Source: Sulfuricurvum sp.
GTDB taxonomy: Bacteria; Campylobacterota; Campylobacteria; Campylobacterales; Sulfurimonadaceae
Assembly: GCA_030696285.1 (NCBI GenBank)
Contig: JAUYSQ010000068.1
Location: 2,231-66,230, forward strand
Direction of reading: 5' to 3'
Length of the DNA stretch: 64,000 bases
Shown here: positions 1 through 64,000 of the stretch, piece by piece
How positions within the stretch are numbered: position 1 is the first letter of the stretch
Layout of the letters: the number at the start of each line of letters is the position of its first letter
Notes under the pieces: model-generated
Told to the model about the DNA's origin: nothing
Databases searched by the model: none
Seen by the model: only the letters and a program-made list of their open reading frames with translations
Translations under genes and position numbers: made by a program

Positions 1-581
1 GGGTTAAATTTGATAGGATCAATTTCAAAGATTCGGTAGATTTCATCCGACCACTCTAAATAATTTTGTGTCAAATCCAAGCTCCAACTACCAACTTTAG
101 CAAGATTTTGTGCTTCATTTAATAATTGTTTTGAGTGGATAAATTGTTCGTAAGTCTCTTTTTCTGCCGTGATATCCCTGGAAATCCCAACATAACCGAT
201 AAGCAATCCATCATTATCATGCAAGGATGTAACCGATAACAATACGGGAATATGGGCACCATTCTTAGCAATATACGTCCATTCATATTCATTGGGAAAA
301 CCAAGTTTACTTTTTATGACAAAGACTTCAAACCCTGGCTCCAGCGCGATATTGAGTTCATTAGAAAATTGTGTTGCTCGATCAAGGATTTCAGGCGGAT
401 AATGGAAAATGGCAGGGGTATGTTTACCGATTAATTCGGATGCTTCGTATCCTAACATCTGTTCAGCTTTTCGGTTAAAGCTAGTAATGATTCCATCTTT
501 AGACGTCGTTATAACTAAATAATTAATATTGTTAAATATGGCAAGCAACAGCGAAGAAGTATCTTGTAATTTTTTTAACAT
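1..581 (-). CDS. PAS-domain signalling protein, 5' part (runs off the left edge)
   Basis: Hand translation from ATG at 581 (RBS AAGAGGA): MLKKLQDTSSLLLAIFNNINYLVITTSKDGIITSFNRKAEQMLGYEASELIGK...YVGISRDITAEK...KVGSWSLDL...WSDEIYRIF. These are two PAS/PAC motifs. The frame is open to base 1 with no stop, so it is not in the ORF track. Confidence 0.8.
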   Translation of the reverse strand, partial: MLKKLQDTSSLLLAIFNNINYLVITTSKDGIITSFNRKAEQMLGYEASELIGKHTPAIFHYPPEILDRATQFSNELNIALEPGFEVFVIKSKLGFPNEYEWTYIAKNGAHIPVLLSVTSLHDNDGLLIGYVGISRDITAEKETYEQFIHSKQLLNEAQNLAKVGSWSLDLTQNYLEWSDEIYRIFEIDPIKFN

Positions 582-804
582 TCCTCTTTACCAATCATAA
601 CTAACACCTATTTTACTTTAATAGCATAATTATAACTTAAATTAATAAGTTTTCTTAATCAAAACAATTCAACACGATGTTTCTTATACCCTTTTTTTTC
701 CATATCGAGCATTGAACCCCCTTGACAATCACTAATCCAATAGTATAGCATGATGATAAGAATTTAGCTAAATTGCTATTTTGCTATCTAAAGGACCTAT
801 ACGG

Positions 805-1536
805 ATGATGAATGAAGTCGGATTTATCGATACCGAGTGTACGGGAACCAATCACTACACGACAGCGCCGACTACTGCCGGAGCGACTTTCAGAGCGACA
901 AAAGGCGATGGAAATGTCAAACAACGTCACTGGGAAAACGTTTATACGACGAAGGATGTGAGTAAGGTAGGATGGTATCAACAAGAGCCTGCTATTTCTC
1001 TCTCACTTCTGCAAAAAATAGGCTCAACTCCCAAAGATGTGTTCATCGATGTCGGATGCGGTACTTCTACCTTGACCGATGCCTTGATCGAATCAGGCTA
1101 TCAAGACATTACATTGCTCGATATTTCACCCAGCGCACTGAACATCGTCAAAAAACGGCTCGGTGCAACTGCTGATTTACCCGTTTATTGTGTGGAGGAT
1201 GTGTGCCATTTTTCAACGAAAAAGCTCTTTGACGTATGGCATGACCGTGCGGTTTTTCATTTTCTTCAAAAAGAAGAGGAGCAGCAAGAGTATCTGCAAA
1301 CACTTCACCGTTCGCTCTCTCCCGATGGGTATGCCCTTATCGGAACATTCGCGGTAGACGGACCTCAAAGCTGTAGCAATTTGCCTGTGCGTCAATACAA
1401 CGAAGAGCGAATGAAAAATCTCGTACAAGAGCGCTTCGATATTCTCGAAGTCATTGAAGAGACCCATATCACTCCAAGCGGAAGCGAACAACGCTATTGC
1501 TTTTTCATACTGAAATCCATTCATCCAAAAGAATAA
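805..1536 (+). CDS. Class I SAM-dependent methyltransferase
   Basis: HWENVY..K...VGWYQ N-terminus; SAM motif IDVGCG; FDVWHDRAVFHFL. Start placed at ATG 805 after AAAGGA. Confidence 0.85.
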   Translation: MMNEVGFIDTECTGTNHYTTAPTTAGATFRATKGDGNVKQRHWENVYTTKDVSKVGWYQQEPAISLSLLQKIGSTPKDVFIDVGCGTSTLTDALIESGYQDITLLDISPSALNIVKKRLGATADLPVYCVEDVCHFSTKKLFDVWHDRAVFHFLQKEEEQQEYLQTLHRSLSPDGYALIGTFAVDGPQSCSNLPVRQYNEERMKNLVQERFDILEVIEETHITPSGSEQRYCFFILKSIHPKE

Positions 1537-1569
1537 TCTACTTTATAATGATTTGCTACAATACTCACC

Positions 1570-2262
1570 ATGAAAGATTCCAATCAGTGCATTTATTGCC
1601 ATCATAAACTCTATCAGCTGAGCGATGGAATGGTAAAATGCTCTGCCTGCAAAAAAAAGTACAGTCCGTCACGTATTGATCAGATAAAGCAGTTGATAAA
1701 ACTCTTTTGTGATGATGAAAATGCCCTCACCGCCTCACATACACTCCACCTCAGTTATGCCACCGTTTTGAAGTATTATCAAAATTTTCGTCATCTTATC
1801 GCCGAATATTGCGAAACGCAATACCATCTCAATCGCACGGGAGAATCTCAATACGAAGAATACCTTTATCTCGAAAAATCCAAAAGACACAACAAAAAGG
1901 CTATTTTTGATTCCCATAACTTTTTAACTTTTGGATATGGAAACAATGTTTATACTCTTTTAATGCCCTCGTTAGGGATGTATAAACAGCAATTTTTAGA
2001 AGATAATCTCGAAGAGGTTTATTATAAAGAGTTTTCAAAATTCATGCGCGCCAGCAAACTCATTAAAATCTCAGAACATGACAATGCTATTACCCGTTTT
2101 TGGCACTATTTTGAAACCTTTATTACGACGTTCAAAGGGGTCAGTGATGAATTTTTTCCCTATTATCTCAAAGAAGCGGAGTTTAAATTCAATACTCCCC
2201 TACAGCAGCGCACCGAAATCCTAGAACAGCTCTATTTTCGCTCTAATGGGTCGGGTATTTAA
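1570..2262 (+). CDS. IS1595-family transposase-like protein with Zn-ribbon and HTH; catalytic motifs look degenerate
   Basis: CxxC...CxxC Zn ribbon, HTH-like ALTASHTLHLSYATV, and C-terminal NAITRFW...FKGVSDEFFPYYLKEAEFKFN matching the IS1595 tail (N-x-IE-x-FW...KGV...YLKExEFRFN). Confidence 0.6.
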   Translation: MKDSNQCIYCHHKLYQLSDGMVKCSACKKKYSPSRIDQIKQLIKLFCDDENALTASHTLHLSYATVLKYYQNFRHLIAEYCETQYHLNRTGESQYEEYLYLEKSKRHNKKAIFDSHNFLTFGYGNNVYTLLMPSLGMYKQQFLEDNLEEVYYKEFSKFMRASKLIKISEHDNAITRFWHYFETFITTFKGVSDEFFPYYLKEAEFKFNTPLQQRTEILEQLYFRSNGSGI

Positions 2263-2779
2263 AGGTATCGATAATTTCTAAGAGTGTTTGCTGTGCCTCT
2301 TTTTTAACGACATCAATATCACACGTTTGAAGATAGGCGACAATCACCGAAATATAGGTGTCGAACTGACGGGTGAGCTCAACACTTAGTCCCATATGAA
2401 AAGTAATACTTTTGGGGACTATCCCCAACACGTTCGATTCGGGAAGCGGTTTCCCCATCAGTTCAATCATATCCAGACACTGCATCACCCCAACTTCGTG
2501 CGCTCCGCCGCTGTTGAGACCATAGCCGCTAAGTTCATAGGAGGGGATATTGTAAATACTCCCCGCACTGTCGTCCAAGTTGATCGTATCAAGGATGACA
2601 ATATGATTATTTTCCAAAAAGAGGTTGAGCAGGTTGATCCCCTCGACCCCGCCGTTAATGATTTGGACATGATCGCTTAACGTATAATTGGCATTCAGAT
2701 ACGCTGCCGCATAAATACCGACACCGTCATCCTCTTCGAGCACATTTCCGACACCCAGTACAACGACACTACGGCTCAT
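2243..2779 (-). CDS. hydD: Hydrogenase maturation endopeptidase (HyaD/HybD/HydD family)
   Basis: VLGVGNVLEEDDGVG, IILD-type Asp (ILDT) and AHEVG His. The start was shortened to MSRSVVVLG at 2779. Confidence 0.85.
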   Translation of the reverse strand: MSRSVVVLGVGNVLEEDDGVGIYAAAYLNANYTLSDHVQIINGGVEGINLLNLFLENNHIVILDTINLDDSAGSIYNIPSYELSGYGLNSGGAHEVGVMQCLDMIELMGKPLPESNVLGIVPKSITFHMGLSVELTRQFDTYISVIVAYLQTCDIDVVKKEAQQTLLEIIDTFKYPTH

Positions 2780-2783
2780 GAAA

Positions 2784-3341
2784 TTAAAACCCTTTGCCGT
2801 GTTCGATGCTGGGGTTGGCGAACTGCTCCAGTATCTCATCCAGACACATAACATTCTCTTTTTTCGTACTGCTGATTCCGCATTTTTTGAGTTCATCTAC
2901 GATAACGTCAATATAAGCGTCCCATTTTTCACGGATGGCTGAAGTCACACCCACTTCGACACTAATGATGTCTTCGGGAACGATACTGATCATCGTTGTT
3001 TGGGCAACATGGTTCGCCATCGAACAAATTTGGAGCATTTCGGTAATTTCCACTTCGTTCGCCGTTTTTTTGATCCCTTGGTTGGCGATCAGTTCGTCAC
3101 CGCTGAGTACATCAATACTTCCGATTATTTTATCATCATCGGAGCTGGTATTGGCAATCACCACATACTCATACTCTTGGAGCAACGGCATCAATCCAAA
3201 ACCGAGCGTTCCACCGTCGACAATATCCAATGCAGGCTCGTACGTAAAATTTTCTTTGAGATATTTGCCCGCGTATAACCCGATCCCCTCATCCATAAAA
3301 AATGCGTTTCCCGAACCAATCAATGCCACTTTAGCGTTCAT
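2784..3341 (-). CDS. Second hydrogenase maturation protease paralogue (divergent metal ligands)
   Basis: LIGSGNAFFMDEGIG and IVDGGTLG family motifs; start MNAKVALIG at 3341. Confidence 0.8.
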   Translation of the reverse strand: MNAKVALIGSGNAFFMDEGIGLYAGKYLKENFTYEPALDIVDGGTLGFGLMPLLQEYEYVVIANTSSDDDKIIGSIDVLSGDELIANQGIKKTANEVEITEMLQICSMANHVAQTTMISIVPEDIISVEVGVTSAIREKWDAYIDVIVDELKKCGISSTKKENVMCLDEILEQFANPSIEHGKGF

Positions 3342-3365
3342 TTTTTTCCTTTTATAATTTGATAT

Positions 3366-3450
3366 CACTTTCCGGGCAAAGCCCACAAAGTGGCAGGGAC
3401 AAATGTCCCTACAACCCCCTAAAGCTACCCGCATCTTCCGGATGCGGGAG
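3366..3450. repeat. 85-bp structured repeat, family A, copy 1 (overlaps the hypF 3' end)
   Basis: Its reverse complement matches 5697-5781 with 6 mismatches; it has three internal hairpins. Confidence 0.95.
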
Positions 3451-5670
3451 ATTATGCAAAGTATAGTAAAGTTGTCCCAATGCAATCGAACCATCATTAA
3501 TCGGGGTTTGCTGCTGAGCATAAAATCGACCGTTTCCAAAACGGCGATAGAGTCGAGACATCAACGCATGGTTTTGAAACACACCACCTCCGATAATGAT
3601 CGGCAGCTCAGAGTGACTATCAACAAAGTGTTGCATCATCACCTCAACCGTGGCAATGAAACGGCTGGCAATGAGCCGTTTTGCATCGCTTTGTCTACTT
3701 AACACTACGATTTGTTCAACCATCGGAGATAGAACAATCTCCCGATCTGTAACGGTGAAATCAAACGGTTCCGTAATCGAATCATCCACAAAAGACTCCA
3801 TGATCATCCCCCCCTGCCCCTCGTAATCGAGCGTTTGTATAAATCCGCCCAATGAGGCAACGGCATCAAATAGCCGACCCATCGAACTGCTCAAAGGGGC
3901 GTTGATCTTTTTGAGCCACATATGGTGAAGCTGACGGATTTCATGGTCTAAAAAGGCTTCTGTTGTGGGGGATTTCAGTACCAATACTTCATCCAGACTA
4001 TACCTTTCAAACAATAGCGACAACGCAATCCGGCGAGGTTCTTTAATCGCTTTGTCACCACCGAGAAGTGCAAACGGTTTTAGAAATCCAATCCGCTCAA
4101 ACCCATGCGTATCTGCAATCATCACCTCTCCCCCCCAAAGGTTTCCATCCTCTCCATATCCCGTACCGTCAAATGCAAAGCCGAGCACTTTTTCATCCAA
4201 ACCATATTCTCCCATGCAGGCAAGAATATGAGCGTAATGATGTTGAACACCGATATGATCTTTGTTATTCTCCACTGCGTAGCGGGTTGATGTATACGTT
4301 GGATGTAAATCATGAATGAGAGAATCAGGTTCACAGTCATAAAATCGTTTAAAGGTTTTAATCGTCCTCTCAAAATAGCCATCCGCTTCAATACTTCCCA
4401 AATCACCGATGTGTCCGCTCAACACCATATTTTTCTTGGCTCCCAAAGCTATGGCACTTTTGTGATGGGCTCCAAGGGCTAAAATACTCTTCGTAAGGGG
4501 ATTGGTCAACGGGAGCGTATGAGGGGCGAATCCCCGCCCCATCCGTAACATCACCACTCTCCCCTGCGCCATTTGAATCACTGAGTCATCTAGGGCATTA
4601 ATGATGCTGCGATCATGACTCAAAATTCCGTCCACCACATTACCAAGCCTGTGGGCAATCTCGTCGGCTCTGACGATAATCGGTTCGTCGCTGATGTTGG
4701 CACTGGTGGCAATCAACGGAAAATCGATCGCTTCAAAAAGGAGCCGATGAAGCGGCGTATAGGGGAGAAATACCCCCAGCCGATCAATCGCAGGAGCAAC
4801 GTGGGCAGAAAGGTTTGTTCCGTTTTTGGCACGGACAATCACGATCGGTTTAATCGGACCGTTGATAATGGATCTCTCATCCTCATTCATCTCCGTATAC
4901 GTTTCAAGCTGCTCCAGAGAGGAAAACATCACGGCTAACGGTTTGGTTTTGCGATGTTTACGACGACGCAACTCGCTCACACTGGTATCCGAAGTGGCAT
5001 CGCACATCAGATGAAAGCCCCCAAGCCCTTTGAGCGCTATGATTTTTCCCGCTTTGAGCATCTCAACCGCTAACGCGATGGGGTCACCCGCTATTTCATT
5101 TCCATTATTATCAAGGAATCTCAGCTTTGGTCCGCAATCAGGGCAGCTGATAGGTTCGGCATGATAGCGTCTTGAGCTGGGATCAGTGTATTCGGCTTCG
5201 CATTTTGAGCACATCGTAAAATGTTTCATAGAGGTACGGACACGGTCATACGGGGGGATTTGAATAATGGTATAGCGAGGGCCGCAATCGGTGCAGTTGA
5301 TAAAAGGGTAACGGTATCGGCGGTTGGAGGAGTCATCCATTTCTGCTTGACAGGCAGGGCACAAGGCTGTATCGAGAGGAATCGCGACACTCCCGACCCC
5401 AAGGGTACTTTCTCGGATTTCAAAATCGCTATAACCGCAAAATTCACGCTCAACAATTTCCATGGAGTCGATACGGGCATGTTTGGGAAGATTTTCTCGC
5501 AAAGCCTTGATAAAAGCCTCACATTCGCAGCCTTCTGCTTCAATGACGACTCCATCGGCTGTATTGATGACAAACCCCATCATCGCATGCACCTTGGCTT
5601 CACGGTAGACAAAGGGGCGGAATCCGACCCCTTGGACTAAGCCTTTAAGCGTAATTTTATAACTGATCAT
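3409..5670 (-). CDS. hypF: Carbamoyltransferase HypF
   Basis: Acylphosphatase GLVQGVGFRPFVYR, two Zn fingers (CPAC...CTDCGPRY; CSKC...CPDCGP), KGLGGFHLMCDA, QHHYAH, FDGTGYG, GGVFQN. Confidence 0.97.
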   Translation of the reverse strand: MISYKITLKGLVQGVGFRPFVYREAKVHAMMGFVINTADGVVIEAEGCECEAFIKALRENLPKHARIDSMEIVEREFCGYSDFEIRESTLGVGSVAIPLDTALCPACQAEMDDSSNRRYRYPFINCTDCGPRYTIIQIPPYDRVRTSMKHFTMCSKCEAEYTDPSSRRYHAEPISCPDCGPKLRFLDNNGNEIAGDPIALAVEMLKAGKIIALKGLGGFHLMCDATSDTSVSELRRRKHRKTKPLAVMFSSLEQLETYTEMNEDERSIINGPIKPIVIVRAKNGTNLSAHVAPAIDRLGVFLPYTPLHRLLFEAIDFPLIATSANISDEPIIVRADEIAHRLGNVVDGILSHDRSIINALDDSVIQMAQGRVVMLRMGRGFAPHTLPLTNPLTKSILALGAHHKSAIALGAKKNMVLSGHIGDLGSIEADGYFERTIKTFKRFYDCEPDSLIHDLHPTYTSTRYAVENNKDHIGVQHHYAHILACMGEYGLDEKVLGFAFDGTGYGEDGNLWGGEVMIADTHGFERIGFLKPFALLGGDKAIKEPRRIALSLLFERYSLDEVLVLKSPTTEAFLDHEIRQLHHMWLKKINAPLSSSMGRLFDAVASLGGFIQTLDYEGQGGMIMESFVDDSITEPFDFTVTDREIVLSPMVEQIVVLSRQSDAKRLIASRFIATVEVMMQHFVDSHSELPIIIGGGVFQNHALMSRLYRRFGNGRFYAQQQTPINDGSIALGQLYYTLHNLPHPEDAGSFRGL

Positions 5671-5696
5671 ACACAAAGGCTTAAAAGGCAGTTTTT

Positions 5697-5781
5697 CTCC
5701 CGTATCCGAAAGATACGGGTAGCTTTAGGGGGTTGTAGGGACATTTGTCCCTGCCACTTTACGGGCTTTGCCCGAAAAGTG
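5697..5781. repeat. 85-bp structured repeat, family A, copy 2 (inverted, upstream of hypF)
   Basis: Inverted copy of 3366-3450. Confidence 0.95.
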
Positions 5782-5793
5782 CGTAACATTAGT

Positions 5794-7716
5794 TTATAAA
5801 AAGACTCCACCAACAACGCAGTTTTCCTTCCCGATTGGATAGCTCACATTCATCAATGGAGGGGTTGTTTTCAAATTTCTCTGTAAACGGCTAAAAAGTG
5901 ATTGCCCGGCGAAATACGAACCGCAGAGGACAATATCCGACGCTTTGGTTTTCCCTTTGATTTCAGTAAGAAGCTCGCTGAAATAATCTCCAAACGATTC
6001 AAAGATAGAATAGCTAAGATATACTGAATCGACACCCGCTATTTTATAGCTGAGTATACTGGACAAAAAAGCGACGTGGTTAAAACGGTTATCATCCACT
6101 TTCGTATCGATTTGAAGTCCCCCTTTACCGATAAACTTCAGCGCCTCTTTCATCACCCCATCGTAACTTCGTTCTTCCAATCCCAAAATAATGGCAGTTG
6201 CTTCAAAAAGAGTGGCCTTGCTGTGTTCGAGTGCTAGAAGTTCCTCGTACACCTGTGGAAGTTTGATTTTTATATTTTCCATCAGTCTATCCGATCCCTC
6301 TCGCAAAGTCGCCATTTTTTCCAACAGTCCATTGGGGCTGAAAACATGAGGAGGGACAACCCGAATCACTTTTTTGCCATCGTAATACAAAAAGGACGGC
6401 TCACCTTGGAAATAGGCCCCGACCACTTTGGTTCCAAATTTATTGTGCTCGGCGATTACCGACATAAATGAGGCTTCATCTTCTGCCATCGTATGAAAAT
6501 TGCTCGATTGTACCGAGGGTATTTCCGTTTCTAATTGAATCACTTTGAGTGTTGAAGCAGACGTAAATCGCTCCATTTGATCAAATAAAATCCCGTTCTC
6601 ATCTTTGATCCCTACAAGACCGTGTGCAATACTTAACGTATCGGTTCCATACGATAACCGTGAGGGAAATGAGACACGTTCCCCCGAGGCGATAAACTTC
6701 ACATCTTTATTGATAAAGAGACGCATATCGCTTTGATACTGAATGTTCAGATCAAAATCCATCACAAAATCGGCTTCACACGGTGTTTCCAGCGCCTCAT
6801 AAACAATAGTATCGAGACCCAAAAGGGTGAGTTCTTTCCCCAGTAAAATCGAAAATCCCTCATCAGGGTATTTAACATCAATCGTGGAACCAAAAGTATT
6901 TCGCAATGCTTCATCTTTGAGTGCAACGTGTACTATCGGCCGTTCAATACTGAGAAGTGCGTTAAATTCATCATGTATCAACGAGCAATAATCGGTAATT
7001 TTTACCGCATTGACCAACATCAAAACGGAGTTCTTAGAGAGTTTCTCGGCACGATAAAAGAGCCGATACCCCATGGTCGTTTTCATTAACAGCGTTTTAC
7101 CGTCGCGCAACGCTTTGGCAGAGACTTCAAACATTGTTCGAAAACTCCCTGCATCATTGGCATAACGCTCTTTATCTTTATGAAGCAGTTTAACGGGGAT
7201 TGCACATTCATGACACGAATTAAGTACCTGTTTTTCACGACGCCCAACACTAAGTGATTCTTGCTCACACGTAGGACACGACTTGACATAAGAGAATGCC
7301 GTATTGCTCCGAATATAGGGGTAATGTTCAAAAAAGACGTATTGTCCCCCGCAATGGGTACAGTGGGTAAAAGGGTAATAGTAGCGTTTCGAGGAGGGAT
7401 CAAACATCTCTTTTTGACAACTCGGACACAACCCCAGCGCAATAGGATATTCAACCGCAAAATCGGGAACAGAGTCAGGTTCTCCCTCGATATCATAGTG
7501 GCTGCTTTTGCTCATGAAACACGAAGCCGGAAGGATGGAAGCAATCGTTTCCAAACACGCCTGAAGTTTTTCGTCACTGCTGTCAAACGCACAAATAATT
7601 TTAGATTTTTGTTGGTGAACAACCGCTTTAATCTCAAAGGTGCGAATAATGGCAATCAAATAATTTTTAATCGTGGGTTGAGAAAATGAGGTCATCACCT
7701 CCAACGTAAATGCCAT
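5794..7716 (-). CDS. hydE: HypF-related hydrogenase accessory protein (Campylobacterota HydE-like)
   Basis: HypF-like Zn fingers (CPSC...RYYYPFTHCTHCGG; CPTC; CHEC) without the HypF catalytic motifs; sits directly downstream of hydABC as in Wolinella/Helicobacter hyd operons. Confidence 0.7.
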   Translation of the reverse strand: MAFTLEVMTSFSQPTIKNYLIAIIRTFEIKAVVHQQKSKIICAFDSSDEKLQACLETIASILPASCFMSKSSHYDIEGEPDSVPDFAVEYPIALGLCPSCQKEMFDPSSKRYYYPFTHCTHCGGQYVFFEHYPYIRSNTAFSYVKSCPTCEQESLSVGRREKQVLNSCHECAIPVKLLHKDKERYANDAGSFRTMFEVSAKALRDGKTLLMKTTMGYRLFYRAEKLSKNSVLMLVNAVKITDYCSLIHDEFNALLSIERPIVHVALKDEALRNTFGSTIDVKYPDEGFSILLGKELTLLGLDTIVYEALETPCEADFVMDFDLNIQYQSDMRLFINKDVKFIASGERVSFPSRLSYGTDTLSIAHGLVGIKDENGILFDQMERFTSASTLKVIQLETEIPSVQSSNFHTMAEDEASFMSVIAEHNKFGTKVVGAYFQGEPSFLYYDGKKVIRVVPPHVFSPNGLLEKMATLREGSDRLMENIKIKLPQVYEELLALEHSKATLFEATAIILGLEERSYDGVMKEALKFIGKGGLQIDTKVDDNRFNHVAFLSSILSYKIAGVDSVYLSYSIFESFGDYFSELLTEIKGKTKASDIVLCGSYFAGQSLFSRLQRNLKTTPPLMNVSYPIGKENCVVGGVFL

Positions 7717-7793
7717 AAATATCCTTTGTTGAGAAAAATAATAGTTCTTTTATCTCTCTCCAACAGGAGAATTATAAAAAAATTATTTTATTT

Positions 7794-7820
7794 GTCATTC
7801 CCAACTCGATTGGGAATCCA
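7794..7820. repeat. REP-like palindrome, family C (GTCAT-hairpin-ATCCA), single copy
   Basis: gtcat tcccaa ctcga ttggga atcca. Confidence 0.85.
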
Positions 7821-7853
7821 GCTTTAATTTTAGAACCTTGTACTACTAAAATA

Positions 7854-7928
7854 TTCTGCCTCAAAGAGGCAAGCTTTAGTGCCATAGCGGCAAGCGTAGC
7901 CAAAGGGATTTTATTCCTTTGGCGTTCT
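7854..7928. repeat. Two-hairpin repeat, family B, copy 1 (at the hydC stop)
   Basis: Shares the core gcaagctttagtgccWtagcggcaagcgtagc and its flanking hairpins with 59297-59370. Confidence 0.9.
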
Positions 7929-8634
7929 AATCTAATTTATCATCTTTAACAAATTTTGAACCGCCGAAGGCAATTGCAATATCTCCCTCTTGCCAATAAA
8001 TGGTACGCCATATCTGAACATAAATATGACAGGCTACCCATACAACGATCAGCCACATTGTCATATGATGGACATAACGTACTCCCATATTGCCGCCAAA
8101 GACAAACAGTGTCCAGTCTGTTACCAGATGCAGCATCCAAGGCCACCATGATCCGATTGAACTTATACCCGATGCAAGACCATGCACATACAATTGTAAA
8201 CCCGTGAAGAGCATAAAGATCAGTAACAAATGCATCAAGGCAAACCATACGGCATTAAAACTGTCCATTTCTTTGGTATCAAATCTTTTTCGACGGTTAA
8301 GTGTCAAAGCGTTGAGGACGACTTCACCAAACTCCGATATATTACGCTTTGTCGGAACGAGCTTCGTCCAAGGGCGTTCTTTGTCACCGATAACATAAAG
8401 ATACGCCACCCAAATCGACGTTACATCCACAAGAATCGCCGTCATAAAATGCACCCAGCGATTCCATGCCATCACGTACTTGTCCAGCGCCGGATCTGAG
8501 ATAAACGTTTCATAATAGGGATGAGCAATATAAAGGCCGCTCACTACTGCCGCGACAATAGCAACAACATTCACCCAGTGGATGATCCGCATTATCGGTG
8601 TCATCCTTTCGACTTTTTTATATCCAGGTTTCAT
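7927..8634 (-). CDS. hydC: [NiFe]-hydrogenase cytochrome b subunit
   Basis: RIIHWVN, RWVHF, MHLLL..LFTGLQLY, VRYVHH; four TM segments; follows the large subunit. Confidence 0.95.
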   Translation of the reverse strand: MKPGYKKVERMTPIMRIIHWVNVVAIVAAVVSGLYIAHPYYETFISDPALDKYVMAWNRWVHFMTAILVDVTSIWVAYLYVIGDKERPWTKLVPTKRNISEFGEVVLNALTLNRRKRFDTKEMDSFNAVWFALMHLLLIFMLFTGLQLYVHGLASGISSIGSWWPWMLHLVTDWTLFVFGGNMGVRYVHHMTMWLIVVWVACHIYVQIWRTIYWQEGDIAIAFGGSKFVKDDKLD

Positions 8635-8643
8635 ATTACCTCC

Positions 8644-10422
8644 TTAAATGGCACAGTTCGTATCGATCTTATAGACGCCAAGTTCACGTCCTTTGGTATC
8701 GACAACGTGTACGGCACAGGCAATACAAGGGTCAAAACTGTGAATGGTTCGGATAATCTCCAACGGTTGTTCCGGATTGGCAACTTTGGTTCCGATCAAA
8801 CTCGCTTCATACGCACCCAAACGCCCTTTGTGGTCACGCGGAGCTGCATTCCATGTTGAAGGGACGACGGCTTGATAGTTGGCTACTTTCCCATCCTCAA
8901 TACGAACCCAGTGTCCCAGTGCCCCGCGAGGTGCTTCTGCCATACCGCGACCTTTTGTACTGACGCTGACTTCATCAAAGTTAAACTCCGTCCAGGTACT
9001 TTTATCCCCTGCAGCAACGTTTTTGGCAAGTTCATCAATCCAATCGATCATCACATCCGACATCAACGAGGTCTCGATGGCACGCGCCGCCGTACGTCCG
9101 ACAGTACTAAACAACACCGCAATCGGGAGATTTCCGCGTTGTAAAAACTCAGTAACATATTTGGTAATACGCTCATCTTTTCGTGCAACACCGATAACCA
9201 TACGCGCCAACGGCCCCACTTCAACACGGGTGTCGTTATAAATCGGAGACTTGATCCAGCTGTATTTCTCTTTGGTTTTAAGATAGGCGATACCATCGGC
9301 ACGTTTATCAAGACCGGTGTATTCAGGAATCGTTTGCCCCTCATACGGATGGAGAGGCTTGTCCCCTTTGTACCAGGCATGGGTCACATCTTCGGCTATT
9401 TTATCCGGATCAATTTCGGCAACTTTACTAATATCACCTCCATAAACAACACCGCTTGGGAAGAGAAGCGCCGACTTGTAAAAACCGGTATCATCCAAAC
9501 GGAAATCACCGTAACTCATATAGTTCAGTAATCCTCCGCCCGTTCCGCCGACCCCTTTGCCCGCCATCAACTCAGTAAAAGTTGCTTTACTATCGGTCGC
9601 TTCATCGGCATACATGGTTCCAGCCATGTAAACATCCGGCAAGTATGCTTGTTTGACAAATTTACGGCCGGCAAGAAGCAATGATTTGAAAAGTGCGAGA
9701 CGCGCAGGATTTTGAATATCCTGAACACACGTTACCCCGCCCACCACGATGCTCTGAGGATGAGGGTTTTTACCGCCCAAGATCGCCTGCATCTTAGCCA
9801 TGTCGCGTTGAATATCCAATGCCTGCAAATAGTGCGCAACGCCGATTAGATTTTGTTCCGGAGTCAATTTATAATGAGCATTACCCCAATATCCGTTTCC
9901 AAAAATTCCCAAACGCCCTTGTTTTACAAATTTAGCCACACGATCCTGGATCGCTTTAAATTCGCTTTCACCATCAATAAAAGGTGATTCGCCTGCAACA
10001 GTAGCCCATTTACGAGCTTCTGCAGCGGTTTTAACGGGATCGGCTGAAAGAGCCGAAACCACATCCACAAAGTCAAGTGCATGAAGGTGGTAAAAGTGAA
10101 CCACATGGTCATGCAAATACAGAGCCCCTTGAATCAAGTTTCGCACAAGACGTGCATTTTTAGGAATCGTAATTTTGAAGGCATCTTCTACCGCTTCAAT
10201 CGAGCGCTGATAGTGGGTCCCTGTACAGACACCGCAGATACGCATTGCCAATAATCCGCAGTCACGCGGGTCACGACCCTGTAAAATGGTTTCAATCCCG
10301 CGGAACATCGTCGAAGAGCTATACGCATCGACAATCGTATTATTCTCATCAATAACCGCTTCAATACGCAAATGCCCTTCAATCCTTGTGATAGGGTCTA
10401 CTACAATATGCTTCTTACTCAT
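8644..10422 (-). CDS. hydB: Membrane-bound [NiFe]-hydrogenase large subunit (group 1b type)
   Basis: VDPITRIEGH, L1 RICGVC, L2 DPCIACAVH followed by a cleavable C-terminal extension; ATGA overlap with the hydA stop. Confidence 0.97.
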   Translation of the reverse strand: MSKKHIVVDPITRIEGHLRIEAVIDENNTIVDAYSSSTMFRGIETILQGRDPRDCGLLAMRICGVCTGTHYQRSIEAVEDAFKITIPKNARLVRNLIQGALYLHDHVVHFYHLHALDFVDVVSALSADPVKTAAEARKWATVAGESPFIDGESEFKAIQDRVAKFVKQGRLGIFGNGYWGNAHYKLTPEQNLIGVAHYLQALDIQRDMAKMQAILGGKNPHPQSIVVGGVTCVQDIQNPARLALFKSLLLAGRKFVKQAYLPDVYMAGTMYADEATDSKATFTELMAGKGVGGTGGGLLNYMSYGDFRLDDTGFYKSALLFPSGVVYGGDISKVAEIDPDKIAEDVTHAWYKGDKPLHPYEGQTIPEYTGLDKRADGIAYLKTKEKYSWIKSPIYNDTRVEVGPLARMVIGVARKDERITKYVTEFLQRGNLPIAVLFSTVGRTAARAIETSLMSDVMIDWIDELAKNVAAGDKSTWTEFNFDEVSVSTKGRGMAEAPRGALGHWVRIEDGKVANYQAVVPSTWNAAPRDHKGRLGAYEASLIGTKVANPEQPLEIIRTIHSFDPCIACAVHVVDTKGRELGVYKIDTNCAI

Positions 10423-11660
10423 TTGGACTCTCCTTCGCATTCACCTGATTTTTTACCCGCAACAGCACTTGCTGCCGCATGGATACCGATACCGATCGCC
10501 GTAGCAGTCAAAAGACCAAGACCGAATTCATCCACCGATTTCTCAACGCCGCCGGTCGGTGCTTTGATTTTCGCATCCGCCATAGGGCGTTCATACGCGT
10601 ATTTATCCCAAAAATCGGGCTCAGAACATCCAATACATCCCCGTCCGACACCGATTGGCCAGTTAACCCCTTCGTTGTAACGGACAATCGAACAGTTATT
10701 AAAGGTCATAGGACCTTTACATCCCATTTTATAAAGACAGAAATTGTTTTGAGCTCCGGCATCACCCCACTCTTCCACATATTCACCCGCATCGAAGTGA
10801 GCGCGGCGTTCGCAGTTATCATGGATACGATACCCGAATGCAAACTTAGGACGTAACAACGAGTCAAGTTCAGGGACTTGTCCTGTCAACACATAATGCA
10901 AGATTACCCCTACCATATTGGCCGGATTGGCCGGACAGGCTGGGATATTGATAAGCGGTTTGTTTTTAACGACATCCATAACGCCTACCGCACCCGTAGG
11001 ATTCGGTGAAGCGGCCGGAATACCGCCGAATGTTGCACAGCTTCCGACGGCAACAACGGCAGCAGCATTTTCAGCACAACGGAGAAGATGATCGTGGAAG
11101 GTTTCACCACTGGCACCGATCGTTCCGTATTGACCGTTCATCCCCATAGGAATAGAACCTTCAACAAATAAGATGTATTTTCCCTTGAACAGCTCCATCG
11201 CCTCTTCCATCTGCTTTTCCGCCTGATGACCCGAGGCTGCCTGCAATGTCTCATGGTATTCCAATGAGATAATATCAAGGACGATCTCATCAATTTTTGG
11301 TCCATCAGCACGTAAAAGGGCTTCGGAGTTACCGGCACAATCTTGCAGTTCCAGCCAAATGACCGGTGCGCGATTCATCATCACCACGGCGTCAGCAATG
11401 AGCGGTGTAAACATAGGAGGTAACATCAACATCGCCGTTGTTGCACTTGCCCATTTCATAAACTCACGTCTGTCAATTCCATTATCTTCTAAAAGATCCG
11501 AAAAATCGAGTCTATTTGCAGGTGCCTGTGCACGCATCTCATTCAAGCGTGCCTCACATTTTACAAACAGGTCTTGATAATACGTATCACCCTTGTTCGT
11601 TTCAACACGCGAACTTTTTGAAGTAAACAGTTTTTTAACTGCTTCTACTCTATCGGACAT
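10419..11660 (-). CDS. hydA: [NiFe]-hydrogenase small subunit with Tat signal and C-terminal membrane anchor
   Basis: RREFMK Tat motif, QDCAGNSE, GSCATFGG, HDNCERR, CLYKMGCKGP, CIGC, C-terminal TM helix; RBS GGAGG. Confidence 0.96.
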   Translation of the reverse strand: MSDRVEAVKKLFTSKSSRVETNKGDTYYQDLFVKCEARLNEMRAQAPANRLDFSDLLEDNGIDRREFMKWASATTAMLMLPPMFTPLIADAVVMMNRAPVIWLELQDCAGNSEALLRADGPKIDEIVLDIISLEYHETLQAASGHQAEKQMEEAMELFKGKYILFVEGSIPMGMNGQYGTIGASGETFHDHLLRCAENAAAVVAVGSCATFGGIPAASPNPTGAVGVMDVVKNKPLINIPACPANPANMVGVILHYVLTGQVPELDSLLRPKFAFGYRIHDNCERRAHFDAGEYVEEWGDAGAQNNFCLYKMGCKGPMTFNNCSIVRYNEGVNWPIGVGRGCIGCSEPDFWDKYAYERPMADAKIKAPTGGVEKSVDEFGLGLLTATAIGIGIHAAASAVAGKKSGECEGESK

Positions 11661-11677
11661 GATTCCCTCCTATATAA

Positions 11678-11693
11678 ATGAATAATCATTCAT
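11678..11693. promoter_or_regulatory. Palindromic operator ATGAAT-N4-ATTCAT in the hydA promoter
   Basis: Perfect 6-bp inverted repeat directly next to a TACTAT -10-like hexamer on the minus strand (11694-11699); it resembles the sites at 14627-14660. Confidence 0.6.
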
Positions 11694-11808
11694 ATAGTAG
11701 AGTGGAACAACTTAGATGTATCTTAAACAATGATAAAAACAAATAAATATTTATAAAATTAATACAAAATGCTACATAAGTATTTCTTTTATCTGAGAAT
11801 CTACCTAT

Positions 11809-13119
11809 TCAATGGGTTGTACATACCGAGCATACATCAAACGAGCGAAAAGTGAAGGTTGCTGTTTCGATGGAGTCAGCACCAATCATCGCTTTTTGGG
11901 CAGGTCCCGGAGTTTTTGGAGAACCGCATGAAAGGTTCCACTGTGTCGGTGTAATCAACCTGTAGTGATCTATTATCCCATTTTTTAGAATCACCGAATG
12001 GATCAAAGAGCCTCTCGGGGCTTCGACAATACCGATCCCCTCCCCACTGAGTGCGGTGATTTTTTTCAGCGGTTTAATATAGGAAGGTTCCTCCAGATTG
12101 ATGGAGTGTAAAAGCTTTTTACAATGTTCTAACAAAAGTGCTGCTTCATAACTTCTAGCCATGACCCGAGTATACGTACTGTCCTGATACTGTCGATACA
12201 TCTGCTTGATAAAAGGGACACCCTTGATCATCGCACGGGCCAAGGGGCCTGTTTCAAAAGAATTATGTTGATAAAGTGCGTTTTTTGCGTATGTTTTCTC
12301 ACCGATACTATAAGGTTCTTCCAAGGTTACAAATTTGGAATGTACTTTTGCCATACGTCTGTTCACCCATTTGGAGGATTTCGAAAATGCATGCTCTCCC
12401 ATGGCAAGATATCGATCATACGAAAACCCCTGCTCATGCATTTTGGCTTTTTTAAGCATTTTTTCTATCTTTTCCATATCGCCGGTAACCGTTAAAAAAG
12501 CTTTATCCGATGAGAAATGACTATACTCATCCAGCGTAATTCCAATCAGTTCCTTTTCAAACCATCGGATCAATTCATCCAGCAATCCCTCTGCACGAAT
12601 ACTATCGACATGCGTAGGATCACACGTCACACCCCCGGGTATCATATACGACGAATGAGGCCATTGCCCGGCAAAAATAGCCAAAATTTTTGTCGCGAGC
12701 GACGCTGCGTATGCCCCTTTGAGACGGCATGAATCTGCAATCTTCTCTTGAAGCAGATGCGATAATTCAGGATAAATGACAAGATAGAGCCATTTTAGAT
12801 GGTTTTGTATCAGTTCTAACGTCAGGGTTAATTCTCTAATACTTTCGGCTTTTTGTGAAATCTCGACGGGTGCACCGCAATTTGCGTACACCGATTCAAT
12901 CGCTCTAACCGCCGCAAACAGATGAGAATGGCCACATATACCGCAGACACGCGGCGTGATTACCAAAGCATCCATTGCCGGTTTTGATTGTAAAATCGCC
13001 TCCATTCCGCGAGAGTGGGGAAAGGCTATCGTAGCAAAAGAGACGTGATTCTTTTCAAACTCAAACTGTACAGAGGCTTCCCCCTCGATCCGTTCAATCC
13101 ATTTACGTATTGTCATCAA
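11809..13119 (-). CDS. Cytoplasmic [NiFe]-hydrogenase large subunit (group 2d-like, HupV-related)
   Basis: ERIEGE, L1 RVCGICGH, L2 DVCSVCTTH ending at the stop, so there is no C-terminal extension. Confidence 0.92.
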   Translation of the reverse strand: MMTIRKWIERIEGEASVQFEFEKNHVSFATIAFPHSRGMEAILQSKPAMDALVITPRVCGICGHSHLFAAVRAIESVYANCGAPVEISQKAESIRELTLTLELIQNHLKWLYLVIYPELSHLLQEKIADSCRLKGAYAASLATKILAIFAGQWPHSSYMIPGGVTCDPTHVDSIRAEGLLDELIRWFEKELIGITLDEYSHFSSDKAFLTVTGDMEKIEKMLKKAKMHEQGFSYDRYLAMGEHAFSKSSKWVNRRMAKVHSKFVTLEEPYSIGEKTYAKNALYQHNSFETGPLARAMIKGVPFIKQMYRQYQDSTYTRVMARSYEAALLLEHCKKLLHSINLEEPSYIKPLKKITALSGEGIGIVEAPRGSLIHSVILKNGIIDHYRLITPTQWNLSCGSPKTPGPAQKAMIGADSIETATFTFRSFDVCSVCTTH

Positions 13120-13987
13120 TCAACCTCTTCTCCAAGCGCGGTATACGAAACGATTTGGCAATGCCCGTTAAGGTCAAATAGCTCCTCTTGGATATCCCAA
13201 GCGGAACATCTTGAGGTATCGACATATTGGTTTTCGTTTCAAACATATTGGTACGGGGGAAATCCGGCTCTGTACATCCGAAACATGGAGATCCGGTACG
13301 TGTTTTCGAGCTCACATCATTCCATAATATCTTGTTACAGGAGGCATGCGTCATAGGTCCTCGGCACCCTTGCTTATAAAACAAACACCCCTCTTTTGTT
13401 CCAAACTGATCTGCGTCGACTTTCCATTCAAAATATTCATTGCGGGTACACCCATGATGTGCCAAATAGGCATACAACTCTTTGGGGCGATGCATTTCAT
13501 CGATTAAAATTACTTTATTATCCGCAATCATACGAAGGGTATACCCCAACCATTCCGGATGTATCGGACATCCCGAAAGATTAATCAGTTTTGGGCTCTT
13601 GGCAAAAGGGCCTTTGGCTATTTCCCGATCAAATCCAAGTCCGGTAATATACTCAGGATCGCTTTGTTTAAACATCCCCCCAAAACTTGCACAGCTTCCG
13701 GCGGCGATTATCGTGGTTGCACTTGAGCCATAGTGCTGAACCAACGTTTCCATACGGGCACCGGCTCGCATCATCCGAGGATCATAGGCTCCCTCAAATA
13801 TAAGAATATCACACTGTTGAGTGCAGGAGGCAATCTCTTCGAGTGTATACGTAGCCGGTAATAGCGGATGATAGAGGAATTCAAAGGTTTCAAGAATATA
13901 AGAAAGATGGGGGTAATTAAGAAAAGAGTGTGTGTTGCCGTTGCAGGTTACGCCCTGAAGCCATAAGAGCTTTGGGCGTGATTTCAT
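13103..13987 (-). CDS. Cytoplasmic [NiFe]-hydrogenase small subunit (group 2d-like, no Tat signal)
   Basis: LLWLQGVTCNGN, GSCASFGG, GCPIHP, HHGCTR, GCLFYKQGCRGP, CFGCTEP. Confidence 0.92.
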   Translation of the reverse strand: MKSRPKLLWLQGVTCNGNTHSFLNYPHLSYILETFEFLYHPLLPATYTLEEIASCTQQCDILIFEGAYDPRMMRAGARMETLVQHYGSSATTIIAAGSCASFGGMFKQSDPEYITGLGFDREIAKGPFAKSPKLINLSGCPIHPEWLGYTLRMIADNKVILIDEMHRPKELYAYLAHHGCTRNEYFEWKVDADQFGTKEGCLFYKQGCRGPMTHASCNKILWNDVSSKTRTGSPCFGCTEPDFPRTNMFETKTNMSIPQDVPLGISKRSYLTLTGIAKSFRIPRLEKRLIDDNT

Positions 13988-14598
13988 TGTTTGCGCAGAG
14001 CATTGTAAATATTCTCTGCTATTGCGGATTCATAATCACTTAATGGATGAGGCAGCACCTCTTCTCCGTTTAAAAATACCATTCCTCCCAAATACCCCAT
14101 AAACAGTCCCAACGCACTGAAAAAATCCTGATCTTTTAAGACTCCGCTTTGTACCCCATCATCAAAAAAGAGCATCAATTCTGTTACGAAATCAGAGACA
14201 CAGACCATTCCGGTACACTCCTTCGTAAATATTTCACGATTGGAAAGAAAAACACGTAAAAAATATTCAATGAGCTCAGGACGCTCCCGTGCGATAGTAA
14301 AATACATTTTGACGATCATATCCATTTTTTCTCTTACCGATTTGTCCGACATATTGATTTCTCTTAGTTTCTCACCCAACATGGATGAAATATAGAGCAT
14401 AAGTTCTTTTGCAAGTTCATCTTTGGAAGAAAAATAATTATAAAGATTCCCGACACTCATCCCTAACTTTTTAGAGATAACCGGCATCGTTGTTGTATAA
14501 AAGCCTTCTGTCGAAAAAAGCTTTAAAGCTGTCTGCATAATAGACGCTTTACGATCTTCTTTTTTTGTATTTATACTTTTTTCTGGTTCACTCTTCAT
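13984..14598 (-). CDS. TetR/AcrR-family transcriptional regulator
   Basis: ALKLFSTEGFYTTTM..ISKKLGMSVGNLYNYFSSKDEL HTH; ATGA overlap with the small-subunit start. Confidence 0.95.
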   Translation of the reverse strand: MKSEPEKSINTKKEDRKASIMQTALKLFSTEGFYTTTMPVISKKLGMSVGNLYNYFSSKDELAKELMLYISSMLGEKLREINMSDKSVREKMDMIVKMYFTIARERPELIEYFLRVFLSNREIFTKECTGMVCVSDFVTELMLFFDDGVQSGVLKDQDFFSALGLFMGYLGGMVFLNGEEVLPHPLSDYESAIAENIYNALRKQ

Positions 14599-14626
14599 TC
14601 TTACATCCTACTTTCTATTCATTGAA

Positions 14627-14660
14627 TCAACATACGTTTAATAGCATGAACATACGTTCA
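14627..14660. promoter_or_regulatory. Tandem operator sites (TCAAC-ATAC-GTTTA and TGAAC-ATAC-GTTCA) upstream of tetR
   Basis: AACATACGTT repeats with a 20-bp period; the second site is a perfect TGAAC-N4-GTTCA palindrome. Confidence 0.65.
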
Positions 14661-14926
14661 GCTCAACTAATTTCACTATTCTATACTACTACTCTTAAAA
14701 ACGATATAAGTATTCAAGGGTTATCCATTGATGGAGCGATTGCGACTCAGCGGTTATTTCGTCATAAAATACAAAAATTTAAGTATCATGGAGTAATGAA
14801 ACAAATTGCAGAGGATTTTGCGGTCTCTCTTTTCCCTCATGTCCATATTGTTTCTAAAAGAGTGTACAATCCGTTCTTACATATTACTTGAACTAAAAAG
14901 TTATGCACTTACAAAAAGGGTCTATT

Positions 14927-15295
14927 ATGCCGTTTACTCCAGAACAACGTCTCATTATCAAAGAATCGAGTGAACTCTATGGGAAAGAGGTCACTCGTAT
15001 CAACGATTGTATCGAGAATGAGAGTGATAACGGTCGATGTGATCAGCTTTATTTGCTTCGTGCCCTTTGCACCATCGAACATACCAATCGTATTGGACTC
15101 TTAAATGATGAGGAAATGTCCGATGAACGCCTTGAAACACTGACGAGGGAAGTTAACCGCTTTTTTCCAAAAAAAGATGACGCAGAGCTATTTGATGATA
15201 TTGCTATTTTAGAAGACGATGTCAAAACCCGATTCTTTAACAATCCAACCAAAGAAAAACAAGCCCTTTTAAATGCGCTGGGGCTAACCCTTTAA
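14927..15295 (+). CDS. Hypothetical protein
   Basis: 122-aa ORF (MPFTPEQ...) with an AAGGG RBS; followed by the palindrome taaccctttaagggtta overlapping the stop. Confidence 0.65.
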   Translation: MPFTPEQRLIIKESSELYGKEVTRINDCIENESDNGRCDQLYLLRALCTIEHTNRIGLLNDEEMSDERLETLTREVNRFFPKKDDAELFDDIAILEDDVKTRFFNNPTKEKQALLNALGLTL

Positions 15296-15323
15296 GGGTT
15301 ACTAGATACTTAGGATATCCATC

Positions 15324-15554
15324 GTGTATACAAATCTACCCCTGCCGAAAAGCAATCATCACCTTGTCATCCAATACCCTCAAGGAAGAACCTATGGGGA
15401 GTGTGTTTATGATGAACTCTTAAGCATTCGGATGATTGAGGGGAGTTTTATTACAACTTTGCACATCAAAGACAAACCTAAACGGATGAATCGTTCTGAT
15501 GCCCTGCACTATTACACTCAGAAGTTACGACAGGTGTGGGGAAATCTTCCGTGA
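15324..15554 (+). CDS. Possible small hypothetical protein
   Basis: 76-aa GTG-start ORF filling an otherwise empty gap; no recognised motif. Confidence 0.3.
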   Translation: MYTNLPLPKSNHHLVIQYPQGRTYGECVYDELLSIRMIEGSFITTLHIKDKPKRMNRSDALHYYTQKLRQVWGNLP

Positions 15555-15598
15555 AATTTTGGCTCTGAGTTCTTGCATACCCTTATTTATCCACTATA

Positions 15599-16348
15599 TC
15601 AGATACACATAAAACGGGCATACAATGCGTTGTGATCTGAAAATCTTTCGACATCGATAACATAACTCTCTTTTAGTTTCAATCCCCGATAAAAAATATG
15701 GTCCAGTTTGTGTTTCATAAATGACTTGATCAAATGATCGTGATCCATATTAACGCTTTCAAGACGTAAGTCACCCATCAATTGCAGGACAATATTCATT
15801 CGATTCCGATTCCAGCTGTTAAAATCCCCCGTTACAATCATTGCCCCCTGATGATGACGCACCCGCTCTAAGATCGCTTCGATTTCCTTATTGTATATCC
15901 TGATCGCTCTAAAGTTTATCGCATGAAGATTAACCAATAAGAGGGTAGTTCCGTCATGCAGTGGATAATAGGAAAAAATCGCACTTTTATGGGTTTGAAT
16001 CAAACTTTCAAGATGCGTCGAGAGAAGAGAGAAAGTCTCTTTTTCCGCAATGCGAGAACCGTTGAGAACGCCATAGGTATGATTCCAGAATCTCATATTA
16101 GGGGCAAATGAAAAGTGAAAATTATCAAAAAAATGATTATTATTCGGGTTGAGTTTTACCTCTTGAAGGGCTACAAGATCAATAGTGTAACGCTGAAGCA
16201 ACTCTCCAAAATAGAGATTAAAACGAAATCTGAGATTTTGTTTATGAACATTCCAGCATAACAGACCAAATTCAGAAGGCAAAGCCTCTTCTTTTTGTTT
16301 GCCAAGAGAACTTTGAATGGCTCCTTCTGGTTTCAGCATGACGTCCAC
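15599..16348 (-). CDS. Endonuclease/exonuclease/phosphatase (EEP) family protein
   Basis: CWNVHK, VALQEV, VNLHA, TGDFNSW, LDHIFYRG, SDHNAL; located downstream of cls, like ybhP-clsB. Confidence 0.9.
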   Translation of the reverse strand: MDVMLKPEGAIQSSLGKQKEEALPSEFGLLCWNVHKQNLRFRFNLYFGELLQRYTIDLVALQEVKLNPNNNHFFDNFHFSFAPNMRFWNHTYGVLNGSRIAEKETFSLLSTHLESLIQTHKSAIFSYYPLHDGTTLLLVNLHAINFRAIRIYNKEIEAILERVRHHQGAMIVTGDFNSWNRNRMNIVLQLMGDLRLESVNMDHDHLIKSFMKHKLDHIFYRGLKLKESYVIDVERFSDHNALYARFMCI

Positions 16349-16352
16349 ATCT

Positions 16353-17723
16353 TCATAATTGAGGAGAAAAAATTCTCATAAAATTTTCCAAAATTACCCT
16401 TTTTTTTGATCCTTTTTTCATCCCCAAGCTCGAATGCGCTATAAGCTCTTTTATCCAATGTTCCATTGCGACAATGACCGACGTTGAATACACGAAACTG
16501 ACAACTTCATAGTTTAGAAAAAGGCTCCTGTTATCAACATTAACCGATCCCAGCATCACGGCATAATCATCCAATAAAAGAGCTTTGGTATGAAGCATAT
16601 TGCCATTATAAAGCAACACTTCAATTCCGTTCTCCTCGAATTCCCGCATATAACTGCTTCGTCCTATGTCGGCTATCCAATGATCGGAGGTACACGGAGT
16701 GATCAGCTTGACATCGATCCCTTTGTGTTTGGCGATAATAAGCGCCCGCAGAATGGTCTCATCCGGCACAAAATAAGGGGTAACGATCCATACCCTTTGC
16801 ACTGCTGAATGGATAGCACTCAATAACGTTTCATAAAGGGCATCACTCCTCATATCGGGTCCCGAGGGGACAACTTGAATGGCATTGATCCCGGCAGATA
16901 TTGTTTCTCTTTTTCTCGCAACTCTCTTCTCACCCGAGGCATAGCCATAATCAGCCATAAAAATCTCAACATAGGAGAAAACGGCTTCCCCTTCAATGCG
17001 AAAAATCATATCAATCCATCGCTTTTTTACGGGCGTCGAACCTAAATATTTCTCCCCAAGATTCATTCCGCCGGTGAGAACGATGCGCTCGTCAAAAAGA
17101 TAAATTTTACGGTGATTACGCAGGTTGATGTAATTTTTTAACGGATGTTTCAAGATCGGCATAAAAAACACCGCTTTCCCCCCGGCATCCCTAAATTCTC
17201 GGAGCGGGCGCTGCCAAAAGTACAATGAGTATGATCCTACGGCATCGATCAACAGCTTGACATCAATCCCCTCAGCCGCTTTTTGCGTCAATGCGTCCAA
17301 GATGACTTTTGTTGTCGAATCGTTTTTTAAAACATACGTACTGATGCAGATGGACTCTTGCGCATTCATAATCTCATGAAGCAGGACATTATAGGCATCG
17401 ACCCCGTCAAAGTAGAGTTGAATATCATTGCCCACGGTTGTACCGGCAATAGCGTGGCTGGCTAATACCGTTTCTATCGGATTGAGGGGTGCAGGGTTCG
17501 GTTGATGCTGTTCGTGAAGCATCAGCGTGCTTTTTTTGCTTTTTTGCCGTATTTTTCGATTGCCAAAAATAAAATAGAGGATAAAAGCGGGGAATGGAAA
17601 CATAAGGATCACCATAAACCAGGCCAGAATGGTACTATGGTTTCTCCGCAGATAGAGCATATGAAGCAACGTCACTGTTTGCGCGGATACAACAAACAGT
17701 ACATAAAAAGTTACATAGCTCAT
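16353..17723 (-). CDS. cls: Cardiolipin synthase (phospholipase D family)
   Basis: Two HKD motifs (NHRKIYLFD, LHTKALLLD) and N-terminal PLDc_N TM helices. Confidence 0.92.
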   Translation of the reverse strand: MSYVTFYVLFVVSAQTVTLLHMLYLRRNHSTILAWFMVILMFPFPAFILYFIFGNRKIRQKSKKSTLMLHEQHQPNPAPLNPIETVLASHAIAGTTVGNDIQLYFDGVDAYNVLLHEIMNAQESICISTYVLKNDSTTKVILDALTQKAAEGIDVKLLIDAVGSYSLYFWQRPLREFRDAGGKAVFFMPILKHPLKNYINLRNHRKIYLFDERIVLTGGMNLGEKYLGSTPVKKRWIDMIFRIEGEAVFSYVEIFMADYGYASGEKRVARKRETISAGINAIQVVPSGPDMRSDALYETLLSAIHSAVQRVWIVTPYFVPDETILRALIIAKHKGIDVKLITPCTSDHWIADIGRSSYMREFEENGIEVLLYNGNMLHTKALLLDDYAVMLGSVNVDNRSLFLNYEVVSFVYSTSVIVAMEHWIKELIAHSSLGMKKGSKKRVILENFMRIFSPQL

Positions 17724-17787
17724 GTTAAACCCTGTCTACAGTATGTCTTTTTGCTTATTATAGCAGTAGTGATGTGAGATGACTCCT

Positions 17788-20106
17788 CTAAAACGCCTGA
17801 TGATAATATCGATTCAAGTCGTATAACCCGGCTTCGATGGGTTCAGCTTCATTAAAATGATTTTGAAACCACTCGTATGTTTCCCAAAACTTTGGATTTG
17901 ATCGATTGATACCATACTTATTGAGCTTGGCTTTATAGGATTTAGATCCGTCAAAATGTCCCATTAAATTGAGAAAATCACCGATATCAGCCCCTTCTAC
18001 ATCAAAAAAATAGTTCGGATAGGAACCGATGTTTTCGGTAAAAAAGTCAATCGTATCTTTCGCGGGATTTAAGCGGCTTCGCTCATTAAAGAGGGCATTA
18101 ACGTTATCATGCCATCGGTTGATAATCATCGAAACTACAATGTCTTTGCCGTCAATATTCCGAATTCTTACCAATAAGACATCCGACTGGAGTTCATTCA
18201 TCACTCGCGTCAAACCTCTCTTTGATGACGTGAGAGAGCGGAAGGCTTGGAGTATCTCTTTTTCACTGCTGAATACTTTAGGGACCTTAGGAGGGATATC
18301 ATCCAAGCGGTAATAGTTATACGGATCAAACGAAATATGGGTCGAGGGGAGAAAATGGTTATCTACCAGCCGCTCAATCAATTCTCGTTTTGGATCGTTG
18401 CTTTTGTAATTAACCGCTGTTTTTAGAGTACTTCCGACTTGATGGAAACGGACATTTTCAATCTCCTCCCCGATGTACCACGACTGCAAAGTCGGATAGC
18501 GATCTTTTTCGGGTAGAAACTGCAAAAAGTTCAGTTCCCCCTCAATTCGTAAATAATCCATATATCGACGAACATTTGTCTGATGTGTTACGTTGCCAAA
18601 GATGTCAAAACCCGCTACCAAGGCATAATACATCCGTTCAAGCTGCGGATAATCCATGACCCACATTGTTTTTGGTAATTCACCGAGTACTCCACGGTGC
18701 ACTGAGGCACTTTCAAAATGGCGATAAATGCTAAGGACGGGAGTATCCTTGGCTTTATCCCCTTTCCAAATCGCATCCATCGGTAAACCCTTGGGGTATT
18801 CGCTCGCATACATCACCATTTTCGCTTTATAAAAAGCCTCATACCGATCCCGATACTCATCACTAAATACATTCCAGACTTTTCCGCCGCTTCCGTTCTC
18901 TGTTGGCAAAGAGAGGTTGTAACGCTGTGAGCGTAAGAAACCAGGATACTTAACCCCAAGATCATATTCAGGATCTATAAACATCATCCAAAAATGGTCT
19001 TCGATTACATTAAGGGCAATTTGCCCCTTGCACACAGGACCGCGAATGAAAGAATCGACGATATACTGCGAGTGATCGAGTAAAAACCGATACCGAGAAA
19101 GAGATGGTATTTGGGCATACATCACAAAAGGATTACCATTAAACTGGGTATCACAGGAAACGACATGAGGTTTTTGGAGCCATTTTGAACGGATAAACAG
19201 CTCCTTGTAGCGCTCCAGCGTCCCATTTTCCAAAGGAAATACTAAGTGCGTTTTATGGACGATCGTGGAATGAATCTTACGGAAACGGTAATAAAATATT
19301 TTGACACCCGGATCATCATAGGGACGTACCGTCGGAATAATGACAATCGGAGACGGCGCAGCGGTTGTAGAGCGGACTATCTCGTAAAACTCATTTGTAG
19401 GTGTCCCTTCGAAATGAATATGGGCTAAAAAAAGATGATCATACAAATAGCGTGCACTCATCACATGTTTTGGACCATTTCCATTGAAAAAAGCTTCCCA
19501 TTTTTTGATCTGACCGGCTGCTGCTGGTGAGGGTTCAGTCAATAGGGATTGCTCTTTTATACTCGGCCCTTTTGCCCCTTGTGCGAGCCATTTCATAATG
19601 GTTGTGTGTTCGGTATCGCTAAGCGGAGGAAACCCAAACGGCATCCCGCCATGAGGATGTTTATTAATGTATCGGGTAACTTCTTTGGCATTCTCGGCAC
19701 ACGTTAGATCTTCTGCTTCCGGATAATAGCTCCCTAAGGGAAGAGGATTTTTTTGTTTTAAGTCCAGCAACCGCTCCGTAATCGAGCTATTGTTTTCATC
19801 ATCTAAAAGTTTATCGCTCACACTGAAAAACTCTTTTTTTCGCCACTCTTCTGTCGTTTGGGCATCAATAAACAGACGGGTTGGGTCTTGCGCCTGCAAC
19901 CTAGTGACCAAATAAACCTTTTTTTTACTTCCACCGCGATCAATTCCCTCAAACGAGTCAAGCTTTAGCTGGCACGGGGAGTTGTAACAAGAATGACACA
20001 CCGTGCATCGATGCTCCAAAATCGGTTTAACCTCTCTAAGGTAGTTGATTTCAGAACCTAATAGGGGATAACTGCATATAAAAAGTAACATAAAATATTT
20101 AATCAT
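17788..20106 (-). CDS. cti: Fatty acid cis/trans isomerase (haem c protein)
   Basis: Signal peptide; VKPILEHRCTVCHSCYNSPCQLKL (CxxCH); SARYLYDHLFLAH; FIRGPVCKGQIALNVIEDHFW; C-terminal GLYDLNRY. Confidence 0.9.
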   Translation of the reverse strand: MIKYFMLLFICSYPLLGSEINYLREVKPILEHRCTVCHSCYNSPCQLKLDSFEGIDRGGSKKKVYLVTRLQAQDPTRLFIDAQTTEEWRKKEFFSVSDKLLDDENNSSITERLLDLKQKNPLPLGSYYPEAEDLTCAENAKEVTRYINKHPHGGMPFGFPPLSDTEHTTIMKWLAQGAKGPSIKEQSLLTEPSPAAAGQIKKWEAFFNGNGPKHVMSARYLYDHLFLAHIHFEGTPTNEFYEIVRSTTAAPSPIVIIPTVRPYDDPGVKIFYYRFRKIHSTIVHKTHLVFPLENGTLERYKELFIRSKWLQKPHVVSCDTQFNGNPFVMYAQIPSLSRYRFLLDHSQYIVDSFIRGPVCKGQIALNVIEDHFWMMFIDPEYDLGVKYPGFLRSQRYNLSLPTENGSGGKVWNVFSDEYRDRYEAFYKAKMVMYASEYPKGLPMDAIWKGDKAKDTPVLSIYRHFESASVHRGVLGELPKTMWVMDYPQLERMYYALVAGFDIFGNVTHQTNVRRYMDYLRIEGELNFLQFLPEKDRYPTLQSWYIGEEIENVRFHQVGSTLKTAVNYKSNDPKRELIERLVDNHFLPSTHISFDPYNYYRLDDIPPKVPKVFSSEKEILQAFRSLTSSKRGLTRVMNELQSDVLLVRIRNIDGKDIVVSMIINRWHDNVNALFNERSRLNPAKDTIDFFTENIGSYPNYFFDVEGADIGDFLNLMGHFDGSKSYKAKLNKYGINRSNPKFWETYEWFQNHFNEAEPIEAGLYDLNRYYHQAF

Positions 20107-20215
20107 AAACGAATTATAGCGCCACAACCTTCGCCATAGACGTCAGCATTGATTCACTTTACCTGTTTACACAGAGTAAGGTATAATCACAGTAAATTCA
20201 ATTAAAGGCAATACA

Positions 20216-20371
20216 TTGAAACATTCACTCTTGATTACAATCGCGTTACTCTTGCTCACAGGATGTTCTGCCACGTGGAGCGGTTTAAAAGAAGATACAA
20301 AAAATGCAACAGACTGGACACAGAAAAAAGTCAATGATAGCGCAACTTACGTCAAAGAAAAAACGGAATAA
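20216..20371 (+). CDS. Small entericidin EcnA/B-like lipoprotein (below the ORF-track cutoff)
   Basis: Hand translation MKHSLLITIALLLLTGCSATWSGLKEDTKNATDWTQKKVNDSATYVKEKTE; lipobox LTGC; RBS AAAGG; TATAAT at 20182-20187. Confidence 0.8.
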   Translation: MKHSLLITIALLLLTGCSATWSGLKEDTKNATDWTQKKVNDSATYVKEKTE

Positions 20372-20411
20372 TTAACTCTTTTTGTTTTGTTAACGCGCTC
20401 TTATTGTACAT

Positions 20412-20624
20412 TTAATACGTCCCCTCACCTACCGTGATGACGTAATTGTCATCGACTTCGACAACACCAAATGCATGCTGACCGCAGAAGCTTTCATTCA
20501 TCTCTTGCGCCCATGCACGTGCGATTCGCATTGCGTTTTCTTTATCATTTAATGTTTTAATCTGAGGCATTTGTTTACGTTTTGCGCAGGCGCATAGTTT
20601 TTCAACAACAACATGATGATCCAT
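20412..20624 (-). CDS. Small Cys/His-rich hypothetical protein (paralogue of the next gene)
   Basis: HHVVVEKLCACAK...FCGQH; RBS AGGGG. Confidence 0.8.
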   Translation of the reverse strand: MDHHVVVEKLCACAKRKQMPQIKTLNDKENAMRIARAWAQEMNESFCGQHAFGVVEVDDNYVITVGEGTY

Positions 20625-20633
20625 AATATCCCC

Positions 20634-20855
20634 CTATTTACAGCCACAGCCGCCGCCGACCATGCCAATGACAAAATTGTCATTCACTTCAACCAACTGA
20701 AATTCGTGTTTACCACAAAAATTTCCATTCATGTAAGCCAACTGTGATTCTGCCGCTTCTTTGGCTGCATCTTTGCCATCATAGGTAGCAATTTGAGATA
20801 ATTCCTCTTTTTTCGCACAGCTGCAAAGTTTTTCGATTACGACATGATGTTCCAT
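20634..20855 (-). CDS. Small Cys/His-rich hypothetical protein with a GGGCGCK tail
   Basis: HHVVIEKLCSCAK...FCGKH...GGGCGCK; RBS GGAG. Confidence 0.8.
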   Translation of the reverse strand: MEHHVVIEKLCSCAKKEELSQIATYDGKDAAKEAAESQLAYMNGNFCGKHEFQLVEVNDNFVIGMVGGGCGCK

Positions 20856-20900
20856 ACTATTTCTCCAATGGTGATTTGAAGAATTAATGCATAGATCGTT

Positions 20901-23003
20901 CTATATGAGACTTTCGTACTGTACCATTACCCTATTTCGACCGTTATTTTTAGCTTTATAGAGCTGTATATCCGCCTCTTTGTAAAGTTCTTCGCATGTC
21001 ATTTCAGAAACCGAATCATAAAGGGCTATTCCCATAGATATCGTCACAAAAGGAGAAATATCGTTGTTTATATGAGGGATTTCCATCTTTTCTATTTCTA
21101 CACGGATACGGTTGCCTAAATCGATATATTCTTCTTCCCTCATACCGCTCACCAATATTGCGAATTCTTCTCCTCCGAGTCTGAAAGCATATTCACCGCT
21201 TCGTGATGTATACTCTTTTAAAATTCCGGCTACATCCGTTAACACTTTGTCTCCGGCTTGATGCCCATACGTGTCATTGTACAATTTAAAATTATCGACA
21301 TCAATCATCATCAGGGCAATGGATGTATCATGCCGTTTCACCCGATTCATCTCTTCTTGAATTTTTTTGACGTAATAACGACGATTGTATAATCCGGTCA
21401 TAGAATCGGTAATTGCCAACTCTTCGATAAGTTTTTTGTCGGATATATCATGTCGTACTGCCGTATAGCCGATTATCTCTCCATCCTCGATATCCGGTGA
21501 AATCGTTGTATCAACCCAATAGTAACCGCCATTTGCATTGGAGTTTTTGATTTCACCATGCCATATTTTTCCGGAAGTAATTGTCTTCCAAATATCTTCA
21601 AATAGCTCCCTCGGCATGTCCGGATGGCGTATGATTCGGTGGTTTTTTCCAATAAGCTCCTCTTTTGAATATCCACTGATATCACAAAATGCTTCGGAAG
21701 CATAAATAATATTCCCATATTTATCCGTTCGAGAAGTGATAACATACTGATCAACCGTATCGATATACTTTTGAAGATTTATTGATTTTATGCGAATACG
21801 CTCTTCCAAATTCTCATTGAGTACTTCAATCTCTTTTTTCTGTTCCGCTAGGGTGAGATTTTGTTGATTTAACTGTGTCATTTTTTGATTGATATCCATC
21901 GACATTTTTTGAAATGCCCGAATCAATTGTTGCCATTCTAAATCGTACTGATTATCTTCTATATGAATATCATAGTTCCCTTGCGAAACATCCGATGCGT
22001 ACTGCGTCAATATCTCGATCGGTTTTGAGAAAGAGCGAAACAATACAATCATCATACTGATAACAACAGCACTGCCGGCTAAAAACAGCAGTAAAATCAA
22101 TACAAATTGTCTGTACCATGTCTGCAATAACTCGCCCTCATCAATCTTCACCGCAACATTCAATCCAAAATCATCTTGGTAACCCCATGCCACACCCGTA
22201 TTCGTTCCAGACCGATCGAGCATGTAACATTGGCCCCCTTTTCCTTTTACTGAAACAATAGGTAGAGAATCTATTTGATCGAAAGCATGGATATTATTAT
22301 TACGCATTGGAGTAGCAGTCAATATTCTTCCGTGATAACTAAACGTTGCAATAATTTCTCCCGTTTTCCCTAATTCTGAGTAGTCATTAATCACATTTTG
22401 TATATTTTTATTATCAATCTGCACCGCCACGACCCCTATTATTTTTTCATTATCAACAATCGGTACGGCAATAAAGGCCGCAAAATCATTACTTGGAGCA
22501 TAAAAATCATAATTAGAGATCTTCGCAGGGCGGTTTTTAAGTGCGCTATTAAAAACACGGGTAAGTTCAGTGTGACTGAACTTACCGCTTAGAAGATTGG
22601 TATGCAAATCAGACTCATGTTTGACGGTATAGACAATATCCCCATCCAATGCAATAATGAACAGATCATAAAATCCATTTTTATTGGCAAATGCAGCTAG
22701 ATTGCTGCGTAGACTTTGAGGGGAACGATCCCAAAATTGTTTCTCGAATATTGGGTGATGATGAGAAGCAAAAAAAACAAGCTGTTTAAAGTTATTTAAA
22801 GAAATATAGCTCTGATTCGCATACCTGTCAATAGCATCAAGCTTGTGGAGTAATGTCTTATTGAGACGAGATAAAGCATTCGTGCGAACCGTATCACGTA
22901 CTTCCCATGCTATTAAAAAAAGTGTAATCAAGGTTACCGATCCAATAGCTGTAAGCCCAATCAAGATTCGCTTAAAAACTGTCATTTTAGTCAATACAAT
23001 CAA
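20901..23003 (-). CDS. Cache-HAMP-PAS-GGDEF diguanylate cyclase
   Basis: Two TM helices around a Cache-like region, HAMP, PAS (FCDISGYSKEELIGKNH), DVDNFKLYNDTYGH, RLGGEEF. Confidence 0.92.
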   Translation of the reverse strand: MIVLTKMTVFKRILIGLTAIGSVTLITLFLIAWEVRDTVRTNALSRLNKTLLHKLDAIDRYANQSYISLNNFKQLVFFASHHHPIFEKQFWDRSPQSLRSNLAAFANKNGFYDLFIIALDGDIVYTVKHESDLHTNLLSGKFSHTELTRVFNSALKNRPAKISNYDFYAPSNDFAAFIAVPIVDNEKIIGVVAVQIDNKNIQNVINDYSELGKTGEIIATFSYHGRILTATPMRNNNIHAFDQIDSLPIVSVKGKGGQCYMLDRSGTNTGVAWGYQDDFGLNVAVKIDEGELLQTWYRQFVLILLLFLAGSAVVISMMIVLFRSFSKPIEILTQYASDVSQGNYDIHIEDNQYDLEWQQLIRAFQKMSMDINQKMTQLNQQNLTLAEQKKEIEVLNENLEERIRIKSINLQKYIDTVDQYVITSRTDKYGNIIYASEAFCDISGYSKEELIGKNHRIIRHPDMPRELFEDIWKTITSGKIWHGEIKNSNANGGYYWVDTTISPDIEDGEIIGYTAVRHDISDKKLIEELAITDSMTGLYNRRYYVKKIQEEMNRVKRHDTSIALMMIDVDNFKLYNDTYGHQAGDKVLTDVAGILKEYTSRSGEYAFRLGGEEFAILVSGMREEEYIDLGNRIRVEIEKMEIPHINNDISPFVTISMGIALYDSVSEMTCEELYKEADIQLYKAKNNGRNRVMVQYESLI

Positions 23004-23184
23004 GGAAAATTCCTTTCGTTAGTATTTAGCTACCTATCGCTTTTTTTTAATATCACAAAAAACCTTATTACTATCAGTTTAACATTATATTTCTATTTTA
23101 AAAAATAACATCACAAATAGACAGATAAATAAAAATATAAGAATTTCAAAAGATTGATATGTGTAAGTGAAGGCTATTTATAGG

Positions 23185-23373
23185 TTACGAAAGAGGGGTT
23201 GTTTGAAAAATAAAATAAAGTTCGTCTTTGAGAATATTGAGATGTTTGATCACATTATCGCGACGAGTCTCATCCATGACAAAATGTTGATCGATCGAGT
23301 CATAAATACGGTCAATGTTCGCATATACTTCTTGAAGTAATTCGGCTTTGATTTTATCGTGTACAGTTGTCAT
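23185..23373 (-). CDS. Hypothetical protein (62 aa)
   Basis: ORF with RBS-like AGGA; helical composition; no recognised motif. Confidence 0.6.
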   Translation of the reverse strand: MTTVHDKIKAELLQEVYANIDRIYDSIDQHFVMDETRRDNVIKHLNILKDELYFIFQTTPLS

Positions 23374-23390
23374 AAATATTCCTATAAGCC

Positions 23391-23491
23391 GTCATACCCC
23401 AAGGGCACAAGAACCTCTATCGAGGTCCTCGGGCTTGATCCGGGGATCCATCTTAAATAAAGAGCTGGATTCCCGCCTTCGCGGGAATGAC
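23391..23491. repeat. REP-like doublet, family C, with a 31-bp insertion in the first unit
   Basis: gtca[taccccaagggcacaagaacctctatcgagg]tcctcgggcttgatccggggatcca...tggattcccgccttcgcgggaatgac; compare the uninterrupted doublet at 33759-33831. Confidence 0.85.
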
Positions 23492-23529
23492 AAATGTTTT
23501 TGATTCAATCTTTCGCAAAAAATTCAACC

Positions 23530-23555
23530 AAAAAAATCCCCGCGAAAGCAGGGAT
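23530..23555 (-). terminator. Rho-independent terminator of nifHDK
   Basis: Minus strand ATCCCTGCTTTCGCGGGGAT followed by T7, 46 nt after the nifK stop. Confidence 0.75.
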
Positions 23556-23601
23556 AGTGACGAAGAAACAATGAAATTAATTTCCCCAAAGGGGAACAAC
23601 C

Positions 23602-25146
23602 TTAACGAATAAGGTCGAAGAAATAGTCGGTCGTTGCGATACCTTTGGTATCTTCATCCAACTGGTCAAGAACTTTGTTCGTGATCCACGTCAAAAGATT
23701 CAACGCACCGTCGTATCCGCTGATAGAGTAACGGTGAAGGTGATGACGGTCGAAAATCGGGAATCCGATGTAGATCAACGGAGTTCCTGTATCACGCATC
23801 AACTCTTTACCGTAGCTGTTACCGATCATGAAATCGACAGGCTCAGTAAACAAGAGTGAACGCATAGCCCATAAGTCTTTTCCAGCCCATACATTCAAAC
23901 TGTCTTTTGCAGGAGAGGTATCAAGCATTGCTCTCATCTCTGCTTCCCAGCCGTTTGGTGCATTATGGCAAAGGACGTGAGTAGGCTCAGCACCCATCTC
24001 TAACAAGAATGATACTGCTCCGATTAGGAAGTCAGGATCGCCCCAGATAGCGAATTTTTTACCGTGCATATACGGATAGCTGTCTTGCATCGCATCAACC
24101 AAACGGCCGCGCTCGATTTTGAGTTTTTGTGGAACTTCTGTCCCTGTCAACTCTGCAAGTTTCATAACGAACTCATCTGTCCCTTTGAGACCGACTGGGT
24201 TAGAGAATCCACCTGCGTGTTTCCAACGTTTTTCGACCATTTTCATGGTTTTAACGGTAGCGTATTTTTGCAATGAGATCGTTGCACTTGAGTTGATACA
24301 ATCTTTTGCATCATCGATTTTTGTTCCGCCTTGGAACATTTCGTATTGACCCGCTGGCATATCCCATTGATCAGAGTGGTCACCCAACATGATATAGTCT
24401 GTGCCGAACGCTTCTACGATAGTTTTTACCGAACGAAGACTTCCAATATACGTTTCAAAACCAGGGATGATGTTGATACGTTGTTTCGTTTCGCCTTTGT
24501 TTCCTTCCGTAAGCTGTGACATGATACCGTGCATCATATTGTCATATCCAGTGATATGGCTACCTACGAATGAAGGTGTATGAGCGTATGGAATCGGATA
24601 ATCAGCTGCCAAATATTCTCCGCCGTCTTCTTCTTTTGCCGCGATGATAAATGCCATCAAGTCGTCCCCGATAACTTCCGCCATACAGGTAGTAGAAACG
24701 GCGATCATTTTAGGTTTATACACTGCTGCACAGTTTTTAAGACCCTCTTTCATATTTACCAAACCACCAAATACCGCAGCATCTTCGGTCATAGAATCCG
24801 ATACACAAGGAGTCGGCTCTTTGAAGTGACGGGTAAAATACGAACGGAAATACGCAACACAACCGTGTGAACCGTGAACGTAAGGCATTGTACCCTCAAA
24901 TCCGAGTGCAACCATAACAGCCCCAAGAGGCTGACATGCTTTTGCAGGATTAACGGTGATTGCTTCACGAGCGAGGTTTTTCTCACGGTAATCCCATGAT
25001 TTTGTCCACTCTGCGATCTCATCTACTTTTGCAGGGTTAACCGCAAGCATAGAAGATTCGAATTGCTTTTTGTTTTTGAGCACCTCTTGGTACTCAGGGC
25101 GTTTAAACAGGTCTTTCCCGTTTACAATTTTTTCTACTTCTTGCAT
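23602..25146 (-). CDS. nifK: Nitrogenase MoFe protein beta chain
   Basis: NPAKACQPLGA, HGSHGCVAYFR, TTCMAEVIGDD, GFPIFDRHHLHR. Confidence 0.98.
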   Translation of the reverse strand: MQEVEKIVNGKDLFKRPEYQEVLKNKKQFESSMLAVNPAKVDEIAEWTKSWDYREKNLAREAITVNPAKACQPLGAVMVALGFEGTMPYVHGSHGCVAYFRSYFTRHFKEPTPCVSDSMTEDAAVFGGLVNMKEGLKNCAAVYKPKMIAVSTTCMAEVIGDDLMAFIIAAKEEDGGEYLAADYPIPYAHTPSFVGSHITGYDNMMHGIMSQLTEGNKGETKQRINIIPGFETYIGSLRSVKTIVEAFGTDYIMLGDHSDQWDMPAGQYEMFQGGTKIDDAKDCINSSATISLQKYATVKTMKMVEKRWKHAGGFSNPVGLKGTDEFVMKLAELTGTEVPQKLKIERGRLVDAMQDSYPYMHGKKFAIWGDPDFLIGAVSFLLEMGAEPTHVLCHNAPNGWEAEMRAMLDTSPAKDSLNVWAGKDLWAMRSLLFTEPVDFMIGNSYGKELMRDTGTPLIYIGFPIFDRHHLHRYSISGYDGALNLLTWITNKVLDQLDEDTKGIATTDYFFDLIR

Positions 25147-25150
25147 GACC

Positions 25151-26617
25151 TCAACCTTCCTTTTCCCATGGTGCTTTTGAGTGCGCCCATACTGGTGAAT
25201 TAATCGCTAAATCCATATCTGACGCGAAGATAGCAAATCCGTCGTACCCGTGGTACGGTCCGCTGTAATCCCATGAGTGCATCTGACGATATGGAAGACC
25301 CATTTTTTGGAATACATACTTCTCTTTGATCCCTGAAGCTACAAGGTCTGGTTGAAGTTTTTTAACAAATGCTTCAAGCTCATACTCGTTGACGTCATCG
25401 TAGATAACAGTTGAACGGAATATCTCTTCTTTAGTACGTTTGTAGTCATCATCATGAGCAAACTCATAACCTGTACCGATTACTTCCATACCCAAATCTT
25501 CATAAGCTCCGATAACGTGACGAGGACGAAGACCGCCGACGAACAACATAACCGTTTTACCTTCAAGACGAGGTTTATATTTCGCGATAACTGCATCGAT
25601 CATCGGTTGGTACTTCGCGATAACTTCTTCACATTTAGCTTGTACGCTTTCGTCAAAGAACGCCGCAATTTTACGGAGTGATTTGATGGTTTGAGAAGGC
25701 CCGAAGAAGTTGTACTCGATCCAAGGAATCCCATACTCTTTTTCCATATGACGGCTGATGTAGTTCATTGAACGGTAGCAGTGAAGCAGGTTCAATTTTA
25801 CTTTTGGTGTCAATGCCATCTCTTTAAGCGTTGCATCGCCTGACCATTGTGCTACAACACGAAGACCCATCTCTTCAAGAAGAATACGGCTTGACCATGC
25901 GTCACCGCCGATGTTATAGTCTCCGATGATCGCAACGTCATAATCGGTTGCTGTTACATCGCTGGTATCGATATTTACTTTACCGTCAAAGATAAAGTCA
26001 CGAACCGTGTCGTTTGCAATGTGGTGACCCAGTGATTGAGAAACCCCACGGAAACCTTCACAGTTAACCGGAACGATAACTTTGTCGATCTCTTTTGCTT
26101 TTACACGTGATACCGCACCGATATCATCCCCGATCAAACCGATCGGACACTCGGATTGAACCGTGATACCGTTATTGAGTGGGAAAAGTTCTTCGATTTC
26201 ATCGATACATTTACCCAATTTTTTGTCTCCGCCGAAAACGATGTTGTTCTCTTGGAAATCCGAGCTAAAGTTCATCGTTACAAACGTATCAACACCGGTT
26301 ACACCGATATAATAGTTACGGCGACCTGCACGGCTGTATTGACCGCATCCGATAGGTCCGTGACTGATGTGGATCATGTCTTTGACAGGACCCCATACAA
26401 CCCCTTTTGACCCTGCATAAGCACAACCGCGTTGGCTCATAACACCTGGAACGGTTTTTTTGTTTGAACGGACATCACCGCACGTTTTTTGATTTTCATC
26501 ATTTGGCGATCCGACACCGAGGTGTTTTTCACGGTTTTTCGCCGCTTTCTCCGGATACGCTTTTAAGATCTCTTCAATGGCCGCTTTTTGTTTAGCTTCT
26601 AGTGTTTCTGGTCCCAT
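25151..26617 (-). CDS. nifD: Nitrogenase MoFe protein alpha chain
   Basis: [40 protein letters not shown] (alpha-Cys275), [14 protein letters not shown] (alpha-His442); Mo-type signatures. Confidence 0.98.
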
Positions 26618-26631
26618 AATACACCTCTTCC

Positions 26632-26991
26632 TTACGCGACTTCGATGCGAAATTGTTCCATCGAATCTAAGTTATGACACAATTTCATTGTCTCATCATC
26701 TGCTGCATCAACACGTTTTGAGATTTCTGACATTTGGTAACGATTCATGTAAATCATGTACTTTTGAGTTTTTTCAGGATTCTCTTCTTTGAAATAATGG
26801 ACCATTGCACGGAACAAGAAAGTATCTTTATTCGTGTAGCTCAACCACTCTTTATCTCTCTCTTTAGTACCCATCAAAAGTTTGATCTCTTTAACGTCAC
26901 TGATATCAACATCGGCAATTTTTTCTGCAACTAATTCGTCTGGAATGTGATTCCCCATTGAAGCTGGGAAGTGAAAACCTAATACAAACAT
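26632..26991 (-). CDS. Unknown 119-aa protein between nifH and nifD
   Basis: Strong RBS (AAGGAG), same strand, ends 14 nt before the nifD start; no family recognised. Confidence 0.8.
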
Positions 26992-27089
26992 CTAATCTCC
27001 TTTTTCTGTTGTTTTCTTTTCATTATTAACAAGATGTTATTGGTCATTTTCATGACGGCCATTGAAGATTCCTCAAAAGAGGGTTCCTC

Positions 27090-27164
27090 GTCATTCCGTG
27101 CTACGACACGGAATCCAGTGCGCTTAAATACAATAAATGGATCCCGTATCAAGTACGGGATGAC
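27090..27164. repeat. REP-like doublet, family C, directly after the nifH stop
   Basis: gtcattccgtgctacgacacggaatcca...tggatcccgtatcaagtacgggatgac. Confidence 0.9.
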
Positions 27165-27170
27165 AACGAT

Positions 27171-28094
<924 letters not shown>

Positions 28095-28120
28095 TTATTT
28101 TTGAACTTCACTTAGGTTGA

Positions 28121-28135
28121 TGCAAGGGGTGTTCT
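28121..28135 (-). promoter_or_regulatory. -24/-12-like nif motif AGAAC-N5-TTGCA upstream of nifH
   Basis: Minus strand tAGAACaccccTTGCAt, 35 nt before the ATG; recurs before other nif genes. Confidence 0.7.
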
Positions 28136-28360
28136 ATGGTTTTTTGGACATTTTTCAAAACAACCGTTACAAAGGTACGACAATGAAACAAAATTGTAGG
28201 AATAGGTATTGCAGGGGTAGACAACAATCAATTAGTAACATTTTAGGAGGCACATGGATCGTTACATGCCACTTGTATCCGTATATATAAGTAGATTAAT
28301 GATAAAATTACATAATTAATATTTATCAGTTAGAAATTTTTGCTAAAGGGAAAGTAAACG

Positions 28361-29923
28361 TTGCACTTCATTGAGTATATCTATTTTTTCTACGGCCTTG
28401 CATTTTTTCTCTTCGGCTTCAGTATCCTCCACTATCCAATGGAAAACTCTATTTTCAAATTTGCCCGTGAATTAAAATACCTGGGACTCTTTGGGATTCT
28501 CCACGGAATATCCGAATGGCTGGTCCTGTTCAAGTTGCTGGAAACGGGAGAGGCAAAGGAGTTGCTTAACATAGCCGATTTTAGTCTAATGAGCCTCTCC
28601 TATATCGTACTCCTCTATTTTGCTTTGCGCGTTATTTGGGATCGGTATCTTGCGATGAAACTCATCAGCCTTATTATTATAGGATCGTTGATAGTGATGA
28701 TTACCTTTAATCTTTTCTCATTTAACAATGCAACCATTCTAACTCGCTACTTCCTCGGCGCTCCTGGAATTTTCTTAACCGCTTATATATTTGCCCATCC
28801 ATTTTACGTCGTTCAAGGATTAGTTTATGACTCCGTAAAACGATGTACTTTTACCCTATCCATCATTTTTTTCATTTACGGCATCCTCGCAGGGCTCATT
28901 GTCCCCACCGGAGCTTTTTTCCCGGCATCCGTTCTCAATGCCGATACCTTTCAATCTCTGACCGGACTGCCGGTTCAGCTCTTTCGAGCTTTATGTGCAA
29001 TCGTAGCGAGCTATGCAATTAGTAAAATCCTTCAAGTGTTCAAGCATCAAACCGATTTCCATCTTTTTAAACTTTCCAAGGCTCTGGAAGAGAGCGGAGA
29101 TACCGTGGTGATCACCGATATAGAAGGGAAAATCGAGTATGTCAACCGCGCATTTGAGGAAGAATCAGGATTTTTGGCGGAGGAAGCACTCAATAAAAAA
29201 ACCAATATTCTCCGCTCCGGAGAACATAGAAATTCCTTTTATGAGAAGCTGTGGCAAACAATCCTAGGAGGAAAAACCTATCGCGGAGTAGTTACCAATA
29301 AGCGAAAAGATGCAACTCTCTATCACGAGTTCAAAACCATCGTTCCCCTAAAAAATAAACGAGGAGAGATCACCAATTTTATCTCAACCGGTAAAGACAT
29401 TACCTCGCGAGTCCTCTTTGAACACGAGCTGGAAAAAGCTGCAGCGACTGATCCTCTGACCGGTGCGGCGAACCGCTTGCAGTGTGACCGGTGGCTCAAA
29501 TCAGCAACCGACCAGGCCCGAGTATTTAATACGCCGATTACACTGATACTCTTTGATATCGATGACTTCAAAAAAGTCAACGATACCTTCGGACATAACG
29601 CAGGGGATAATGTCCTGATACAGATTTCCGAAATCGTCCGTACCCTGATGCGAAGCAGCGATATGTTTGCCCGGTGGGGTGGTGAAGAGTTTTTAATTTT
29701 GCAAACTGACACCCCCTTTGAGGGGACAATGGCCCTCGCGGAGCGACTCAGAAAAGAGATCGAACAATCAACCTTTAAAGATGTCGGTCAAATCACCATT
29801 AGCATCGGTGTAGCACAGTACGATGCAGTAGGAAGTATTGAGGCGTTTGTCAAAAAGGCGGATGATGCCATGTATGCAGCAAAAAAACAAGGAAAAAATA
29901 GGATTGTGGTTGACAAAAGATAA
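28361..29923 (+). CDS. Membrane sensor-PAS-GGDEF diguanylate cyclase
   Basis: About six N-terminal TM helices, PAS (EYVNRAFEEESGF), DIDDFKKVNDTFGH, RWGGEEF. Confidence 0.9.
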   Translation: MHFIEYIYFFYGLAFFLFGFSILHYPMENSIFKFARELKYLGLFGILHGISEWLVLFKLLETGEAKELLNIADFSLMSLSYIVLLYFALRVIWDRYLAMKLISLIIIGSLIVMITFNLFSFNNATILTRYFLGAPGIFLTAYIFAHPFYVVQGLVYDSVKRCTFTLSIIFFIYGILAGLIVPTGAFFPASVLNADTFQSLTGLPVQLFRALCAIVASYAISKILQVFKHQTDFHLFKLSKALEESGDTVVITDIEGKIEYVNRAFEEESGFLAEEALNKKTNILRSGEHRNSFYEKLWQTILGGKTYRGVVTNKRKDATLYHEFKTIVPLKNKRGEITNFISTGKDITSRVLFEHELEKAAATDPLTGAANRLQCDRWLKSATDQARVFNTPITLILFDIDDFKKVNDTFGHNAGDNVLIQISEIVRTLMRSSDMFARWGGEEFLILQTDTPFEGTMALAERLRKEIEQSTFKDVGQITISIGVAQYDAVGSIEAFVKKADDAMYAAKKQGKNRIVVDKR

Positions 29924-30154
29924 TAGCTTAATGACGCTATTCGATACATCAACCCCATGTTTCTCGTCTCGAATCCAAAGGTACGGTAAAATAGATACCG
30001 TTGTCTCTATAAATTCGCGTTGATGCTAAAATGTAATTGTGGCATGGTTGCGGATCAAAAAAATGTGATTTTTATCTATTTGATTAAAAAATAAGCTACT
30101 AAGGTGACTCGTTACTTTACCAATCCGTTACACTTCCTCTAAAAAGGGGCGGCT

Positions 30155-30712
30155 ATGACCAACAAAGAAAAATCAATCCATAATCTCCATCAAGCCAGAA
30201 CATCACATATCCGCTGGGTCAATGCAATTAAACTACTGATATCGGGTATCGATGTATCCTCCGATACAATTACTCTCTCTCCTACTGATTCACCCTTTGG
30301 AAAATGGTTTTATGGTGAAGCAATGATTTTTTCACTAGGAACCTCTCGAATGGCTCTCGAAGATATTGAAACACTGTTACTCTCATTGCATGATAAATAC
30401 ACCAAAATTTACCCTATCTATTATGGACAGAAAAAGAAAACACGTTTAGGAGGATTTTTAGGAGGTAAGAGTAAAGCAAGCGAGCATGAAATCGAACTCT
30501 CTCTACGCTATTATGAAGAGATCATTCTACTCTCCGATCAACTTAAACATAAGCTCCGTATTTTAGAAGCGCAATTTATGGGTTTCACAGAAGAAAAATT
30601 TGACGAATACTGCCGTTTTACTGAAAAAGAGACCATTGTACCGATCGAACTGAAGATACCCGAACCTTCCATAGATGAGGGAGCCTATCATTATGGAGCG
30701 CGGGGGAGATAA
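30155..30712 (+). CDS. CZB (chemoreceptor zinc-binding)-like domain protein
   Basis: HIRWV...SPFGKWFYGE...LHDKY pattern; some Zn ligands are missing. Confidence 0.65.
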   Translation: MTNKEKSIHNLHQARTSHIRWVNAIKLLISGIDVSSDTITLSPTDSPFGKWFYGEAMIFSLGTSRMALEDIETLLLSLHDKYTKIYPIYYGQKKKTRLGGFLGGKSKASEHEIELSLRYYEEIILLSDQLKHKLRILEAQFMGFTEEKFDEYCRFTEKETIVPIELKIPEPSIDEGAYHYGARGR

Positions 30713-31152
30713 TACATCAACCCCATATTATTCATCTCAAATTCAAACTTTTGATAGAAAGTAATTGCCGATATATTTCGTTTGTCGGCTCCCAATGCAA
30801 TACGTCCATAGCCAAGGATATGTGCATGTTCAATCATAGAACCAAGGAGTAAGCGACCAACTCCGATCCCTCGATACTCATGCGATACAATCATATCTTC
30901 GATCAATCCGACACGTTCCCCCATCGCAGTAGAGATAAGGCTTTGCATGGAGATCATCCCTATCACACGGTTAGAAATTTCGGCTACCACTATAATAGAA
31001 CCTTGATATTGAAGAAGCAATTGCAATCCACGGATCTGTTTATCCCTATCAATAATAAAATCATCTTCGATAGCGAAAAGTTCAGCAAGCAGACCTGCCA
31101 TAGCTGGAACATCATTGCTTTTGGCTTTACGGATAGTGACGTTAGCGTCCAC
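30691..31152 (-). CDS. GNAT-family N-acetyltransferase
   Basis: IEDMIVSHEYRGIGVGRLL acetyl-CoA motif; N..AITFYQKFEF. Confidence 0.9.
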   Translation of the reverse strand: MDANVTIRKAKSNDVPAMAGLLAELFAIEDDFIIDRDKQIRGLQLLLQYQGSIIVVAEISNRVIGMISMQSLISTAMGERVGLIEDMIVSHEYRGIGVGRLLLGSMIEHAHILGYGRIALGADKRNISAITFYQKFEFEMNNMGLMYYLPRAP

Positions 31153-31420
31153 TCTTCATCCTCTCAAGTATTTCTCCAAGTTTATCGTTGCGTAACTGAA
31201 TCAATCTGTCAATCTCTTCATAATCAAAATTTCCAGTATACGCCATATCAAAAATTCGTAAAAGTGCAGCGCGGCAACAGCTCTTGTCACACTCGGTAAC
31301 GAGCTTTTTAGCTTTTTTGTAGGGGAGGGAGGTCTCTTGGAAAATTTTGATGGCATCGGCAACACTCTTGCCACCGCATTCACAAATTTCGCAGGCTAAA
31401 ATTTCTTCTTTGGTAGGCAT
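31142..31420 (-). CDS. BFD-like [2Fe-2S]-binding protein
   Basis: ICECGG...ECDKSCC cysteine spacing, similar to BFD and the NifU central domain. Confidence 0.6.
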   Translation of the reverse strand: MPTKEEILACEICECGGKSVADAIKIFQETSLPYKKAKKLVTECDKSCCRAALLRIFDMAYTGNFDYEEIDRLIQLRNDKLGEILERMKSGR

Positions 31421-31475
31421 AAGAGCCTCCTTTAGTACGATAAATCAAAACTAAGATAGGTTTGTATTCTACCTT

Positions 31476-31545
31476 GTCATCCCGTGCTCCGACACGGGAT
31501 CCAAAACCACGAAATGCGTGGATACCGTATCAAGTACGGTATGAC
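31476..31545. repeat. REP-like doublet, family C
   Basis: gtcatcccgtgctccgacacgggatcca...tggataccgtatcaagtacggtatgac. Confidence 0.9.
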
Positions 31546-31582
31546 GGAGTATTCAAGCTTAATTCTGATTTAGTATGCTTCT

Positions 31583-31771
31583 TTACAGAGAATGCTCTGC
31601 TTTATACGCATTTGCTTTTTCGACAGCAACGTAGAGTTTTTCAGCCAATTCCGGCATCTTAACATGGTTGCTCCACACAGTATCTTCGACAATATCATGA
31701 ATCTCAGAGGCAACTTCTATCGCCAAGCGTTTGAGTTTTGCCAACTCTTTTTTGTGTTCTACTTCGGTCAT
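31583..31771 (-). CDS. Rop-like / CCE_0567-family nif-associated small protein
   Basis: KELAKLKRLA...SEIHDIVED matches the LKKL...LHDL.E pattern of this nif-cluster family. Confidence 0.7.
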   Translation of the reverse strand: MTEVEHKKELAKLKRLAIEVASEIHDIVEDTVWSNHVKMPELAEKLYVAVEKANAYKAEHSL

Positions 31772-31797
31772 AATAAACTCCTTATTTTTAGTTTAAA

Positions 31798-31812
31798 TGC
31801 AAATTTTGTTCA
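31798..31812 (-). promoter_or_regulatory. nif motif TGAAC-N5-TTGCA
   Basis: Minus strand TGAACaaaatTTGCA, 26 nt before the ATG at 31771. Confidence 0.65.
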
Positions 31813-32637
31813 CAGTGAAAATGCGTAAATATTATTAAATTTAACACTATGCACTTCTCCGTAAAACATGTGTAAAAACGTCCCTTTTTGTTGAAAGTGA
31901 TATTTTTCATACAGATCCACTGCTTTGGTATTTCCCATCGGAACATCGGCGAGCACTTTCTTCAATCCTCGAAAATACAGAACTCCCTGCATCATTTTTT
32001 CCGCTTCCTCGTCAAACCCCTCACGGCATTGCCACGGACCAAGATACACTCCGCGTGCATTGATAACACTGGAGTGTTGGAACGAGTTTGGGAGGGCGAA
32101 TTTCAGCGAACTGTTGCGCTCCATCTCATCGAGTATAAATCCCATACGATCTTCCCCGAATGTCTCAAAATCAAGCTTACGAATCATCGCATCGAAGTTT
32201 CCGCCATCGAGCTCTTTTGCCTGTGCATTGGTAAAACTAAACGGGGGAACTTTTCCGACATTAAGATATCGCCCTACTTCCATGACCGATTTAAAACCGC
32301 TTTGCTCAAAAAAATCTTCGAGTTGAGGATTGGCGTGCAAATAAAGAGAAGGGTGCTCCTCTTTTAAAACACCAAAAAGGGTATTAAATAGCCGCCGTCC
32401 GATCCCCTGCTTTTGATGCGTCGGTTTGACCATAAAATATTTAATCATCGCCGAGGATTCAAACTCGATTGCCATCACTGCACCGACAAGTACCCCTTCA
32501 TCGTAGGCACCGTAGCACAGATGCGGTGCGTGCATCATCATGAGTTTTACATGGTATCCATCGAGTAACCAACCGGTCTCTTCGGAAATTTTAATCAGAT
32601 CCGGAACATCGACAAACTTTAGCCACCCTATATACAT
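31810..32637 (-). CDS. GNAT-family acetyltransferase (double-GNAT length)
   Basis: FMVKPTHQKQGIGRRL; second domain N..AVDLYEKYHF; start overlaps the nifV stop. Confidence 0.8.
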   Translation of the reverse strand: MYIGWLKFVDVPDLIKISEETGWLLDGYHVKLMMMHAPHLCYGAYDEGVLVGAVMAIEFESSAMIKYFMVKPTHQKQGIGRRLFNTLFGVLKEEHPSLYLHANPQLEDFFEQSGFKSVMEVGRYLNVGKVPPFSFTNAQAKELDGGNFDAMIRKLDFETFGEDRMGFILDEMERNSSLKFALPNSFQHSSVINARGVYLGPWQCREGFDEEAEKMMQGVLYFRGLKKVLADVPMGNTKAVDLYEKYHFQQKGTFLHMFYGEVHSVKFNNIYAFSL

Positions 32638-33743
32638 GCCGCGTCCTGATAGAGAGATTTAAGTTCGAACACATCCAGCACCCGTTTACGTGAGGTTACA
32701 ATTTCTCGGATTTTTGGAAGAAGATCGCTTAAGATACTGTTATCCGCACTGATACCCATCCGTTTTAGATGGTAGCGTATTGTTGCACTTCCAGAGTGTT
32801 TGCCGATAGGATACGAACTTTCTAATCCCACTTCACTCGCTTCATACGGTTCATATGCGCTTGAGTCTTTCATCATACCGCTTGCGTGAATGCCGCTCTC
32901 GTGGGCGAAAATATGTTCCCCCACGACAGGAGCATTGGATGCGAGTGTCATATTGGCTGCACTCGCGACTGTTCCCACTAAATTTCGAATCAGGAGAGGA
33001 TCGATAAGGCGTGCCTCACCGTAGAGATGTTTCAATGCCATGAGAATCTGTTCAAATGAAGCATTGCCCGCCCTCTCACCTAACCCCATTACGGTCGTGT
33101 TCATACTGATGGCCCCTGCATCAATTCCGCTGAGGGCATTGGCGTTGGCAAGTCCAAAATCGTTGTGAGTGTGCATTTCAATCGGGAGGAGATTTAGATC
33201 ACATAACGACTTGACTGCTTTGTACGTTTGTGTTGGAGTCATAATGCCGATCGTATCGCAATAGCGAAAACGATGCGCTCCGCATTCACGTGAGAGTTCC
33301 ATCACATCACGGATAAATTCATGAGAGCCTCGTGAACTGTCTTCACCGCCGATACAGACAAACAGTCCTTCGCGAGTGGCAGCAGAAACCACACGTTCGA
33401 GTTCACTTAATACTTTTATTTTACTTCCGCCGAATTTGACATCAATCAAAATATCGGAAATAGGAATCGATAAGTCAACCGCTTTGACACCGCACGAAAG
33501 CGATGCATCAAGGTCTTCCATTTTCATCCGATTCCACGTCATCATTCGAGCGCGTAATCCTAGAGAAAGAAGGGTTTTTATATCCTCACGCTCTTTGACA
33601 CCCATTGCTGCAATACCAATTTCGAGTTCATCCGCTCCGCACGCATCCAACAGCGTTGCGATACGGATTTTTTCGTCGGTATTGAACGCGACGTAAGCGG
33701 CTTGCTCGCCGTCACGCAATGTTGTGTCATTTATGAGTGCCAT
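32628..33743 (-). CDS. nifV: Homocitrate synthase
   Basis: INDTTLRDGEQ, HTHNDFG.A.AN, GLGERAGNA, HESGIH, IGKHSG. True start MALIND at 33743; the upstream extension in the ORF track comes from a repeat. Confidence 0.93.
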   Translation of the reverse strand: MALINDTTLRDGEQAAYVAFNTDEKIRIATLLDACGADELEIGIAAMGVKEREDIKTLLSLGLRARMMTWNRMKMEDLDASLSCGVKAVDLSIPISDILIDVKFGGSKIKVLSELERVVSAATREGLFVCIGGEDSSRGSHEFIRDVMELSRECGAHRFRYCDTIGIMTPTQTYKAVKSLCDLNLLPIEMHTHNDFGLANANALSGIDAGAISMNTTVMGLGERAGNASFEQILMALKHLYGEARLIDPLLIRNLVGTVASAANMTLASNAPVVGEHIFAHESGIHASGMMKDSSAYEPYEASEVGLESSYPIGKHSGSATIRYHLKRMGISADNSILSDLLPKIREIVTSRKRVLDVFELKSLYQDAACI

Positions 33744-33758
33744 AATAGGTTCCTTCCC

Positions 33759-33831
33759 GTCATCCTCGGGCTTGACCCGGGGATCCATCTTCATTAATGC
33801 ATAACTGGATTCCCGCCTTCGCGGGAATGAC
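33759..33831. repeat. REP-like doublet, family C, between nifB and nifV
   Basis: gtcatcctcgggcttgacccggggatcca...tggattcccgccttcgcgggaatgac. Confidence 0.9.
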
Positions 33832-33837
33832 GATGTA

Positions 33838-35253
33838 TTAGTTCACTTCCGCGTTTTCATCCACACCGAAATATTTACGAGATGCTTTGAGTACCGAAAT
33901 CTCGATAGGCTCATAGGCATAGCTTTGATCCGCAACGATACCTGCAGCTTTAAGATCGTCTTGAGGGCATCCGCCGATTTTTGCGGTAAGGACCATTTGC
34001 ACGTCTTTGAGTTTTTCCAAAATTGGAGCCAGTGGATTCGTCCCATCAGGACCTGCACAATATTCTGCATCCACTTTACGGTGATGGATAAATCGAATCC
34101 CTTTGTCTCCTGCTTCATAAATCAAGAACTCTTTAACACTACCAAAGTGCATGTTAATCATCCCCTCACCCGCAGTCGTAACCGCAACGAGGATCGTCAC
34201 ACCGTTGGAGCTAAGTTCTTCTTTCTCTTTTCGGACACGGTCGTTTGCACGGTCGAGGAAGAAACGGAACTCTTCAATTTTCGCTTGTGCTTCTTGGCGT
34301 GCTTCGAGATCGTATTTGATTTGGAGTTCATCGAAACTAAGCCCTGAGAAGGTGTCTTTGGTAAACTCTCCGCCACGGTCTTCACCGATAAGCCCTACCG
34401 CATCGGCACGACACTGACGGCAATGCTGCATCAACTTCATATCATGTCCGCACGCTTCTTGCGCTGCCATTTGCTCTTGATCGGTAGCACTGGGTACTCC
34501 ATCGAGGGCAAATTTGGTTCCGAACTCCGGCTCAGAGAGAATCGGCATAATGTTGTGCAAGAAGACACCGATCTCTTTGAGCTTTCGTGAAACTTCCGGT
34601 AAATGTTGGTCATTGATACCCGGAATTAGTACCGAGTTGGCTTTAATCAAAATCCCTTTTTCAACACATTTACGCATCCCTTCTAGCTGATTTGCCAAAA
34701 GGATCTTTGATGCCTCTTTCCCATAGATACGTTTATTGTCATGGAAAATCCACGGATAAATCAGACTTCCAATCTCACCCGTCTCATCGACGCTGTTAAT
34801 CGTAACGGTAATGTGATCGATATTGTATTCGACCATCTCATCAACAAAATTAGGCAATTCCAAACCGTTCGTAGAGAGACACAATTTTAAATCTGGTGCA
34901 AATTCGCGCACCATTCCAAATGTCTCAAACGTCTTTTTAGGATTAGCAAGAGCATCGCCGGGACCCGCGATCCCAAGAACACTCATACGTTGAACTTCTC
35001 CGCCAACGAACATAACTTTCTTCGCAGCTTCCACAGGTGAAAGGCGTTCTGACGTAACACCTGGGCGTGACTCGTTTGAACAGTCGTATTTACGGTTACA
35101 GTAATTGCATTGGATATTACACGCAGGGGCAACCGCAACGTGAATACGGGCATAGTGGTGGTGAGCACCTTCTGAATAGCATGGATGATTGTGGATCTTT
35201 TCCTTAATATCATCGGGCATAAAAGCTTCAGTTCCAGTTGATGAACAGCTCAT
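33838..35253 (-). CDS. nifB: FeMo-cofactor biosynthesis radical SAM protein NifB (with C-terminal NifX-like domain)
   Basis: HPCYS, RIHVAVAPACNIQCNYCNRKYDC, ESRPG, AGPGDALAN, HCRQCRADA, INMHFG. Confidence 0.98.
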   Translation of the reverse strand: MSCSSTGTEAFMPDDIKEKIHNHPCYSEGAHHHYARIHVAVAPACNIQCNYCNRKYDCSNESRPGVTSERLSPVEAAKKVMFVGGEVQRMSVLGIAGPGDALANPKKTFETFGMVREFAPDLKLCLSTNGLELPNFVDEMVEYNIDHITVTINSVDETGEIGSLIYPWIFHDNKRIYGKEASKILLANQLEGMRKCVEKGILIKANSVLIPGINDQHLPEVSRKLKEIGVFLHNIMPILSEPEFGTKFALDGVPSATDQEQMAAQEACGHDMKLMQHCRQCRADAVGLIGEDRGGEFTKDTFSGLSFDELQIKYDLEARQEAQAKIEEFRFFLDRANDRVRKEKEELSSNGVTILVAVTTAGEGMINMHFGSVKEFLIYEAGDKGIRFIHHRKVDAEYCAGPDGTNPLAPILEKLKDVQMVLTAKIGGCPQDDLKAAGIVADQSYAYEPIEISVLKASRKYFGVDENAEVN

Positions 35254-35326
35254 AGTATCTCCTTGTTATTATCATTATTTCAATGATCTGCCTCATCCAG
35301 CACCAACCATTTTCTACGTTCTGTTA

Positions 35327-35341
35327 TGCAAATAGCGTTCT
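35327..35341 (-). promoter_or_regulatory. nif motif AGAAC-N5-TTGCA upstream of nifB
   Basis: Minus strand AGAACgctatTTGCAt. Confidence 0.7.
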
Positions 35342-35381
35342 TATCGATTACGAAGCAATCGTGGTTCAATCGTGACAATTT

Positions 35382-35397
35382 TGTATTTAGGGGAACA
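35382..35397. promoter_or_regulatory. Possible NifA-type upstream activator site TGT-N10-ACA
   Basis: TGT atttagggga ACA lies between the two divergent nif motifs; a short motif like this can arise by chance. Confidence 0.4.
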
Positions 35398-35440
35398 AAG
35401 CCGTTGTTGCCTTTTCAAACCTCTATAGATAATGAAAGCA

Positions 35441-35455
35441 AGAACAAGAGTTGCA
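35441..35455 (+). promoter_or_regulatory. nif motif AGAAC-N5-TTGCA upstream of the 35484 gene and ech operon
   Basis: AGAACaagagTTGCA, 28 nt before the ATG at 35484. Confidence 0.7.
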
Positions 35456-35483
35456 ATAGTTAGGTCAATACAAGGAGTCTCTG

Positions 35484-35927
35484 ATGATCGTTGCCATACC
35501 GATAGATGCATTCAAACGTGTCTACCACTACAATCCATGTAGCGCAACGATGTTCGCACTGTATGAGCTAAGCGGAGATCGCAAAGATATTCGCTATCGA
35601 CATTTGGAATCCAAACTCAATCCATGGAAAAAATGTGAAGGGGAGATGGTGTGTGATCCGAAGATGAAAGAGAGTAACTGTGACAGTGACAAAAGTCGCG
35701 ATCCTCATCACATCAGTGAACATTACGCACTGCTAGAAGTCATTGGTAAATGCGACTATCTTATCACGGGTCAATATTGTCTCAATACTTTTTATGCGAT
35801 GCGCAATGTCGGAATCAAAATCCATAAAATTCCTCCCTTTATGAAAACGACACACGAAGCGATGAACCACTTTATCATCGGTGCCGAGATCACCGACAAC
35901 CTCCAATACATCCACCCGGCATCGTAA
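35484..35927 (+). CDS. NifB/NifX-fold (FeMo-cofactor-binding-like) protein with a Cys-rich insert
   Basis: MIVAIP...ATMFALYEL...IGKCDYLITGQY..NTFYAMRNVGIKI matches the NifX-fold layout. Confidence 0.55.
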   Translation: MIVAIPIDAFKRVYHYNPCSATMFALYELSGDRKDIRYRHLESKLNPWKKCEGEMVCDPKMKESNCDSDKSRDPHHISEHYALLEVIGKCDYLITGQYCLNTFYAMRNVGIKIHKIPPFMKTTHEAMNHFIIGAEITDNLQYIHPAS

Positions 35928-35985
35928 TACAAAAGCTGCTTTTTTTCGCTACAATCTATCCAACTTTGTAAAAAAGAGCAAAATT

Positions 35986-37824
35986 ATGCAAGAGCTTCTA
36001 CTTATTCTCTTCCTGCTCCCTTTTTTTGCCGCCGTCGGCGTACTTAGCGTTAAACGGTACGCTGGGATCATTACCTTTTTTACTGCCACTTTTTTGATGG
36101 CCGCATCCTCGCTTGCTTACCTCTCTTTCGAATCCAGTTTTACCCTCTCACTTTCCTATCTAAGCGTCCCGTTTTTGGTAACGGACCTAGTTCTTTTGGG
36201 ATATTTCGCCACTATAGGCTATACGAGCCGAAACAAAAAAATTCTTTTTCTGAGTATCGTACAGGCGGCTTTTTTGTTTCTCCTTGAAAACTTTTCCTCA
36301 CGAGAAGGCTACGACATCGTCGTTGATAAACTCTCCCTATTTATGTTTTTGCTCATCAATATCGTAGGTTCCCTCATCCTCATCTACGCCGTCCGCTACA
36401 TCAAAGACGAAACCTCAGATATCTCCAAGCAAGCGGTCTTTCTCGCTATACTCACAGCCTTCCTCGGCGTCATGAACCTGCTTGTATCGGTCGATAATAT
36501 TGAATGGCTCTTTTTATTTTTCGAAATGACGACACTTGCCAGTTTTTGGCTTATCGGCTTTAGGGACGATGCCGAGTCTCAGGAAAATGCCCGTATTGCC
36601 CTTTGGATGAACCAAATCGGCGGTGTAGCTCTTCTAGCAGCCGCACTTGTCGCAAAAGCAGAGCTTCACACCGTCTATATCTCCGAGATTTTAACGCACG
36701 GGGGAGAGACTCTGATACTTTTCACAGCGTTTTTTGCCGTCGCCGCCCTCATCAAGGGGGCGCAAATGCCGTTTTCGCCGTGGCTTCTTGGGGCAATGGC
36801 GGCACCCACCCCCGTCAGTGCGATACTCCACTCTTCCACTATGGTAAAAATCGCCCCCTACTTTATCTTGAAAATCTCTCCGGCACTTGCAGGGACAGCC
36901 GTAGGAGGGGTTATCGCCCTTATCGGAGCCATCTCCTTTCTCGTATCGGCCGCCCTTGCCCTGAGGGAAGAGAACTTTAAAAAAATCCTCGCCTATTCAA
37001 CTATTTCACTGCTGGGGCTTATGATACTTACTGCATCGCTGGGTACACCGCTGAGTGTCCTTGCTTGTATGCTTCTCATCCTCTTTCACGGTGTATCCAA
37101 AGCGATGCTCTTTATGTGCGCAGGGGTTTTGGAGAAGAAATACCATATCAAAAGTATCGAATCAGTGGAGGGGCTGATCAACAAGGCTCCAATCCTAACG
37201 TCACTTATCATTCTGGGATTTTTAAGTATTTCCCTCCCCCCTTTCGGTGTTTTTTTCGCCAAATGGATTGTATACGAAGGGGGTGCCGGTATTAGCGGTC
37301 TTATAGTGACGCTCCTGCTCTTTTTTATCGCGGTCGGAAGTGTCGCATTGACCCTTCTGTATTTTAAAACCGTCGGCAGATTCGTCGCAAACGACGATAC
37401 AAAAAGTTCAAAGGAAGATTATTCGTATCTGGCTTCCCCTCTTATCCTCGGAATGTTTCTCCTCGGGTTTAGTTTTTTTATCTCCCCTGCAATTGGAGGA
37501 TTTTTTAAAGAGAACGCCTCATTTGTCGTCTCGTCCGTCGTACCGATCAGCGGCGATTTTTGGGGGATTACCCTCCCTTTCGGAAGACTCGAATTTTGGC
37601 ATATTGTGGCCGCATTTTTGCTCCTGGGCGTCGCACCGCTCCTTGCGGCAAAAATACGGCTAAAAGGGATAGACAAGGTCAAACCGTACTCCTGCGGCGA
37701 GAAAATAGAGACAAGCGCCTACTCTTTCTACTTTGACCCCGCAAAAAATATTGAAAAAGTCGCCAATACTGTCTCCGCCGCCCTTTTTCTCCTTATTATC
37801 CTACTGGGAGCGTTAAATCTATGA
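35986..37824 (+). CDS. echA: Ech-type hydrogenase antiporter-like membrane subunit (EchA; NuoL/MrpA-like)
   Basis: Polytopic; FFEMTTLASFWLIG, IKGAQMPFSPWL.GAMAAPTPVSAILHSSTMVK, ILAYSTIS. Confidence 0.85.
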   Translation: MQELLLILFLLPFFAAVGVLSVKRYAGIITFFTATFLMAASSLAYLSFESSFTLSLSYLSVPFLVTDLVLLGYFATIGYTSRNKKILFLSIVQAAFLFLLENFSSREGYDIVVDKLSLFMFLLINIVGSLILIYAVRYIKDETSDISKQAVFLAILTAFLGVMNLLVSVDNIEWLFLFFEMTTLASFWLIGFRDDAESQENARIALWMNQIGGVALLAAALVAKAELHTVYISEILTHGGETLILFTAFFAVAALIKGAQMPFSPWLLGAMAAPTPVSAILHSSTMVKIAPYFILKISPALAGTAVGGVIALIGAISFLVSAALALREENFKKILAYSTISLLGLMILTASLGTPLSVLACMLLILFHGVSKAMLFMCAGVLEKKYHIKSIESVEGLINKAPILTSLIILGFLSISLPPFGVFFAKWIVYEGGAGISGLIVTLLLFFIAVGSVALTLLYFKTVGRFVANDDTKSSKEDYSYLASPLILGMFLLGFSFFISPAIGGFFKENASFVVSSVVPISGDFWGITLPFGRLEFWHIVAAFLLLGVAPLLAAKIRLKGIDKVKPYSCGEKIETSAYSFYFDPAKNIEKVANTVSAALFLLIILLGALNL

Positions 37825-38642
37825 GCTGGCTTCTTACCCTTTTGGCCCCGATCTTGGGGGGATTCCTGTACGGCATTGAGCGAAAACTAACGGCTCGGAT
37901 GCAGTCGCGCAAAGGGCCCCCAATCCTGCAGCCGTTCTTTGATCTTTTTAAGCTGGCCGACAAACGGCCGATGGTAGTGCACTCCTACCACGCGTTTATG
38001 GGTATTATCCACTTTGTAGCAGCCTGGGTGGCTCTCTCCGTCTTGTTTTTCGGCGGAGACCTATTGGTAGCAATCTTTTTTCATCTCCTCTCCACCTCCC
38101 TTCTTATCGTTGCGGGATACTCGGTAAAATCGACCTACAGCCGCCTCGGCGCGACACGAGAACTGATCGCGATCGCCGCATTGGAGCCGATACTGATACT
38201 GACCGCCATTTCTTTTTACCTCCATACGGGAAGTTTTGAGGTTTCGAAGATACTAACTGCCCCCACTTCGATTTTCACTTCTGTTTTAGGATTTTTAGCG
38301 CTTCTCATTGCCCTGCCTGGACTTCTCAAAAAATCTCCGTTTGACGCGGCTGAAGCACATCAGGAGATCGTCGGCGGAGTCGAGATAGAGTTTTCGGGAT
38401 TTTTTTACGATACGGTGTATGCGGCCAAATGGCTTGATATGCTCTTCGTCTTTACCCTCGTATTTTTGTTCGGCGGAAGCAGTTTTGTCGTGGGGGGAGC
38501 ACTGGCCGTATTCGCCTTTTTCGTCGTCCTCCTTGCGGATAATTCGACTGCGAGGGTGCGCTACTGTGACATGGTTCGTCTCCTCTACTCGCTCGCTTTC
38601 GTCCTCGCAGGTGCAAATATCATTTTGGGGGTAGTCTTATGA
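37821..38642 (+). CDS. echB: Ech-type hydrogenase membrane subunit (EchB; NuoH-like)
   Basis: ERKLTARMQSRKGPPILQPFFDLFKL, KSPFDAAEAHQEIVGG..IEFSG. Confidence 0.88.
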   Translation: MSWLLTLLAPILGGFLYGIERKLTARMQSRKGPPILQPFFDLFKLADKRPMVVHSYHAFMGIIHFVAAWVALSVLFFGGDLLVAIFFHLLSTSLLIVAGYSVKSTYSRLGATRELIAIAALEPILILTAISFYLHTGSFEVSKILTAPTSIFTSVLGFLALLIALPGLLKKSPFDAAEAHQEIVGGVEIEFSGFFYDTVYAAKWLDMLFVFTLVFLFGGSSFVVGGALAVFAFFVVLLADNSTARVRYCDMVRLLYSLAFVLAGANIILGVVL

Positions 38643-39157
38643 TACAAGAGTTCTTAAAAAAATTCCGCAAAAAATCGCCGTGGCTGCTTCACTACAATGC
38701 CGGCAGCTGCAACGGCTGCGACATCGAAATTTTGGCCTGCCTCGCTCCAAAATACGATCTTGAGCGACTCGGGGTCAGAAATACGGGTAATCCGAAACAA
38801 TCCGATATTTTCCTCGTCACCGGACCCGTAACGATGAGAAGCCGAGAGAGGCTAGTGGAGCTCTACACACAGATGCCTGAGCCAAAAGTCGTGGTAGCGT
38901 GCGGCTCCTGCACCTGCACCGGCGGTGTATTTCGGGGAATGTACAACGCCGAAGACGGAATCGACCGCTATATCCCCGTAGATGTCTACATCGGCGGATG
39001 TGCCCCGCACCCTGAGCAGATTATTGACGGAATAGTCAAAGCATTGGAGATACTGGAAACAAAAACAAAAGAGATCGAACAACCCAAAAAGCTCATGGGG
39101 AAAATAACCGAAAACGACGGGCAAACCGATAAAACGAAGATGGCAGGGTCACTATGA
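38639..39157 (+). CDS. echC: Ech-type hydrogenase small subunit (EchC; NuoB-like)
   Basis: GSCNGCDIE, GSCTCTGG, YIGGCAPHPE. Confidence 0.9.
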   Translation: MIQEFLKKFRKKSPWLLHYNAGSCNGCDIEILACLAPKYDLERLGVRNTGNPKQSDIFLVTGPVTMRSRERLVELYTQMPEPKVVVACGSCTCTGGVFRGMYNAEDGIDRYIPVDVYIGGCAPHPEQIIDGIVKALEILETKTKEIEQPKKLMGKITENDGQTDKTKMAGSL

Positions 39158-39501
39158 AAACGACAAAAGAGCTGGTAACGCTGCACGAGATCAGAGGCGC
39201 CATCGAGGGATTTTATGACCCGCAAATATGGCATTTTGTCTGTATCAACGGACTTTTTGAGAATGACGAGTTAGAAATCCAATGGTGTTTCGCCAAGATC
39301 GGCGTAAAAGACGAATGGAAAGTCTTTTACGCCAAAGCCCCCGGTGATGCGCTCCTCCCCAGCCTTGCCGACATCATGCCGACCGCGCGGATGTACGAGG
39401 GGGAACTGCGTGATCTACTGGACGCGAATTTTGAAAACTCGGTCAAAGGGATGTTTATCGAGCTTGACGGCCTTGAAGCTCCGCTAAGGATCAAACGATG
39501 A
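39154..39501 (+). CDS. echD: Ech-type hydrogenase subunit D (NuoC-like)
   Basis: LPSLADIMPTARMYEGELRDLLDANF, a NuoC-like motif; ATGA overlaps on both sides. Confidence 0.8.
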   Translation: MKTTKELVTLHEIRGAIEGFYDPQIWHFVCINGLFENDELEIQWCFAKIGVKDEWKVFYAKAPGDALLPSLADIMPTARMYEGELRDLLDANFENSVKGMFIELDGLEAPLRIKR

Positions 39502-40583
39502 AAAAAACGATACACATACCGATTGGGAGCCAGCATATTTCTCTATTAGAGCCGGTTCGCTTTAGCTTCGAGTGCGAAAACGAAACGATTATAAAGGTGG
39601 AAGCGGATGTCGGATACGTCCACCGAGGAGTAGAACTTGCCTGTACGACGAAGTTTAAATTCAAGCAGGTCGGCTATGTCGTCGCACGGGTCTGCGGCCT
39701 GTGCGCAATCGTACACTCCACCTGCTACACCCTCGGAATCGAAGAGCTCATGGGGATAGAGGTACCCAAACGGGCCTCCTATCTTCGCCTGATTGCAAAC
39801 GAACTCGACCGTATCCATTCCCATCTCCTTTGCCTCTCCCACACCGCTGAAAATGCAGGTTATGAAGCTCTTTTTATGCGCATTATGAAAGACAGAGAGC
39901 TTGTCATGGAGGTGCAGGAAGCGATGACGGGCAACCGCATCCAATTCGACTATGTCTCCATCGGCGGCGTCAACAAAGATATGAACTCCGAGTTGGAAGG
40001 AGTTATCCGGAACAAACTGGGGCTTTTACACCAAAAAGTAGCTGAGATCAAAGAGCTCTTCGACAACAACTGGAGCCTCTCCCTCAAATACAAAAACGTC
40101 GGCGTCATAACCAAAGAGATGGCCTACCGATCTTCCCTTCTAGGCCCTATTGCCAGAGCCAGCGGGGTAAATTTTGACGTCCGAAACGACAGTGACTACC
40201 TCCCCTACTCGGAACTCGGATTTAAAAGCATAACGATGGAAGGGGGTGACATACACTCCCGGAATATGGTGCGTCTATTTGAACTATTTGAAAGCATCCG
40301 ACTCATTGAAACGGCGCTTGATGGGATGCCAGAGGGGGAAATCGCCGCAAAAGTACGGGGAACGCCGGAGGGGGAGAGCTACATGAGGGTCGAGGCACCC
40401 AGAGGGGAATGCTTTTACTATCTCAAAGCCTCCAAAGGGCAGTATCTCGACAGAGTCCGTATCAAAACCCCGACCTTCGGTTCGGTACCCGGCATGATCG
40501 AGGCGCTCAAGGGGTCGAACTACGCCGACGTTCCCGCCATCATCGCCTCGTTCGACCCCTGTCTATCCTGTACGGCGAGGTAA
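39498..40583 (+). CDS. echE: Ech-type (group 4) [NiFe]-hydrogenase large subunit
   Basis: GYVHRGVE, L1 RVCGLC, L2 DPCLSCTAR ending at the stop; Ni-binding cysteines are intact, so this is not NuoD. Confidence 0.93.
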   Translation: MKKTIHIPIGSQHISLLEPVRFSFECENETIIKVEADVGYVHRGVELACTTKFKFKQVGYVVARVCGLCAIVHSTCYTLGIEELMGIEVPKRASYLRLIANELDRIHSHLLCLSHTAENAGYEALFMRIMKDRELVMEVQEAMTGNRIQFDYVSIGGVNKDMNSELEGVIRNKLGLLHQKVAEIKELFDNNWSLSLKYKNVGVITKEMAYRSSLLGPIARASGVNFDVRNDSDYLPYSELGFKSITMEGGDIHSRNMVRLFELFESIRLIETALDGMPEGEIAAKVRGTPEGESYMRVEAPRGECFYYLKASKGQYLDRVRIKTPTFGSVPGMIEALKGSNYADVPAIIASFDPCLSCTAR

Positions 40584-40586
40584 AAA

Positions 40587-41009
40587 ATGTTAAAAGCAGC
40601 CTTTAACGCCCTGAAAAACCTCTTCAGCACCCCCGCCACGATCGATTACCCCTTCGAAAAATCGCCCAAGAACAAAGAGGCGAGAGGGCTGATCCTCTTT
40701 GAAGAACCCAAATGCATCTGGTGCCTGAAATGCGAGGATGTCTGCCCTCCCGGTGCAATACGGTTTACACAAGACAGAGAGAGTTTCGATTATACGTATC
40801 ACTACAACCCCTACCTCTGCATCTATTGCTCCGAATGCGTCAGAGCATGTCCTGACTCAGCTGTAGCCCTCAGCCAGTGCAATGAACTATCCCCCCCAAC
40901 GGATGATAAAAATATGAATGACAACTGGTTTAAGATAGAAAAAGAGGCTGAAGAGTCCAAAATAGCGGTAAAAGAGCTCAAAAAAATAAAAAAAGAGGAA
41001 AGTTCCTAA
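40587..41009 (+). CDS. echF: Ech-type hydrogenase 2x[4Fe-4S] subunit (EchF; NuoI-like)
   Basis: CIWCLKCEDVCP and CIYCSECVRACP. Confidence 0.9.
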   Translation: MLKAAFNALKNLFSTPATIDYPFEKSPKNKEARGLILFEEPKCIWCLKCEDVCPPGAIRFTQDRESFDYTYHYNPYLCIYCSECVRACPDSAVALSQCNELSPPTDDKNMNDNWFKIEKEAEESKIAVKELKKIKKEESS

Positions 41010-41088
41010 AATTTTACATTTTTGTCTCTCCCTTCTCGCATGGCCTCATAATCCGACAAATAAGACTAAATCCCTCCCATTTACTTCA

Positions 41089-41103
41089 AGAACGCTAAAT
41101 GCA
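41089..41103 (+). promoter_or_regulatory. nif motif variant AGAAC-N5-ATGCA
   Basis: AGAACgctaaATGCA, 34 nt before the TTG start at 41138. Confidence 0.55.
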
Positions 41104-41137
41104 TTTACTACTCCAATACGTCATAAAGGAGTCCGTT

Positions 41138-41653
41138 TTGCAGATAATCTACAATACATCCACGCTGTATCTTGAAGATATGCCGCTCGATGTCGGTTAT
41201 GCCTCTGAAAAGGTGACACTCAAAAATCACTCCAATGAGACTTTTAGTATCGGCGGTCAAAACGGCTTTACACAGCTCATACTTTCGGCTCCTTTTATTA
41301 ATAATGAGTTTCTCACCCAACTCGAAGAGATTGATACCTTGCTAAGCCTCAATGCATTGCAAGGTATCAGTAAAGCCCTTGTCGTTGCCAGTGCTCAACA
41401 CACCAATCCCCAGATGGAGGGATGGCAGTTTGGAATCGATACCGACGAGGCTTTCGGAGATTACTACGGTACGCGCATTGCCAAAGGAGAACTGGGAGGA
41501 GAGTTTGCCAAAGGACTCTTCATCGTTTCAAAAGACGGCGCACTGTTTTACAATGAAATACTGGATGATCTAAATAAGCCTTATTCACTCGAAAAAGCAC
41601 TACCAAAAATCGCTGCGGCGATGAACTGTTATACCGGAAAAGGATGCCACTAA
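41138..41653 (+). CDS. Thiol-peroxidase (Tpx)-fold protein lacking the peroxidatic Cys
   Basis: C-terminal half FGDYYG..I..G.LGG..AKGLFIVSKDG..FY.EI resembles Tpx; start TTG 41138 after AAGGAG. Confidence 0.6.
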   Translation: MQIIYNTSTLYLEDMPLDVGYASEKVTLKNHSNETFSIGGQNGFTQLILSAPFINNEFLTQLEEIDTLLSLNALQGISKALVVASAQHTNPQMEGWQFGIDTDEAFGDYYGTRIAKGELGGEFAKGLFIVSKDGALFYNEILDDLNKPYSLEKALPKIAAAMNCYTGKGCH

Positions 41654-42483
41654 TGGACACAAAAATCGAAACAATCAAAAAAGAATTACGCAATCAAACC
41701 ACTATCCCCTACTTCGGATTGGGTGTATTTGAGGGGATCATGACAAAAGAGGGTGAGGCAGTGCCTCATAACAGTGATTCTCTGATTTTGGCGATGAATG
41801 GCGGTCGTGCTATGGCACCCCGACTTATGTTTGAATACTCACGTGCCGCGATGCATCTCGAACAACGCCGAGGTGTAGAGTACATGACACAGCTCCTCAA
41901 CCATATTTATACCAAACCATTCGAGCCGACACCGTTGCACAAAGCGATTATTGACATGTTGCCTCGCTACATCGTTGATACGAACCGTGACACGAAGTTT
42001 CAAGAACTTTTGGCATTTACGCCGCACTGTCTTATCATCGGTAAATCACGCATCATGGGTGATCTCAACCGCTATGAAACGTACGAATACGATGTCGAAA
42101 ACCAAAAGTATTTTCTCGTAGACGATGAGGTGCTGGATAATGCCAAAAAAATCCTCTTTAAACCGATGGGCTCACCATTACCCAATCCGACCTTTGTTAT
42201 TTCCGATGCCGATTACGTCGATTGGCTTACCGAAGCCATGGGAGGATTTGCCGTGCCAAAAGTGCTAAAAACCTACCGTAAAGCGAAAAAATACCTCTTT
42301 TTAGGGACATCCTTCGGTCACGATACCGATCGTATGGTTGCCAACGAGTTGAGCTTTGATTTGGAGGGGGGATACGTCATCACCGATCAAGAGCTGGGGA
42401 AAAAAGAGAAAAAGTTCATCGAAAAACACAATATTGAAGTGATACCGATGTCGCTTCAAGAATTTATTCAAGCATTTGTATAA
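41653..42483 (+). CDS. SIR2-like domain protein (nif-associated type)
   Basis: IPYFGLGV, IVDTN.D, LFKPMGS, FVISDADY, YLFLG.SF; TAATG coupling to the upstream gene. Confidence 0.7.
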   Translation: MDTKIETIKKELRNQTTIPYFGLGVFEGIMTKEGEAVPHNSDSLILAMNGGRAMAPRLMFEYSRAAMHLEQRRGVEYMTQLLNHIYTKPFEPTPLHKAIIDMLPRYIVDTNRDTKFQELLAFTPHCLIIGKSRIMGDLNRYETYEYDVENQKYFLVDDEVLDNAKKILFKPMGSPLPNPTFVISDADYVDWLTEAMGGFAVPKVLKTYRKAKKYLFLGTSFGHDTDRMVANELSFDLEGGYVITDQELGKKEKKFIEKHNIEVIPMSLQEFIQAFV

Positions 42484-42495
42484 AAGGAACTAGTC

Positions 42496-43088
42496 ATGCC
42501 AATAATACCAACTGTTAAAGATGTTTCGCCTCGCGGGGAGCGTTATTTTGATCTGTTTTCCAAACTTTTAGGCGATCGTGTCATCGTGATTACTGAAGCG
42601 ATTGATGATCACATGATGGGGATTATCGTCTCTCAGCTGCTGTATCTAGAAGCGATGGATTCCGAAGAGCCGATTCATATTTACATCAGCTCACCGGGGG
42701 GTTCGGTCATGAGCGGTTTAGCCATATTAGATACTATGAATCTCATCAATGCACCGGTTCATACCTATGCTATGGGGATGGTCGCATCGATGGCAGCCGT
42801 GCTGTTTACCTGCGGAGAAAAAGGGCATCGTTACATGCTCCCCAATGCGGAAGTGATGATTCATCAACCGCTGGGCGGCTACTCAGGTCAGGCAAGTGAC
42901 ATCGAGATTCATACAAAACATATCCTCAATCTCAAACGCCGTTTGTATGCCATCCTCGCCGATGCAACCGGTAAAAGTGCCAAAATTATTGAAAAAGAGT
43001 CCGACCGTGACAACTACATGGAAGCCAAAGAAGCGATCGAGTTTGGTTTGGCGGATACGATTTTGACTAAATTCAGTGCAAAGGATGT

Positions 43089-43092
<4 letters not shown>
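42496..43092 (+). CDS. clpP: ATP-dependent Clp protease proteolytic subunit
   Basis: YISSPGGSV..GLAI, ASM (Ser), IHQPLGG (His), DRD (Asp). Confidence 0.95.
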
Positions 43093-45496
<2,404 letters not shown>

Positions 45497-45554
45497 GACC
45501 ATTTTCCCTTTTCAATGTGTTATCATTCTGCGATATACCTACTAAAGGGTTTTA

Positions 45555-46436
45555 ATGAGTCTATCGCAAAATGACGTTTTGTTTATAAATGAAGATAATG
45601 TATGCAGCAAGCTTTTCCAGTCAGCCATTGATACGCAAAATAATTTAATTGTTTTACTGCACCGTAATGTCCCTATTCTTTTCAATAAAGCTTTCCAAAA
45701 TTTCACTAACCTTCCCACCGTCAAAGAGTTTCTCCGTGAATTCGGCTCGCTTTCGAACCGTTTTGTTCCCCATGATGCCTATTTTCATGCTGGAAAAGCT
45801 GAAAATCCGAACGAGTGGACAACTGCACTTGAGGCTCTGCCCGAGTCAGACCGAATCGTTAGTATGATTAATTTCCGTGCCGAACCGTATGCCTTCTCTG
45901 TTACTATCGACACACCTGTAGAGGAGTATACCATTGTCTCATTTACCGATATCTCTCAAGATCTTATCAAGAGGATCATGATCGAAAATGATGTGAGTAT
46001 TGACAAAGAGAGCGGTGCTTACAATCAAGATTATTTTATTCATACGGCAAAAAGCTTTCAAAATGCGGCAGAATTCAATGAAAAAGCGATCGGAATTACA
46101 GTGATCGAACTGATGTCCTCTGATGTTGATGCGGATAAATACCTACGTGACTTTACCTCAAGTATCAAATGTAACATCCGCCAAAGCGATATGCTCGTTC
46201 GCTGGGGGAAAAAGATTTTTTTATTGGCGTATCTCATTGATACCCCAGATAATGCCATGAAATTCAGCCGAAAACTCATGACCGTTATGAAAGAAGAGCC
46301 TTTTGAGAGTCTAAATACGATCAGTATGCGTCTAGGATCAACCGTTCAAAACCATAAAGAAACTATCACGACTATCATTACGCGTGCAGAAACCGCTCTG
46401 AAACAATCCGACAGCTCGCAGATAACCCTGCTCTAG
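45555..46436 (+). CDS. PAS-like plus degenerate GGDEF domain protein
   Basis: GAYNQDYF, IRQSDMLVRWGKKIFLL, in which GGDEF is replaced by GKKIF. Confidence 0.6.
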   Translation: MSLSQNDVLFINEDNVCSKLFQSAIDTQNNLIVLLHRNVPILFNKAFQNFTNLPTVKEFLREFGSLSNRFVPHDAYFHAGKAENPNEWTTALEALPESDRIVSMINFRAEPYAFSVTIDTPVEEYTIVSFTDISQDLIKRIMIENDVSIDKESGAYNQDYFIHTAKSFQNAAEFNEKAIGITVIELMSSDVDADKYLRDFTSSIKCNIRQSDMLVRWGKKIFLLAYLIDTPDNAMKFSRKLMTVMKEEPFESLNTISMRLGSTVQNHKETITTIITRAETALKQSDSSQITLL

Positions 46437-46456
46437 CCTATGCGATAGATCAGCAT

Positions 46457-47770
46457 TTAAGGAACGGTTAACGCTTTACGTAAATTATTACTCTTCCGAT
46501 CCCCTAACGGCTCCAAATGGTAACGCCATTCTATGAGTCGCAAAATCGAGGTCGTATCGTAGTCGGTATGATCCACAAATCCTTTTTTTGCATAGGGTGA
46601 GATAATAATCGCCGGTATCCGTGTTCCCGGTCCCCATCGATCAACAACAGGCGGGGCAACATGATCCCATAATCCCCCATTTTCATCATACGTGACGATA
46701 ATCACCGATTTTTCCCACACTTCGCTTTGCGTACGTACCGCTTCGACGATCTGATACAGTTTATCATCCGCCGCTTTGATGCTCGCGTATCCGGGATGCT
46801 GATTATCTTGCGCCGAAGGTTTGAAAAAGACGACATTCGGGAGATTACCGCTTTTAAGTTCCCTGAAAAACTCTTTTTCATCTTTGAGATTTTTACGCCC
46901 TTCGGTTCCCGGAGCATACTTAGCGAAATACAAAAACGGATTGTGGTGGTACTGGTAGTGAATTTCATCGCCGTGTCCTGCATCTGCTTCATCGTATCCG
47001 CCGCTATACCAACTCCATGAGACATTTTTGTCACTCAGCCGATCACCGATTGACTCGTATTCAAGCGGTTTTAGTCGCATTAGAGGATCAGAATATTTGG
47101 CTTTATACGGCGGATTATAAGGCTGTATTGTATTAACGGCATATCCGTCCGGGGTGAGAATACCATCTTTTAGCACTTCAGAGTTTGCATTTAACTCATA
47201 GCGTGAAATATTAGACTCCATCCCGACATACGGTGTACGCGCCGCAATAAGCCATTGATGGTTCAAAAATGATCCCCCAAATGCCGAAGCAAAAAAACGA
47301 TCACACAGGGTATATTCACTGGCATATTTCCATAATGCGCTTGTACGAATATCGTGATACCCCATTGTCAATCCTTTTTCATCGCTGATATCAACAAATC
47401 GATCGTTTCTCCCGCCATTGATCTGAAGCTGATTTTGATAAAACCGATGGAGCATATCGGGGATTATCCCCTCTTGTGAAACGGTGGAATCGAGTAAAAA
47501 CGGCTTGTTTTCTATTTCCATCGGAAATCCCGCTTTGATCGCCTCTTCTCCCATCGGAAGAGATTGATACACCGTTGTGTTGGTATCGACTTGCAAAGCA
47601 TAAGGTTGAAGGGGTTTATCCGATGTATCCGCCCCTTCAAATCCGCGAAAAAGATTGTCGAAACTGCGGTTTTCGAGATAGATAATGATAATATGGTCGA
47701 TTTTAGAGCGTAAGTCTGCCCCATACAAAGAGAGCCCAAGGAGAAGAAAGAGGATAATTTTTTTCATCAT
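46457..47770 (-). CDS. Secreted acid phosphatase / phosphoesterase (AcpA, phospholipase C family)
   Basis: Signal peptide, IYLENRSFDN, HRFYQNQLQINGG.ND.F, TYDENGG.WDHVAPP, GPGTRIP. Confidence 0.9.
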   Translation of the reverse strand: MMKKIILFLLLGLSLYGADLRSKIDHIIIIYLENRSFDNLFRGFEGADTSDKPLQPYALQVDTNTTVYQSLPMGEEAIKAGFPMEIENKPFLLDSTVSQEGIIPDMLHRFYQNQLQINGGRNDRFVDISDEKGLTMGYHDIRTSALWKYASEYTLCDRFFASAFGGSFLNHQWLIAARTPYVGMESNISRYELNANSEVLKDGILTPDGYAVNTIQPYNPPYKAKYSDPLMRLKPLEYESIGDRLSDKNVSWSWYSGGYDEADAGHGDEIHYQYHHNPFLYFAKYAPGTEGRKNLKDEKEFFRELKSGNLPNVVFFKPSAQDNQHPGYASIKAADDKLYQIVEAVRTQSEVWEKSVIIVTYDENGGLWDHVAPPVVDRWGPGTRIPAIIISPYAKKGFVDHTDYDTTSILRLIEWRYHLEPLGDRKSNNLRKALTVP

Positions 47771-47889
47771 ATTTTCTTTTTTATTGAAAGTATACCCCGA
47801 AATATGTACGCTTCTGTTACGATAAACAATCTTTAATCCTTACACCAAAGACCTGCTATAATTGCACCACTTTTACCAAAGATACTTGA

Positions 47890-48804
47890 ATGAACCTAGA
47901 CGATTTACAACAACTCTTAATGACCAACGTACACGACACAACCGAAGAGTATACCCGTCTCTTTCACGGGCGCGGTAATGCGTATGATGGATATAGATTC
48001 CTCACAGTAGACAGTGTGGACAAGGTTCTTTTTGCTGTTTTATTTGATGCCAACGAGGAGGAAGAAGAAATTTTCACTCTGTTGCAAAAATTCTATACTA
48101 CCGAAGCAAAATGGGAGGCATTGGTCATCCAACAACGCTACCTCCCCTCATCACCCTCTACAGTGGTCGCAGGCGAACTCCCGTCAGAGAACTTTGCCAT
48201 CGAAAATGGACTCAAGTATCATATCAACTTCCTCAACGCTCAAAATATCGGCTTCTTCCCCGATATGAAAATCGGACGGGAATTTATCCGAACACAGGCA
48301 AAAGACAAAAAAGTTTTAAACCTCTTCTCCTACACCTGCTCATTTTCCGTTGTCGCAATCGAGGTGGGAGCACAGTCGGTCGTAAATGTCGATATGAACA
48401 AAAATGTCCTCTCCATCGGACGGGAGAACCACCGCCTCAACGGACTCAATACGAAAAAAGTGGAGTTTATGCCCTACAACATCCTAAAATCGTGGAGCCG
48501 TATCCGAAAAGCGGGACCGTATGATCTGATCATCATCGATCCCCCCAGTTTTCAAAAAGGGTCATTTGCGGCGACGAATGACTACGAGAAAATCATCCGT
48601 AGACTCCACGAATTCGCAGCGCAGGAGTGTATGGTTTTGTCAGCGCTCAATGCTCCCGAACTGGGAACTGAGTTTATCAAAGCACTCTTTCGCGAAAATG
48701 CCCCTGAGTTTCAGTATGTCGAGAGGCTGAAAAATTTGGGGAGCTTCCCGGAAAATGATGAAGAACGAAGTCTTAAAAACCTAATTTTTAAAAGAGAAAT
48801 CTAA
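47890..48804 (+). CDS. Class I SAM-dependent methyltransferase (RlmI/RlmK-like)
   Basis: GFFPDM, VLNLFSYTCSFSV.A, DLIIIDPPSF. Confidence 0.85.
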   Translation: MNLDDLQQLLMTNVHDTTEEYTRLFHGRGNAYDGYRFLTVDSVDKVLFAVLFDANEEEEEIFTLLQKFYTTEAKWEALVIQQRYLPSSPSTVVAGELPSENFAIENGLKYHINFLNAQNIGFFPDMKIGREFIRTQAKDKKVLNLFSYTCSFSVVAIEVGAQSVVNVDMNKNVLSIGRENHRLNGLNTKKVEFMPYNILKSWSRIRKAGPYDLIIIDPPSFQKGSFAATNDYEKIIRRLHEFAAQECMVLSALNAPELGTEFIKALFRENAPEFQYVERLKNLGSFPENDEERSLKNLIFKREI

Positions 48805-48809
48805 GTTAT

Positions 48810-49133
48810 TTACTTGAGACCATAACCACTTTTTGATATTTTTATTTTGGAAGCGTAGCGTCTTTTTCGCTCTGCCGTATAATCCCACCACACACGCGGT
48901 TCGCCGCCATCCATAAAATCGGTAATCGACATCAGCACATCGAGCATACACGGATCCTGAACCTCCCCGAATGCTTCGCAAAATCGGACGTACAGTTCAT
49001 AGGGATCTTGCCCAGCTAACTGCTCAGGAGTTACAATTCCAATTGATTTGAGATCAGCAGCAACCGTTTTGCCGATATTGGGTAGATCCGTGAGTTTGGA
49101 TACTTTCTCTCGGATCACTTTTACAGGATTCAT
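48810..49133 (-). CDS. Helix-hairpin-helix protein (mitomycin-resistance McrB/Cdd1-like)
   Basis: LTDLPNIGK..AADL..IGI, DP.ELY..FC, DPCMLDV, WWDYT.ERK. Confidence 0.75.
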   Translation of the reverse strand: MNPVKVIREKVSKLTDLPNIGKTVAADLKSIGIVTPEQLAGQDPYELYVRFCEAFGEVQDPCMLDVLMSITDFMDGGEPRVWWDYTAERKRRYASKIKISKSGYGLK

Positions 49134-49175
49134 CTCCCACTCCTCAAGGTTTTTTCATTTGGATATAATCATATC

Positions 49176-49655
49176 ATGCAACCGAATAATTTTTATGATA
49201 CTCTCATCATTAACACCCCAATCGGAAAAATGATCGCTGCTGCCGATGAGCATGGAATCGCCTCCCTCGATTTTATGGATGAAACAGTTGACCAAACTTC
49301 TTCTGAAAATCCTCTGTTAATCCGCTTAGAACAAGAATTAAACGAATACTTCGAGAAAAAACGGCAAACCTTCACCCTACCGCTCTCTCCGCATGGAACG
49401 GTGTTTCAAAAAGGGGTATGGGAGACCCTCCGTACCATCCCCTACGGCGAAACCGTCTCCTACGCTACAGAAGCCAAACGTTTCGGCAACCCCAAAGCCG
49501 TCCGCGCCGTCGCCAGTGCCAATGCCCGTAATCCCATTGCTATTCTCATCCCCTGCCATCGTGTCATCGCTACAGGCGGCGGGATCGGCGGATACAGCGG
49601 AGGAATTTGGAGAAAAGAGTTTTTATTAGATTTGGAAAAGATAAATCAAGCCTAA
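49176..49655 (+). CDS. ogt: Methylated-DNA--protein-cysteine methyltransferase
   Basis: GTVFQKGVW..L.TIPYGE..SY, RAVASA...NP..I.IPCHRV. Confidence 0.93.
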   Translation: MQPNNFYDTLIINTPIGKMIAAADEHGIASLDFMDETVDQTSSENPLLIRLEQELNEYFEKKRQTFTLPLSPHGTVFQKGVWETLRTIPYGETVSYATEAKRFGNPKAVRAVASANARNPIAILIPCHRVIATGGGIGGYSGGIWRKEFLLDLEKINQA

Positions 49656-50266
49656 TCTACCAACACGATTCCCATTGATTCCAGTAAAAACAATGCTTCA
49701 TAGCGGTTGAAAACAGCTCCTTTGAGATGGTTGGAGCGTACATCAATCATCGTGTTACTTGTGTCGGTAAAGTTGGCACCTTCGAGATGCGTATTGCCGA
49801 ACAACGCCCCCTTAAAATCGCTCCCGCTAAAATCGGCTTTTAGAAGTGTCGCGTTGCGAAAATCAACCTCTTTGGCTCGGCACTCTTTCATTACCATTCC
49901 CTCTATATTCAGACCAAAAAAATTGCTGTCATTGAGGATACACTCGCGAAAACGGATCGGATCGGCATTGAGTAAACTCTTCCAATCCCCCATCGTCCAA
50001 TCGATCCCGATCATCTTGCACGAGACAAACTCGACATCGCTCATTTTCGTATTGGTCAGTTTCATCAGGCTAAGATTGCAGTTTTCAAAACGGCATTCGG
50101 TAAATTTGCAGGAGGAGAAAAAAGTTTCGCTGAAATTGCAGGAGACGAAGGTGCAGTCATCGAACTCCGCTTTGGTGATCTTTTTGCCGTGCAGATCAAC
50201 GTTTTCGAATTTTTCGGCGAATACGTCCATGGTGTCGGTGATGCTCTTTTGAATACTCATCCGCAT
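49652..50266 (-). CDS. Pentapeptide repeat protein
   Basis: Periodic (A/C)xFxx repeats (CTFVS CNFSE TFFSS CKFTE CRFEN CNLSL). Confidence 0.88.
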   Translation of the reverse strand: MRMSIQKSITDTMDVFAEKFENVDLHGKKITKAEFDDCTFVSCNFSETFFSSCKFTECRFENCNLSLMKLTNTKMSDVEFVSCKMIGIDWTMGDWKSLLNADPIRFRECILNDSNFFGLNIEGMVMKECRAKEVDFRNATLLKADFSGSDFKGALFGNTHLEGANFTDTSNTMIDVRSNHLKGAVFNRYEALFLLESMGIVLVD

Positions 50267-50333
50267 ATTTTTACAATCTCTTCCATAAACCCAGTTGTTT
50301 TTTATTTATTGTGATAAGATAAATTTTGTACTT

Positions 50334-53300
50334 TTAATGTACATTCTCGGCAACTGGTCCATCATAAGTAAATCCTACATAAAAATTTATTATCTTACTT
50401 TCATCTCTTCCAATTTCAAACCCATATTTCGCCGGATTGAAGTATATCGACATTCCATTGATGTCAATAAAACCACGCTCAGGTGTCAATATTTTTTGTA
50501 TTCTACCGCTCAGTAAAGTAAGGTTCTGACGCATATTTTGAAGCTCTTTTTCTTCATCATCATCTCGAATTTTTGAATAATGAACTAACCTATTCACTCC
50601 TCCATTTTTTCCATACCATTCATATTTAAATCTACGATCTCGTCTAAATCGTGTTCTATTTTCTAGTTCACCTAGATTTAAGCGAACACTCTCAAGACTC
50701 CCAAGTGCGCCTTCCATTAAATTTACAGCGTGATATGCGTACAAATAATATATTGCATCGATAAAGTCTGTATTTACTTTCATATGTGCAATTTTTTCAA
50801 TTATACTATCCAAAGAAAATTGCGTGATGCCACTTTCACGTACTGCCCTAATCCACATCTTAATACTTTGTGTATCTCGAACATCCGAATTAACATTTTC
50901 TGTAAGTAATAAAACAATTCGTGATAAGACTTTCTGATCCAATCGCTCCCAATTACGATTATTTCGTTCTAATAATGTATGTGCAATATTACGTCGTATT
51001 ACATTTTTATTAATATTTGCTGATGGTGAATTTAACATACTATCAAATTCTTGCAATGCAATTTCAAAATTGCCATATAATCGATGCACTTGATTTCGAA
51101 GAACATAAAATTTTTCACTACGGCTATCTGCCCCATAAACTAATTCTAATTCATCAATAAGTGAACTTGCTTTATCAAAGGCATTTTCAAGAAAATTATC
51201 TTGTTTGATTCTTATATATTCAACTGTTGATTGTCCAGTAGCTCTATGAATTTTATCAAATAACTTAACATAAAGTGAAATTTCGCCTACATACGAATGT
51301 TCATCATTAGGCATATACAATCTAGCATTTTCAAATGCATCTACTGCACTCCCAGCAAGCGAAATAATCTCTTTTATACTATCCTCATTAGGTTCAATTG
51401 ACAACATATGACTATAAAATATCATTCCGTAAATATGATGTAATACATGATCATCATTTTGTAAACTTAGTGCTTCTTTAAGTGCCTCTTTTGCTCTTGG
51501 AAAATCTTTATTTAAACTCAGCATTCTTCCATAATGGGCTAGAAAATGTGGATTATTTGGATATTTTTCTGAAAGATGCTCAAGTACAATAAGCTTCCCC
51601 TCATTTACAGAAATATCTTCTAATATCTTACTAAACTTCTCATTCGACAAAGCATTTCTATCACGGTTTATGAATATTTTTGTCATTAGTTCAATCATTT
51701 TATTCGACTGTATCGGTAAATCAGAATGACAAAGATCAATAAATTCTTTTCCAATTGTTGATAGTTGTTGTTTCCATTGAGCACCAAAGAGATTTTCAAA
51801 AATCTTTTTTGCAATGGCAAAATGAATAATATAAATCTCACCATTTTTAGTCTCTACTAAATCAAGAGCAACATTTGAATCTCCACTAAATAATTTTTGA
51901 AGATCAATATTTTTTATACCAAAGTGCTTTCTGAATATTTCAATTGGAAGAGATGTTTGTCCGTAGTATTGAGCAACAGCTAAGTATAAGAAAAAATATT
52001 TCTGCGATTCAGTTAAATATAAAAATCTACTGTTAATATAATTATCTATTCCTTTATATTCGTCATCATATGCAACCAGACCAAAAAAGAATGCTGATTT
52101 TATATCATTTGATAGAACATATTTTTCTAAATCGCTTTTTTTATTTGTTAACGCTTCCGATTGATATGCAGACTTAAATGAAGCAATCTCCGGTATTGAA
52201 AGTTCTTCATAAAGATAAAAGTTAGATTTAGTACTACTCTTGTCATGTTTTACAATATCAAATTTACGAATAACTTGTAAAATAACCGAAGGATACCCTT
52301 CGGCTCTTAACTTTTCATATAAATCATCAATCTGAGTATCAGTAAATGACTCTCTATCGACAATTAATAATATACTTTTCTTTGATAAATTATATATTTG
52401 TCCAATTTTTCGATATGTACTATCTGAATTATAATTTGTTAAAAAACAAATTGGGTATTCATCTTTAAGCTCCCATGCGACTCTATGTGAAACTGTCGTG
52501 CCTCCAGCTCCTGGTTCATGATAGAGATTAGTACGGCTAACTTGCTTTTGATTCAAATACTGTTTTAGCTTATCTTGTAATTGTCTTGCAATATCTCTAT
52601 TACAATCATGATGCTGAACAATATTGTTCCACGTTATTTTATGCCCTTTTCGGTATTGAATAGCATTTTCAGCTTCTTCCTCAACAAACAGTTCTCTGTA
52701 AACAACAAATAAATCTTCAGCAAACCAATTTGCATTTTTCACAGAAATTTCGGTGTGTGTATCACCTTTTGGTATAAAATATCTTTTTGATTGGATGAAA
52801 TATTTATCAGAAAAAAGGCTATTAAGCCCATTTGAAATGGACTCGTCATCTATTACTATAATTTTACATATATCTTCATAATCTTCTGGAATATGAATGT
52901 TGCTATTTCCAATGATAACTATATGTGCACTTTGGTCAAGTAACCCGTGTAGTGATTCGACTATGTTATTAATAAATTTTTGATCATTAAATCCATAAAC
53001 AATAAAAATTCCATCTTTAGGATTTAAATCTTCTGCTATATAATTTAATTGTTCTTGAAACTGCTTATCGTGTAAGCGTTTCCATTCTTTATAAGATAAA
53101 TCTGAAGATGAAATATCTACGTCAGATTGACCATTGGCAAAAAACCAAGGTAGCGCTGGCATAGACAGTAATTTCATCGGTCTTACAAAATTATGAATAA
53201 CTCGATTTTGTTCAAACACTTCTTTAGTCTGTGCATATAAACCGTTTTGCTCGCTATCACGATTAAAATCAATTACCATATGCCAAGAGACATATCCAAG

Positions 53301-53534
53301 ATTTTTTAAGTTTATTGTTTTAGGATGATTGGTACCAGATATCAGGTAGTATTTTGCTCTTTTATAATTAAAATTATACGATGCATTTTTTAAGTTATTC
53401 CAATTGCTATTTTCTTCTAAATCTGAATTTGATTCCTCGCTTGCAGCATTACCATATACATTAGTTGTTATTATGGTTAAATTATTATGATTGCCAAGTT
53501 GTTCGGTTGTATTATTAGAGTTAATATCTGACAT
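50334..53534 (-). CDS. SAMD9/Avs9-like STAND NTPase (SIR2-like - P-loop - TPR - OB fold) with an N-terminal Asn-rich RHIM-like motif
   Basis: NLYHEPGAGGTTVSHRVAWEL (SAMD9-type Walker A as I recall it: NLYHxPGCGGTTL), ILLIVD Walker B, WHMVIDFN and PWFFANG in the SIR2-like region, TPR-like helices, terminal FYVGFTYDGPVA. AT-rich. Confidence 0.8.
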   Translation of the reverse strand: MSDINSNNTTEQLGNHNNLTIITTNVYGNAASEESNSDLEENSNWNNLKNASYNFNYKRAKYYLISGTNHPKTINLKNLGYVSWHMVIDFNRDSEQNGLYAQTKEVFEQNRVIHNFVRPMKLLSMPALPWFFANGQSDVDISSSDLSYKEWKRLHDKQFQEQLNYIAEDLNPKDGIFIVYGFNDQKFINNIVESLHGLLDQSAHIVIIGNSNIHIPEDYEDICKIIVIDDESISNGLNSLFSDKYFIQSKRYFIPKGDTHTEISVKNANWFAEDLFVVYRELFVEEEAENAIQYRKGHKITWNNIVQHHDCNRDIARQLQDKLKQYLNQKQVSRTNLYHEPGAGGTTVSHRVAWELKDEYPICFLTNYNSDSTYRKIGQIYNLSKKSILLIVDRESFTDTQIDDLYEKLRAEGYPSVILQVIRKFDIVKHDKSSTKSNFYLYEELSIPEIASFKSAYQSEALTNKKSDLEKYVLSNDIKSAFFFGLVAYDDEYKGIDNYINSRFLYLTESQKYFFLYLAVAQYYGQTSLPIEIFRKHFGIKNIDLQKLFSGDSNVALDLVETKNGEIYIIHFAIAKKIFENLFGAQWKQQLSTIGKEFIDLCHSDLPIQSNKMIELMTKIFINRDRNALSNEKFSKILEDISVNEGKLIVLEHLSEKYPNNPHFLAHYGRMLSLNKDFPRAKEALKEALSLQNDDHVLHHIYGMIFYSHMLSIEPNEDSIKEIISLAGSAVDAFENARLYMPNDEHSYVGEISLYVKLFDKIHRATGQSTVEYIRIKQDNFLENAFDKASSLIDELELVYGADSRSEKFYVLRNQVHRLYGNFEIALQEFDSMLNSPSANINKNVIRRNIAHTLLERNNRNWERLDQKVLSRIVLLLTENVNSDVRDTQSIKMWIRAVRESGITQFSLDSIIEKIAHMKVNTDFIDAIYYLYAYHAVNLMEGALGSLESVRLNLGELENRTRFRRDRRFKYEWYGKNGGVNRLVHYSKIRDDDEEKELQNMRQNLTLLSGRIQKILTPERGFIDINGMSIYFNPAKYGFEIGRDESKIINFYVGFTYDGPVAENVH

Positions 53535-53537
53535 TTC

Positions 53538-53810
53538 TTATCCAATTTTCACACGATTATTATCACCATTTTGGACAACAGTATTACCTGAATTGATATT
53601 AATTTCACCATTCTGTTTTAATTCTTCAAGCTGTTTTTGTATTTCTTTATTTACAGAAAATATCGTTTGAAGATGAGAAGAAAAATCATCTTTTTTATCT
53701 GCATTCACCAAATCTTTCAAAATTCCAAACGATCCACCAAAAATGAGTTTTACACTATCATAAAAAGCATTCCCAGCTACTGCATCCCAAGCAAAATCAA
53801 CTAAATCCAT
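53538..53810 (-). CDS. Small putative effector: helical N-terminal domain plus C-terminal RHIM-like motif
   Basis: RBS AAAGGA; ends 3 nt before the STAND gene start; C-terminus NINSGNTVVQNGDNNRVKIG. Confidence 0.75.
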   Translation of the reverse strand: MDLVDFAWDAVAGNAFYDSVKLIFGGSFGILKDLVNADKKDDFSSHLQTIFSVNKEIQKQLEELKQNGEININSGNTVVQNGDNNRVKIG

Positions 53811-53883
53811 TTATTTTCCTTTTAATCATTTAAAAAATTAATACTGAACAAGTATACAATATTTTTCCACTCTCCTCAACGCC

Positions 53884-54288
53884 TCATTCTCTACATTTTG
53901 CTTTGAGTGCCGATCCAAACTGTTCCATCATTGGATAATACGTGTGAGTTATCAATTCTTCGAGTTCATCCAAAATAGTTTCGTCATAAATTTCTAAGGC
54001 GAGGTTACGCTTTTCGAGTGCTTCAAGCCATTTGGCACCATCGGAGATCAGCCCGTAATCAAAGGCAGTTTTGATCGCTTCGCGAGGGCTTTTGACATCA
54101 TACCCCTCGGTGATGAGATAATCTTTCATCACTTTCCACGCCAACTCAAACGCCACCTCAAAAAACTGGATAAGACCCGCTTTTTCGATCTCGTTGAGAT
54201 TCTCTTTTTCGACCGTGGCACGCACGTGTGCAAGCGATTTGGTGTAATTGACCATCCGTTGTCGGCATCGAACCAATCCCTCACCCAT
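53884..54288 (-). CDS. HI0074-like nucleotidyltransferase substrate-binding (HEPN) protein; RxxxxH motif altered
   Basis: GLIQFFEVAFELAWK.MKDYL, SPREAIK.AF..GLI, RNLALEIY. Confidence 0.8.
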   Translation of the reverse strand: MGEGLVRCRQRMVNYTKSLAHVRATVEKENLNEIEKAGLIQFFEVAFELAWKVMKDYLITEGYDVKSPREAIKTAFDYGLISDGAKWLEALEKRNLALEIYDETILDELEELITHTYYPMMEQFGSALKAKCRE

Positions 54289-54374
54289 TTGTATCCCTTT
54301 AGCGTTTTTTATCGTCTTATAATACTCTTTTCACTCTGAAACATCTGTTATCTGTCATTTTTAAAATTAATCTT

Positions 54375-54452
54375 CCGTTCGTGGTGAGCACGTCGAACCA
54401 TGGACTCACCCTTCGACATACCCTATAGGGCACGTGAGCTCAGAGCGAACGG
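54375..54452. repeat. REP-like element, family D (GTTCGTGGTGAGC..GTCGAACC...CTTCGACA..AGCTCAG.GCGAAC), with an 18-bp insertion
   Basis: Inverted ends ccgttc/gaacgg and internal complementarity gtcgaa/ttcgac; insertion taccctatagggcacgtg at 54419-54436. Confidence 0.6.
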
Positions 54453-54501
54453 GATGTAACAACTTTATTAGACTTCTTTCATAACTTCAATTTTTTAAAA
54501 G

Positions 54502-54528
54502 CTGGATTCCCGCCTTCGCGGGAATGAC
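54502..54528. repeat. REP-like palindrome, family C, single copy
   Basis: ctggattcccgccttcgcgggaatgac, identical to 23465-23491 and 33805-33831. Confidence 0.9.
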
Positions 54529-54531
54529 GGA

Positions 54532-54837
54532 CTACGAAGCTTTAAGCGGCGTAATATGAAAGTGCAGCCCTAAAGATTTTACCACTTTAGCAATAGTATC
54601 AAAACGGGGTTTAGAACCGGGGGCAAATGTTTTATAGAGGCTCTCACGTCCTAATCCACTCTCTTGTGCAATTTGACTCATACCGCGAGCTTTGGCGATA
54701 TGACCGATGGCACGAATTAGCTCATCGGTATCACCCTCTTCGAGGACTTGCGTGAGGTATTCGGCAATCGCTTCTTCGCTGTCCAAATACTGCGTTAAAT
54801 CAAATGAAGTAATTTCGGTTTGCTGAATGGTATACAT
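54532..54837 (-). CDS. HI1420-like addiction-module antidote (HTH-XRE)
   Basis: FDLTQYLDSEEAIAEYL, AIGHIAKARGMSQIAQESGLGRESLYK..PRFDTI. Confidence 0.88.
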   Translation of the reverse strand: MYTIQQTEITSFDLTQYLDSEEAIAEYLTQVLEEGDTDELIRAIGHIAKARGMSQIAQESGLGRESLYKTFAPGSKPRFDTIAKVVKSLGLHFHITPLKAS

Positions 54838-54874
54838 GGACAAATTGTATCCATTTAGATACATAGTGTCAATA

Positions 54875-55153
54875 TCACGGCAAATTTTCCCGATAGAGGG
54901 TCAATATCCAAATCTGATCTTTTTCTACGGTATAGATAATCGAGTACCCCTGATAGACAAGTTTACGCGAACCGCTGATCAGCTCTTCGCAACTTCGCCC
55001 CGCATAAGGAAAAGTACTCAATGTACTTACGATAAACTCGCGCAACCGTTGCAAATACTCTCGTGTGAGCTTTTTTGACTTCGTTTGCTCATAGATGTAT
55101 TCGGCGATCATCTCTAATCGCATCTGCGCTTGGGGAGAAAAATCAATCCGCAT
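54875..55153 (-). CDS. RelE/ParE-family toxin
   Basis: IDFSPQA...L..IAEYI, L..FPYAGR, RKLVYQGYSIIY.V, IWILTL; overlaps the upstream antitoxin. Confidence 0.85.
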   Translation of the reverse strand: MRIDFSPQAQMRLEMIAEYIYEQTKSKKLTREYLQRLREFIVSTLSTFPYAGRSCEELISGSRKLVYQGYSIIYTVEKDQIWILTLYRENLP

Positions 55154-55397
55154 ATTTCGCTATCACCCGATCAAACGCTTCATCGATGCCCATGTATTCA
55201 CCGCGCTCGATTTGCTCCATCGCCTCTTTGACTTCACGCTTAAGCTGCGCATGGGTGCGGTTGTATTCATCCAGAGACATAATCACAACACTCTTGTCAT
55301 TTTTGGTCGTGACAATCACCTCTTCATTATTGTCACACACTTCATCGATAATCGTTTTGAGAGAGTTACGTGCCGTGGTATAGTTCAATGCTTGCAT
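55143..55397 (-). CDS. Phd/YefM-family antitoxin
   Basis: LNYTTARNSLK.IIDEV......VIVT......VVIMSLDEYN. Confidence 0.9.
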   Translation of the reverse strand: MQALNYTTARNSLKTIIDEVCDNNEEVIVTTKNDKSVVIMSLDEYNRTHAQLKREVKEAMEQIERGEYMGIDEAFDRVIAKYAD

Positions 55398-55489
55398 GGG
55401 TTTACCTTTGTGACAGCTTTCTGTCATTATAGCACATTTTATAAACAAAGAAGAAAATTAAATTCTAATGCATTGTACGTACTCATACA

Positions 55490-56200
55490 TTACTCCATCG
55501 GCACATCAAACATCAGTAAATGGGCATCCGAATTCGCCGTAATCTCAAAAACTTCATTACCGATAACTTGCAGTTCATCACGACGTTGGAGAGTATGACC
55601 ACACGTCTTAACCTCCCCCTCGATAACCAACAAAAGTCTGCCGTGTCCCGCTTTGATAGGATTGGAAACAAGGGTATGCCCTGCTTCCAAATGCGCCATC
55701 AGGATACTCGCATCTTGTCGTATGGGCATCGAACCGTCCCGTCCGTCACTGCTGATCATAATTGCCCAGCGATTTTTGGTAACAAGATCGCGAAAATCAC
55801 GCTGTTCATATCGGGGAGGAAGATCCTTTGCCTGCGGAAAAATCCATATCTGAAACAATTGAGTCTGTTCTGTAGATGAGGGATTAAATTCCGAATGCTC
55901 TACACCGCTGCCTGCTGACATATATTGAATATGACCTGCCGTAATAGTGCCGTGATTTCCCTCAGAGTCTTTATGCTCAAGCGAACCTTTGATGAGTATC
56001 GTGACAATCTCCATATCACGGTGGGGATGCATCCCAAAACCGCCGGAAGGTTCGATAATATCATCGTTGATAACCCGTAATACCCCAAATCCCATCCTCT
56101 CACGGTTATGGTAATTGGCAAAACTAAAACTAAATCGGCTGTATAGCCAACCATGCTCGGCGATTCCCCGTTCATCAGCTTTATGAAAAGATAATTTCAT
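55490..56200 (-). CDS. Pirin-family protein (YhhW-like)
   Basis: GWL.SRFSFSFA.Y, GFGMHPHRDMEI, LEHKDS.GN, MSAGSGVEHSE, FQIWI. Confidence 0.93.
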   Translation of the reverse strand: MKLSFHKADERGIAEHGWLYSRFSFSFANYHNRERMGFGVLRVINDDIIEPSGGFGMHPHRDMEIVTILIKGSLEHKDSEGNHGTITAGHIQYMSAGSGVEHSEFNPSSTEQTQLFQIWIFPQAKDLPPRYEQRDFRDLVTKNRWAIMISSDGRDGSMPIRQDASILMAHLEAGHTLVSNPIKAGHGRLLLVIEGEVKTCGHTLQRRDELQVIGNEVFEITANSDAHLLMFDVPME

Positions 56201-56212
56201 GTGTCCCCCTCT

Positions 56213-58408
56213 TTAAACATCGTATTCTGCCCCCAAGTCCGAACGTGTCGAGCGCAGTCGTTCAGCCAATACCGTCGCGAGACTTTGCATAAAATGAAAC
56301 GACGCTTTTTTATGGTGTACGGAAAACTGATCGAATGCTTCTCGTGAGATCATATAGAGATCCGTATCAGTACCCGCAATAGCATCCGTATAATGGGGAG
56401 CCCCTTCCAAAAATGAAAACTCGCCGAAAAAATTATTCTGCCCCAACGTACTGAGATGGACACTCTTTCTTCCGGCAAAGGGGAGCATAATACGAACCGA
56501 ACCTCGACGTATCAAAAATATTTCCCCACTCGAATCCCCTTCGGAATAGATTGTCTCCCCTTTTTTTACAGATCGACTCTCTACTAAGCTTTGAATCTCC
56601 TCTAATGTATCCTCATTACGCCCTTTGAAAAGATCAAAATCCTGAAGGTTGAGAAGTTCTTCCCCTTTTTCTTCGATAAGCCCCTCTTTGATAATCTTAT
56701 TCTCAGCCCATTCAATCGCATCATCCAGATCATCGAAAACTTTGATCGGACTAAGATGTTTGAGTAATCCGACACGATTGAAATAACTCTCCAAGTCATC
56801 TCCGCTGGGAAGTTTATGAGGTAATCGGCATAAAAGTAAATATCCATCTCTGTCTTGGAGAATATCTTTGATTTGCAACAGGATATGCGCCGCTGTCAAA
56901 TCAACGTTCTGAACGCGCTTCATATCCATAATGATGTATTTTTTCTGCTGCAAATCTTCTTGCAACATCGTATAAAGCTGATTTGCTGTGCCGAAAAAGA
57001 GACTTCCATGCAACTCATAGACGGAAAAATTGCTCCCATTTTCACGTAAAAGGTTTACTTCATCTTTGTTTCGAACAATTTTACTTCGTGCATCCATTCC
57101 ATCAAGATGACGATACACCACTGAAGTACCGATTTGTTGAGCGATATACAGTGCAATTGCCAAGATTAAACCTACCCCAGCAGCGGCAATAAGGCTTACA
57201 GAAATTGCCGTCAATGCAACGGCGACAATAATCAAAAAATCAAGACCCGTTTTACGGAATTCGAGTAGTTTAATACTCCGTTTATCGATCATCCGAAAGC
57301 CAATAACCATCAAAATTCCGCCCAGTGCCGCAACAGGAATCCATGCAATAAATGCCCCCAGAACCAGAAAAGCGACAATAGCCATTACCCCTTCTATAAA
57401 ACCTGAAATACGCGTCGAACCACCGCTGGAGATATTGACCATCGTCGCACCCATTGTCCCAGATCCAGGCATCCCTCCGAATAATGAAGAGACAATATTA
57501 CCTGAGCCTTGGGCTATCAGCTCTTTATTTGGGTTATGAAAAGAGTGGGTCATCGAATCCAAAATAACACAGGTTTTGAGCGTATCGATCGAGAGGAGTG
57601 CCGCCAACGTCAATGCGGGGAAAATGAGGGTAGCAAGATTTTCCCATGAAAGTTTTAAGAGCCCCTCAAAACGTCCCGTAAATATCTGAATGAAATCAAT
57701 CCCTCCACTTCCTCCAAGCTCACCGATGACATAAGGATTATTTGCATATAAAAGAGAGGGATCGATGAGGGCTAGCAGAAAATACGTTCCAATACCCATT
57801 GCCAATGCCATAATAACAGCAGGAATAACCCGAAATATTTTTTCGGCATAGAGCATAATAAGGATTGTTGTCAACCCAACGATAATACTCTGCCATTGCC
57901 ATGCGCTCGAGAGCTGGAGTGACTCAAAAAAACGGGTGCCCTGTGGAAGACCCAAAAATATCGGCGTTTGTGATGCAATAATATAGAGTCCTACACCACT
58001 TAAATATCCGCTGACGACCGGAAAAGGCATATATTTAATGAGCCGCCCCAATCCAATAACACCAAAAGATATCTGAAATAGACCCGCCAAGAGGGCAACA
58101 ACCATCAAAAGGATAAAGACGATATCAGCATTGATCCCTCTCGACATATATTCGAGTGCAAATGCCGACAAAACTGCAGCAGCGGGAGCGCTTGGGGCAG
58201 AAATCAGTTTATTTGTCCCCCCCATGAGAGCAGTGACAATTCCGATCGCTGCAACCCCTAAAATACCGGCTATTGCACCATACGCACCATAATGACCGCC
58301 AACCGTCGCATAGATCGTTACCCCAAATGCAATTGCGGCAGGAAGAGCCACCAGCATTGCCGCCGTTCCACCCCAAAAATCACCTGGCAAATTTGCCGTT
58401 TTAACCAT
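56213..58408 (-). CDS. SulP-family anion transporter with STAS and cNMP-binding domains
   Basis: GDFWGG...ALPAAIAFG, NKELIAQG.GN, GSLFFG (STAS), FFGEFSFL (cNMP). Confidence 0.92.
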   Translation of the reverse strand: MVKTANLPGDFWGGTAAMLVALPAAIAFGVTIYATVGGHYGAYGAIAGILGVAAIGIVTALMGGTNKLISAPSAPAAAVLSAFALEYMSRGINADIVFILLMVVALLAGLFQISFGVIGLGRLIKYMPFPVVSGYLSGVGLYIIASQTPIFLGLPQGTRFFESLQLSSAWQWQSIIVGLTTILIMLYAEKIFRVIPAVIMALAMGIGTYFLLALIDPSLLYANNPYVIGELGGSGGIDFIQIFTGRFEGLLKLSWENLATLIFPALTLAALLSIDTLKTCVILDSMTHSFHNPNKELIAQGSGNIVSSLFGGMPGSGTMGATMVNISSGGSTRISGFIEGVMAIVAFLVLGAFIAWIPVAALGGILMVIGFRMIDKRSIKLLEFRKTGLDFLIIVAVALTAISVSLIAAAGVGLILAIALYIAQQIGTSVVYRHLDGMDARSKIVRNKDEVNLLRENGSNFSVYELHGSLFFGTANQLYTMLQEDLQQKKYIIMDMKRVQNVDLTAAHILLQIKDILQDRDGYLLLCRLPHKLPSGDDLESYFNRVGLLKHLSPIKVFDDLDDAIEWAENKIIKEGLIEEKGEELLNLQDFDLFKGRNEDTLEEIQSLVESRSVKKGETIYSEGDSSGEIFLIRRGSVRIMLPFAGRKSVHLSTLGQNNFFGEFSFLEGAPHYTDAIAGTDTDLYMISREAFDQFSVHHKKASFHFMQSLATVLAERLRSTRSDLGAEYDV

Positions 58409-58549
58409 ATAAAATCCCTACTTTACATCATCCTAAGATTAAACCGTATTATTAATATTTCATTGTACCGAAAATAGGGTTGAGGTTATACGTAAAATGT
58501 CAATTAAAATTTAAGATTTGAAACAAAAGAGGGATCAGGAGAGAGGGCT

Positions 58550-58885
58550 CTAACTTTCGATCAGCAACGACCCTCGCACCGAAGCTTTAAAAAGTTTCAT
58601 TTTCTCTTGAGTAATAATTGCCATTGCCCTTTCTCTCTCTTTTTTAATCTGAGCGAAAAGAGCTGCCGTGGGGAAGTTGCGAGCAGTATGAATCAGAGAG
58701 TAGACACTCTCATCAAAGAGGTCACTTTTAAAAGGTTCGAGTGCATCGTAGAGAGCCATAAAAACAGCTCGTCCATCCTCACCCATTTTACACGAATCAT
58801 CGCTGATTTTCAAAGCGACCGTCACCGCACAATCTTTGGCAAAAATGTCGAGACTAGTCGCAACTTTGGCAATAGGACTCATCAA
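58550..58885 (-). CDS. Hypothetical protein (last gene of the nif-linked ferredoxin operon)
   Basis: 111-aa ORF overlapping the upstream ferredoxin stop by ATGA. Confidence 0.65.
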   Translation of the reverse strand: MMSPIAKVATSLDIFAKDCAVTVALKISDDSCKMGEDGRAVFMALYDALEPFKSDLFDESVYSLIHTARNFPTAALFAQIKKERERAMAIITQEKMKLFKASVRGSLLIES

Positions 58886-59277
58886 CCCACTTCTTGCAAA
58901 TCTTCGGGTTCTTCTTGAACAATTTTACCGATACCGCGATCCTCATTCGGGATGTCTTTTCGGTATTTTTTCTCTCTAAAGGCAGGAGATTTCGGAATAC
59001 CGTTTTTCTCTCCCAGTTTATACATTTCACCATTAAGAAAATGAGCGTCAAACTCTTTGGTATAAGGCATGTCCCACGTAATACATCCGATACTCGGACA
59101 AATCGCCGCACATTGTGGATCATCATACACACCAACGCATTCGATGCACTTCTCAGGTTGCACATAATAACGCTTGTTCCCCATTGGACTTTCGGTATCA
59201 TCTACGATTGCGTTGACCGGACATTGTTGTAAACACGCATCGCACGTGATACAAGTATCATCAATAATAACAGACAT
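58882..59277 (-). CDS. 2x[4Fe-4S] ferredoxin with C-terminal extension
   Basis: CITCDACLQQCP and CIECVG.....QCAAICP; start MSVIIDD at 59277 after AAGGAG. Confidence 0.9.
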   Translation of the reverse strand: MSVIIDDTCITCDACLQQCPVNAIVDDTESPMGNKRYYVQPEKCIECVGVYDDPQCAAICPSIGCITWDMPYTKEFDAHFLNGEMYKLGEKNGIPKSPAFREKKYRKDIPNEDRGIGKIVQEEPEDLQEVG

Positions 59278-59296
59278 TTCATATCTCCTTAAGAAA

Positions 59297-59370
59297 TTCT
59301 GCCCTGCAAGGGCAAGCTTTAGTGCCTTAGCGGCAAGCGTAGCTATCTGGATGCATTCAGATAGCGTTCT
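59297..59370. repeat. Two-hairpin repeat, family B, copy 2
   Basis: Core shared with 7854-7928; overlaps the stop of the NifX-like gene. Confidence 0.9.
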
Positions 59371-59737
59371 CCTTAGATGTGTGGACAATGCGCAGTAACC
59401 ACGGCGGCGGATTGCCCAATAATAACTCTTGAAGTTTTTTGATTGCTTCATTAATGAGTTCATTCTCAGCCGAACGCATCGGATAAATCTTGGAAGCCAA
59501 CACCATCTTCGACGCCGTCGGACCGATTTGGGAGCAAAACATAATGTCTGCTTCTTTTACCGTCCCGATTTTGTACGCCAGTTTTTCGTGTTCGTCTTCG
59601 ATCGCGTCTTGGGAGCTGTCGAGTGTTTTGATAAACTGGGCACTTTGTTCCGTGACACGATACAGCTCAAAACTCTTCGACCACCCAAAATGTTGATTGA
59701 CAGAAATTCCATCCGATGAAGCGAACGCGATTAACAT
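59357..59737 (-). CDS. NifX/NifY-family FeMo-cofactor carrier-like protein
   Basis: IAFASSDG..VNQHFG.S..F..Y, DIMFCSQIGPTA..MV....IYP. Confidence 0.85.
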   Translation of the reverse strand: MLIAFASSDGISVNQHFGWSKSFELYRVTEQSAQFIKTLDSSQDAIEDEHEKLAYKIGTVKEADIMFCSQIGPTASKMVLASKIYPMRSAENELINEAIKKLQELLLGNPPPWLLRIVHTSKENAI

Positions 59738-60112
59738 TTAGACGGCTACCGCTTCACGTGCTTGACGCATTTGGGTCGAAATGTCATCACGAAAAGTTTG
59801 CGGAGAAACTTCCGGAGAAAGCAACCCGCGTTTTTTGCTCGAACTGATAGCATAATCCGAACTGTTCACATAATAATCATTAAACTCAGCCGTGTAAGGC
59901 ATATCCCAAACAATACACTCTTCCGTAGGACACGCTGCCGCACATGCAGGTACTTCGGCATGACCGACACACTCGATACATTTTTCAGGTTTAACGTAGG
60001 TAAATTCCCAATCATCACGCGGTGAATCACCCTCGCTTACAATTGCCGCTACCGGACACTCATCGATACACGCGTCACAGTTAATACATAAATCAGTAAT
60101 CATTACTGCCAT
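59738..60112 (-). CDS. 2x[4Fe-4S] ferredoxin (FdxN-like) with C-terminal extension
   Basis: CINCDACIDECP and CIECVG.....ACAAACP; start MAVMITD at 60112. Confidence 0.9.
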   Translation of the reverse strand: MAVMITDLCINCDACIDECPVAAIVSEGDSPRDDWEFTYVKPEKCIECVGHAEVPACAAACPTEECIVWDMPYTAEFNDYYVNSSDYAISSSKKRGLLSPEVSPQTFRDDISTQMRQAREAVAV

Positions 60113-60136
60113 AATAGACTCCTTTAGATTATTTAA

Positions 60137-60179
60137 AACGCCATCGGAACACATCCCGATTGGCTATGCTAACGCTAAG
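60137..60179. repeat. Partial family B repeat, copy 3 (opposite orientation)
   Basis: Reverse complement tagccaatcgggatgtgttccgatggcgtt versus copy 1 tagccaaagggattttattcctttggcgtt. Confidence 0.6.
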
Positions 60180-60214
60180 TTCTCTTCGGTAGAGAGCCCG
60201 CGCACTTAGGTGCT

Positions 60215-60667
60215 TTATCCATTTTTCAATTGATATAATTTGTCTTTGCATTTTTCATACGAGGTGGAGTCTAATACGGGAAGCAATTTTATATCCACCG
60301 CTTTGAGCAGCAATGTCACTGCACACCCCTCACAAAGTTCCATCCGATCAAACGCATCTGTCGTGATAAGTGAATTCATAATGCCGCAGGGTGTTTCCAC
60401 GCTCACTTCACTCAGAACCAAACCCTTACGAAAATGTTGTAGTTCACCACTTAGATGGTTTTCAATCGAAACACTTCCCTCTTTTGACCCCGTACACAGT
60501 GATATTGCCGCCTCTTGGATACGGCACTCCACCTCATCACCGATACGGAGCCATTTGGGTGCTTCGGTTTTGAGAAGTTTTAATACCGTCTCTTTTGTAC
60601 GAACCGTGATACAGCTAAAAAATTCATCGCTTTTAATCTCTTCCACATAGGCTGGAAATGAGTTCAT
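60215..60667 (-). CDS. Tandem TOBE-domain (Mop/ModE-like molybdate-binding) protein
   Basis: SIENHLSGEL...GLVLSEV.V......MNSLITT.A...MEL.EG..VT.L.KA..I. Confidence 0.8.
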   Translation of the reverse strand: MNSFPAYVEEIKSDEFFSCITVRTKETVLKLLKTEAPKWLRIGDEVECRIQEAAISLCTGSKEGSVSIENHLSGELQHFRKGLVLSEVSVETPCGIMNSLITTDAFDRMELCEGCAVTLLLKAVDIKLLPVLDSTSYEKCKDKLYQLKNG

Positions 60668-60679
60668 AATAGACTCCTA

Positions 60680-61408
60680 TTACCAAAGATAGATGACGAT
60701 TCTTTTATCAATAACGTTTTCAAACTGTTCCAATATCATCCCCGCTGTCGAAGTAGGTCCCAGATGACATCCCGAACACGCACCCAAATATCGGAGCCAG
60801 ATTTCAGGAGTATCACCGCTTATGTAGTTAACCAATTCCACTCCGCCGCCGTCGCTTGCGAGGATGGGTCCGAGATTGTCACTAATCACCAACTCGACTT
60901 TCTCTCTCTGGATTGCTTCATCCAACACTCGAAATGCGACATTTATGTCGTTATCTTCACTCTTGTTACTGACATAGGTCAAAAGTGAATGCGCCTGAGA
61001 TTCTCCCGCATGCGCCGCTTTTATCATCCATTTCATCGAGCTTAACACGTCATCATTTCGAAGCAAGATTCCCAGTTTGAGCTGTGCGGTTACCATATTG
61101 GCATTGGCTGCCACGGTATAATGGCGAATCGACTCTTCCATATTTGCCGTGACCCCGATCCCGTTTTCATACATCCCGCCCAGATAAAATGCCGCCGTTT
61201 CATGTCCTAAGGATGCCGCACGTTCAAACAGCTCGTACGCTTTATGAATGTTTTTAGGCATACCGAACCCTTTAACATACATAGTTCCTAGGTTGACCAT
61301 TGCATTACTGTTAGATTCACCAAGAGATTCCCAAATTGCTTTTGCACTCATGTAATCTTTCGCATCGTAGGCTTTTATCGCCTGCTGCATCAATGTCTCT
61401 TCTTCCAT
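60680..61408 (-). CDS. Sel1-like repeat protein fused to a C-terminal NifU-C/Nfu domain
   Basis: AMVNLGTMYVKGFG, AAFYLGGMYENGIG, AQLKLG repeats; LGPILASDGGGVELV...YLGACSGC. Confidence 0.85.
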   Translation of the reverse strand: MEEETLMQQAIKAYDAKDYMSAKAIWESLGESNSNAMVNLGTMYVKGFGMPKNIHKAYELFERAASLGHETAAFYLGGMYENGIGVTANMEESIRHYTVAANANMVTAQLKLGILLRNDDVLSSMKWMIKAAHAGESQAHSLLTYVSNKSEDNDINVAFRVLDEAIQREKVELVISDNLGPILASDGGGVELVNYISGDTPEIWLRYLGACSGCHLGPTSTAGMILEQFENVIDKRIVIYLW

Positions 61409-61445
61409 GGTCGCTCCCTATTTTTACTCTTATTAAGAAGGGCGT

Positions 61446-61460
61446 TGCAATTGCTGTTCA
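61446..61460 (-). promoter_or_regulatory. nif motif TGAAC-N5-TTGCA upstream of the Sel1-Nfu operon
   Basis: Minus strand TGAACagcaaTTGCA, 37 nt before the ATG at 61408. Confidence 0.65.
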
Positions 61461-61468
61461 CAATTAAG

Positions 61469-61483
61469 AGAATGAAAAATGCA
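61469..61483 (+). promoter_or_regulatory. Weaker divergent nif motif AGAAT-N5-ATGCA
   Basis: 33 nt before the ATG at 61517; two mismatches to the consensus. Confidence 0.35.
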
Positions 61484-61516
61484 TTACTGAAATTAATCTA
61501 ACAGAAGAGAACCAAC

Positions 61517-61738
61517 ATGGAATACATCATAACAGCAGAGATGGAAGAGATACGTCATCTCATCGCCCAAACGGCCGCCAAGCGAAATACTCTCAAAATC
61601 GAGATGGAAAAATGGTACGAAACCAATACCAAACGGTTTAATCGTACCAATGAACTCATCACCGTCGATTCAACCCTATCCGAACTCGACAGCCATTACA
61701 AACGGCTATGGGATTATCACAATGCAAAAGTATCTTAA
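61517..61738 (+). CDS. Hypothetical coiled-coil protein
   Basis: 73-aa ORF, first of three closely spaced genes. Confidence 0.7.
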   Translation: MEYIITAEMEEIRHLIAQTAAKRNTLKIEMEKWYETNTKRFNRTNELITVDSTLSELDSHYKRLWDYHNAKVS

Positions 61739-61747
61739 GGAGTTCCT

Positions 61748-62233
61748 ATGAATGAAAATCTAAAAAGCGACATACTCAAACACGCCCGTGCGGCATTTGA
61801 ACAAGCCTGTACCCTACGTGAAAACGAACGGGTAGAAGTCTACATTTATGATGGTGCCGTCAAAACCTCAGACGCATTGGGGGAAGAGCATACAATCATC
61901 TACACACCCAGCCGTATTTTGTGCTATCAGGTATGGGGTCATGATTACCTAGAGGAAGAGATTCGCGCATGGATCGATCACGCCCGTACAGAAATCAGCC
62001 CAAAACCTCTCGAAGAGAGCATCGTCGAAACACTGAATAAAGTTGCAGCATCCAAAGGTGTCAGCCCCGATGAAATCAACTCGTATGAAGTCTTTGCCAA
62101 CCTGCGTATGGAGCAAATCGAACAGATTGAACATGCGATTATCGAATACTGGTGGGATAACAAAGAGGTTGAAAATGCTAAGTCTCTCGCGCTAGTACAG
62201 ATCAATGAAGCATTACGGAGTATGGAGGGATGA
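61748..62233 (+). CDS. Hypothetical protein
   Basis: 161 aa; RBS AAGGAG. Confidence 0.75.
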   Translation: MNENLKSDILKHARAAFEQACTLRENERVEVYIYDGAVKTSDALGEEHTIIYTPSRILCYQVWGHDYLEEEIRAWIDHARTEISPKPLEESIVETLNKVAASKGVSPDEINSYEVFANLRMEQIEQIEHAIIEYWWDNKEVENAKSLALVQINEALRSMEG

Positions 62234-62457
62234 TTCTAACCCTCTCTTCGATCGAACAAACCCTTCATATCGAAATGAGTAAAGAACAATTCAAACACCT
62301 TCGTGACCCTAAAATTACTAAGAAAGAGATAGAGGCTATTGCTTCTGATTGTGGAGTTGATTCTACACTCTTGACAGAATACACAGCGGATTTGAAAAAA
62401 TCAGCCAAAGAGATGATCGAGCTTGACGGATCATGCGATTACAGTGATCATCTTTGA
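62230..62457 (+). CDS. Hypothetical protein
   Basis: 75 aa; ATGA overlap with the upstream gene. Confidence 0.7.
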   Translation: MILTLSSIEQTLHIEMSKEQFKHLRDPKITKKEIEAIASDCGVDSTLLTEYTADLKKSAKEMIELDGSCDYSDHL

Positions 62458-62775
62458 TCAAAAAAAGAACCAAATCAATAACGCGGCACCAATGGCGAGA
62501 TTAAACCAGCTTCCCCCCTCTTCGAACATCATGACTAAAAAATCAAAATAATATTTTTCAATTGTCGAGGTGGTCTGAAGTAATCCCTCTTTGGCATACG
62601 CGGTGATTTCAATGCCATAGATAAAGGCGATGACCTCAGGGACGATCAAAAAGAGAATAATTCCAAAAAAACCCCACAGCGATTTTTCAGGTTTCATCGC
62701 GATTAATGCTTTTTTCGTAGTGGGACTTTGGGCGATTTGGCGGGCTTTGGCTTGTAATTTATGTTTCATGCGCAA
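62458..62775 (-). CDS. Hypothetical membrane protein (two TM helices)
   Basis: LWGFFGIILFLIVPEVIAFI and WFNLAIGAALLIWFFF. Confidence 0.7.
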   Translation of the reverse strand: MRMKHKLQAKARQIAQSPTTKKALIAMKPEKSLWGFFGIILFLIVPEVIAFIYGIEITAYAKEGLLQTTSTIEKYYFDFLVMMFEEGGSWFNLAIGAALLIWFFF

Positions 62776-62817
62776 TTATACAATGCTTTTCAGTAAGGAA
62801 AAATAACCTATTTTAAA

Positions 62818-64000
62818 TCAATCAAAAATAATATATTGATTTTTACCAGACATCTTTGCTTTATACATGGCTTGATCGGCTTGTTTTATAATCTGATCGG
62901 CTTCTAATTCCTTCGTTTGCGGATAAAATGTAATGCCAACGCTTGCGGAAACAGTGATAGAAAAATTATCAATAGTAATCGGCTCCGATACACTATCAAG
63001 CACTCTCGTTAAAAAAGAGCCAACAGCCTTTTTATTTGGAATATCAACCATCAGCGCTATAAATTCATCTCCCCCTACTCGAGAAATTGTATCGCCTTCG
63101 CGAAGCAGTCTCGTCATTTTTTCAGCCAATACGATGAGCAGTTTATCCCCAACATCATGTCCGTAACTGTCATTCACTTGTTTAAAACCATCAATATCAA
63201 TATAGGCAACGGCGATTAATTGTTTTCGGCGAATCGCCTGAACTATTGCCTGTTGAATACGGTCAGCAAATAAAAAACGGTTTGGTAAATTGGTTAATGC
63301 ATCATAATGAGCAGCATGTTCAAGTTCTTCCTGCTGGTGTTTTTGCAGTGTAATATCGGTAAAAATAGCTACATAGTTTTTCACCGCTTTATTCTCGTCA
63401 TAAACAGCACTAATATTTAAATACTCAGCATACTCGTTTCCACTTTTCTTCCGGTTCCATAGTTCACCATTCCAAAAGCCATATTTTTTCAAATGCCCCC
63501 ATAGGTCATCATAAAAATCTTCATTATTGCGTCCTGATTGAAGGATCTTTGGATTTTTACCCAGCACTTCAGCGAGTGAGTAACCTGTTATCTCAATAAA
63601 TGCTTCATTGACATCAATAATATTATTATCGGCATCCGTAATGATAATCCCTTCACGCGCAGACGTAAAGACACTGGCTGAGAGTTTAAGCTTATCTTCG
63701 ATTTCCTTACGCTTAGTTATATCTCTGACAAACGCAAGACTGAATTTAATGCCTCTGTACTCAACATAGTTTGCATTTATTTCAACGGGAATAACCGTTC
63801 CTTTTTTATCTTTATGCCTTGATGTAAAAATAATTGAACCTCTCTGTTCCAATTCTACAAAAAAAGCAGGTAAGTACTCCGGAAGAAAATCTGGATCAAT
63901 ATCAAATATCCCTATATGTTTAAATTCCTCTTTTGTATAACACAATTGACGAACTGAACCATTACTCACATACTTAAAAAATCCCTCTTCATTCGTCAAA
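62818..64000 (-). CDS. PAS-PAS-GGDEF diguanylate cyclase, 3' part (start lies beyond the right edge)
   Basis: PAS (VNEAFIEITGYS..EVLGKNP), DIDGFKQVNDSYGH, RVGGDEF; frame open to the window end. Confidence 0.88.
   Translation of the reverse strand, partial: LTNEEGFFKYVSNGSVRQLCYTKEEFKHIGIFDIDPDFLPEYLPAFFVELEQRGSIIFTSRHKDKKGTVIPVEINANYVEYRGIKFSLAFVRDITKRKEIEDKLKLSASVFTSAREGIIITDADNNIIDVNEAFIEITGYSLAEVLGKNPKILQSGRNNEDFYDDLWGHLKKYGFWNGELWNRKKSGNEYAEYLNISAVYDENKAVKNYVAIFTDITLQKHQQEELEHAAHYDALTNLPNRFLFADRIQQAIVQAIRRKQLIAVAYIDIDGFKQVNDSYGHDVGDKLLIVLAEKMTRLLREGDTISRVGGDEFIALMVDIPNKKAVGSFLTRVLDSVSEPITIDNFSITVSASVGITFYPQTKELEADQIIKQADQAMYKAKMSGKNQYIIFD

Follow-up and report, generated by a model that had tools for sequence, protein, structure and literature searches.

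The nitrogenase operon of Sulfuricurvum sp. contains a small gene, designated X here, between nifH and nifD. X follows nifH as the second of the four genes in the nifH-X-nifD-nifK operon and is found nowhere but with the Mo-nitrogenase of the Campylobacterota lineage. We put the probability that its product is a nitrogenase-dedicated accessory protein at roughly 0.85 to 0.9. As to the function that we infer for it, action through the Fe protein NifH, and through an insertion in that protein, is a tentative reading that falls a little short of even odds. Small accessory proteins that are encoded with nitrogenase and act on it are of a known kind; as far as we found, there is no earlier description of the X family, of its fold and position, or of the pairing with the NifH insertion.

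X and the operon that contains it

X is a 119-codon open reading frame on the minus strand of the window (the whole 64,000-nucleotide stretch of DNA that was analyzed), running from an ATG at 26991 to a TAA at 26632 (26632..26991). It is entered as a 119-aa conserved protein of unknown family on the strength of the ORF list, its homologues, synteny, dN/dS, and its start and Shine-Dalgarno signals. An AGGAG ribosome-binding site (27001..26997) is located 5 nt ahead of the ATG. The gap between nifH and X is 179 nt in the window, and 14 nt separate the stop codon of X from the ATG of nifD, whose own GAGG site lies inside that spacer. The initial annotation had described a 119-aa ORF on the same strand, with a strong ribosome-binding site and ending 14 nt before nifD; all of these particulars, the coordinates included, were borne out.

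The other members of the operon also lie on the minus strand. The first gene, nifH (27171..28085), was recognized from the ORF list, its similarity to PDB entries and a TIGR01287 match at this position in G000. Its 304-aa product, the Fe protein, shares approximately 75-80% identity with PDB entries for A. vinelandii-type NifH. The MoFe protein alpha chain (488 aa) is encoded by nifD (25151..26617) and shares approximately 78% identity with Av-type NifD in the PDB, with 2-residue indels only. The beta chain (514 aa), encoded by nifK (23602..25146), has a PDB match with small indels only, including a 7-residue deletion. Compared with Av1, NifD and NifK show indels of just 2-7 residues. Seven residues that Azotobacter-type NifK has after ...MRDT, close to the C-terminal region, are missing from this NifK. 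The likely end of the operon is marked by a terminator-like hairpin with a T-run, 3' of nifK (23536..23555, minus strand).

Genes for PAS/GGDEF diguanylate cyclases directly flank the operon on both sides (20901-23003 and 28361-29923). One of the two also encodes Cache and HAMP domains; the other runs divergently from nifH. The gene at 30155-30712 encodes a CZB-domain protein. The flanking PAS/GGDEF and CZB genes hint at a link between c-di-GMP signaling and nitrogen fixation. Since PAS-GGDEF genes lie on both sides and the terminator-like hairpin follows nifK, nifH-X-nifD-nifK is a self-contained four-gene unit. One Sulfuricurvum MAG (L012 and L013) contains two copies of nifH-X-nifD-nifK on different contigs, each 94-97% identical to the proteins of the window; these are either a true duplication or a mixture of strains.

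Just 3' of the nifH stop codon is a palindromic, REP/MITE-like dispersed repeat of approximately 80 nt (27085..27166, assigned to neither strand). The genome has at least 40 copies of it, and within the operon transcript it folds to a long hairpin (z = -4.3). The repeat is missing from those close relatives in which the nifH-X spacer is 102 nt. Membership in the hypF-flanking repeats or the "family B" repeats was rejected on comparison, the family being a different one. Further into the spacer is a short GC-rich hairpin (27071..27082, minus strand), which was identified by spacer comparison, folding and alignment A4; its pairing is kept over the 21 loci of that alignment, and its sequence varies between genera. 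A nearly invariant A-rich leader of approximately 26 nt, TAATGAAAAGAAAAYAAYAGAMAAAG (27000..27025, minus strand), sits just 5' of the Shine-Dalgarno site of X. The leader is conserved across Campylobacterales genera far beyond the level of synonymous sites and is unique within the window, with 0 chance occurrences expected; an Rfam search with it returned zero matches. It is not present in Lebetimonas or Wolinella, in which the nifH-X and X-nifD spacers are both short. The leader could be an internal -10-like element (CATAAT), could enhance translation, or could be where the mRNA is processed or stabilized. Over the loci, the median spacers are 14.5 nt for X-nifD and 107 nt for nifH-X; the X-nifD gap is 14 nt in all Sulfuricurvum loci and 12-40 nt in many Campylobacterales loci.

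X is a real, strongly constrained gene. A word-indexed search recovered 59 close homologues, and a profile search recovered approximately 400 clusters (90% identity). When 1.84 billion cluster representatives were scanned exhaustively with HMMER, 17 matches were obtained, 2 of them spurious; the matches to 433-aa and 1911-aa proteins were rejected as artefacts of Ig and cadherin repeats. The named members of the family all belong to the Campylobacterota (Sulfuricurvum, Sulfurimonas, Sulfurovum, Sulfurospirillum, Wolinella and Lebetimonas), and the few homologues with other MAG labels probably are mis-binned. X is conserved from the Nautiliales to the Campylobacterales at 38-60% identity. Against close relatives its median dN/dS is 0.077, and NifH, NifD and NifK of the same loci have values of 0.038-0.047; the ATG start and AGGAG-type Shine-Dalgarno site were seen in every locus with readable flanks (78/78). 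The JGI names carried by homologues P0038-P0053 and P0076, "phosphopentomutase" and "eIF-2beta/eIF-5," are supported by no domain search.

Members of the family are 115-126 aa in length, mildly acidic (pI 4.7-6.1) and hydrophilic. The AlphaFold2 model of X has an α/β architecture (pLDDT 90; pTM 0.82), and the product is predicted to be a soluble α/β protein of roughly 14 kDa. Eleven positions, M1, F2, G5, F8, P9, G13, V21, A62, N83, Y85 and Q86, are invariant over 51 diverse members, and two motifs characterize the family: an N-terminal MFxxGxxFPxxxGN and T-N-(K/R)-Y-Q (alignments A1 and A2 and the 51-sequence set). The proteins contain 0-2 cysteines, and the single common cysteine is replaced by alanine in some members. 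A signal peptide or membrane role was considered and rejected: in the model, the conserved hydrophobic N terminus forms strands within the fold, and X is an acidic, hydrophilic protein.

Co-occurrence of X with nitrogenase and with a NifH insertion

A homology and synteny search in the Campylobacterota, the check proposed in the initial annotation, found homologues with the order nifH-X-nifD-nifK in 84 of the 84 fetched loci, wherever the contig allows. Lebetimonas, Wolinella and Sulfurimonas marisnigri have this same order. On one contig, the four genes form an isolated block amid housekeeping genes. X was never found away from nifH/nifD, even where the operon is apart from the other nif genes (one contig and this window).

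The phyletic survey covered 401 high-quality species-representative Campylobacterota genomes. In this set, nifD and nifH each occur in 51 genomes and X occurs in 50, always between nifH and nifD, so that X is found in 50/51 nifD-bearing genomes and in 0 genomes without nifD. The only nifD-positive genome without X, G008, encodes a divergent nitrogenase (NifD, 544 aa, 39% identical; NifH, 60% identical). Its locus (L090, G008:C14, 6240-9463) provides an in-phylum contrast, as the slot between nifH and nifD is occupied by two PII genes, nifI1 and nifI2. In G296, a genome of 1.6 Mb, nifH, nifD and nifK are frameshifted and X is without its own start codon (L089, G296:C1, 3800-7400), and the block is pseudogenized. 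A separate, weaker nifH-like match is found elsewhere on the same contig. Because X is missing only with the divergent G008 nitrogenase and has decayed together with the G296 operon, it follows the enzyme lineage and not merely the host phylum. The earlier suggestion that X is lineage specific and tied to nitrogenase thus gains strong support from the strict synteny, the co-occurrence in the 401 genomes and the joint decay in one of them. The further proposal of the initial annotation, a protective or regulatory subunit made in near-stoichiometric amounts with NifDK, is a candidate role.

Inspection of NifH revealed an insertion at residues 86-94 (KGLFDQKTP; codons 27804..27830, minus strand), which appears as a gap against solved NifH and VnfH. 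In the numbering of the A. vinelandii Fe protein, it falls between the positions that correspond to about Gly79 and Tyr80. All X-linked NifH proteins (51/51) carry an insertion here, of 9-12 residues, with an invariant Phe and a flanking Gly, and the NifH of G008, which has no X, is without it. The survey of this insertion comprised the Campylobacterota and PDB structures. The five printed PDB alignments (A. vinelandii, G. diazotrophicus and a reconstructed form) all have a 9-residue gap at this point, and the other full-span solved matches, including VnfH, have 50-52 residues of their own across 61 query residues. No lineage-specific insertion relative to the Azotobacter type was found in NifD or NifK. 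The co-occurrence of the insertion with X is clade structured and may reflect one or a few evolutionary events. The presence of X in essentially all nitrogen-fixing Campylobacterota, together with the matching loop in NifH, suggests that X probably is an undescribed partner of a canonical-type nitrogenase.

In order to compare evolutionary rates, the topology of a concatenated tree was fixed and branch lengths were estimated on it protein by protein, and partial correlations were calculated (with bootstrap 95% confidence intervals where calculated) for 122 branches in dataset 1 and for 69 branches, from 36 thinned species-level taxa, in dataset 2. X covaries reproducibly with NifH (partial r, 0.49 [0.34-0.63] in dataset 1 and 0.47 [0.30-0.63] in dataset 2) and not with NifD (-0.05 and 0.23) or NifK (0.30 and 0.0). 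The positive control, NifD against NifK, gave 0.61 and 0.66. AU tests revealed that the nifH, X and nifDK gene trees reject one another's topologies (loci L005-L084 and L093-L138), a sign of recombination or transfer breakpoints within the operon in the Campylobacterota. The nifH and X trees are nearer to each other than to that of nifDK in dataset 1, and the conflicts are symmetric in dataset 2. As the nifH and X trees are the closer pair in dataset 1, a shared recombination history could mimic or inflate the X-NifH covariation.

Comparison with known nitrogenase-associated proteins

Pfam and NCBIfam scans with X and 15 family members returned scattered sub-threshold matches only, and a profile search of the PDB with X returned zero matches. 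These results uphold the initial view that X resembles no Nif, Vnf or Anf protein, in that there were zero Pfam, NCBIfam or PDB sequence matches. A Foldseek search of PDB and BFVD with the pLDDT-90 model found nothing significant; the best match, the N-terminal domain of P. aeruginosa DapD (TM, 0.46-0.48; E, approximately 0.03), was judged uninformative. Neither an enzyme-like fold match nor a cofactor motif was found for X.

The closest parallel in position is the NifI1/NifI2 pair. Like X, these proteins are small (approximately 11-14 kDa for NifI) and occupy the slot between nifH and nifD, as they do in G008; they are cotranscribed with the structural genes, as X is predicted to be. X lies in this position, which by itself does not establish membership in the NifI family. 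Unlike NifI1/NifI2, X is a single gene and not a pair; a PII domain, a T-loop and the ligand-binding residues are all lacking from it, and no 2-oxoglutarate/ATP site is evident. The binding of NifI1/NifI2 to NifDK blocks NifH and is reversible by 2-oxoglutarate/ATP. The PII profile PF00543 gave zero matches to X and 15 family members even at an E value of ≤10, whereas the true NifI genes of G008 score 64-79 bits with it. The absence of PII motifs from X had been noted from the sequence at the outset and agrees with an hhalign comparison against a PII/NifI alignment (probability, 0.08%). NifI1 and NifI2 act by stoichiometric binding and dock on a lineage-specific insertion in the enzyme (PMC12439982). 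In Methanosarcina, the T-loop of NifI2 binds the lineage-specific alpha-loop insertion of NifD, which is a structural precedent (PMC12439982). In the case of X, the matching insertion is in NifH and not in NifD.

VnfG and AnfG resemble X in size (approximately 113-130 aa), in being encoded inside a structural operon, in being limited to certain nitrogenase lineages, and in evolving faster than the D and K subunits. They differ in that they are encoded between the D and K genes of the V and Fe-only enzymes, whereas X is encoded between nifH and nifD and occurs with a Mo-type NifDK. VnfG and AnfG are helical bundles. X is predicted to be an α/β protein and not a helical bundle, and a comparison with PF03139 (VnfG/AnfG) gave zero matches.

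NifY, like X, is encoded in the structural operon (in Klebsiella), and it binds apo-NifDK. The FeMo-co-binding domain of NifX/NifY/NafY (PF02579) gave zero matches to X; related clusters have genes for PF02579 proteins at other places. NifM, which is devoted to the maturation of NifH, measures approximately 270-290 aa and has a C-terminal parvulin/rotamase domain; X, at 119 aa, has no rotamase match. NifY/NafY and NifM are unlike X in both position and fold. Neither NifY/NafY nor NifM is in the nif gene set given for this lineage (PMC11773926), and their absence from that set implies a functional gap.

CowN and Shethna protein II (FeSII) are small proteins that bind nitrogenase reversibly and protect it from CO and O2, respectively (PMC8047169; PMC13474568). 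In contrast to X, they are encoded outside nifHDK and have a patchy, niche-linked distribution. CowN (PF20543) gave zero matches to X, and a separate CowN gene is present in a related cluster (L085). FeSII requires a 2Fe-2S cluster bound by four conserved cysteines, while X has 0-2 nonconserved cysteines and no ferredoxin family match; an FeSII-like or metal-cluster role was rejected because the cysteines are not conserved. By the tests used, X is not NifI, VnfG/AnfG, NifX/Y/NafY, CowN, FeSII, NifM, NifT, NifW or NifZ.

Literature searches found no paper that mentions the gene. Clusters from Sulfurospirillum and Arcobacter are written nifVBHDKT..., with X omitted (PMC11773926), and the paper on N2-fixing Sulfurimonas and Sulfurovum isolates makes no mention of X (PMC11474244). 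A 2026 Chemical Reviews list of nitrogenase-binding regulators comprises DRAT/DRAG, NifI1I2, FeSII, CowN and MarS and has nothing like X (PMC13474568).

Candidate partner and role of X

In the reading that we prefer, X would bind a nitrogenase component directly and near stoichiometrically, and its preferred partner would be the Fe protein, NifH. X may dock at or near the 9- to 12-residue, probably surface-exposed insertion of X-linked NifH, and this contact would tune, stabilize or reversibly sequester the Fe protein. The outcome would be control or protection of nitrogenase that is neither of the PII type nor by ADP-ribosylation. This partnership is favored because the insertion is present in all X-linked NifH proteins and because the branch lengths of X covary most with those of NifH. 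The Methanosarcina NifI2/NifD pair offers an analogy for a lineage-specific insertion that may serve as a docking site. The source genome has no NifI genes, and its two PII genes are on other contigs; a search of it for DraT, run without a positive control, detected none. With no NifI and no DraT found, a vacancy for post-translational control is plausible. A more speculative extension, which we consider doubtful, is that X and the NifH insertion form a third means of post-translational nitrogenase control or protection, beside ADP-ribosylation by DraT/DraG and binding by NifI-type PII proteins. X would then be a Campylobacterota-specific, stoichiometric Fe-protein-binding subunit that reversibly gates or shields electron delivery, in an enzyme with a NifD close to that of the Azotobacter type.

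The anatomy of the operon in the Campylobacterales argues against NifH as the partner, since it ties X to nifD (12-40 nt) and sets it approximately 100 nt and a hairpin away from nifH. X instead may be directed at the MoFe protein, as a delta/gamma-like subunit, as a chaperone of apo-NifDK (like NifY/NafY, NifW or VnfG/AnfG), or as a NifI-like inhibitor on the docking face for NifH. We regard this as rather unlikely, at odds appreciably lower than those for NifH. It would account for the tight spacing between X and nifD (14 nt here; median, 14.5 nt) and for the hairpin and conserved leader that part nifH from an X-nifD-nifK unit. It also fits the fact that X shares the slot of nifI1-nifI2, whose products bind NifDK (PMC12439982; PMC13474568), and that NifY/NafY are not reported for the gene set of this lineage (PMC11773926). 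The rate data lend it a weak and inconsistent covariation with NifK (0.30) or NifD (0.23); however, these partial correlations were not reproduced between datasets, whereas that with NifH was. Moreover, NifD and NifK are without a lineage-specific insertion and share approximately 78% identity with the Azotobacter type, and X has no similarity to PII, NifX/NafY, VnfG/AnfG or CowN. Taken together, the NifH insertion and the rate covariation make NifH no less likely a partner of X than NifDK.

It is improbable that X serves nitrogen fixation without binding nitrogenase, as a small enzyme, a ligand-binding protein (for a metal, homocitrate or a redox-related ligand) or a regulator of nif transcripts or translation that is cotranscribed for convenience. 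The invariant polar residues N83, Y85 and Q86 and the N-terminal MFxxGxxFP could form a ligand site for such a protein, but X never occurs apart from nifH/nifD, even when the operon is separate from the other nif genes, and it has no cofactor motif, no conserved cysteine (its single one is not retained) and no enzyme-like fold match. There is a negligible probability that X is nonfunctional, having arisen as an ORF by chance or been left behind by an inserted element. Such a view could appeal only to the lack of an annotation and of a family, and it is refuted by conservation: a dN/dS of 0.08, the retained start codon and Shine-Dalgarno site, 38-60% identity between the Nautiliales and the Campylobacterales, and a confident fold prediction.

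A phylum with a near-Azotobacter Mo-nitrogenase keeps an extra constrained gene in its structural operon, along with a matching insertion in its Fe protein. Wolinella succinogenes, which is genetically tractable, carries X. Cultured 15N2-fixing Sulfurimonas and Sulfurovum isolates with full nif clusters also exist (PMC11474244). Given these organisms, the role of X is directly testable. Surveys of nif gene content write such clusters as nifHDK and so pass over X (PMC11773926). If X binds NifH or NifDK, it would be a new entry on the short list of direct modulators of nitrogenase. In some sediments, these H2- and sulfur-oxidizing diazotrophs dominate dark N2 fixation (PMC11474244); binding could also explain how they operate or protect their nitrogenase, and it would bear on the transfer of minimal nif gene sets.

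Follow-up and report, generated by a model that had tools for sequence, protein, structure and literature searches.

A candidate set of sigma-54 nif promoters lacking the first G, and a second, nif-linked RpoN, in Sulfuricurvum

We found that nif genes of a Sulfuricurvum sp. are preceded by conserved elements with the geometry of a -24/-12 promoter in which the first G of the -24 doublet is missing, and that the same genome encodes a second sigma-54, RpoN2, within its nif cluster. Comparison of sequences makes it probable that these NGAAY sites are sigma-54-class nif promoters, and that RpoN2 reads them together with NifA, apart from the RpoN1/FlgR flagellar circuit. Canonical sigma-54 promoters have the form TGGCAC-N5-TTGC (TGGAAC in Campylobacter) with a near-invariant GG. 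This GG is, to our knowledge, built into every sigma-54 promoter prediction tool, and GG-based tools would miss this entire nif regulon. We found no published description of such a G-less set of nif sigma-54 promoters in the literature. The window, that is the whole stretch of DNA analyzed, comprises 64,000 nt (GCA_030696285.1 JAUYSQ010000068.1:2231-66230) with the sites at 28121-61483, and its source is a MAG in 295 contigs with 4.3% contamination.

Candidate promoters in the nif region

A preliminary description of the window had proposed seven WGAAY-N5-WTGCA sites as a nif regulon. All seven are present at their coordinates and on their strands; they are intergenic and gene-facing, lie 26-73 nt 5' of start codons preceded by a SD sequence, and each has a base other than G at the first position in a pattern scan of the window. 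The sites and associated genes are as follows.

20888..20902, minus strand: AGAAC-N5-ATGCA, an eighth match, absent from the preliminary description
23602..28085, minus strand: nifH, a 119-aa ORF, nifD and nifK, operon from the 28121 site (TIGR01287, TIGR01282 and TIGR01286 above cut-offs)
28121..28135, minus strand: AGAAC-N5-TTGCA, predicted nifH promoter, 35 nt 5' of the nifH ATG
28199..28213, plus strand: GGAAT-N5-TTGCA, divergent from the nifH site at a distance of 63 bp, contains the canonical GG and an A at -11; missed in the preliminary description
28361-29923, plus strand: PAS-GGDEF gene, predicted target of the 28199 site
31798..31812, minus strand: TGAAC-N5-TTGCA upstream of a Rop-like gene of 62 aa (31583-31771), with a 92-aa ORF and a GNAT gene next in line
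35327..35341, minus strand: AGAAC-N5-TTGCA, predicted nifB promoter, operon nifB, nifV, GNAT
35382..35397, no strand: TGT-N10-ACA, matching the consensus of a NifA UAS, halfway between the nifB and ech promoters, which are divergent
35441..35455, plus strand: AGAAC-N5-TTGCA before a 147-aa ORF (35484-35927) and a six-gene Ech/Hyf-type hydrogenase operon (to 41009)
41089..41103, plus strand: AGAAC-N5-ATGCA before an operon of Tpx-like (41138), SIR2-like, clpP, clpX and class-V aminotransferase (NifS-type) genes
61446..61460, minus strand: TGAAC-N5-TTGCA before an operon of Sel1-NifU-like, TOBE, ferredoxin, NifX-like (Nitro_FeMo-Co) and ferredoxin genes
61469..61483, plus strand: AGAAT-N5-ATGCA, back-to-back with the 61446 site, before a 73-aa ORF (61517-61738) and a 161-aa ORF

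The motif had been said to draw further genes into the regulon, and this holds for the Ech hydrogenase, Tpx-like/SIR2/clpPX/nifS and Sel1-Nfu operons and for the Rop-like gene, which together with small ORFs and the PAS-GGDEF gene are candidate nif-regulon members. The Rop-like ORF matches PF05082, which we take to be a family found in nif operons. NCBIfam and Pfam searches returned no family for the 119-aa ORF of the nifHDK operon or for the 147-aa ORF, initially labeled NifX-like, and no Pfam family was found for the 73-aa and 161-aa ORFs. The PAS-GGDEF gene is kept as a neighbor of nifH in at least 10 of 30 loci.

The geometry of the elements is that of sigma-54 promoters, with the second G of the GG, a GC exactly ten bases on and an A at -11. 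At -26/-25, the seven sites contain the second G only and the additional 28199 site the complete doublet, while GC at -13/-12 is found within WTGCA at N5 spacing at all sites. Their upstream position, their orientation with the gene and their conservation as a unit also correspond to -24/-12 promoters. WGAAY-N5-WTGCA occurs 8 times in the window versus 2.06 expected, and none of 100 shuffles reached 8. Genome-wide, N5 spacing is enriched in promoter context (10/54, versus 16/312 for the spacings N2-N8 other than N5), with N2 alone reaching 7/59. The eighth match, at 20888, is followed by a 73-aa ORF, a fatty-acid cis/trans isomerase and a PLD-type enzyme, and we found no spanning orthologous alignment or conserved counterpart for it in six relatives. 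Because its downstream genes are not nif genes and no counterpart is conserved, it is probably a chance hit.

We next consider conservation in relatives. The nifH site reads TAGAAC-N5-WTGCA in 30/30 Sulfuricurvum genomes with varying flanks, and at 28199 GGAAT and WTGCA are invariant in 29/29 genomes of the genus around a variable N5. Among six relatives, the nifB, ech, peroxiredoxin-like, sel1-nfu and 61469 sites are kept wherever the alignment spans them: the nifB site in G002, G070 and G056 amid diverging flanks, the 35441 (ech) site, whose flanks drift as do those of sel1-nfu, in G002 and G070, the 41089 site in G067, the 61446 site in G070 (AGAAC in G056), and the 61469 site in G070 and G056. 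The site at 31798 persists in two relatives, unchanged in G070 and as TGAAT in G056; G063 has lost it. A chance build-up of an AT-rich pattern in intergenic DNA probably accounts for the 20888 match and for some genome-wide matches, and would fit the N2 count. As an explanation of the whole set it is scarcely credible: no shuffle attains the observed count, the downstream genes are functionally coherent, and conservation over 28-30 genomes despite varying flanks and spacers already contradicts it.

The W assigned to the first position was too narrow. Orthologous modA promoters of 28 genomes all carry GAAY and TTGCA, with a first base of A6/T11/C10/G1, and the motif is better written NGAAY-N5-WTGCA. 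Genome-wide, NGAAY-type sites lie upstream of nifH, nifB, nifU, modA, the Ech operon, peroxiredoxin-like genes, the Fe-S/FeMo-co carrier operon and rpoN2, and class N sites upstream of modA, a flavodiiron protein gene and nifU. Seven promoters proved too few: as predicted here, the nif regulon comprises about 15 -24/-12 promoters, including those of modA, nifU, peroxiredoxin-like genes, the Ech hydrogenase and rpoN2. A class F (TGGAAY-N5-TTGCTT) precedes six flagellar genes (flgB, flgE, flgF/G, flgH, flgI, flgK), with about six further candidate sites of this type upstream of other genes. Sorted by first base and -11, sites in promoter context number 8 (G...T), 11 (nonG...A), 2 (G...A) and 4 (nonG...T), and the two classes go with different gene functions. 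The flgI promoter has GG and T at -11 in 28/28 genomes each.

The only perfect TGT-N10-ACA, the NifA UAS consensus, lies between the nifB and ech promoters, and chance gives about this many; a search near the other promoters of the window found none. A conserved AAATGTC(G/C)-N11 element is located 5' of three of the sites, and other factors therefore appear to act there. This element, the incomplete GG and the resemblance of GAAC to ECF -35 boxes would suit a different origin of the motif, either as the site of another nif regulator or as the -35 region of an ECF-type sigma factor. We regard this as very unlikely. The spacing between GAAY and TTGC is fixed at N5 and the enrichment is spacing-specific, the asymmetric element always faces a gene at 26-73 nt from the start codon, and no conserved -10-like box is found 16-17 nt downstream. 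In addition, orthologous nifH promoters of sister lineages carry canonical TGGAAC-N5-WTGCA at the same position, and a sigma-54 gene and NifA reside in the same gene clusters.

Two sigma-54 factors and two activators

The preliminary description had offered variant RpoN specificity, a paralogue or a different nif regulator as explanations and had pointed to the RpoN box and rpoN copy number. Our comparison supports the first two: the genome contains exactly two sigma-54 genes, and the second, located in the nif cluster, has an RpoN box with RRL instead of RRT. The RpoN1 gene follows lptB, and its RpoN box is VRRTIAKYR. The neighbors of RpoN2 (G000:C270:6210-7472) are nifN, flavodoxin, nifZ-like and ferredoxin genes, named by reading their translations rather than by family search, and rpoN2 is preceded by its own AGAAC-N5-ATGCA promoter. 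All three sigma-54 domains are present above cut-offs (PF00309, 27.3 bits; PF04963, 108.8 bits; PF04552, 155.6 bits), and the protein aligns to Klebsiella pneumoniae sigma-54 structures with an E of 1e-36. In its box (VRRLIAKYR versus ARRTVAKYR), the two arginines and KYR are retained, and position 457 has Leu instead of Thr (Val, Ser or Ala in orthologues). Changes of the RpoN2 type further include S470 to Phe/Tyr and L443 to His (K. pneumoniae numbering). T457 has been reported to form a hydrogen bond with -24 DNA, and binding was abolished in the AC457/458 mutant, in which Ala and Cys replace residues 457/458 (PMC2715252). RpoN-box changes can re-target -24 recognition (PMC12096077). We also found two true enhancer-binding proteins (bEBPs). 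FlgR, a flagellar-type activator, consists of a receiver and an AAA+ domain and has no DNA-binding domain. The second, a probable NifA, contains AAA+ and HTH_8 domains; its N-terminus is lost at a contig end (profile positions 87-530), and the truncated protein scores 500.5 bits against TIGR01817, just below the cut-off of 528.85. The genome has two rpoN genes, one of them nif-linked, with distinct promoter sets.

We envisage that, under nitrogen limitation, NifA would remodel closed complexes of RpoN2-holoenzyme at nif promoters, and that rpoN2 would reinforce its own expression by positive feedback via its promoter. Alterations of the RpoN domain at or close to the -24 contact residues (457, 470, 443) may have freed RpoN2 from the need for the first G, while RpoN1 would still require GG. 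Without this G, and with A rather than T at -11, nif genes would be shielded from RpoN1 and the enhancer-independent FlgR. If true, this would explain how a costly, oxygen-sensitive pathway is kept silent despite an enhancer-independent flagellar activator.

RpoN and nifH across the genus and order

RpoN2 has an intact frame and 87-95% identity in 19/24 genomes of the genus, with fragments in three more, and is found on the same contig as nifH in relatives. Beyond the genus, at least two RpoN matches occur in 30/31 nifH-positive genomes of families f1, f8 and f23 versus 0/28 nifH-negative ones. RpoN is confined to nifH-positive genomes in families f10 and f6 (10/10 and 6/6, the same genomes). 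Nif-linked RpoNs form one clade in our tree (SH-aLRT 99), apart from the lptB-linked clade, and this nif-linked clade co-occurs with nifH across Campylobacterales. Its basal members have RRT in 7/11 cases, Ser in place of the Thr in three and Asn in one. Wherever a nifH promoter was read in these basal genomes it has GG, mostly as TGGAAC-N5-WTGCA with -12 variants in G221 and G187. AGAAY promoters are found in the derived nif-RpoN clade (RR-S/L/V/A), and AG promoters in that branch only. G286, G287 and G192 are exceptions, combining RRS with GG at nifH. The association of the T457 change with the missing G derives from what is essentially a single transition in evolution.

These exceptions would be expected if the sites were sigma-54 promoters readable by either factor, with the missing G only weakening the closed complex and so tightening NifA dependence, and with RpoN2 an extra, nif-island-borne supply travelling with the cluster. 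The free first base at modA (rather than specifically an A), the conserved GG site beside nifH and the nif-linked copy being the sole sigma-54 in families without a flagellar RpoN point the same way. We nevertheless consider this shared reading unlikely. Flagellar promoters never lack GG, at flgI or at any flagellar-type site in this genome, and RpoN1-type sigma factors therefore appear to need it. Moreover, the G is missing solely in the clade that carries RpoN-domain changes at, or adjacent to, residues contacting DNA, and without discrimination it is difficult to account for two promoter classes differing at both -26 and -11. We also put forward a broader scenario tentatively, at somewhat less than even confidence: RpoN2 would be a naturally orthogonal sigma-54 in which RpoN-domain changes lifted the need for the first G. 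Its promoters would then have drifted beyond the reach of the housekeeping/flagellar sigma-54, making the Campylobacterales nif cluster a mobile, self-contained expression module, insulated from the enhancer-independent FlgR and equipped with a sigma factor, an activator and a promoter dialect of its own.

Comparison with known sigma-54 systems

In Campylobacter and Helicobacter, the RpoN-FlgR flagellar regulon reads TGGAAC-N5-TTGCTT. RpoN1, the FlgR that lacks a DNA-binding domain and the promoters of flagellar type in our genome resemble that system; the nif promoters differ from it in their non-G first base, A at -11, activator and sigma-54 clade. Rhodobacter capsulatus nifR4 and Bradyrhizobium rpoN1/2 are alpha-proteobacterial rpoN copies of the symbiosis-island/nif-cluster kind. 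Such nif-linked sigma factors recognize canonical TGGCAC-N5-TTGC promoters and are for the most part exchangeable for the housekeeping copy, and we know of no altered -24 dialect described for them. What Sulfuricurvum shares with them is a second rpoN in physical linkage with nif or symbiosis genes and acting with NifA, as is also the case for the symbiosis-island/nif-cluster copy rpoN2 of Mesorhizobium loti (PMC3538637).

Engineering of R456 (R456H/Y/L) and rewiring of -24 elements have yielded orthogonal sigma-54 variants that likewise pair an RpoN-box change with a changed -24 and a separate NifA-driven promoter set (PMC12096077). Those are laboratory R456 mutants that alter the second G, whereas the Sulfuricurvum pair is natural, keeps both arginines, is changed at T457 (plus 443 and 470) and is predicted to dispense with the first G. 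The same study asks why natural sigma-54 has not diversified (PMC12096077); if our reading is true, a natural sigma-54/promoter pair minus one G would show how its specificity can evolve, and would provide a ready-made orthogonal sigma-54/NifA module for nitrogen-fixation engineering.

The closest precedent is Cereibacter (Rhodobacter) sphaeroides, which, as summarized in PMC11999139, uses RpoN1/NifA for nif and RpoN2/FleQ for flagella (Poggio et al. 2002, 2006). Sulfuricurvum resembles it in having sigma-54 paralogues in one cell, of which the nif one would work with NifA and the flagellar one with its own activator. According to that summary, C. sphaeroides keeps GG in both promoter sets and discriminates via -11 and activator specificity; Sulfuricurvum, by contrast, has a nif set without the first G, a nif sigma factor with a changed RpoN box (T457), a flagellar activator without a DNA-binding domain, and belongs to Campylobacterota. 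The promoter sets of both organisms differ at -11, with A at nif promoters and T at flagellar promoters. A at -11 is also present in nifH promoters where the lineage has just one sigma factor of the RpoN1 type, and may thus be a mark of NifA-type promoters rather than of sigma-factor choice.

Candidate promoters in the nif region and across the assembly

The window is part of contig C123 of a 2.39-Mb assembly in 295 contigs, and its proteins have close relatives in Sulfuricurvum MAGs (Sulfurimonadaceae, Campylobacterales). It contains eight matches to WGAAY-N5-WTGCA, compared with a mean of 2.06 expected from dinucleotide-preserving shuffles, none of 100 of which reaches eight. Seven of the sites had been named in a preliminary description with the right coordinates and strands; all seven are intergenic and face the adjacent gene, they lie 26-73 nt from an SD-preceded start codon, and the first position is indeed a base other than G at each of them.

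Matches to WGAAY-N5-WTGCA in the window, by start coordinate, and the genes that follow
28121: promoter candidate of nifH, a 119-aa unknown ORF, nifD and nifK
31798: upstream of a 62-aa Rop-like protein (PF05082)
35327: upstream of nifB, nifV and a GNAT gene
35441 (ech): upstream of a 147-aa ORF without family match and a six-gene Ech/Hyf-type hydrogenase operon
41089 (prx): upstream of Tpx-like, SIR2-like, ClpP, ClpX and NifS-type aminotransferase genes
61446 (sel1-nfu): upstream of Sel1-NifU-like, TOBE, ferredoxin, Nitro_FeMo-Co protein and second ferredoxin genes
61469: upstream of two small ORFs, neither of which matches a family
20888, minus strand: followed by a 73-aa ORF, a fatty-acid cis/trans isomerase and a PLD-type enzyme; absent from the preliminary list

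We take PF05082 (Rop-like) to be a family that occurs in nif operons. The 147-aa ORF after site 35441 had initially been labeled NifX-like, a label for which a family search gives no match, and the 119-aa ORF between nifH and nifD (26632-26991, minus) matches no NCBIfam or Pfam family. Site 20888 was rejected as a regulon member, as it has no alignable counterpart in six relatives and precedes genes unrelated to nif; it is treated as a chance match. A low-GC stretch at 50000-54000 (GC 0.30-0.33 versus ~0.44 elsewhere) encodes a 'novel STAND NTPase 5' domain in an ORF of 1066 aa and may represent a foreign, defence-type island.

A scan of the entire assembly for NGAAY-N5-WTGC, filtered for matches that avoid long ORFs and have an SD-preceded start downstream, yielded 32 promoter-context sites. 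Class F sites read TGGAAY-N5-TTGCTT and are located before flgB, flgE, flgF/G, flgH, flgI, flgK and a few small or unidentified ORFs. Class N sites read (A/T, rarely C or G)GAAY-N5-WTGCA and comprise the window sites together with further sites across the assembly.

Class N sites on other contigs of the assembly
C275:7341: nifU
C275:7391: PII-like gene, GGAAT
C151:15965: molybdate-binding ModA
C265:2315: flavodiiron protein, CGAAC
C270:6157: rpoN2 itself, TAGAAC-N5-ATGCA ~40 nt ahead of the ATG
C38 and C205: two near-identical Tpx-like genes (C38:185-733 and C205:607-1155) on short contigs, both AGAAC-N5-TTGCA

The proposed regulon of such sites is retained, and its size has grown from seven to about 15 promoters. 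Matches with G as first and T as last base are found in promoter context in 26% of cases and those with a non-G first base and a final A in 16%, compared with 3-7% for the remaining combinations. At the N5 spacing, 10/54 class N matches are in promoter context versus 16/312 at N2-N8 minus N5, and for class F the corresponding numbers are 8/31 versus 4/134 at other spacings. Promoter-context enrichment is specific to N5. An ECF-type -35/-10 promoter was discarded as a reading of the motif, since the sites lack a conserved -10 box and always have N5 before TTGCA.

Conservation of the sites and the first base of the -24 element

The nifH promoter reads TAGAAC-N5-WTGCA in 30/30 Sulfuricurvum genomes, with the adjoining bases being variable. 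The nifB, ech, prx, sel1-nfu and 61469 sites are retained in every spanning alignment, the sel1-nfu site being TGAAC in the source genome and AGAAC in a relative (G056); the 31798 site is retained in two relatives and missing in a third (G063). In the orthologous modA promoter of 28 genomes, GAAY and TTGCA are invariant, and the first base varies (A 6, T 11, C 10, G 1). The flgI promoter, by contrast, has TGG and a T at -11 in 28/28 genomes; the first G is therefore selected at flagellar promoters and unselected at this nif-class promoter. GAAY, N5 and WTGCA of the original motif hold, but the leading W does not, since the first base is free at modA; the element is better written NGAAY-N5-WTGCA. 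Together, the elements have sigma-54 geometry, are conserved and stand at the head of a coherent diazotrophy regulon, while the flagellar promoters of the same genomes remain canonical.

A GGAAT-N5-TTGCA site at 28199-28213 (plus) is arranged divergently to the nifH element at a distance of 63 bp. This site is unchanged in 29/29 genomes, with a variable spacer, and faces a PAS-GGDEF gene in at least 10/30 loci. Its GG fits a free first base (NGAAY) and adds a member with a first G to the regulon. Situated 27 nt downstream is a 21-codon ORF (MDRYMPLVSVYISRLMIKLHN; 28254-28319, plus) with a strong AGGAGG, around which conservation in relatives ends at the -12 element. Three GGDEF-domain genes lie at or in the nif region (20901-23003, minus; 28361-29923, plus; 45555-46436, plus), two of them also with PAS domains; the conserved GG-type -24/-12 site apparently targets one of the three, an arrangement that hints at a tie between c-di-GMP signalling and diazotrophy.

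A nif-linked sigma-54 paralogue tracks nif across the order

A Sigma54_DBD model search of the assembly returned two full-length rpoN genes and one 34-residue fragment, so that the paralogue considered in the preliminary description does exist, as a second rpoN in a nif block.

Full-length sigma-54 genes of the assembly
C164:7279-8550: RpoN1, downstream of an lptB-type ABC ATPase
C270:6210-7472: RpoN2, in a nif block after nifN, a flavodoxin, a NifZ-like gene and a 2Fe-2S ferredoxin (neighbors named from reading their translations alone, without family search)

The position after lptB is the usual one for a housekeeping rpoN. RpoN1 and RpoN2 share 42% identity, and their activator-interacting, core-binding and DNA-binding domains all score above Pfam cut-offs. 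The rpoN2-like fragment, which contains a TAG, is found at a contig start (C40:138-230); this fragment and the paired Tpx-like copies on C38 and C205 are probably not true paralogues but strain heterogeneity in a MAG with 4.3% contamination.

Of 24 genomes sampled from the genus, 19 have an intact RpoN2 at 87-95% identity and another three have fragments; 18 of the 19 also have an RpoN1 copy (41-46% identity to RpoN2). Its occurrence in 19/24 genomes, in several on the same contig as nifH, led us to dismiss contamination as its source. The search for NifH and RpoN was extended to 300 genomes of the order. In families f1, f8 and f23, at least two RpoN matches are found in 30/31 nifH-positive versus 0/28 nifH-negative genomes; the lone nifH-positive exception has the RpoN2 type only. 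In families f10 and f6, any RpoN is restricted to the 10 and 6 genomes, respectively, that have nifH, mostly with rpoN within a few kb of nifH (42 kb apart in genome G192). In all these counts the genomes are related to one another and so are not independent, and the number of matches does not give an exact copy number. A maximum-likelihood tree places every nif-linked RpoN in one clade (SH-aLRT 99), apart from the lptB-linked clade with RpoN1. A sigma-54 paralogue that is linked to nif and has an altered RpoN box tracks nif across the order.

The basal nif-RpoN branches have the RpoN box RRT in 7/11 rows, S in three and N in one, and all basal genomes in which the nifH promoter was read have GG there, mostly as TGGAAC-N5-WTGCA (with -12 variants in G221 and G187). 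The derived branch (Sulfuricurvum, other Sulfurimonadaceae, Sulfurovum-labeled MAGs and family f19) combines RR-S/L/V/A with AGAAY at nifH. Across 62 rpoN2 loci, the first base of promoter-context sites is A 35, G 5 and C 2 with box RRL/RRV, and A 15, G 7 and C 3 with box RRS; all sites end in TGCA, except one RRL/RRV-type C site with TGCC. Within the C-terminal DNA-binding region compared (K. pneumoniae residues 337-475), seven positions set the derived branch apart from all other RpoNs: 342, 347, 348, 387, 443 (H in place of L), 457 (S, V, L or A in place of T) and 470 (F or Y in place of S).

Thr-457 and Asn-471 have been reported to hydrogen-bond -24 DNA, and a double Ala/Cys substitution at 457/458 abolished DNA binding and activity (PMC2715252). 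Changing the neighboring Arg-456 re-targets the second G of GG and has allowed orthogonal sigma-54/promoter pairs to be engineered, the authors raising the question of why this contact has not been diversified in nature (PMC12096077). In light of these reports, altered -24 reading by derived-branch RpoN2 is plausible, with support from the sequences coming from essentially one evolutionary transition, with exceptions. A strict rule equating non-Thr at 457 with AG fails, as G286, G287 and G192 are RRS yet have GG at nifH.

C. sphaeroides is an established case of sigma-54 paralogues specialised for nif and for flagella; both of its promoter sets have GG, and the A/T difference at -11 seen here parallels the discriminator of its RpoN1/RpoN2 pair (PMC11999139). 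Nif- or symbiosis-linked rpoN copies also exist in rhizobia (PMC3538637). A literature search on Campylobacterota found no description of a nif-linked rpoN, or of a -24 element without the G or an AG dialect. However, lineages whose sole sigma-54 is of the RpoN1 type also have an A at -11 in their nifH promoters, so the base may reflect NifA-type promoters rather than the choice of sigma factor. In our assessment it is unlikely that the nif-class promoters described here are read by both sigma factors. The nif-linked RpoN2, its changed box and the canonical flagellar sites provide comparative support for the variant RpoN or paralogue originally suggested.

Activators and additional promoter elements

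A genuine sigma-54 interaction domain is found in only two proteins of the genome. The first, a response regulator of the FlgR type, combines receiver, AAA+ and lid domains and lacks an HTH. The second is NifA with AAA+ and HTH_8; its N-terminus is cut off by a contig end, which is why its TIGR01817 score of 500.5 bits stays slightly below the cut-off. In a search for the NifA upstream activator sequence TGT-N10-ACA in the 200 nt upstream of 11 sites, we located one match (35382-35397, between the nifB and ech promoters), which is about the chance number and is therefore not counted as support. In the mechanism we propose, NifA would activate RpoN2-holoenzyme at NGAAY-N5-WTGCA promoters, rpoN2 would amplify itself via its own promoter, and RpoN1, requiring GG, would not occupy nif promoters. 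In Helicobacter and Campylobacter, FlgR is a protein without a DNA-binding domain that can activate from solution, and FlgR of this genome likewise has no such domain. With a solution-acting FlgR, a private sigma factor and promoter dialect would keep flagellar signalling from firing nif genes.

Other elements accompany some class N promoters. AAATGTC(G/C) precedes the -24 element by exactly 11 nt at the nifH (window 28136-28160), nifU (C275 ~7356-7375) and modA (C151 ~15945-15964) promoters. It is kept genus-wide at nifH and modA, is absent at the nifB, ech, prx and rpoN2 promoters, and could be the site of another regulator or an extended promoter contact. A repeated intergenic element containing CGCCTTCGCGGGAATGACGA is found upstream of rpoN2 (C270 5960-6110) and modA (C151 15805-15890); the stretch has many matches in several genomes of the genus, for example at four places in G048, and looks REP- or MITE-like. 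The modA promoter outside the window (C151 ~15923-15954) contains the palindrome CGTTATAT-N8-CATAACG, which resembles the E. coli ModE operator, with CTATAAT ahead of it and a second CGTTATATC downstream of the -12 element. All three are conserved in 28 genomes, which suggests molybdate repression on top of the nif-type modA promoter.

Follow-up and report, generated by a model that had tools for sequence, protein, structure and literature searches.

An intact operon for an Ech-type hydrogenase, foreign in origin and kept under strong purifying selection, is inserted among the nif-type promoter motifs of a Sulfuricurvum nif cluster. It lies in a contig stretch of 64,000 nucleotides, called the window below. 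The reading favored here, with a probability of roughly 0.6, is that a functional Ech was acquired, that its own promoter would give basal expression to which read-through from a nif promoter would add, and that the enzyme would act as an accessory route of H2-driven ferredoxin reduction.

The Ech operon

The genes echABCDEF, at 35986-41009, are contiguous and translationally coupled with 4-nt overlaps (Table 1). This is the complete operon that the initial annotation had placed here: all six open reading frames (6/6) are intact and have Pfam and NCBIfam matches, and the ATG start of echA is backed by comparison with homologues. The large subunit EchE has all four (4/4) of the NiFe-ligating cysteines, in RVCGLCAIVH at residues 64-73 and in DPCLSCTAR at the C-terminus. 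The cysteines of RxCGxCxxxH and DPCxxCxxR/H distinguish true hydrogenases from complex I and from Ehr-like relatives. The proximal [4Fe-4S] cysteines of EchC are found in GSCNGC, CGSC and GGCAP, and the two CxxCxxCxxxCP motifs of EchF are CIWCLKCEDVCP and CIYCSECVRACP. Judged from its sequence, the six-gene operon is an Ech-type group-4 [NiFe]-hydrogenase with complete metal-ligand motifs. A search of the whole genome found this single Ech and one NuoD, and no second group-4 hydrogenase. The ech genes have a dN/dS of 0.05-0.07 relative to those of Sulfuricurvum sp. MLSB (G086), showing that they are under strong purifying selection. The product is predicted to be a functional, ferredoxin-linked, ion-translocating [NiFe]-hydrogenase.

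The Ech hydrogenases of Methanosarcina barkeri and Desulfovibrio gigas have the same six subunits, gene order and NiFe motifs, and likewise lack a C-terminal extension of the large subunit. The same ferredoxin/H2 chemistry with ion translocation is to be expected of the window enzyme. The homologues recovered include six-gene Ech-type operons from Pseudodesulfovibrio and Thermoanaerobacterium. Outside Campylobacterota, the nearest EchE sequences belong to such operons in Thermoanaerobacterium, Syntrophomonadaceae and Desulfovibrionaceae. The enzyme may fall in subgroup 4e or in a neighboring one. The window EchE is only 41-45% identical to these bacterial proteins and sits in a clade specific to Campylobacterota. 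The closest solved structures are subunit L of the P. furiosus MBH (6cfw_L, E 2e-70) and E. coli HycE (7z0s_E, E 3e-59). The window Ech has a hydrogenase module and an antiporter-like membrane arm in common with MBH (6CFW) and with E. coli formate hydrogenlyase (7Z0S). However, MBH consists of 14 subunits with an Mrp module and formate hydrogenlyase is formate-linked, whereas the window complex is the minimal six-subunit form.

Table 1. Positions of the ech genes, the flanking nif genes and the putative control elements in the window
Feature	Position	Strand	Basis or remark
nif motif AGAACACCCCTTGCA upstream of nifH	28121..28135	-	reference copy
nifB, radical SAM with NifX-like C-terminal domain	33838..35253	-	Pfam Radical_SAM, Nitro_FeMo-Co; divergent from orf147
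nif motif AGAACGCTATTTGCA upstream of nifB	35327..35341	-	sigma54-like -24/-12, AG replacing GG
ACAATTTTGT inverted-repeat element	35375..35384	+	shared with the nifH upstream region (28188-28197)
nif motif AGAACAAGAGTTGCA before orf147	35441..35455	+	promoter-like element
orf147, Sulfuricurvum-specific protein with predicted NifX fold	35484..35927	+	AlphaFold and Foldseek
Native ech leader	35928..35985	+	T-run; GCTACAAT (-10-like, 35947-35954); AAAAGAG ribosome-binding site
echA, NuoL/Mrp-antiporter-like membrane subunit	35986..37824	+	Pfam Proton_antipo_M and Proton_antipo_N
echB, NuoH-like membrane subunit	37821..38642	+	Pfam NADHdh
echC, NuoB-like small subunit, proximal [4Fe-4S] cysteines	38639..39157	+	Pfam Oxidored_q6 and sequence
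echD, small NuoC-like subunit	39154..39501	+	Pfam Complex1_30kDa
echE, [NiFe] large subunit (NuoD-like), without C-terminal extension	39498..40583	+	Pfam and RxCGxCxxxH/DPCxxCxxR
echF, NuoI-like 2x[4Fe-4S] ferredoxin subunit	40587..41009	+	Pfam and two CxxCxxCxxxCP motifs
3' remainder of inserted cassette	41010..41070	+	right boundary ~41070 +/-15 nt
nif motif AGAACGCTAAATGCA before prx	41089..41103	+	
prx/Tpx-like (TTG start 41138), SIR2_2-like, clpP, clpX, nifS	41138..45496	+	downstream nif-accessory unit

Origin and landing site of the cassette

Horizontal acquisition of ech, as the initial annotation had proposed, is strongly supported by empty sites in the closest relatives, by a comparison of the EchE tree with RpoB identities, and by the conserved context of the operon in the putative donor, another bacterial family. 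Three genomes (G117, G126, G123) with NifB 98% and RpoB 97% identical to those of the window have the same nif layout and an empty site. One other species, MLSB (locus L002), shares the insertion; its RpoB is 93% identical. The junctions of the two insertions are homologous on both sides, which means that there was a single insertion event. In the EchE tree, a check that the initial annotation had suggested, the window protein groups with eight genomes of another family (SH-aLRT 99%), to which it is 82-87% identical as against 69-73% for RpoB; row L069_G342, a mistranslated sequence with a branch length of 10, was disregarded. The other Sulfuricurvum EchE proteins are placed apart, in a sister clade, and are 62-63% identical to that of the window. 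In the donor family the context gltX-ech-gdhA is conserved in five loci. A further genome (G145) has the same Ech type at a site unrelated to nif, its nif site being empty.

A cassette of about 5.15 kb (~35928-41070) most likely came from another campylobacterial family, in which the operon sits between gltX and gdhA. It inserted into the short spacer that separates the orf147 stop codon from the nif-type promoter preceding prx-sir2-clpPX-nifS. The last part of orf147 and the first part of prx resemble each other over about 40 nt. This was considered as a target duplication made by the insertion and rejected: the duplication predates the insertion, because in G108 and G097, which lack ech, the junction is already separated and prx has a promoter of its own.

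The GC content of ech is 49.2%, compared with a genome mean of 42.7%, and is equalled in just 0.13% of the 5-kb segments of the genome. GC3 is 52-62% in ech and 40-49% in the flanking nif genes. The contrast in composition described in the initial annotation is therefore real, but the spot counts quoted there overstated it, hydB having 47.4% GC overall. In all lineages examined, however, ech operons are 1-7 points richer in GC than the DNA on either side, so that composition by itself says little and was given little weight as proof of transfer.

The interval between orf147 and sir279 was compared in 44 Sulfuricurvum loci, of which 30 are empty, 9 hold 1.2-4 kb and 5 hold more than 5 kb. The cargo elsewhere includes an alpha-2-macroglobulin operon, an HD-CE/HATPase protein, CorA with MscS, and urea carboxylase with allophanate hydrolase. 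By this comparison of loci, insertions recur in the orf147-prx-sir2 stretch, a hot spot with unrelated cargo in other species. Insertions there are not polar, because a nif motif precedes each of the downstream units, and the stretch would tolerate them because each unit carries its own promoter when separated.

Promoter elements around the insertion

A sigma54-like nif motif, AGAAC-N5-WTGCA, precedes nifH, nifB, orf147 and the prx-sir2-clpPX-nifS unit. AGAAYNNNNNWTGCA occurs in six copies in the window, compared with 0.82 expected, and none of 100 shuffles reached six. A canonical sigma54 scan requiring GG at -24 found nothing before nifH, nifB or orf147, because the motif has AG in place of GG; it surfaced only when the upstream regions of relatives were aligned. 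The nifH and orf147 copies are conserved in relatives, and the nifB copy is kept in G117, G126, G123 and G086. Thus both the nif motif that the initial annotation had seen before a NifX-like gene and the nif-motif operon that it had placed after ech are present. The prx motif is older than the insertion, since the ech-less G108 and G097 carry it. Derivation of the prx promoter from the nifB-orf147 intergenic region by copying was also considered, and was rejected because the local alignment score was no better than that of shuffles. Exact copies of ACAATTTTGT, a candidate activator site, are conserved in relatives.

The gene behind the orf147 motif has 58 homologues, and every named one is from Sulfuricurvum. 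Its product has no Pfam match even at E<=5, PF02579 (Nitro_FeMo-Co) included, and no PDB sequence match with a 24-sequence profile. The AlphaFold model (pLDDT 86.5, pTM 0.81) has its best Foldseek matches in NifX (9ian_F), PH0822, TM1816, NafY and ORP with probabilities of 0.98-1.0, the TM-score being 0.36-0.71 by chain and normalization and 0.46-0.71 for the best chains. A NifX-type fold is therefore predicted. The description of ech as starting 58 nt past a NifX-like gene is accordingly correct, with the likeness coming from the predicted fold and not from Pfam.

The 58-nt spacer between orf147 and echA contains no nif motif, no terminator and no stable structure. The nearest upstream nif motif is that of orf147, 545 nt from echA with orf147 in between. 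The earlier placing of ech downstream of a nif-type promoter is right by position, and ech would probably be co-transcribed with orf147. The caveat attached to it, that a TACAAT might be an independent -10, proves stronger than stated. This TACAAT (35949-35954) belongs to the native leader, which has homologues at equal distance from echA in L005-L009, L019 and G145, and it is conserved at one fixed distance from echA in both families. With such a native -10, ech could be expressed whatever the nitrogen status. In G086 only 20 nt of the leader remain and the ribosome-binding site is gone. The terminator hairpin found 3' of echF in the donor family is absent from the window.

The cassette has thus retained its own leader and -10, and it lies downstream of the orf147 nif promoter, in the same orientation and with no intervening terminator. 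This arrangement makes it most likely that the native promoter drives a basal level of ech expression, which read-through from the nif promoter would boost under nitrogen-fixing conditions.

Ech and nitrogen fixation

Ech occupies the nif site only in the window genome (G000) and in G086. Adjacency of ech and nif is found in 2 of the 61 family genomes that have both, the distance elsewhere being 24-615 kb, and of 49 Ech loci taken from species genomes, L002 is the only one with a nif gene at 10 kb or less. Conserved physical linkage across related diazotrophs was not found, 30 of the 44 genus loci being empty. A locus of Sulfurimonas (G163) with 24 kb between the two was not counted as a second linkage, as five unrelated genes lie between nifN/nifX and ech. 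Literature searches turned up no earlier description of an ech operon embedded in a nif cluster. The co-occurrence of ech and nif, also suggested for checking in the initial annotation, is stronger at the higher ranks than within the genus. With kinship ignored throughout, the 353 genomes of the family include 61 with both ech and nifD, 31 with ech only, 53 with nif only and 208 with neither (odds ratio 7.7), the corresponding genus-level counts are 10/5/1/7 (p=0.027), and the association within Sulfuricurvum is not significant (odds ratio 2.3, p=0.18). Twenty-three Sulfuricurvum species, the nearest relatives of the window included, have nif without Ech, and two genomes (G355, G357) have the same Ech type without nifD.

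In the whole genome, which is estimated to be 100% complete, RnfC gave no match above the cut-off and ETF gave no match, extending to the genome what the initial annotation had said of the window, that it holds no rnf or fixABCX. The reverse-TCA enzymes POR and OOR are present, and together with nitrogenase they would be the consumers of reduced ferredoxin in this genome. Ech should interconvert H2 and reduced ferredoxin at the cost or gain of membrane potential. Catalysis would presumably run in the direction of the likely gain, H2-driven reduction of ferredoxin, including H2 evolved by nitrogenase. It is plausible that Ech gives nitrogenase an H2-driven electron supply, from which diazotrophy would probably benefit. 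Ech would then be an accessory advantage, and neither an obligatory supply nor one exclusive to nitrogenase.

The initial annotation went further and described a dedicated reductant supply and H2-recycling loop, for which the support is partial. In its strict form, in which Ech is expressed only from the orf147 nif promoter as a ferredoxin-reducing and H2-recycling system reserved for nitrogenase, this proposal is unlikely. The co-directional position behind a nif motif with no terminator, the lack of Rnf and Fix, the purifying selection and the co-occurrence in the family agree with a tie to nitrogenase, and in G086, where the leader is trimmed, echA would depend on the upstream unit. However, several observations speak against "dedicated": the window keeps the conserved native leader and -10, the nearest relatives retain the same nif cluster with no Ech at all, some genomes that lack nifD carry this Ech type too, the site is an insertion hot spot, and adjacency is confined to two species. 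Several of these observations would suit an operon that landed by chance in a permissive spacer, is driven by its own promoter, and serves the general ferredoxin balance, as a reverse-TCA supply or an H2-evolving valve, with no relation to nif. The interval is variable, inserts elsewhere in it are unrelated to nif and would be non-polar, G145 carries the same Ech type outside its nif site, and 31 family genomes have Ech without nifD. Chance placement is nevertheless doubtful, as the lack of a terminator after orf147 makes a degree of nif-driven read-through difficult to escape, the native hairpin 3' of echF has been lost, the arrangement is kept under strong purifying selection in two species as far apart as 93% RpoB identity, and ech is associated with nif across the family and also when genera are counted. 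A chimeric contig joining a foreign ech fragment to a Sulfuricurvum nif cluster might be suspected in a MAG of 295 contigs with an estimated contamination of 4.3%, the more so as ech is compositionally distinct. This is extremely improbable, given that the independent MLSB assembly shows the same insertion with homologous junctions and that both flanks are Sulfuricurvum nif genes with 86-98% identity.

Beyond the accessory role favored here, it may tentatively be suggested that a chemolithoautotroph without Rnf or Fix has taken Ech into its nif regulon, where the enzyme would be induced under N2-fixing conditions by read-through from the sigma54-like orf147 promoter and feed nitrogenase directly. 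It would then be a membrane-potential-driven H2:ferredoxin oxidoreductase, supplied partly with nitrogenase's own H2 and caught in early domestication, the native promoter being present in the window and trimmed in G086. If true, this would add a third kind of nif-linked reductant module to Rnf and FixABCX. Like Ech in the proposed role, these use energy to provide ferredoxin or flavodoxin with low-potential electrons for nitrogenase, and are encoded within or beside nif. However, they consist of other proteins and use NADH as the donor, whereas Ech uses H2; their nif regulation is established, whereas that of the window Ech is putative.

The source of low-potential electrons for nitrogenase is unsettled in many anaerobic and microaerobic chemolithoautotrophs without Rnf, Fix or NifJ-type systems. 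Prominent among these are the Campylobacterota, whose reverse TCA cycle also depends on reduced ferredoxin. An Ech behind a nif promoter is a concrete and testable candidate for a route from H2 through Ech and ferredoxin to NifH. Sister species whose nif clusters are identical apart from the cassette, together with a further species that carries it at a non-nif site, constitute a natural experiment on the importance of its position. Should the location be fortuitous, it would still document well the transfer of a whole respiratory hydrogenase between families, and mark an insertion-tolerant stretch of the nif cluster.

The Ech type usual in Sulfurimonadaceae, as in Sulfurimonas gotlandica, S. 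marisnigri and S. baltica, is encoded by the same type of operon in chemolithoautotrophs, often in nif-bearing species, and ferredoxin-linked H2 metabolism and internal H2 recycling have already been suggested for it (PMC4584964, PMC12403661). The window Ech differs in belonging to the sister clade (EchE identity 62-63%), in coming from another family and in lying inside the nif cluster, whereas the family type is never closer than the 24 kb given above where it shares a contig with nifD (24-615 kb). HupSL of rhizobia and heterocystous cyanobacteria, an uptake hydrogenase linked to nif and co-regulated with it, has in common with the window Ech the idea that H2 from nitrogenase is recaptured. 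Unlike Ech, the Hup enzymes, which are members of group 1 or 2, pass electrons to the respiratory chain and do not reduce ferredoxin.

Two further hydrogenases are encoded in the same window, a group-1 MBH at 7927-11660 and a second, cytoplasmic-type enzyme at 11809-13987.

Gene organization and the Ech hydrogenase

The window forms part of contig C123 of a 2.39 Mb Sulfuricurvum genome (G000) in 295 contigs. In addition to the features tabulated below, hypF, a group-1 membrane-bound hydrogenase and a second NiFe hydrogenase are located upstream within it.

Features of the nif region and its surroundings (window positions)
Feature	Position	Strand	Remark
nifK	23602-25146	minus	
nifD	25151-26617	minus	
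119-aa ORF	26632-26991		between nifD and nifH
nifH	27171-28085	minus	
nifV	32628-33794	minus	
nifB	33838-35253	minus	
orf147	35484-35927	plus	diverges from nifB
ech cassette	~35928-41070		between orf147 stop and prx promoter
six ech genes	35986-41009	plus	
prx (Tpx/Prx-like)	start 41138	plus	TTG start
SIR2_2-like gene (sir279), clpP, clpX, nifS	to 45496	plus	in this order after prx
clpP + clpX	42496-44309		
GGDEF gene	45555-46436		
SulP-cNMP gene	56213-58408		
91-codon stretch	59464-59737	minus	

The six ech reading frames match the NuoL-, NuoH-, NuoB-, NuoC-like (small), NuoD/NiFe-large and NuoI-like families, with 4-nt overlaps between starts and stops. EchE, which lacks an extension, carries RVCGLCAIVH and a C-terminal DPCLSCTAR; the proximal-cluster cysteines are present in EchC, and EchF has two CxxCxxCxxxCP motifs. 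Among solved structures, P. furiosus MBH subunit L and E. coli HycE come nearest to the large subunit. Apart from one NuoD, Ech is the only group-4 hydrogenase of the genome. Comparison with the orthologous operon of Sulfuricurvum sp. MLSB (G086) gave dN/dS values of 0.07 for echE and 0.05 for echC, low enough to indicate purifying selection. The family matches, metal motifs and coordinates agree with the initial annotation of a complete Ech-type hydrogenase of six contiguous genes inside the nif cluster, and to judge from its sequence the enzyme looks functional.

The orf147 product has no match in Pfam or among PDB sequences, and homologues were found only in Sulfuricurvum. The fold predicted for it (pLDDT 86.5) is closest to those of NifX, TM1816 and NafY; the description "NifX-like" therefore holds at the level of the fold but not of sequence matches. 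The protein has an insert of ~40 residues, and its invariant residues include C66, C99, H76, H80 and H129. Its identity within the genus is 50-92%, compared with 82-98% for the neighbouring NifB, ClpP and SIR2-like protein. The homologue in G126 is only 66% identical to the window's, with an RpoB identity of 97%. This departure of orf147 divergence from that of RpoB suggests allele exchange.

The 119-aa ORF, on the minus strand like its nif neighbours, has no Pfam match. ORFs at the same nifH-nifD position occur in its Sulfuricurvum relatives, at 90-98% identity, and in Sulfurimonas G163, at 39%. The clpP and clpX copies in the nif-accessory unit before nifS are conserved genus-wide, a placement reminiscent of the nif-linked clpX of Azotobacter vinelandii. 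The 91-codon stretch lies just upstream of a 193-aa ferredoxin ORF and is absent from a simple ORF list; it matches Nitro_FeMo-Co (E 3.5e-13) and could represent a NifX-like gene or, with the ferredoxin start miscalled, a NifX-ferredoxin fusion.

Origin of the ech cassette

Three relatives (G117, G126 and G123), whose NifD and NifB are 98% identical to those of the window, match its gene order between nifK and nifS, except that ech is missing and prx directly follows orf147. The sole other carrier of the insertion at the nif site is G086 (RpoB 93%). Its junctions are homologous to those of the window on both left and right, hence a single insertion event. Among species without ech, the orf147-prx junction overlaps in G123, G126, G139 and G118, and is separated, with a nif motif for prx itself, in G108 and G097. 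It is this separated arrangement that the window and G086 share. The idea that the ech insertion itself created a target duplication is rejected, because G108 and G097 already have the separated junction.

Ech of this kind occurs in 92 of 353 Sulfurimonadaceae genomes. Within the family, EchE of the window's type is found besides the window only in G086 and G145 (84% identity); in the remaining 27 Ech-bearing Sulfuricurvum genomes it is mostly about 60-64% identical. Eight further species have the window's type, with EchE 82-87% identical; the RpoB sequences found, for four of them, are just 69-73% identical to the window's, as against 82% for a Sulfurimonas from the window's own family. The EchE phylogeny places the window's type with the Ech of another campylobacterial family in a clade with 99% SH-aLRT support, sister to the Sulfurimonadaceae's own Ech clade. 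In that other family a two-component system and gltX precede ech and gdhA follows it, a housekeeping setting conserved at five loci, which makes that family the likely source. Horizontal acquisition, as first proposed, is well supported by the empty sites in close relatives, the EchE and RpoB identities, the tree and this context. The GC content of ech is 49.2% (genome mean 42.7%) and its GC3 52-62% (flanks 40-49%); this contrast is given little weight, since in all lineages examined the ech operon exceeds its flanks in GC.

In G145 (L064, G145:C18) ech has a Pyr_redox_2 gene on one side and, on the other, homologues of the window's GGDEF (58% identity) and SulP-cNMP genes. As this is a different locus, the cassette has integrated at two or more sites within the genus. 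In Sulfurimonas G163 a Na/Pi cotransporter gene separates echD from echE inside the family-type operon (L063:6991-8763); ~3.3 kb holding five unrelated genes lies between this operon and nifN/nifX.

Promoters and expected transcription

A scan for canonical sigma54 promoters gave no match before nifH, nifB or orf147. When the sequences preceding nifH and orf147 in four or five species were aligned, a conserved AGAAC-N5-TTGCA emerged ~25-45 nt before the ribosome-binding sites, spaced like a sigma54 -24/-12 promoter but with AG replacing GG. The GG at -24 is near-invariant in sigma54 promoters. AGAAYNNNNNWTGCA occurs six times in the window (0.82 expected; none of 100 shuffles reached six), with copies before nifH, nifB, orf147 and prx, and a ACAATTTTGT element is common to the nifH and nifB/orf147 intergenic regions. 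The nif motif ascribed to orf147 is borne out by this enrichment and conservation, and the interval first annotated (from 35441) begins exactly at this copy.

The genome has two enhancer-binding proteins and two rpoN genes. One rpoN (C270:6158-7475, outside the window) adjoins a nifE/N-like gene, is preceded by TAGAAC-N5-ATGCA and is 41% identical to the copy on C164. Sulfurimonas G163 also has a nif-linked rpoN (L062:16119-17399), and GGAAC-N5-TTGCA sites are found in G000 on contigs C2, C5 and C78. The nif linkage, the AG for GG in the nif motif and the GGAAC sites elsewhere suggest that this rpoN encodes a sigma54 paralogue dedicated to nif, with a changed specificity at -24.

The 58-nt spacer before echA is the native ech leader, consisting of a T-run, GCTACAAT and an AAAAGAG ribosome-binding site, which align with the donor-family loci and G145 at equal distance from the start codon. 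The TACAAT earlier flagged as a possible independent -10 is thus a conserved -10-like element and no chance hexamer. The G086 leader is cut to 20 nt, keeping TACAAT and losing the ribosome-binding site. No terminator-like site or stable structure was found between orf147 and echA, so transcripts initiated at the nif promoter of orf147 are expected to extend into ech. The terminator hairpin that follows donor-family echF is missing in the window.

Relation of Ech to nitrogenase

Nitrogenase and two 2-oxoacid:ferredoxin oxidoreductases in G000 need reduced ferredoxin. Neither RnfC nor ETF/Fix was found in the genome, extending the lack of rnf and fixABCX beyond the window. Ech would tie H2 to ferredoxin where no other ferredoxin-reducing system for nitrogenase is recognised. 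Ech in nif-bearing Sulfurimonadaceae has been described, and internal H2 recycling suggested (PMC4584964, PMC12403661); the literature searched yielded no description of an Ech operon located within a nif cluster.

A link to nitrogenase is favoured by the demand for reduced ferredoxin in a genome lacking RnfC and ETF/Fix, and by the layout, the cassette being co-oriented with nif units and having no terminator ahead of it. It is also favoured by co-occurrence: ech and nifD are associated in the family (61 genomes with both, 31 with ech only, 53 with nif only, 208 with neither; odds ratio 7.7, from raw counts ignoring phylogeny) and by genus (10/5/1/7, p=0.027, likewise ignoring phylogeny), but not significantly within Sulfuricurvum (24/6/23/13, p=0.18). 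Further points speak against a link. Elsewhere, where both are on one contig, they are 24-615 kb apart, and nif genes lie within 10 kb of just one (L002, of G086) of 49 Ech loci drawn from species genomes. Two of the five window-type Ech genomes tested lack nifD, and in G145 the nif site is empty. The orf147-sir279 interval is itself variable: of 44 loci in the genus, 30 are empty, nine hold 1.2-4 kb and five more than 5 kb. Its cargo elsewhere is unrelated to nif, comprising an alpha-2-macroglobulin operon (G108, G106), an HD-CE/HATPase protein (G118), CorA and MscS (G102), and ~19 kb including urea carboxylase and allophanate hydrolase (G097). The unit separated off by an insertion (sir279 or the next nif unit) has a nif motif of its own; insertions would therefore be non-polar and easily tolerated.

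The location of ech may be purely fortuitous. The initial proposal of a reductant supply and H2-recycling loop dedicated to nitrogenase goes beyond the evidence, given the carriers without nifD, the empty nif site of G145 and the unrelated cargo. Most likely, as a working model, Ech is active and useful, probably with basal expression from its native promoter supplemented by nif-driven read-through.

Within the nif clusters of Sulfuricurvum, the prx-sir279 junction (window 41653-41644) and the orf147-prx spacer make up a hot spot for insertions (L086, L087, L088, L089, L090, L091).

Follow-up and report, generated by a model that had tools for sequence, protein, structure and literature searches.

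The window, a 64,000-nucleotide stretch of Sulfuricurvum sp. DNA, carries a gene for a 90-aa protein directly upstream of a gene for a 1066-aa STAND protein. The locus raises the question of whether these two genes form an amyloid-signalled immune pair, in which a motif at the N-terminus of an activated sensor would template the same motif at the C-terminus of a small effector. An earlier note on this DNA had proposed such a pair, built on a SAMD9-like sensor and a RHIM-like motif. The gene layout, the motif and its recurrence at related loci, both proteins and the closest known systems are considered here in turn.

Gene pair and matched termini

The small gene lies 3 nt before the sensor gene, as the earlier note had read it (TAA-GAA-ATG); both open reading frames and the junction, ...ATT GGA TAA GAA ATG TCA, are verified (Table 1). 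The two genes are tightly coupled across loci: the spacing between them in 10 related loci lies between -8 and +11 nt. They occupy a 3.7-kb cassette within a toxin–antitoxin islet, and same-genus genomes show empty sites at its position. No att-like repeats are found at the cassette ends, and no PADLOC system model covers either gene. Neighbors at other loci of the small-protein family include Gabija-like OLD and UvrD genes and toxin–antitoxin genes. This context fits a mobile, defence-island-like setting. Scanning for promoters and terminators is uninformative in the AT-rich cassette DNA, where the number of sites does not exceed the shuffled expectation.

Table 1. Features of the gene pair and its cassette, in window coordinates.
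Feature	Position	Strand	Basis
Low-GC cassette with only this gene pair	50244..53922	.	28-34% GC vs 42-47% in flanks; missing from same-genus genomes
Possible promoter, TTGAGG-17-TATACT	53851..53879	minus	41 nt upstream of small gene; consensus scan only
Small gene, putative effector, 90 aa	53538..53810	minus	ORF and AGGA ribosome-binding site
Effector-side motif INSGNTVVQNGDNNRVKI, residues 72-89	53544..53597	minus	ORF translation, alignment
Junction, TAA stop and GAA spacer	53535..53540	minus	Read from sequence
SAMD9/Avs9-like STAND sensor gene, 1066 aa, without AlbA_2 effector domain	50334..53534	minus	ORF, Pfam, homology, fold model
Sensor-side motif INSNNTTEQLGNHNNLTI, residues 4-21	53472..53525	minus	ORF translation, alignment; disordered in model
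Ser/Glu/Asn-rich linker from motif to conserved core, residues 22-43	53406..53471	minus	Homology of relatives from 44; disordered in model
Sir2-like alpha/beta domain, residues 44-280	52695..53405	minus	Weak PADLOC SIR2 match at 151-251; alpha/beta fold in model; Foldseek
P-loop NTPase, Pfam nSTAND_NTPase5, residues 293-426	52257..52658	minus	PF25199, E 3.6e-11
Helical/TPR region, presumed ligand-sensing part, residues 447-960	50655..52196	minus	Weak TPR matches at 650-702; all-helical model; TPR fold hits
C-terminal beta-rich OB-like domain, residues 972-1063	50346..50621	minus	Strands 1008-1063 in model; conserved to end in relatives

The C-terminus of the small protein, INSGNTVVQNGDNNRVKI, aligns without gaps to the N-terminus of the sensor, INSNNTTEQLGNHNNLTI, at 9/18 identities, and both fit the pattern Q-x-G-x-x-N-x-h-x-h. 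The match claimed earlier is thus verified, and it is also the top match genome-wide: when the effector 18-mer is scored with BLOSUM62 at 4,748,534 six-frame positions in the 2.39-Mb genome, the highest score apart from its self-match goes to the sensor 18-mer (43; runner-up 37). Composition-preserving shuffles of the last 30 effector residues against the first 30 sensor residues give P = 8.5e-4. A loose regular expression for the motif matches just these two genes in the whole genome; motif-bearing open reading frames elsewhere (C173, C19 and C164) are out-of-frame artefacts. Six of the nine identical residues are encoded by different codons and nucleotide identity is 31/54, so the likeness is held at the protein level and does not reflect a recent DNA repeat. 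Codons 1 and 44 of the sensor have no ATG, GTG or TTG between them, and its similarity to relatives sets in at residue 44; a start beyond the motif, the case that would undo the pairing, would therefore cost conserved sequence.

The effector tail (N7 G4 I3 V3 Q2, no P) agrees in composition, being rich in N, G, I, V and Q and free of proline, and in length with the published description of BASS motifs. Those motifs are stretches of about 20-25 aa, enriched in N/G/Q/V/I and poor in P/L/K. AlphaFold2 predicts both motif segments to be disordered, with pLDDT below 50 in the effector tail and about 30 over sensor residues 1-38. No Pfam model matches the motif of either protein.

The reading of the motif as RHIM-like is not borne out. 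The effector's VQNGDNNRV comes near the RIPK3 core quoted in the earlier note, which is the likeness to the RHIM of RIPK1/RIPK3 and to BASS3, but hmmscan finds no RHIM (Pfam PF12721) at E<=1 in either protein. The RHIM core tetrad, (I/V)-Q-(I/V/L/C)-G, corresponds to VQNG in the effector, with asparagine at the central hydrophobic position, to EQLG in the sensor, and to NVSG, AILG and NAEG in the three motif copies of the orthologous locus L001, all of which lack the Q; this residue is therefore not conserved among the orthologous motifs.

The paired terminal motif extends well beyond the window. A search for homologous gene pairs, which the earlier note had proposed, finds the tail again at the N-terminus of the downstream gene product in 11/11 loci with a readable N-terminus, whatever the downstream gene encodes. 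At L002 and L003 the partner is an orthologous Avs9-like sensor (13/20 identities to the tail), and at L001 the tail recurs in two downstream genes. Other partners are an NB-ARC+TPR protein (L011), a TPR-only protein in Neisseria zalophi (L012; 14/18 identities), a 368-aa protein of unknown family in Thiofilum flexile (L013; 19/21 identities) and NB-ARC proteins (L016 and L027). L026 and L028 likewise show the tail at the partner N-terminus, and at L025 the motif is also present on an upstream nSTAND3 protein. The proposed co-variation of the two motifs holds in part: between motif classes every tail scores highest with its own partner, whereas within the class of the window the tail scores 52 against the L002 and L001 sensors and 44 against its own, so that the data do not demonstrate co-variation at a fine scale. 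Throughout the family, matched terminal motifs are a conserved rule, which is the genomic signature of BASS/HET-s-type signalling.

These comparisons also bear on two simpler accounts of the locus. Both open reading frames share one reading frame in the window and are parted by TAA-GAA alone, as in a single gene whose in-frame stop is read through or in a decayed effector–sensor fusion. The stop is TAA, however, and the sensor has its own ATG; the frame offset between the small gene and its partner varies among related loci, and in the orthologous loci L001 and L002 and six further loci it is 1 or 2, or the genes overlap. The shared frame is coincidental, and because it is not conserved, readthrough or a fused gene is rejected as extremely improbable. 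Chance likeness between two Asn-rich, low-complexity protein ends could be favored by a cassette of about 30% GC, yet the match ranks first genome-wide, stands out against shuffled sequences and belongs to a pairing that recurs at all 11 independent loci in differing motif classes. The comparative data effectively refute this account, to which we assign a negligible likelihood.

Sensor core and small-protein family

The large protein is a genuine STAND of the SAMD9/Avs9-like type and has a Sir2-like, NTPase, TPR/helical and OB architecture, in agreement with the earlier note. Its AlphaFold2 model has a mean pLDDT of 84, and the top six Foldseek matches of this model are human SAMD9 (E 6e-35 to 8e-32; best 9zjr, a cryo-EM structure), followed by Avs5. 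Alignments to SAMD9 and to the SIR2-STAND EfAvs5 extend over the full length. At the sequence level, phmmer matches the SAMD9 chain 37ib_A (E 1.8e-4), and the NTPase domain is recognized by Pfam nSTAND_NTPase5. SAMD9 has an OB domain at the position that matches the C-terminal domain of the sensor (PMC12680541). The P-loop reads PGAGGTT and lacks the canonical lysine; H339, P341, G342, G344 and G345 are invariant in 24 sensor homologues.

The N-terminus sets the sensor apart from its close relatives, which carry AlbA_2 in their first ~174 residues. From one end to the other, residues 44-1066 of the sensor can be aligned to residues 175-1216 in these relatives, at 33% identity over 1,050 residues; the window sensor has no counterpart to the preceding region and no Pfam match to AlbA_2 (PF04326). 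The AlbA_2 nuclease of the relatives is replaced by 43 disordered residues that bear the motif. In Avs9, AlbA_2 is the domain that kills (PMC12680541); in SAMD9L it is the main effector, with the Sir2-like domain acting as a scaffold (bioRxiv 10.64898/2026.02.01.703102). The absence of this domain therefore leaves the window sensor without a cis effector.

In the AlphaFold2 model, residues 1-67 of the small protein form a head of four helices (3-12, 17-36, 40-53 and 55-67; pLDDT 80-93), and residues 68-90 an Asn/Gly-rich tail that is disordered. It belongs to a family of at least 93 sequence clusters, counted as representatives, that share a conserved head and differ in their swappable, Gly/Asn-rich tails, which fall into several unrelated classes. 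F6, G14, Y17, D18, K21, F43, L47 and L64 are invariant or nearly so across the family. In some members the effector has two pseudo-repeats and the sensor a single one, as in HET-s, and some tag classes resemble hexapeptide or beta-helix repeats. The family is present in only 2/401 genomes of the phylum, and a tblastn search of phage records returns no match to a family member.

No matches to the small protein are found in Pfam, PADLOC or NCBIfam, and sequence, profile and Foldseek searches of the PDB give nothing meaningful; a RhoGEF match (E 1e-4) was discarded because it spans a helical stretch alone. In these searches the protein has no detectable homology, by sequence or by fold, to Bell, to HeLo or to any PDB entry. 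The Bell/Babybell effector domain is small and all-alpha, its hydrophobic N-terminal helix is cupped by the rest, and its second or third residue is acidic; the 90-aa protein is modelled as a four-helix bundle with Asp2, a conserved G-x-x-Y-D signature and modest hydropathy. The N-terminal helix is moderately hydrophobic, with a maximum 19-residue Kyte-Doolittle mean of 0.98, and the N-terminal helices are not TM-like. The amphipathic N-terminal "killing helix" put forward earlier stays a suggestion.

Comparison with known systems

The closest parallel is Bab/Agp (BASS11) of E. coli ECOR25, an Abi system that signals by amyloid and whose sensor is a TPR-GreAB-PIN protein (bioRxiv 10.1101/2024.11.07.622273). 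This system makes outdated the earlier note's view that such pairs occur mainly in filamentous microbes and with NACHT/NB-ARC sensors. In both cases, a unicellular host carries, in a defence island context, an all-helical protein of ~100 aa with a C-terminal tag of ~20 aa, beside a TPR-containing sensor of ~1,100 aa with the same tag at its N-terminus. The heads share Asp at position 2 and the G-x-x-Y-D signature, with the same spacing as G11/Y14/D15 of Bab, in which D2, G11, Y14 and D15 are functionally essential (bioRxiv 10.1101/2024.11.07.622273). Unlike in Bab/Agp, the sensor here is a SAMD9/Avs9-type STAND NTPase rather than a sensor of TPR-GreA/B-C-PIN type, the 67-aa head, with four predicted helices, is shorter than that of Bab (five in ~80 aa), and the tag lacks the I-G-S-V...Q...D-N pattern. 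Among the 93 profile hits inspected, none fits Bab by its published residue positions, including hits of 109 aa.

Bell/BASS1-10-NLR pairs (Dyrka et al. 2020, bioRxiv 10.1101/2020.01.06.895854) are similar in having collinear genes no more than 10 bp apart, matched tags rich in G, N, Q, V and I, pseudo-repeats in some members, and a helical effector whose second or third residue is acidic. They are known almost only from multicellular Actinobacteria, Cyanobacteria, Chloroflexi and Methanosarcinales (bioRxiv 10.1101/2020.01.06.895854), whereas members of the small-protein family here come from Campylobacterota-type genomes, Neisseria and Thiofilum and pair with several other kinds of partner. 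Avs9 and human SAMD9/SAMD9L (Legrand et al. 2025, PMC12680541; PDB 9zjr) share the core of the sensor, comprising a Sir2-like domain, a P-loop without the Walker A lysine, a TPR/helical region and an OB domain, but differ in the AlbA_2 domain, in place of which the window has the tagged disordered segment and a separate upstream gene. In HET-S/NWD2 of Podospora anserina, the NLR carries an N-terminal motif that acts as a template for a C-terminal one on the helical pore-former encoded next to it, which is the logic proposed here; that system belongs to another kingdom and has an HRAM motif, a HeLo domain of ~220 aa and a NACHT-WD sensor.

Proposed mechanism and significance

The two genes probably make up a defence cassette that was acquired horizontally and acts in the manner of the Bell/BASS-NLR and Bab/Agp amyloid-signalling systems. 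For the pair itself, we infer that it senses a ligand, templates amyloid, acts on the membrane and defends against phage. The C-terminal half of the sensor may detect a phage-derived ligand, and nucleotide-dependent oligomerization would bring the N-terminal tags together. The clustered tags could then take up a cooperative cross-beta fold, which would template the matching C-terminal tag of the 90-aa protein. Its four-helix head would be released or reorganized, allowing the Gly-rich N-terminal helices to attack the membrane, and the infected cell would die. In this Avs9/SAMD9-type sensor, a free, disordered Asn/Gly-rich tag of 18-20 residues has taken the place of the usual fused AlbA_2 nuclease.

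Two other readings keep the pair intact and change the role of the tag or of the small protein. The tag may be a peptide for homotypic docking, through which the small protein, still as the effector, is drawn to the oligomerized sensor; beta-strands might, for instance, zip up into a small hetero-oligomeric sheet or solenoid, and there would be no self-propagating amyloid templating. The data establish a conserved, matched tag rather than its physical state, the tags are short (~18 residues), and the repeat-like tag classes would suit such an assembly. Every tested system with the same layout and tag composition (HET-S/NWD2, BASS1, BASS3 and BASS11) is, however, amyloid or prion-forming, and the HET-s-like arrangement of pseudo-repeats in some family members points the same way, making simple docking unlikely. 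A regulatory role, with the small protein bound through its tag as a cap, chaperone or antitoxin-like inhibitor of a sensor that kills alone, would draw on the retained Sir2-like domain, which could still have an activity of its own; SIR2 is the NADase effector of the related Avs5 (PMC11897194). Against this, residues 44-280 contain no invariant His or Asn across the 24 homologues, a scaffold role is described for the Sir2-like domain of SAMD9L, and the same small-protein family pairs with Sir2-free partners (NB-ARC-TPR, TPR-only and unknown). A portable effector fits such partners better than a dedicated inhibitor does, and the regulatory reading is quite improbable.

Within the amyloid-signalling interpretation, a more specific evolutionary account has roughly an even chance of being correct. 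A sensor of the Avs9/SAMD9 lineage would have given up its fused nuclease of tRNase type and gained in exchange a membrane effector that acts in trans, is templated by amyloid and belongs to a widespread, unannotated "mini-Bell" family. This family, with its 67-aa head and at least four unrelated tag classes, would serve unicellular Proteobacteria and Campylobacterota as a portable death module for sensors of many kinds, among them SAMD9-like, NB-ARC, nSTAND3, NTPase-free TPR and unknown families.

Bacterial amyloid signalling has so far comprised one functional example, Bab/Agp, and a bioinformatic Bell/NLR set from filamentous phyla. A sensor of the SAMD9/Avs9-like type has not yet been reported for amyloid-signalling pairs, and here the tag stands in place of the usual nuclease domain. 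Current Pfam, PADLOC and NCBIfam models miss the effector family, and defence-system finders would miss such cassettes. The effectors are small enough for synthesis, and several matched tag classes on one conserved head offer a ready panel for studying the specificity of amyloid cross-seeding. The SAMD9/Avs9 lineage includes human members that are antiviral factors and disease genes. The locus shows that a trans effector coupled through a tag can stand in for the cis nuclease of this lineage, which gives a natural "split" version with separable sensing and killing.

The putative effector-sensor pair and its shared tag

The putative effector and the adjacent SAMD9/Avs9-like STAND sensor share a short Asn/Gly-rich tag, INSGNTVVQNGDNNRVKI at effector residues 72-89 and INSNNTTEQLGNHNNLTI at sensor residues 4-21, which align without gaps at 9/18 identities. 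When the effector 18-mer was scored against all 4,748,534 six-frame 18-mers of its own 2.39-Mb assembly, the sensor N-terminus was the top non-self match, scoring 43 against 37 for the next and a background mean of -19.8 (sd 9.4). Searched with a permissive regular expression, the whole genome yields the motif in these two genes only; other partial matches proved to be out-of-frame artefacts. At six of the nine identical positions the codons differ, and the two coding stretches match at 31/54 nucleotides, indicating that it is the protein sequence whose likeness is kept. After its first codon the sensor has no further start codon before codon 44, the point at which homology with relatives sets in, so the sensor motif is translated. 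The shared motif described in the earlier note is thus confirmed, and a sensor start downstream of it, which that note had named as a possible refutation, finds no support. Its reading of the motif as a RHIM did not survive: no RHIM profile matches, the tetrad lacks a central hydrophobic residue, and the Q is not conserved.

Features of the gene pair and its surroundings in the window
Feature	Position	Strand	Remarks
Pentapeptide-repeat protein	49652-50266	minus	immediately downstream of the cassette; conserved across all same-genus genomes
Sensor ORF, 1066 aa	50334-53534	minus	ATG one GAA codon past the effector TAA
Effector ORF, 90 aa	53538-53810	minus	good AGGA ribosome-binding site; TAA stop
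Lone HepT-like / HI0074-type 'NTase substrate-binding' toxin gene	53884-54288	minus	
HigA-like antitoxin	54532-54864	minus	toxin-antitoxin islet adjoining the cassette (54532-55448)
ParE/RelE-like toxin	54875-55153	minus	same islet
Phd/YefM-like antitoxin	55143-55448	minus	same islet

Sensor and effector families

In the sensor, Pfam identifies nSTAND_NTPase5 (E 3.6e-11) over residues 293-426 and picks up TPR weakly at ~650-700, and PADLOC gives a weak SIR2 match at 151-251. The sensor directly matches human SAMD9 (37ib_A, E 1.8e-4, phmmer), and its AlphaFold2 monomer model (mean pLDDT 84; ~30 over residues 1-38) finds its six best PDB matches in cryo-EM structures of human SAMD9, at E 6e-35 to 8e-32, with the Avs5 SIR2-STAND ranking after them. 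Its P-loop, PGAGGTT, is invariant in 24 homologues and lacks the canonical lysine, as does that of SAMD9L, in which AlbA is the main effector and a scaffold role is ascribed to the Sir2-like domain (bioRxiv 10.64898/2026.02.01.703102). Most of 57 sensor homologues are ~1,215 aa long with an N-terminal AlbA_2 (PF04326), the architecture of Avs9, where AlbA_2 is the killing domain (Legrand et al. 2025, PMC12680541). The alignment with an AlbA_2-bearing relative starts at sensor residue 44 and runs to the sensor's C-terminus, covering residues 175-1216 of that relative at 33% identity; ~174 nuclease residues are therefore replaced by 43, comprising the motif and a Ser/Glu/Asn-rich linker. This replacement, the SAMD9 matches and a Sir2-like region with no His or Asn invariant among 24 homologues uphold the earlier label of a SAMD9-like STAND sensor and indicate that the cis effector has been lost.

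The small protein has no match in Pfam, NCBIfam, PADLOC or PDB. A profile built from three close sequences recovers 93 representative clusters, mostly of 90-115 aa, and by this measure the protein is not an orphan. When 40 members are aligned, the head proves conserved (K21 and F43 invariant; F6, G14, Y17, D18, L47 and L64 nearly so) and is followed by unrelated Gly/Asn-rich tail classes. For the monomer, AlphaFold2 predicts effector helices at 3-12, 17-36, 40-53 and 55-67 (pLDDT 80-93) and a disordered tail; the N-terminal helices are of modest hydropathy. The head combines a G-x-x-Y-D signature, spaced like G11, Y14 and D15 of Bab, with an Asp at position 2; in Bab, the residues reported as essential are D2, G11, Y14 and D15 (bioRxiv 10.1101/2024.11.07.622273). 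This likeness, compared by published positions alone, is suggestive only, and none of the family's profile hits fits those positions. The Pfam family PF20701 (HetE-N) covers the last helices together with a 'Q-x-H-x-G-x-G-D-N' tail in 13 of the 40 aligned members (P0092, P0093 and 11 others), and may hold an unrecognised signalling motif.

Pairing across related loci

In every related locus with a readable N-terminus, the effector tail is repeated at the N-terminus of the next gene, which is the decisive comparative evidence for pairing. The distance between effector and partner genes is -8 to +11 nt. The partner is an orthologous Avs9-like sensor, 55% identical, in L002/L003 (NNSYNNIYQNGNNNSVKIGS vs SNSYNKINQNGNNNRIYIVS), NB-ARC+TPR in another genome of the phylum (L011, with an integrase near), NB-ARC in L016/L027, TPR-only in Neisseria zalophi (L012; tags 14/18 identities) and a 368-aa protein of unknown type in Thiofilum flexile (L013; 19/21). 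Two next genes bear the motif in L001, neither SAMD9-like; in L025 it is found on both neighbours of the effector, of which the upstream one is an nSTAND3 protein, in L028 it recurs at the partner N-terminus, and the truncated partner of L026 retains it. Set against partners of other motif classes, every tail gives its highest score with its own; among members of the class to which the window pair belongs, scores cross-react. Co-variation of the two motifs, a check suggested in the earlier note, is seen between classes and not at fine scale inside the window's class. Neighbouring genes include Gabija-like OLD+UvrD and many toxin-antitoxin genes.

Several loci show variant arrangements. The tail motif occurs twice, with one copy in the partner, in L011 (8494-8829, minus), L026 (714-1049), P0136 and P0118 (e.g. 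NDSFKRLENSGIDA ... TNSFKDNVNSPIKI), as in the HET-s prion domain versus NWD2. A large partner of >840 aa with a matching N-terminal tag recurs in L001 (1160-3616), L025 (5177-5788) and L028 (1019-3547); it has no Pfam domains and represents an unknown sensor family. In three-gene versions, the effector has a large protein on either side, one of them the nSTAND3 protein, and all three bear the same tag (L025, 1407-5788), or it precedes 249-aa and 819+-aa proteins (L001, 131-3616), and one effector may serve two sensors. Truncated partner genes lie beside an IS transposase (rve) just downstream in L015 (6307-7288) and near a reverse transcriptase and bAvd-like gene of diversity-generating retroelement type in L026 (1049-3591); both look like decaying copies. 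The tag-coding stretches of Thiofilum flexile (L013, approximately 6238-6365) are identical at 60/63 nt, whereas those of the window (31/54) and Neisseria (38/54) have diverged at synonymous sites, which suggests occasional gene conversion between effector and sensor tags.

Cassette mobility and proposed mechanism

The pair lies on a mobile, sharply bounded low-GC cassette (~50244-53922; 28-34% GC vs 42-47% in the flanks), at which no flanking repeats were found, and its small-protein family is encoded in only 2/401 sampled genomes of the phylum. Same-genus genomes are without the cassette, and in them the pentapeptide-repeat gene, which marks one edge of this variable spot, sits directly beside a ParE/Phd module (G415, G411) or beside a HepT-MNT pair (G410); the toxin-antitoxin islet also varies in content. 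In G410 (L023), genes for the MNT nucleotidyltransferase partner and for a membrane protein of 162 aa come after the HepT-like gene. In the window the cassette stands in their place and the last ~13 HepT-like residues differ; the toxin may have been orphaned or disabled here.

Fungal HET-S/NWD2, bacterial Bell/BASS-NLR pairs (Dyrka et al. 2020, bioRxiv 10.1101/2020.01.06.895854) and E. coli Bab/Agp have the same gene layout as the window pair. In Bab/Agp, a 'Babybell' protein of 109 aa and a sensor of TPR-GreAB-PIN type have a 20-residue tag in common, which was demonstrated to be amyloid-forming and to mediate abortive infection against T5 (bioRxiv 10.1101/2024.11.07.622273). The earlier view, by which such systems occur mainly in filamentous microbes and use NACHT/NB-ARC sensors, dates from before Bab/Agp. 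Given the common layout, the window pair probably works by the same mechanism. What the sequences show is the layout of the pair, its matched and conserved tags, the swap of the effector domain and the cassette's mobility. From these we infer sensing, amyloid formation, membrane attack and defence in which the sensor would oligomerise on ligand, its N-terminal tags would nucleate a cross-beta fold, this fold would template the effector tail, and the helical head would then be activated against the membrane.

A tag acting as a non-amyloid docking element is an unlikely alternative to this amyloid mechanism. That the small protein is a regulator and Sir2 the killer seems improbable, as the Sir2-like region lacks the invariant residues noted above. 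Expression of both ORFs as one readthrough fusion, suggested by the in-frame TAA at their junction, is rejected as highly improbable, since the reading-frame relation varies among related loci. Chance likeness of the tags is just as hard to credit; a local score as high as the observed one came up in 0.085% of composition-preserving shuffles of the last 30 effector and first 30 sensor residues.

The amyloid-signalling principle is already known. None of the papers searched reports a tag-bearing SAMD9/Avs9-type sensor or the mini effector family. The new elements are such a sensor in the role of tagged partner, where the tag has taken the place of the nuclease typical of this lineage, and a family of mini effectors that lacks annotation, carries several classes of tag and pairs with diverse partners in unicellular lineages.
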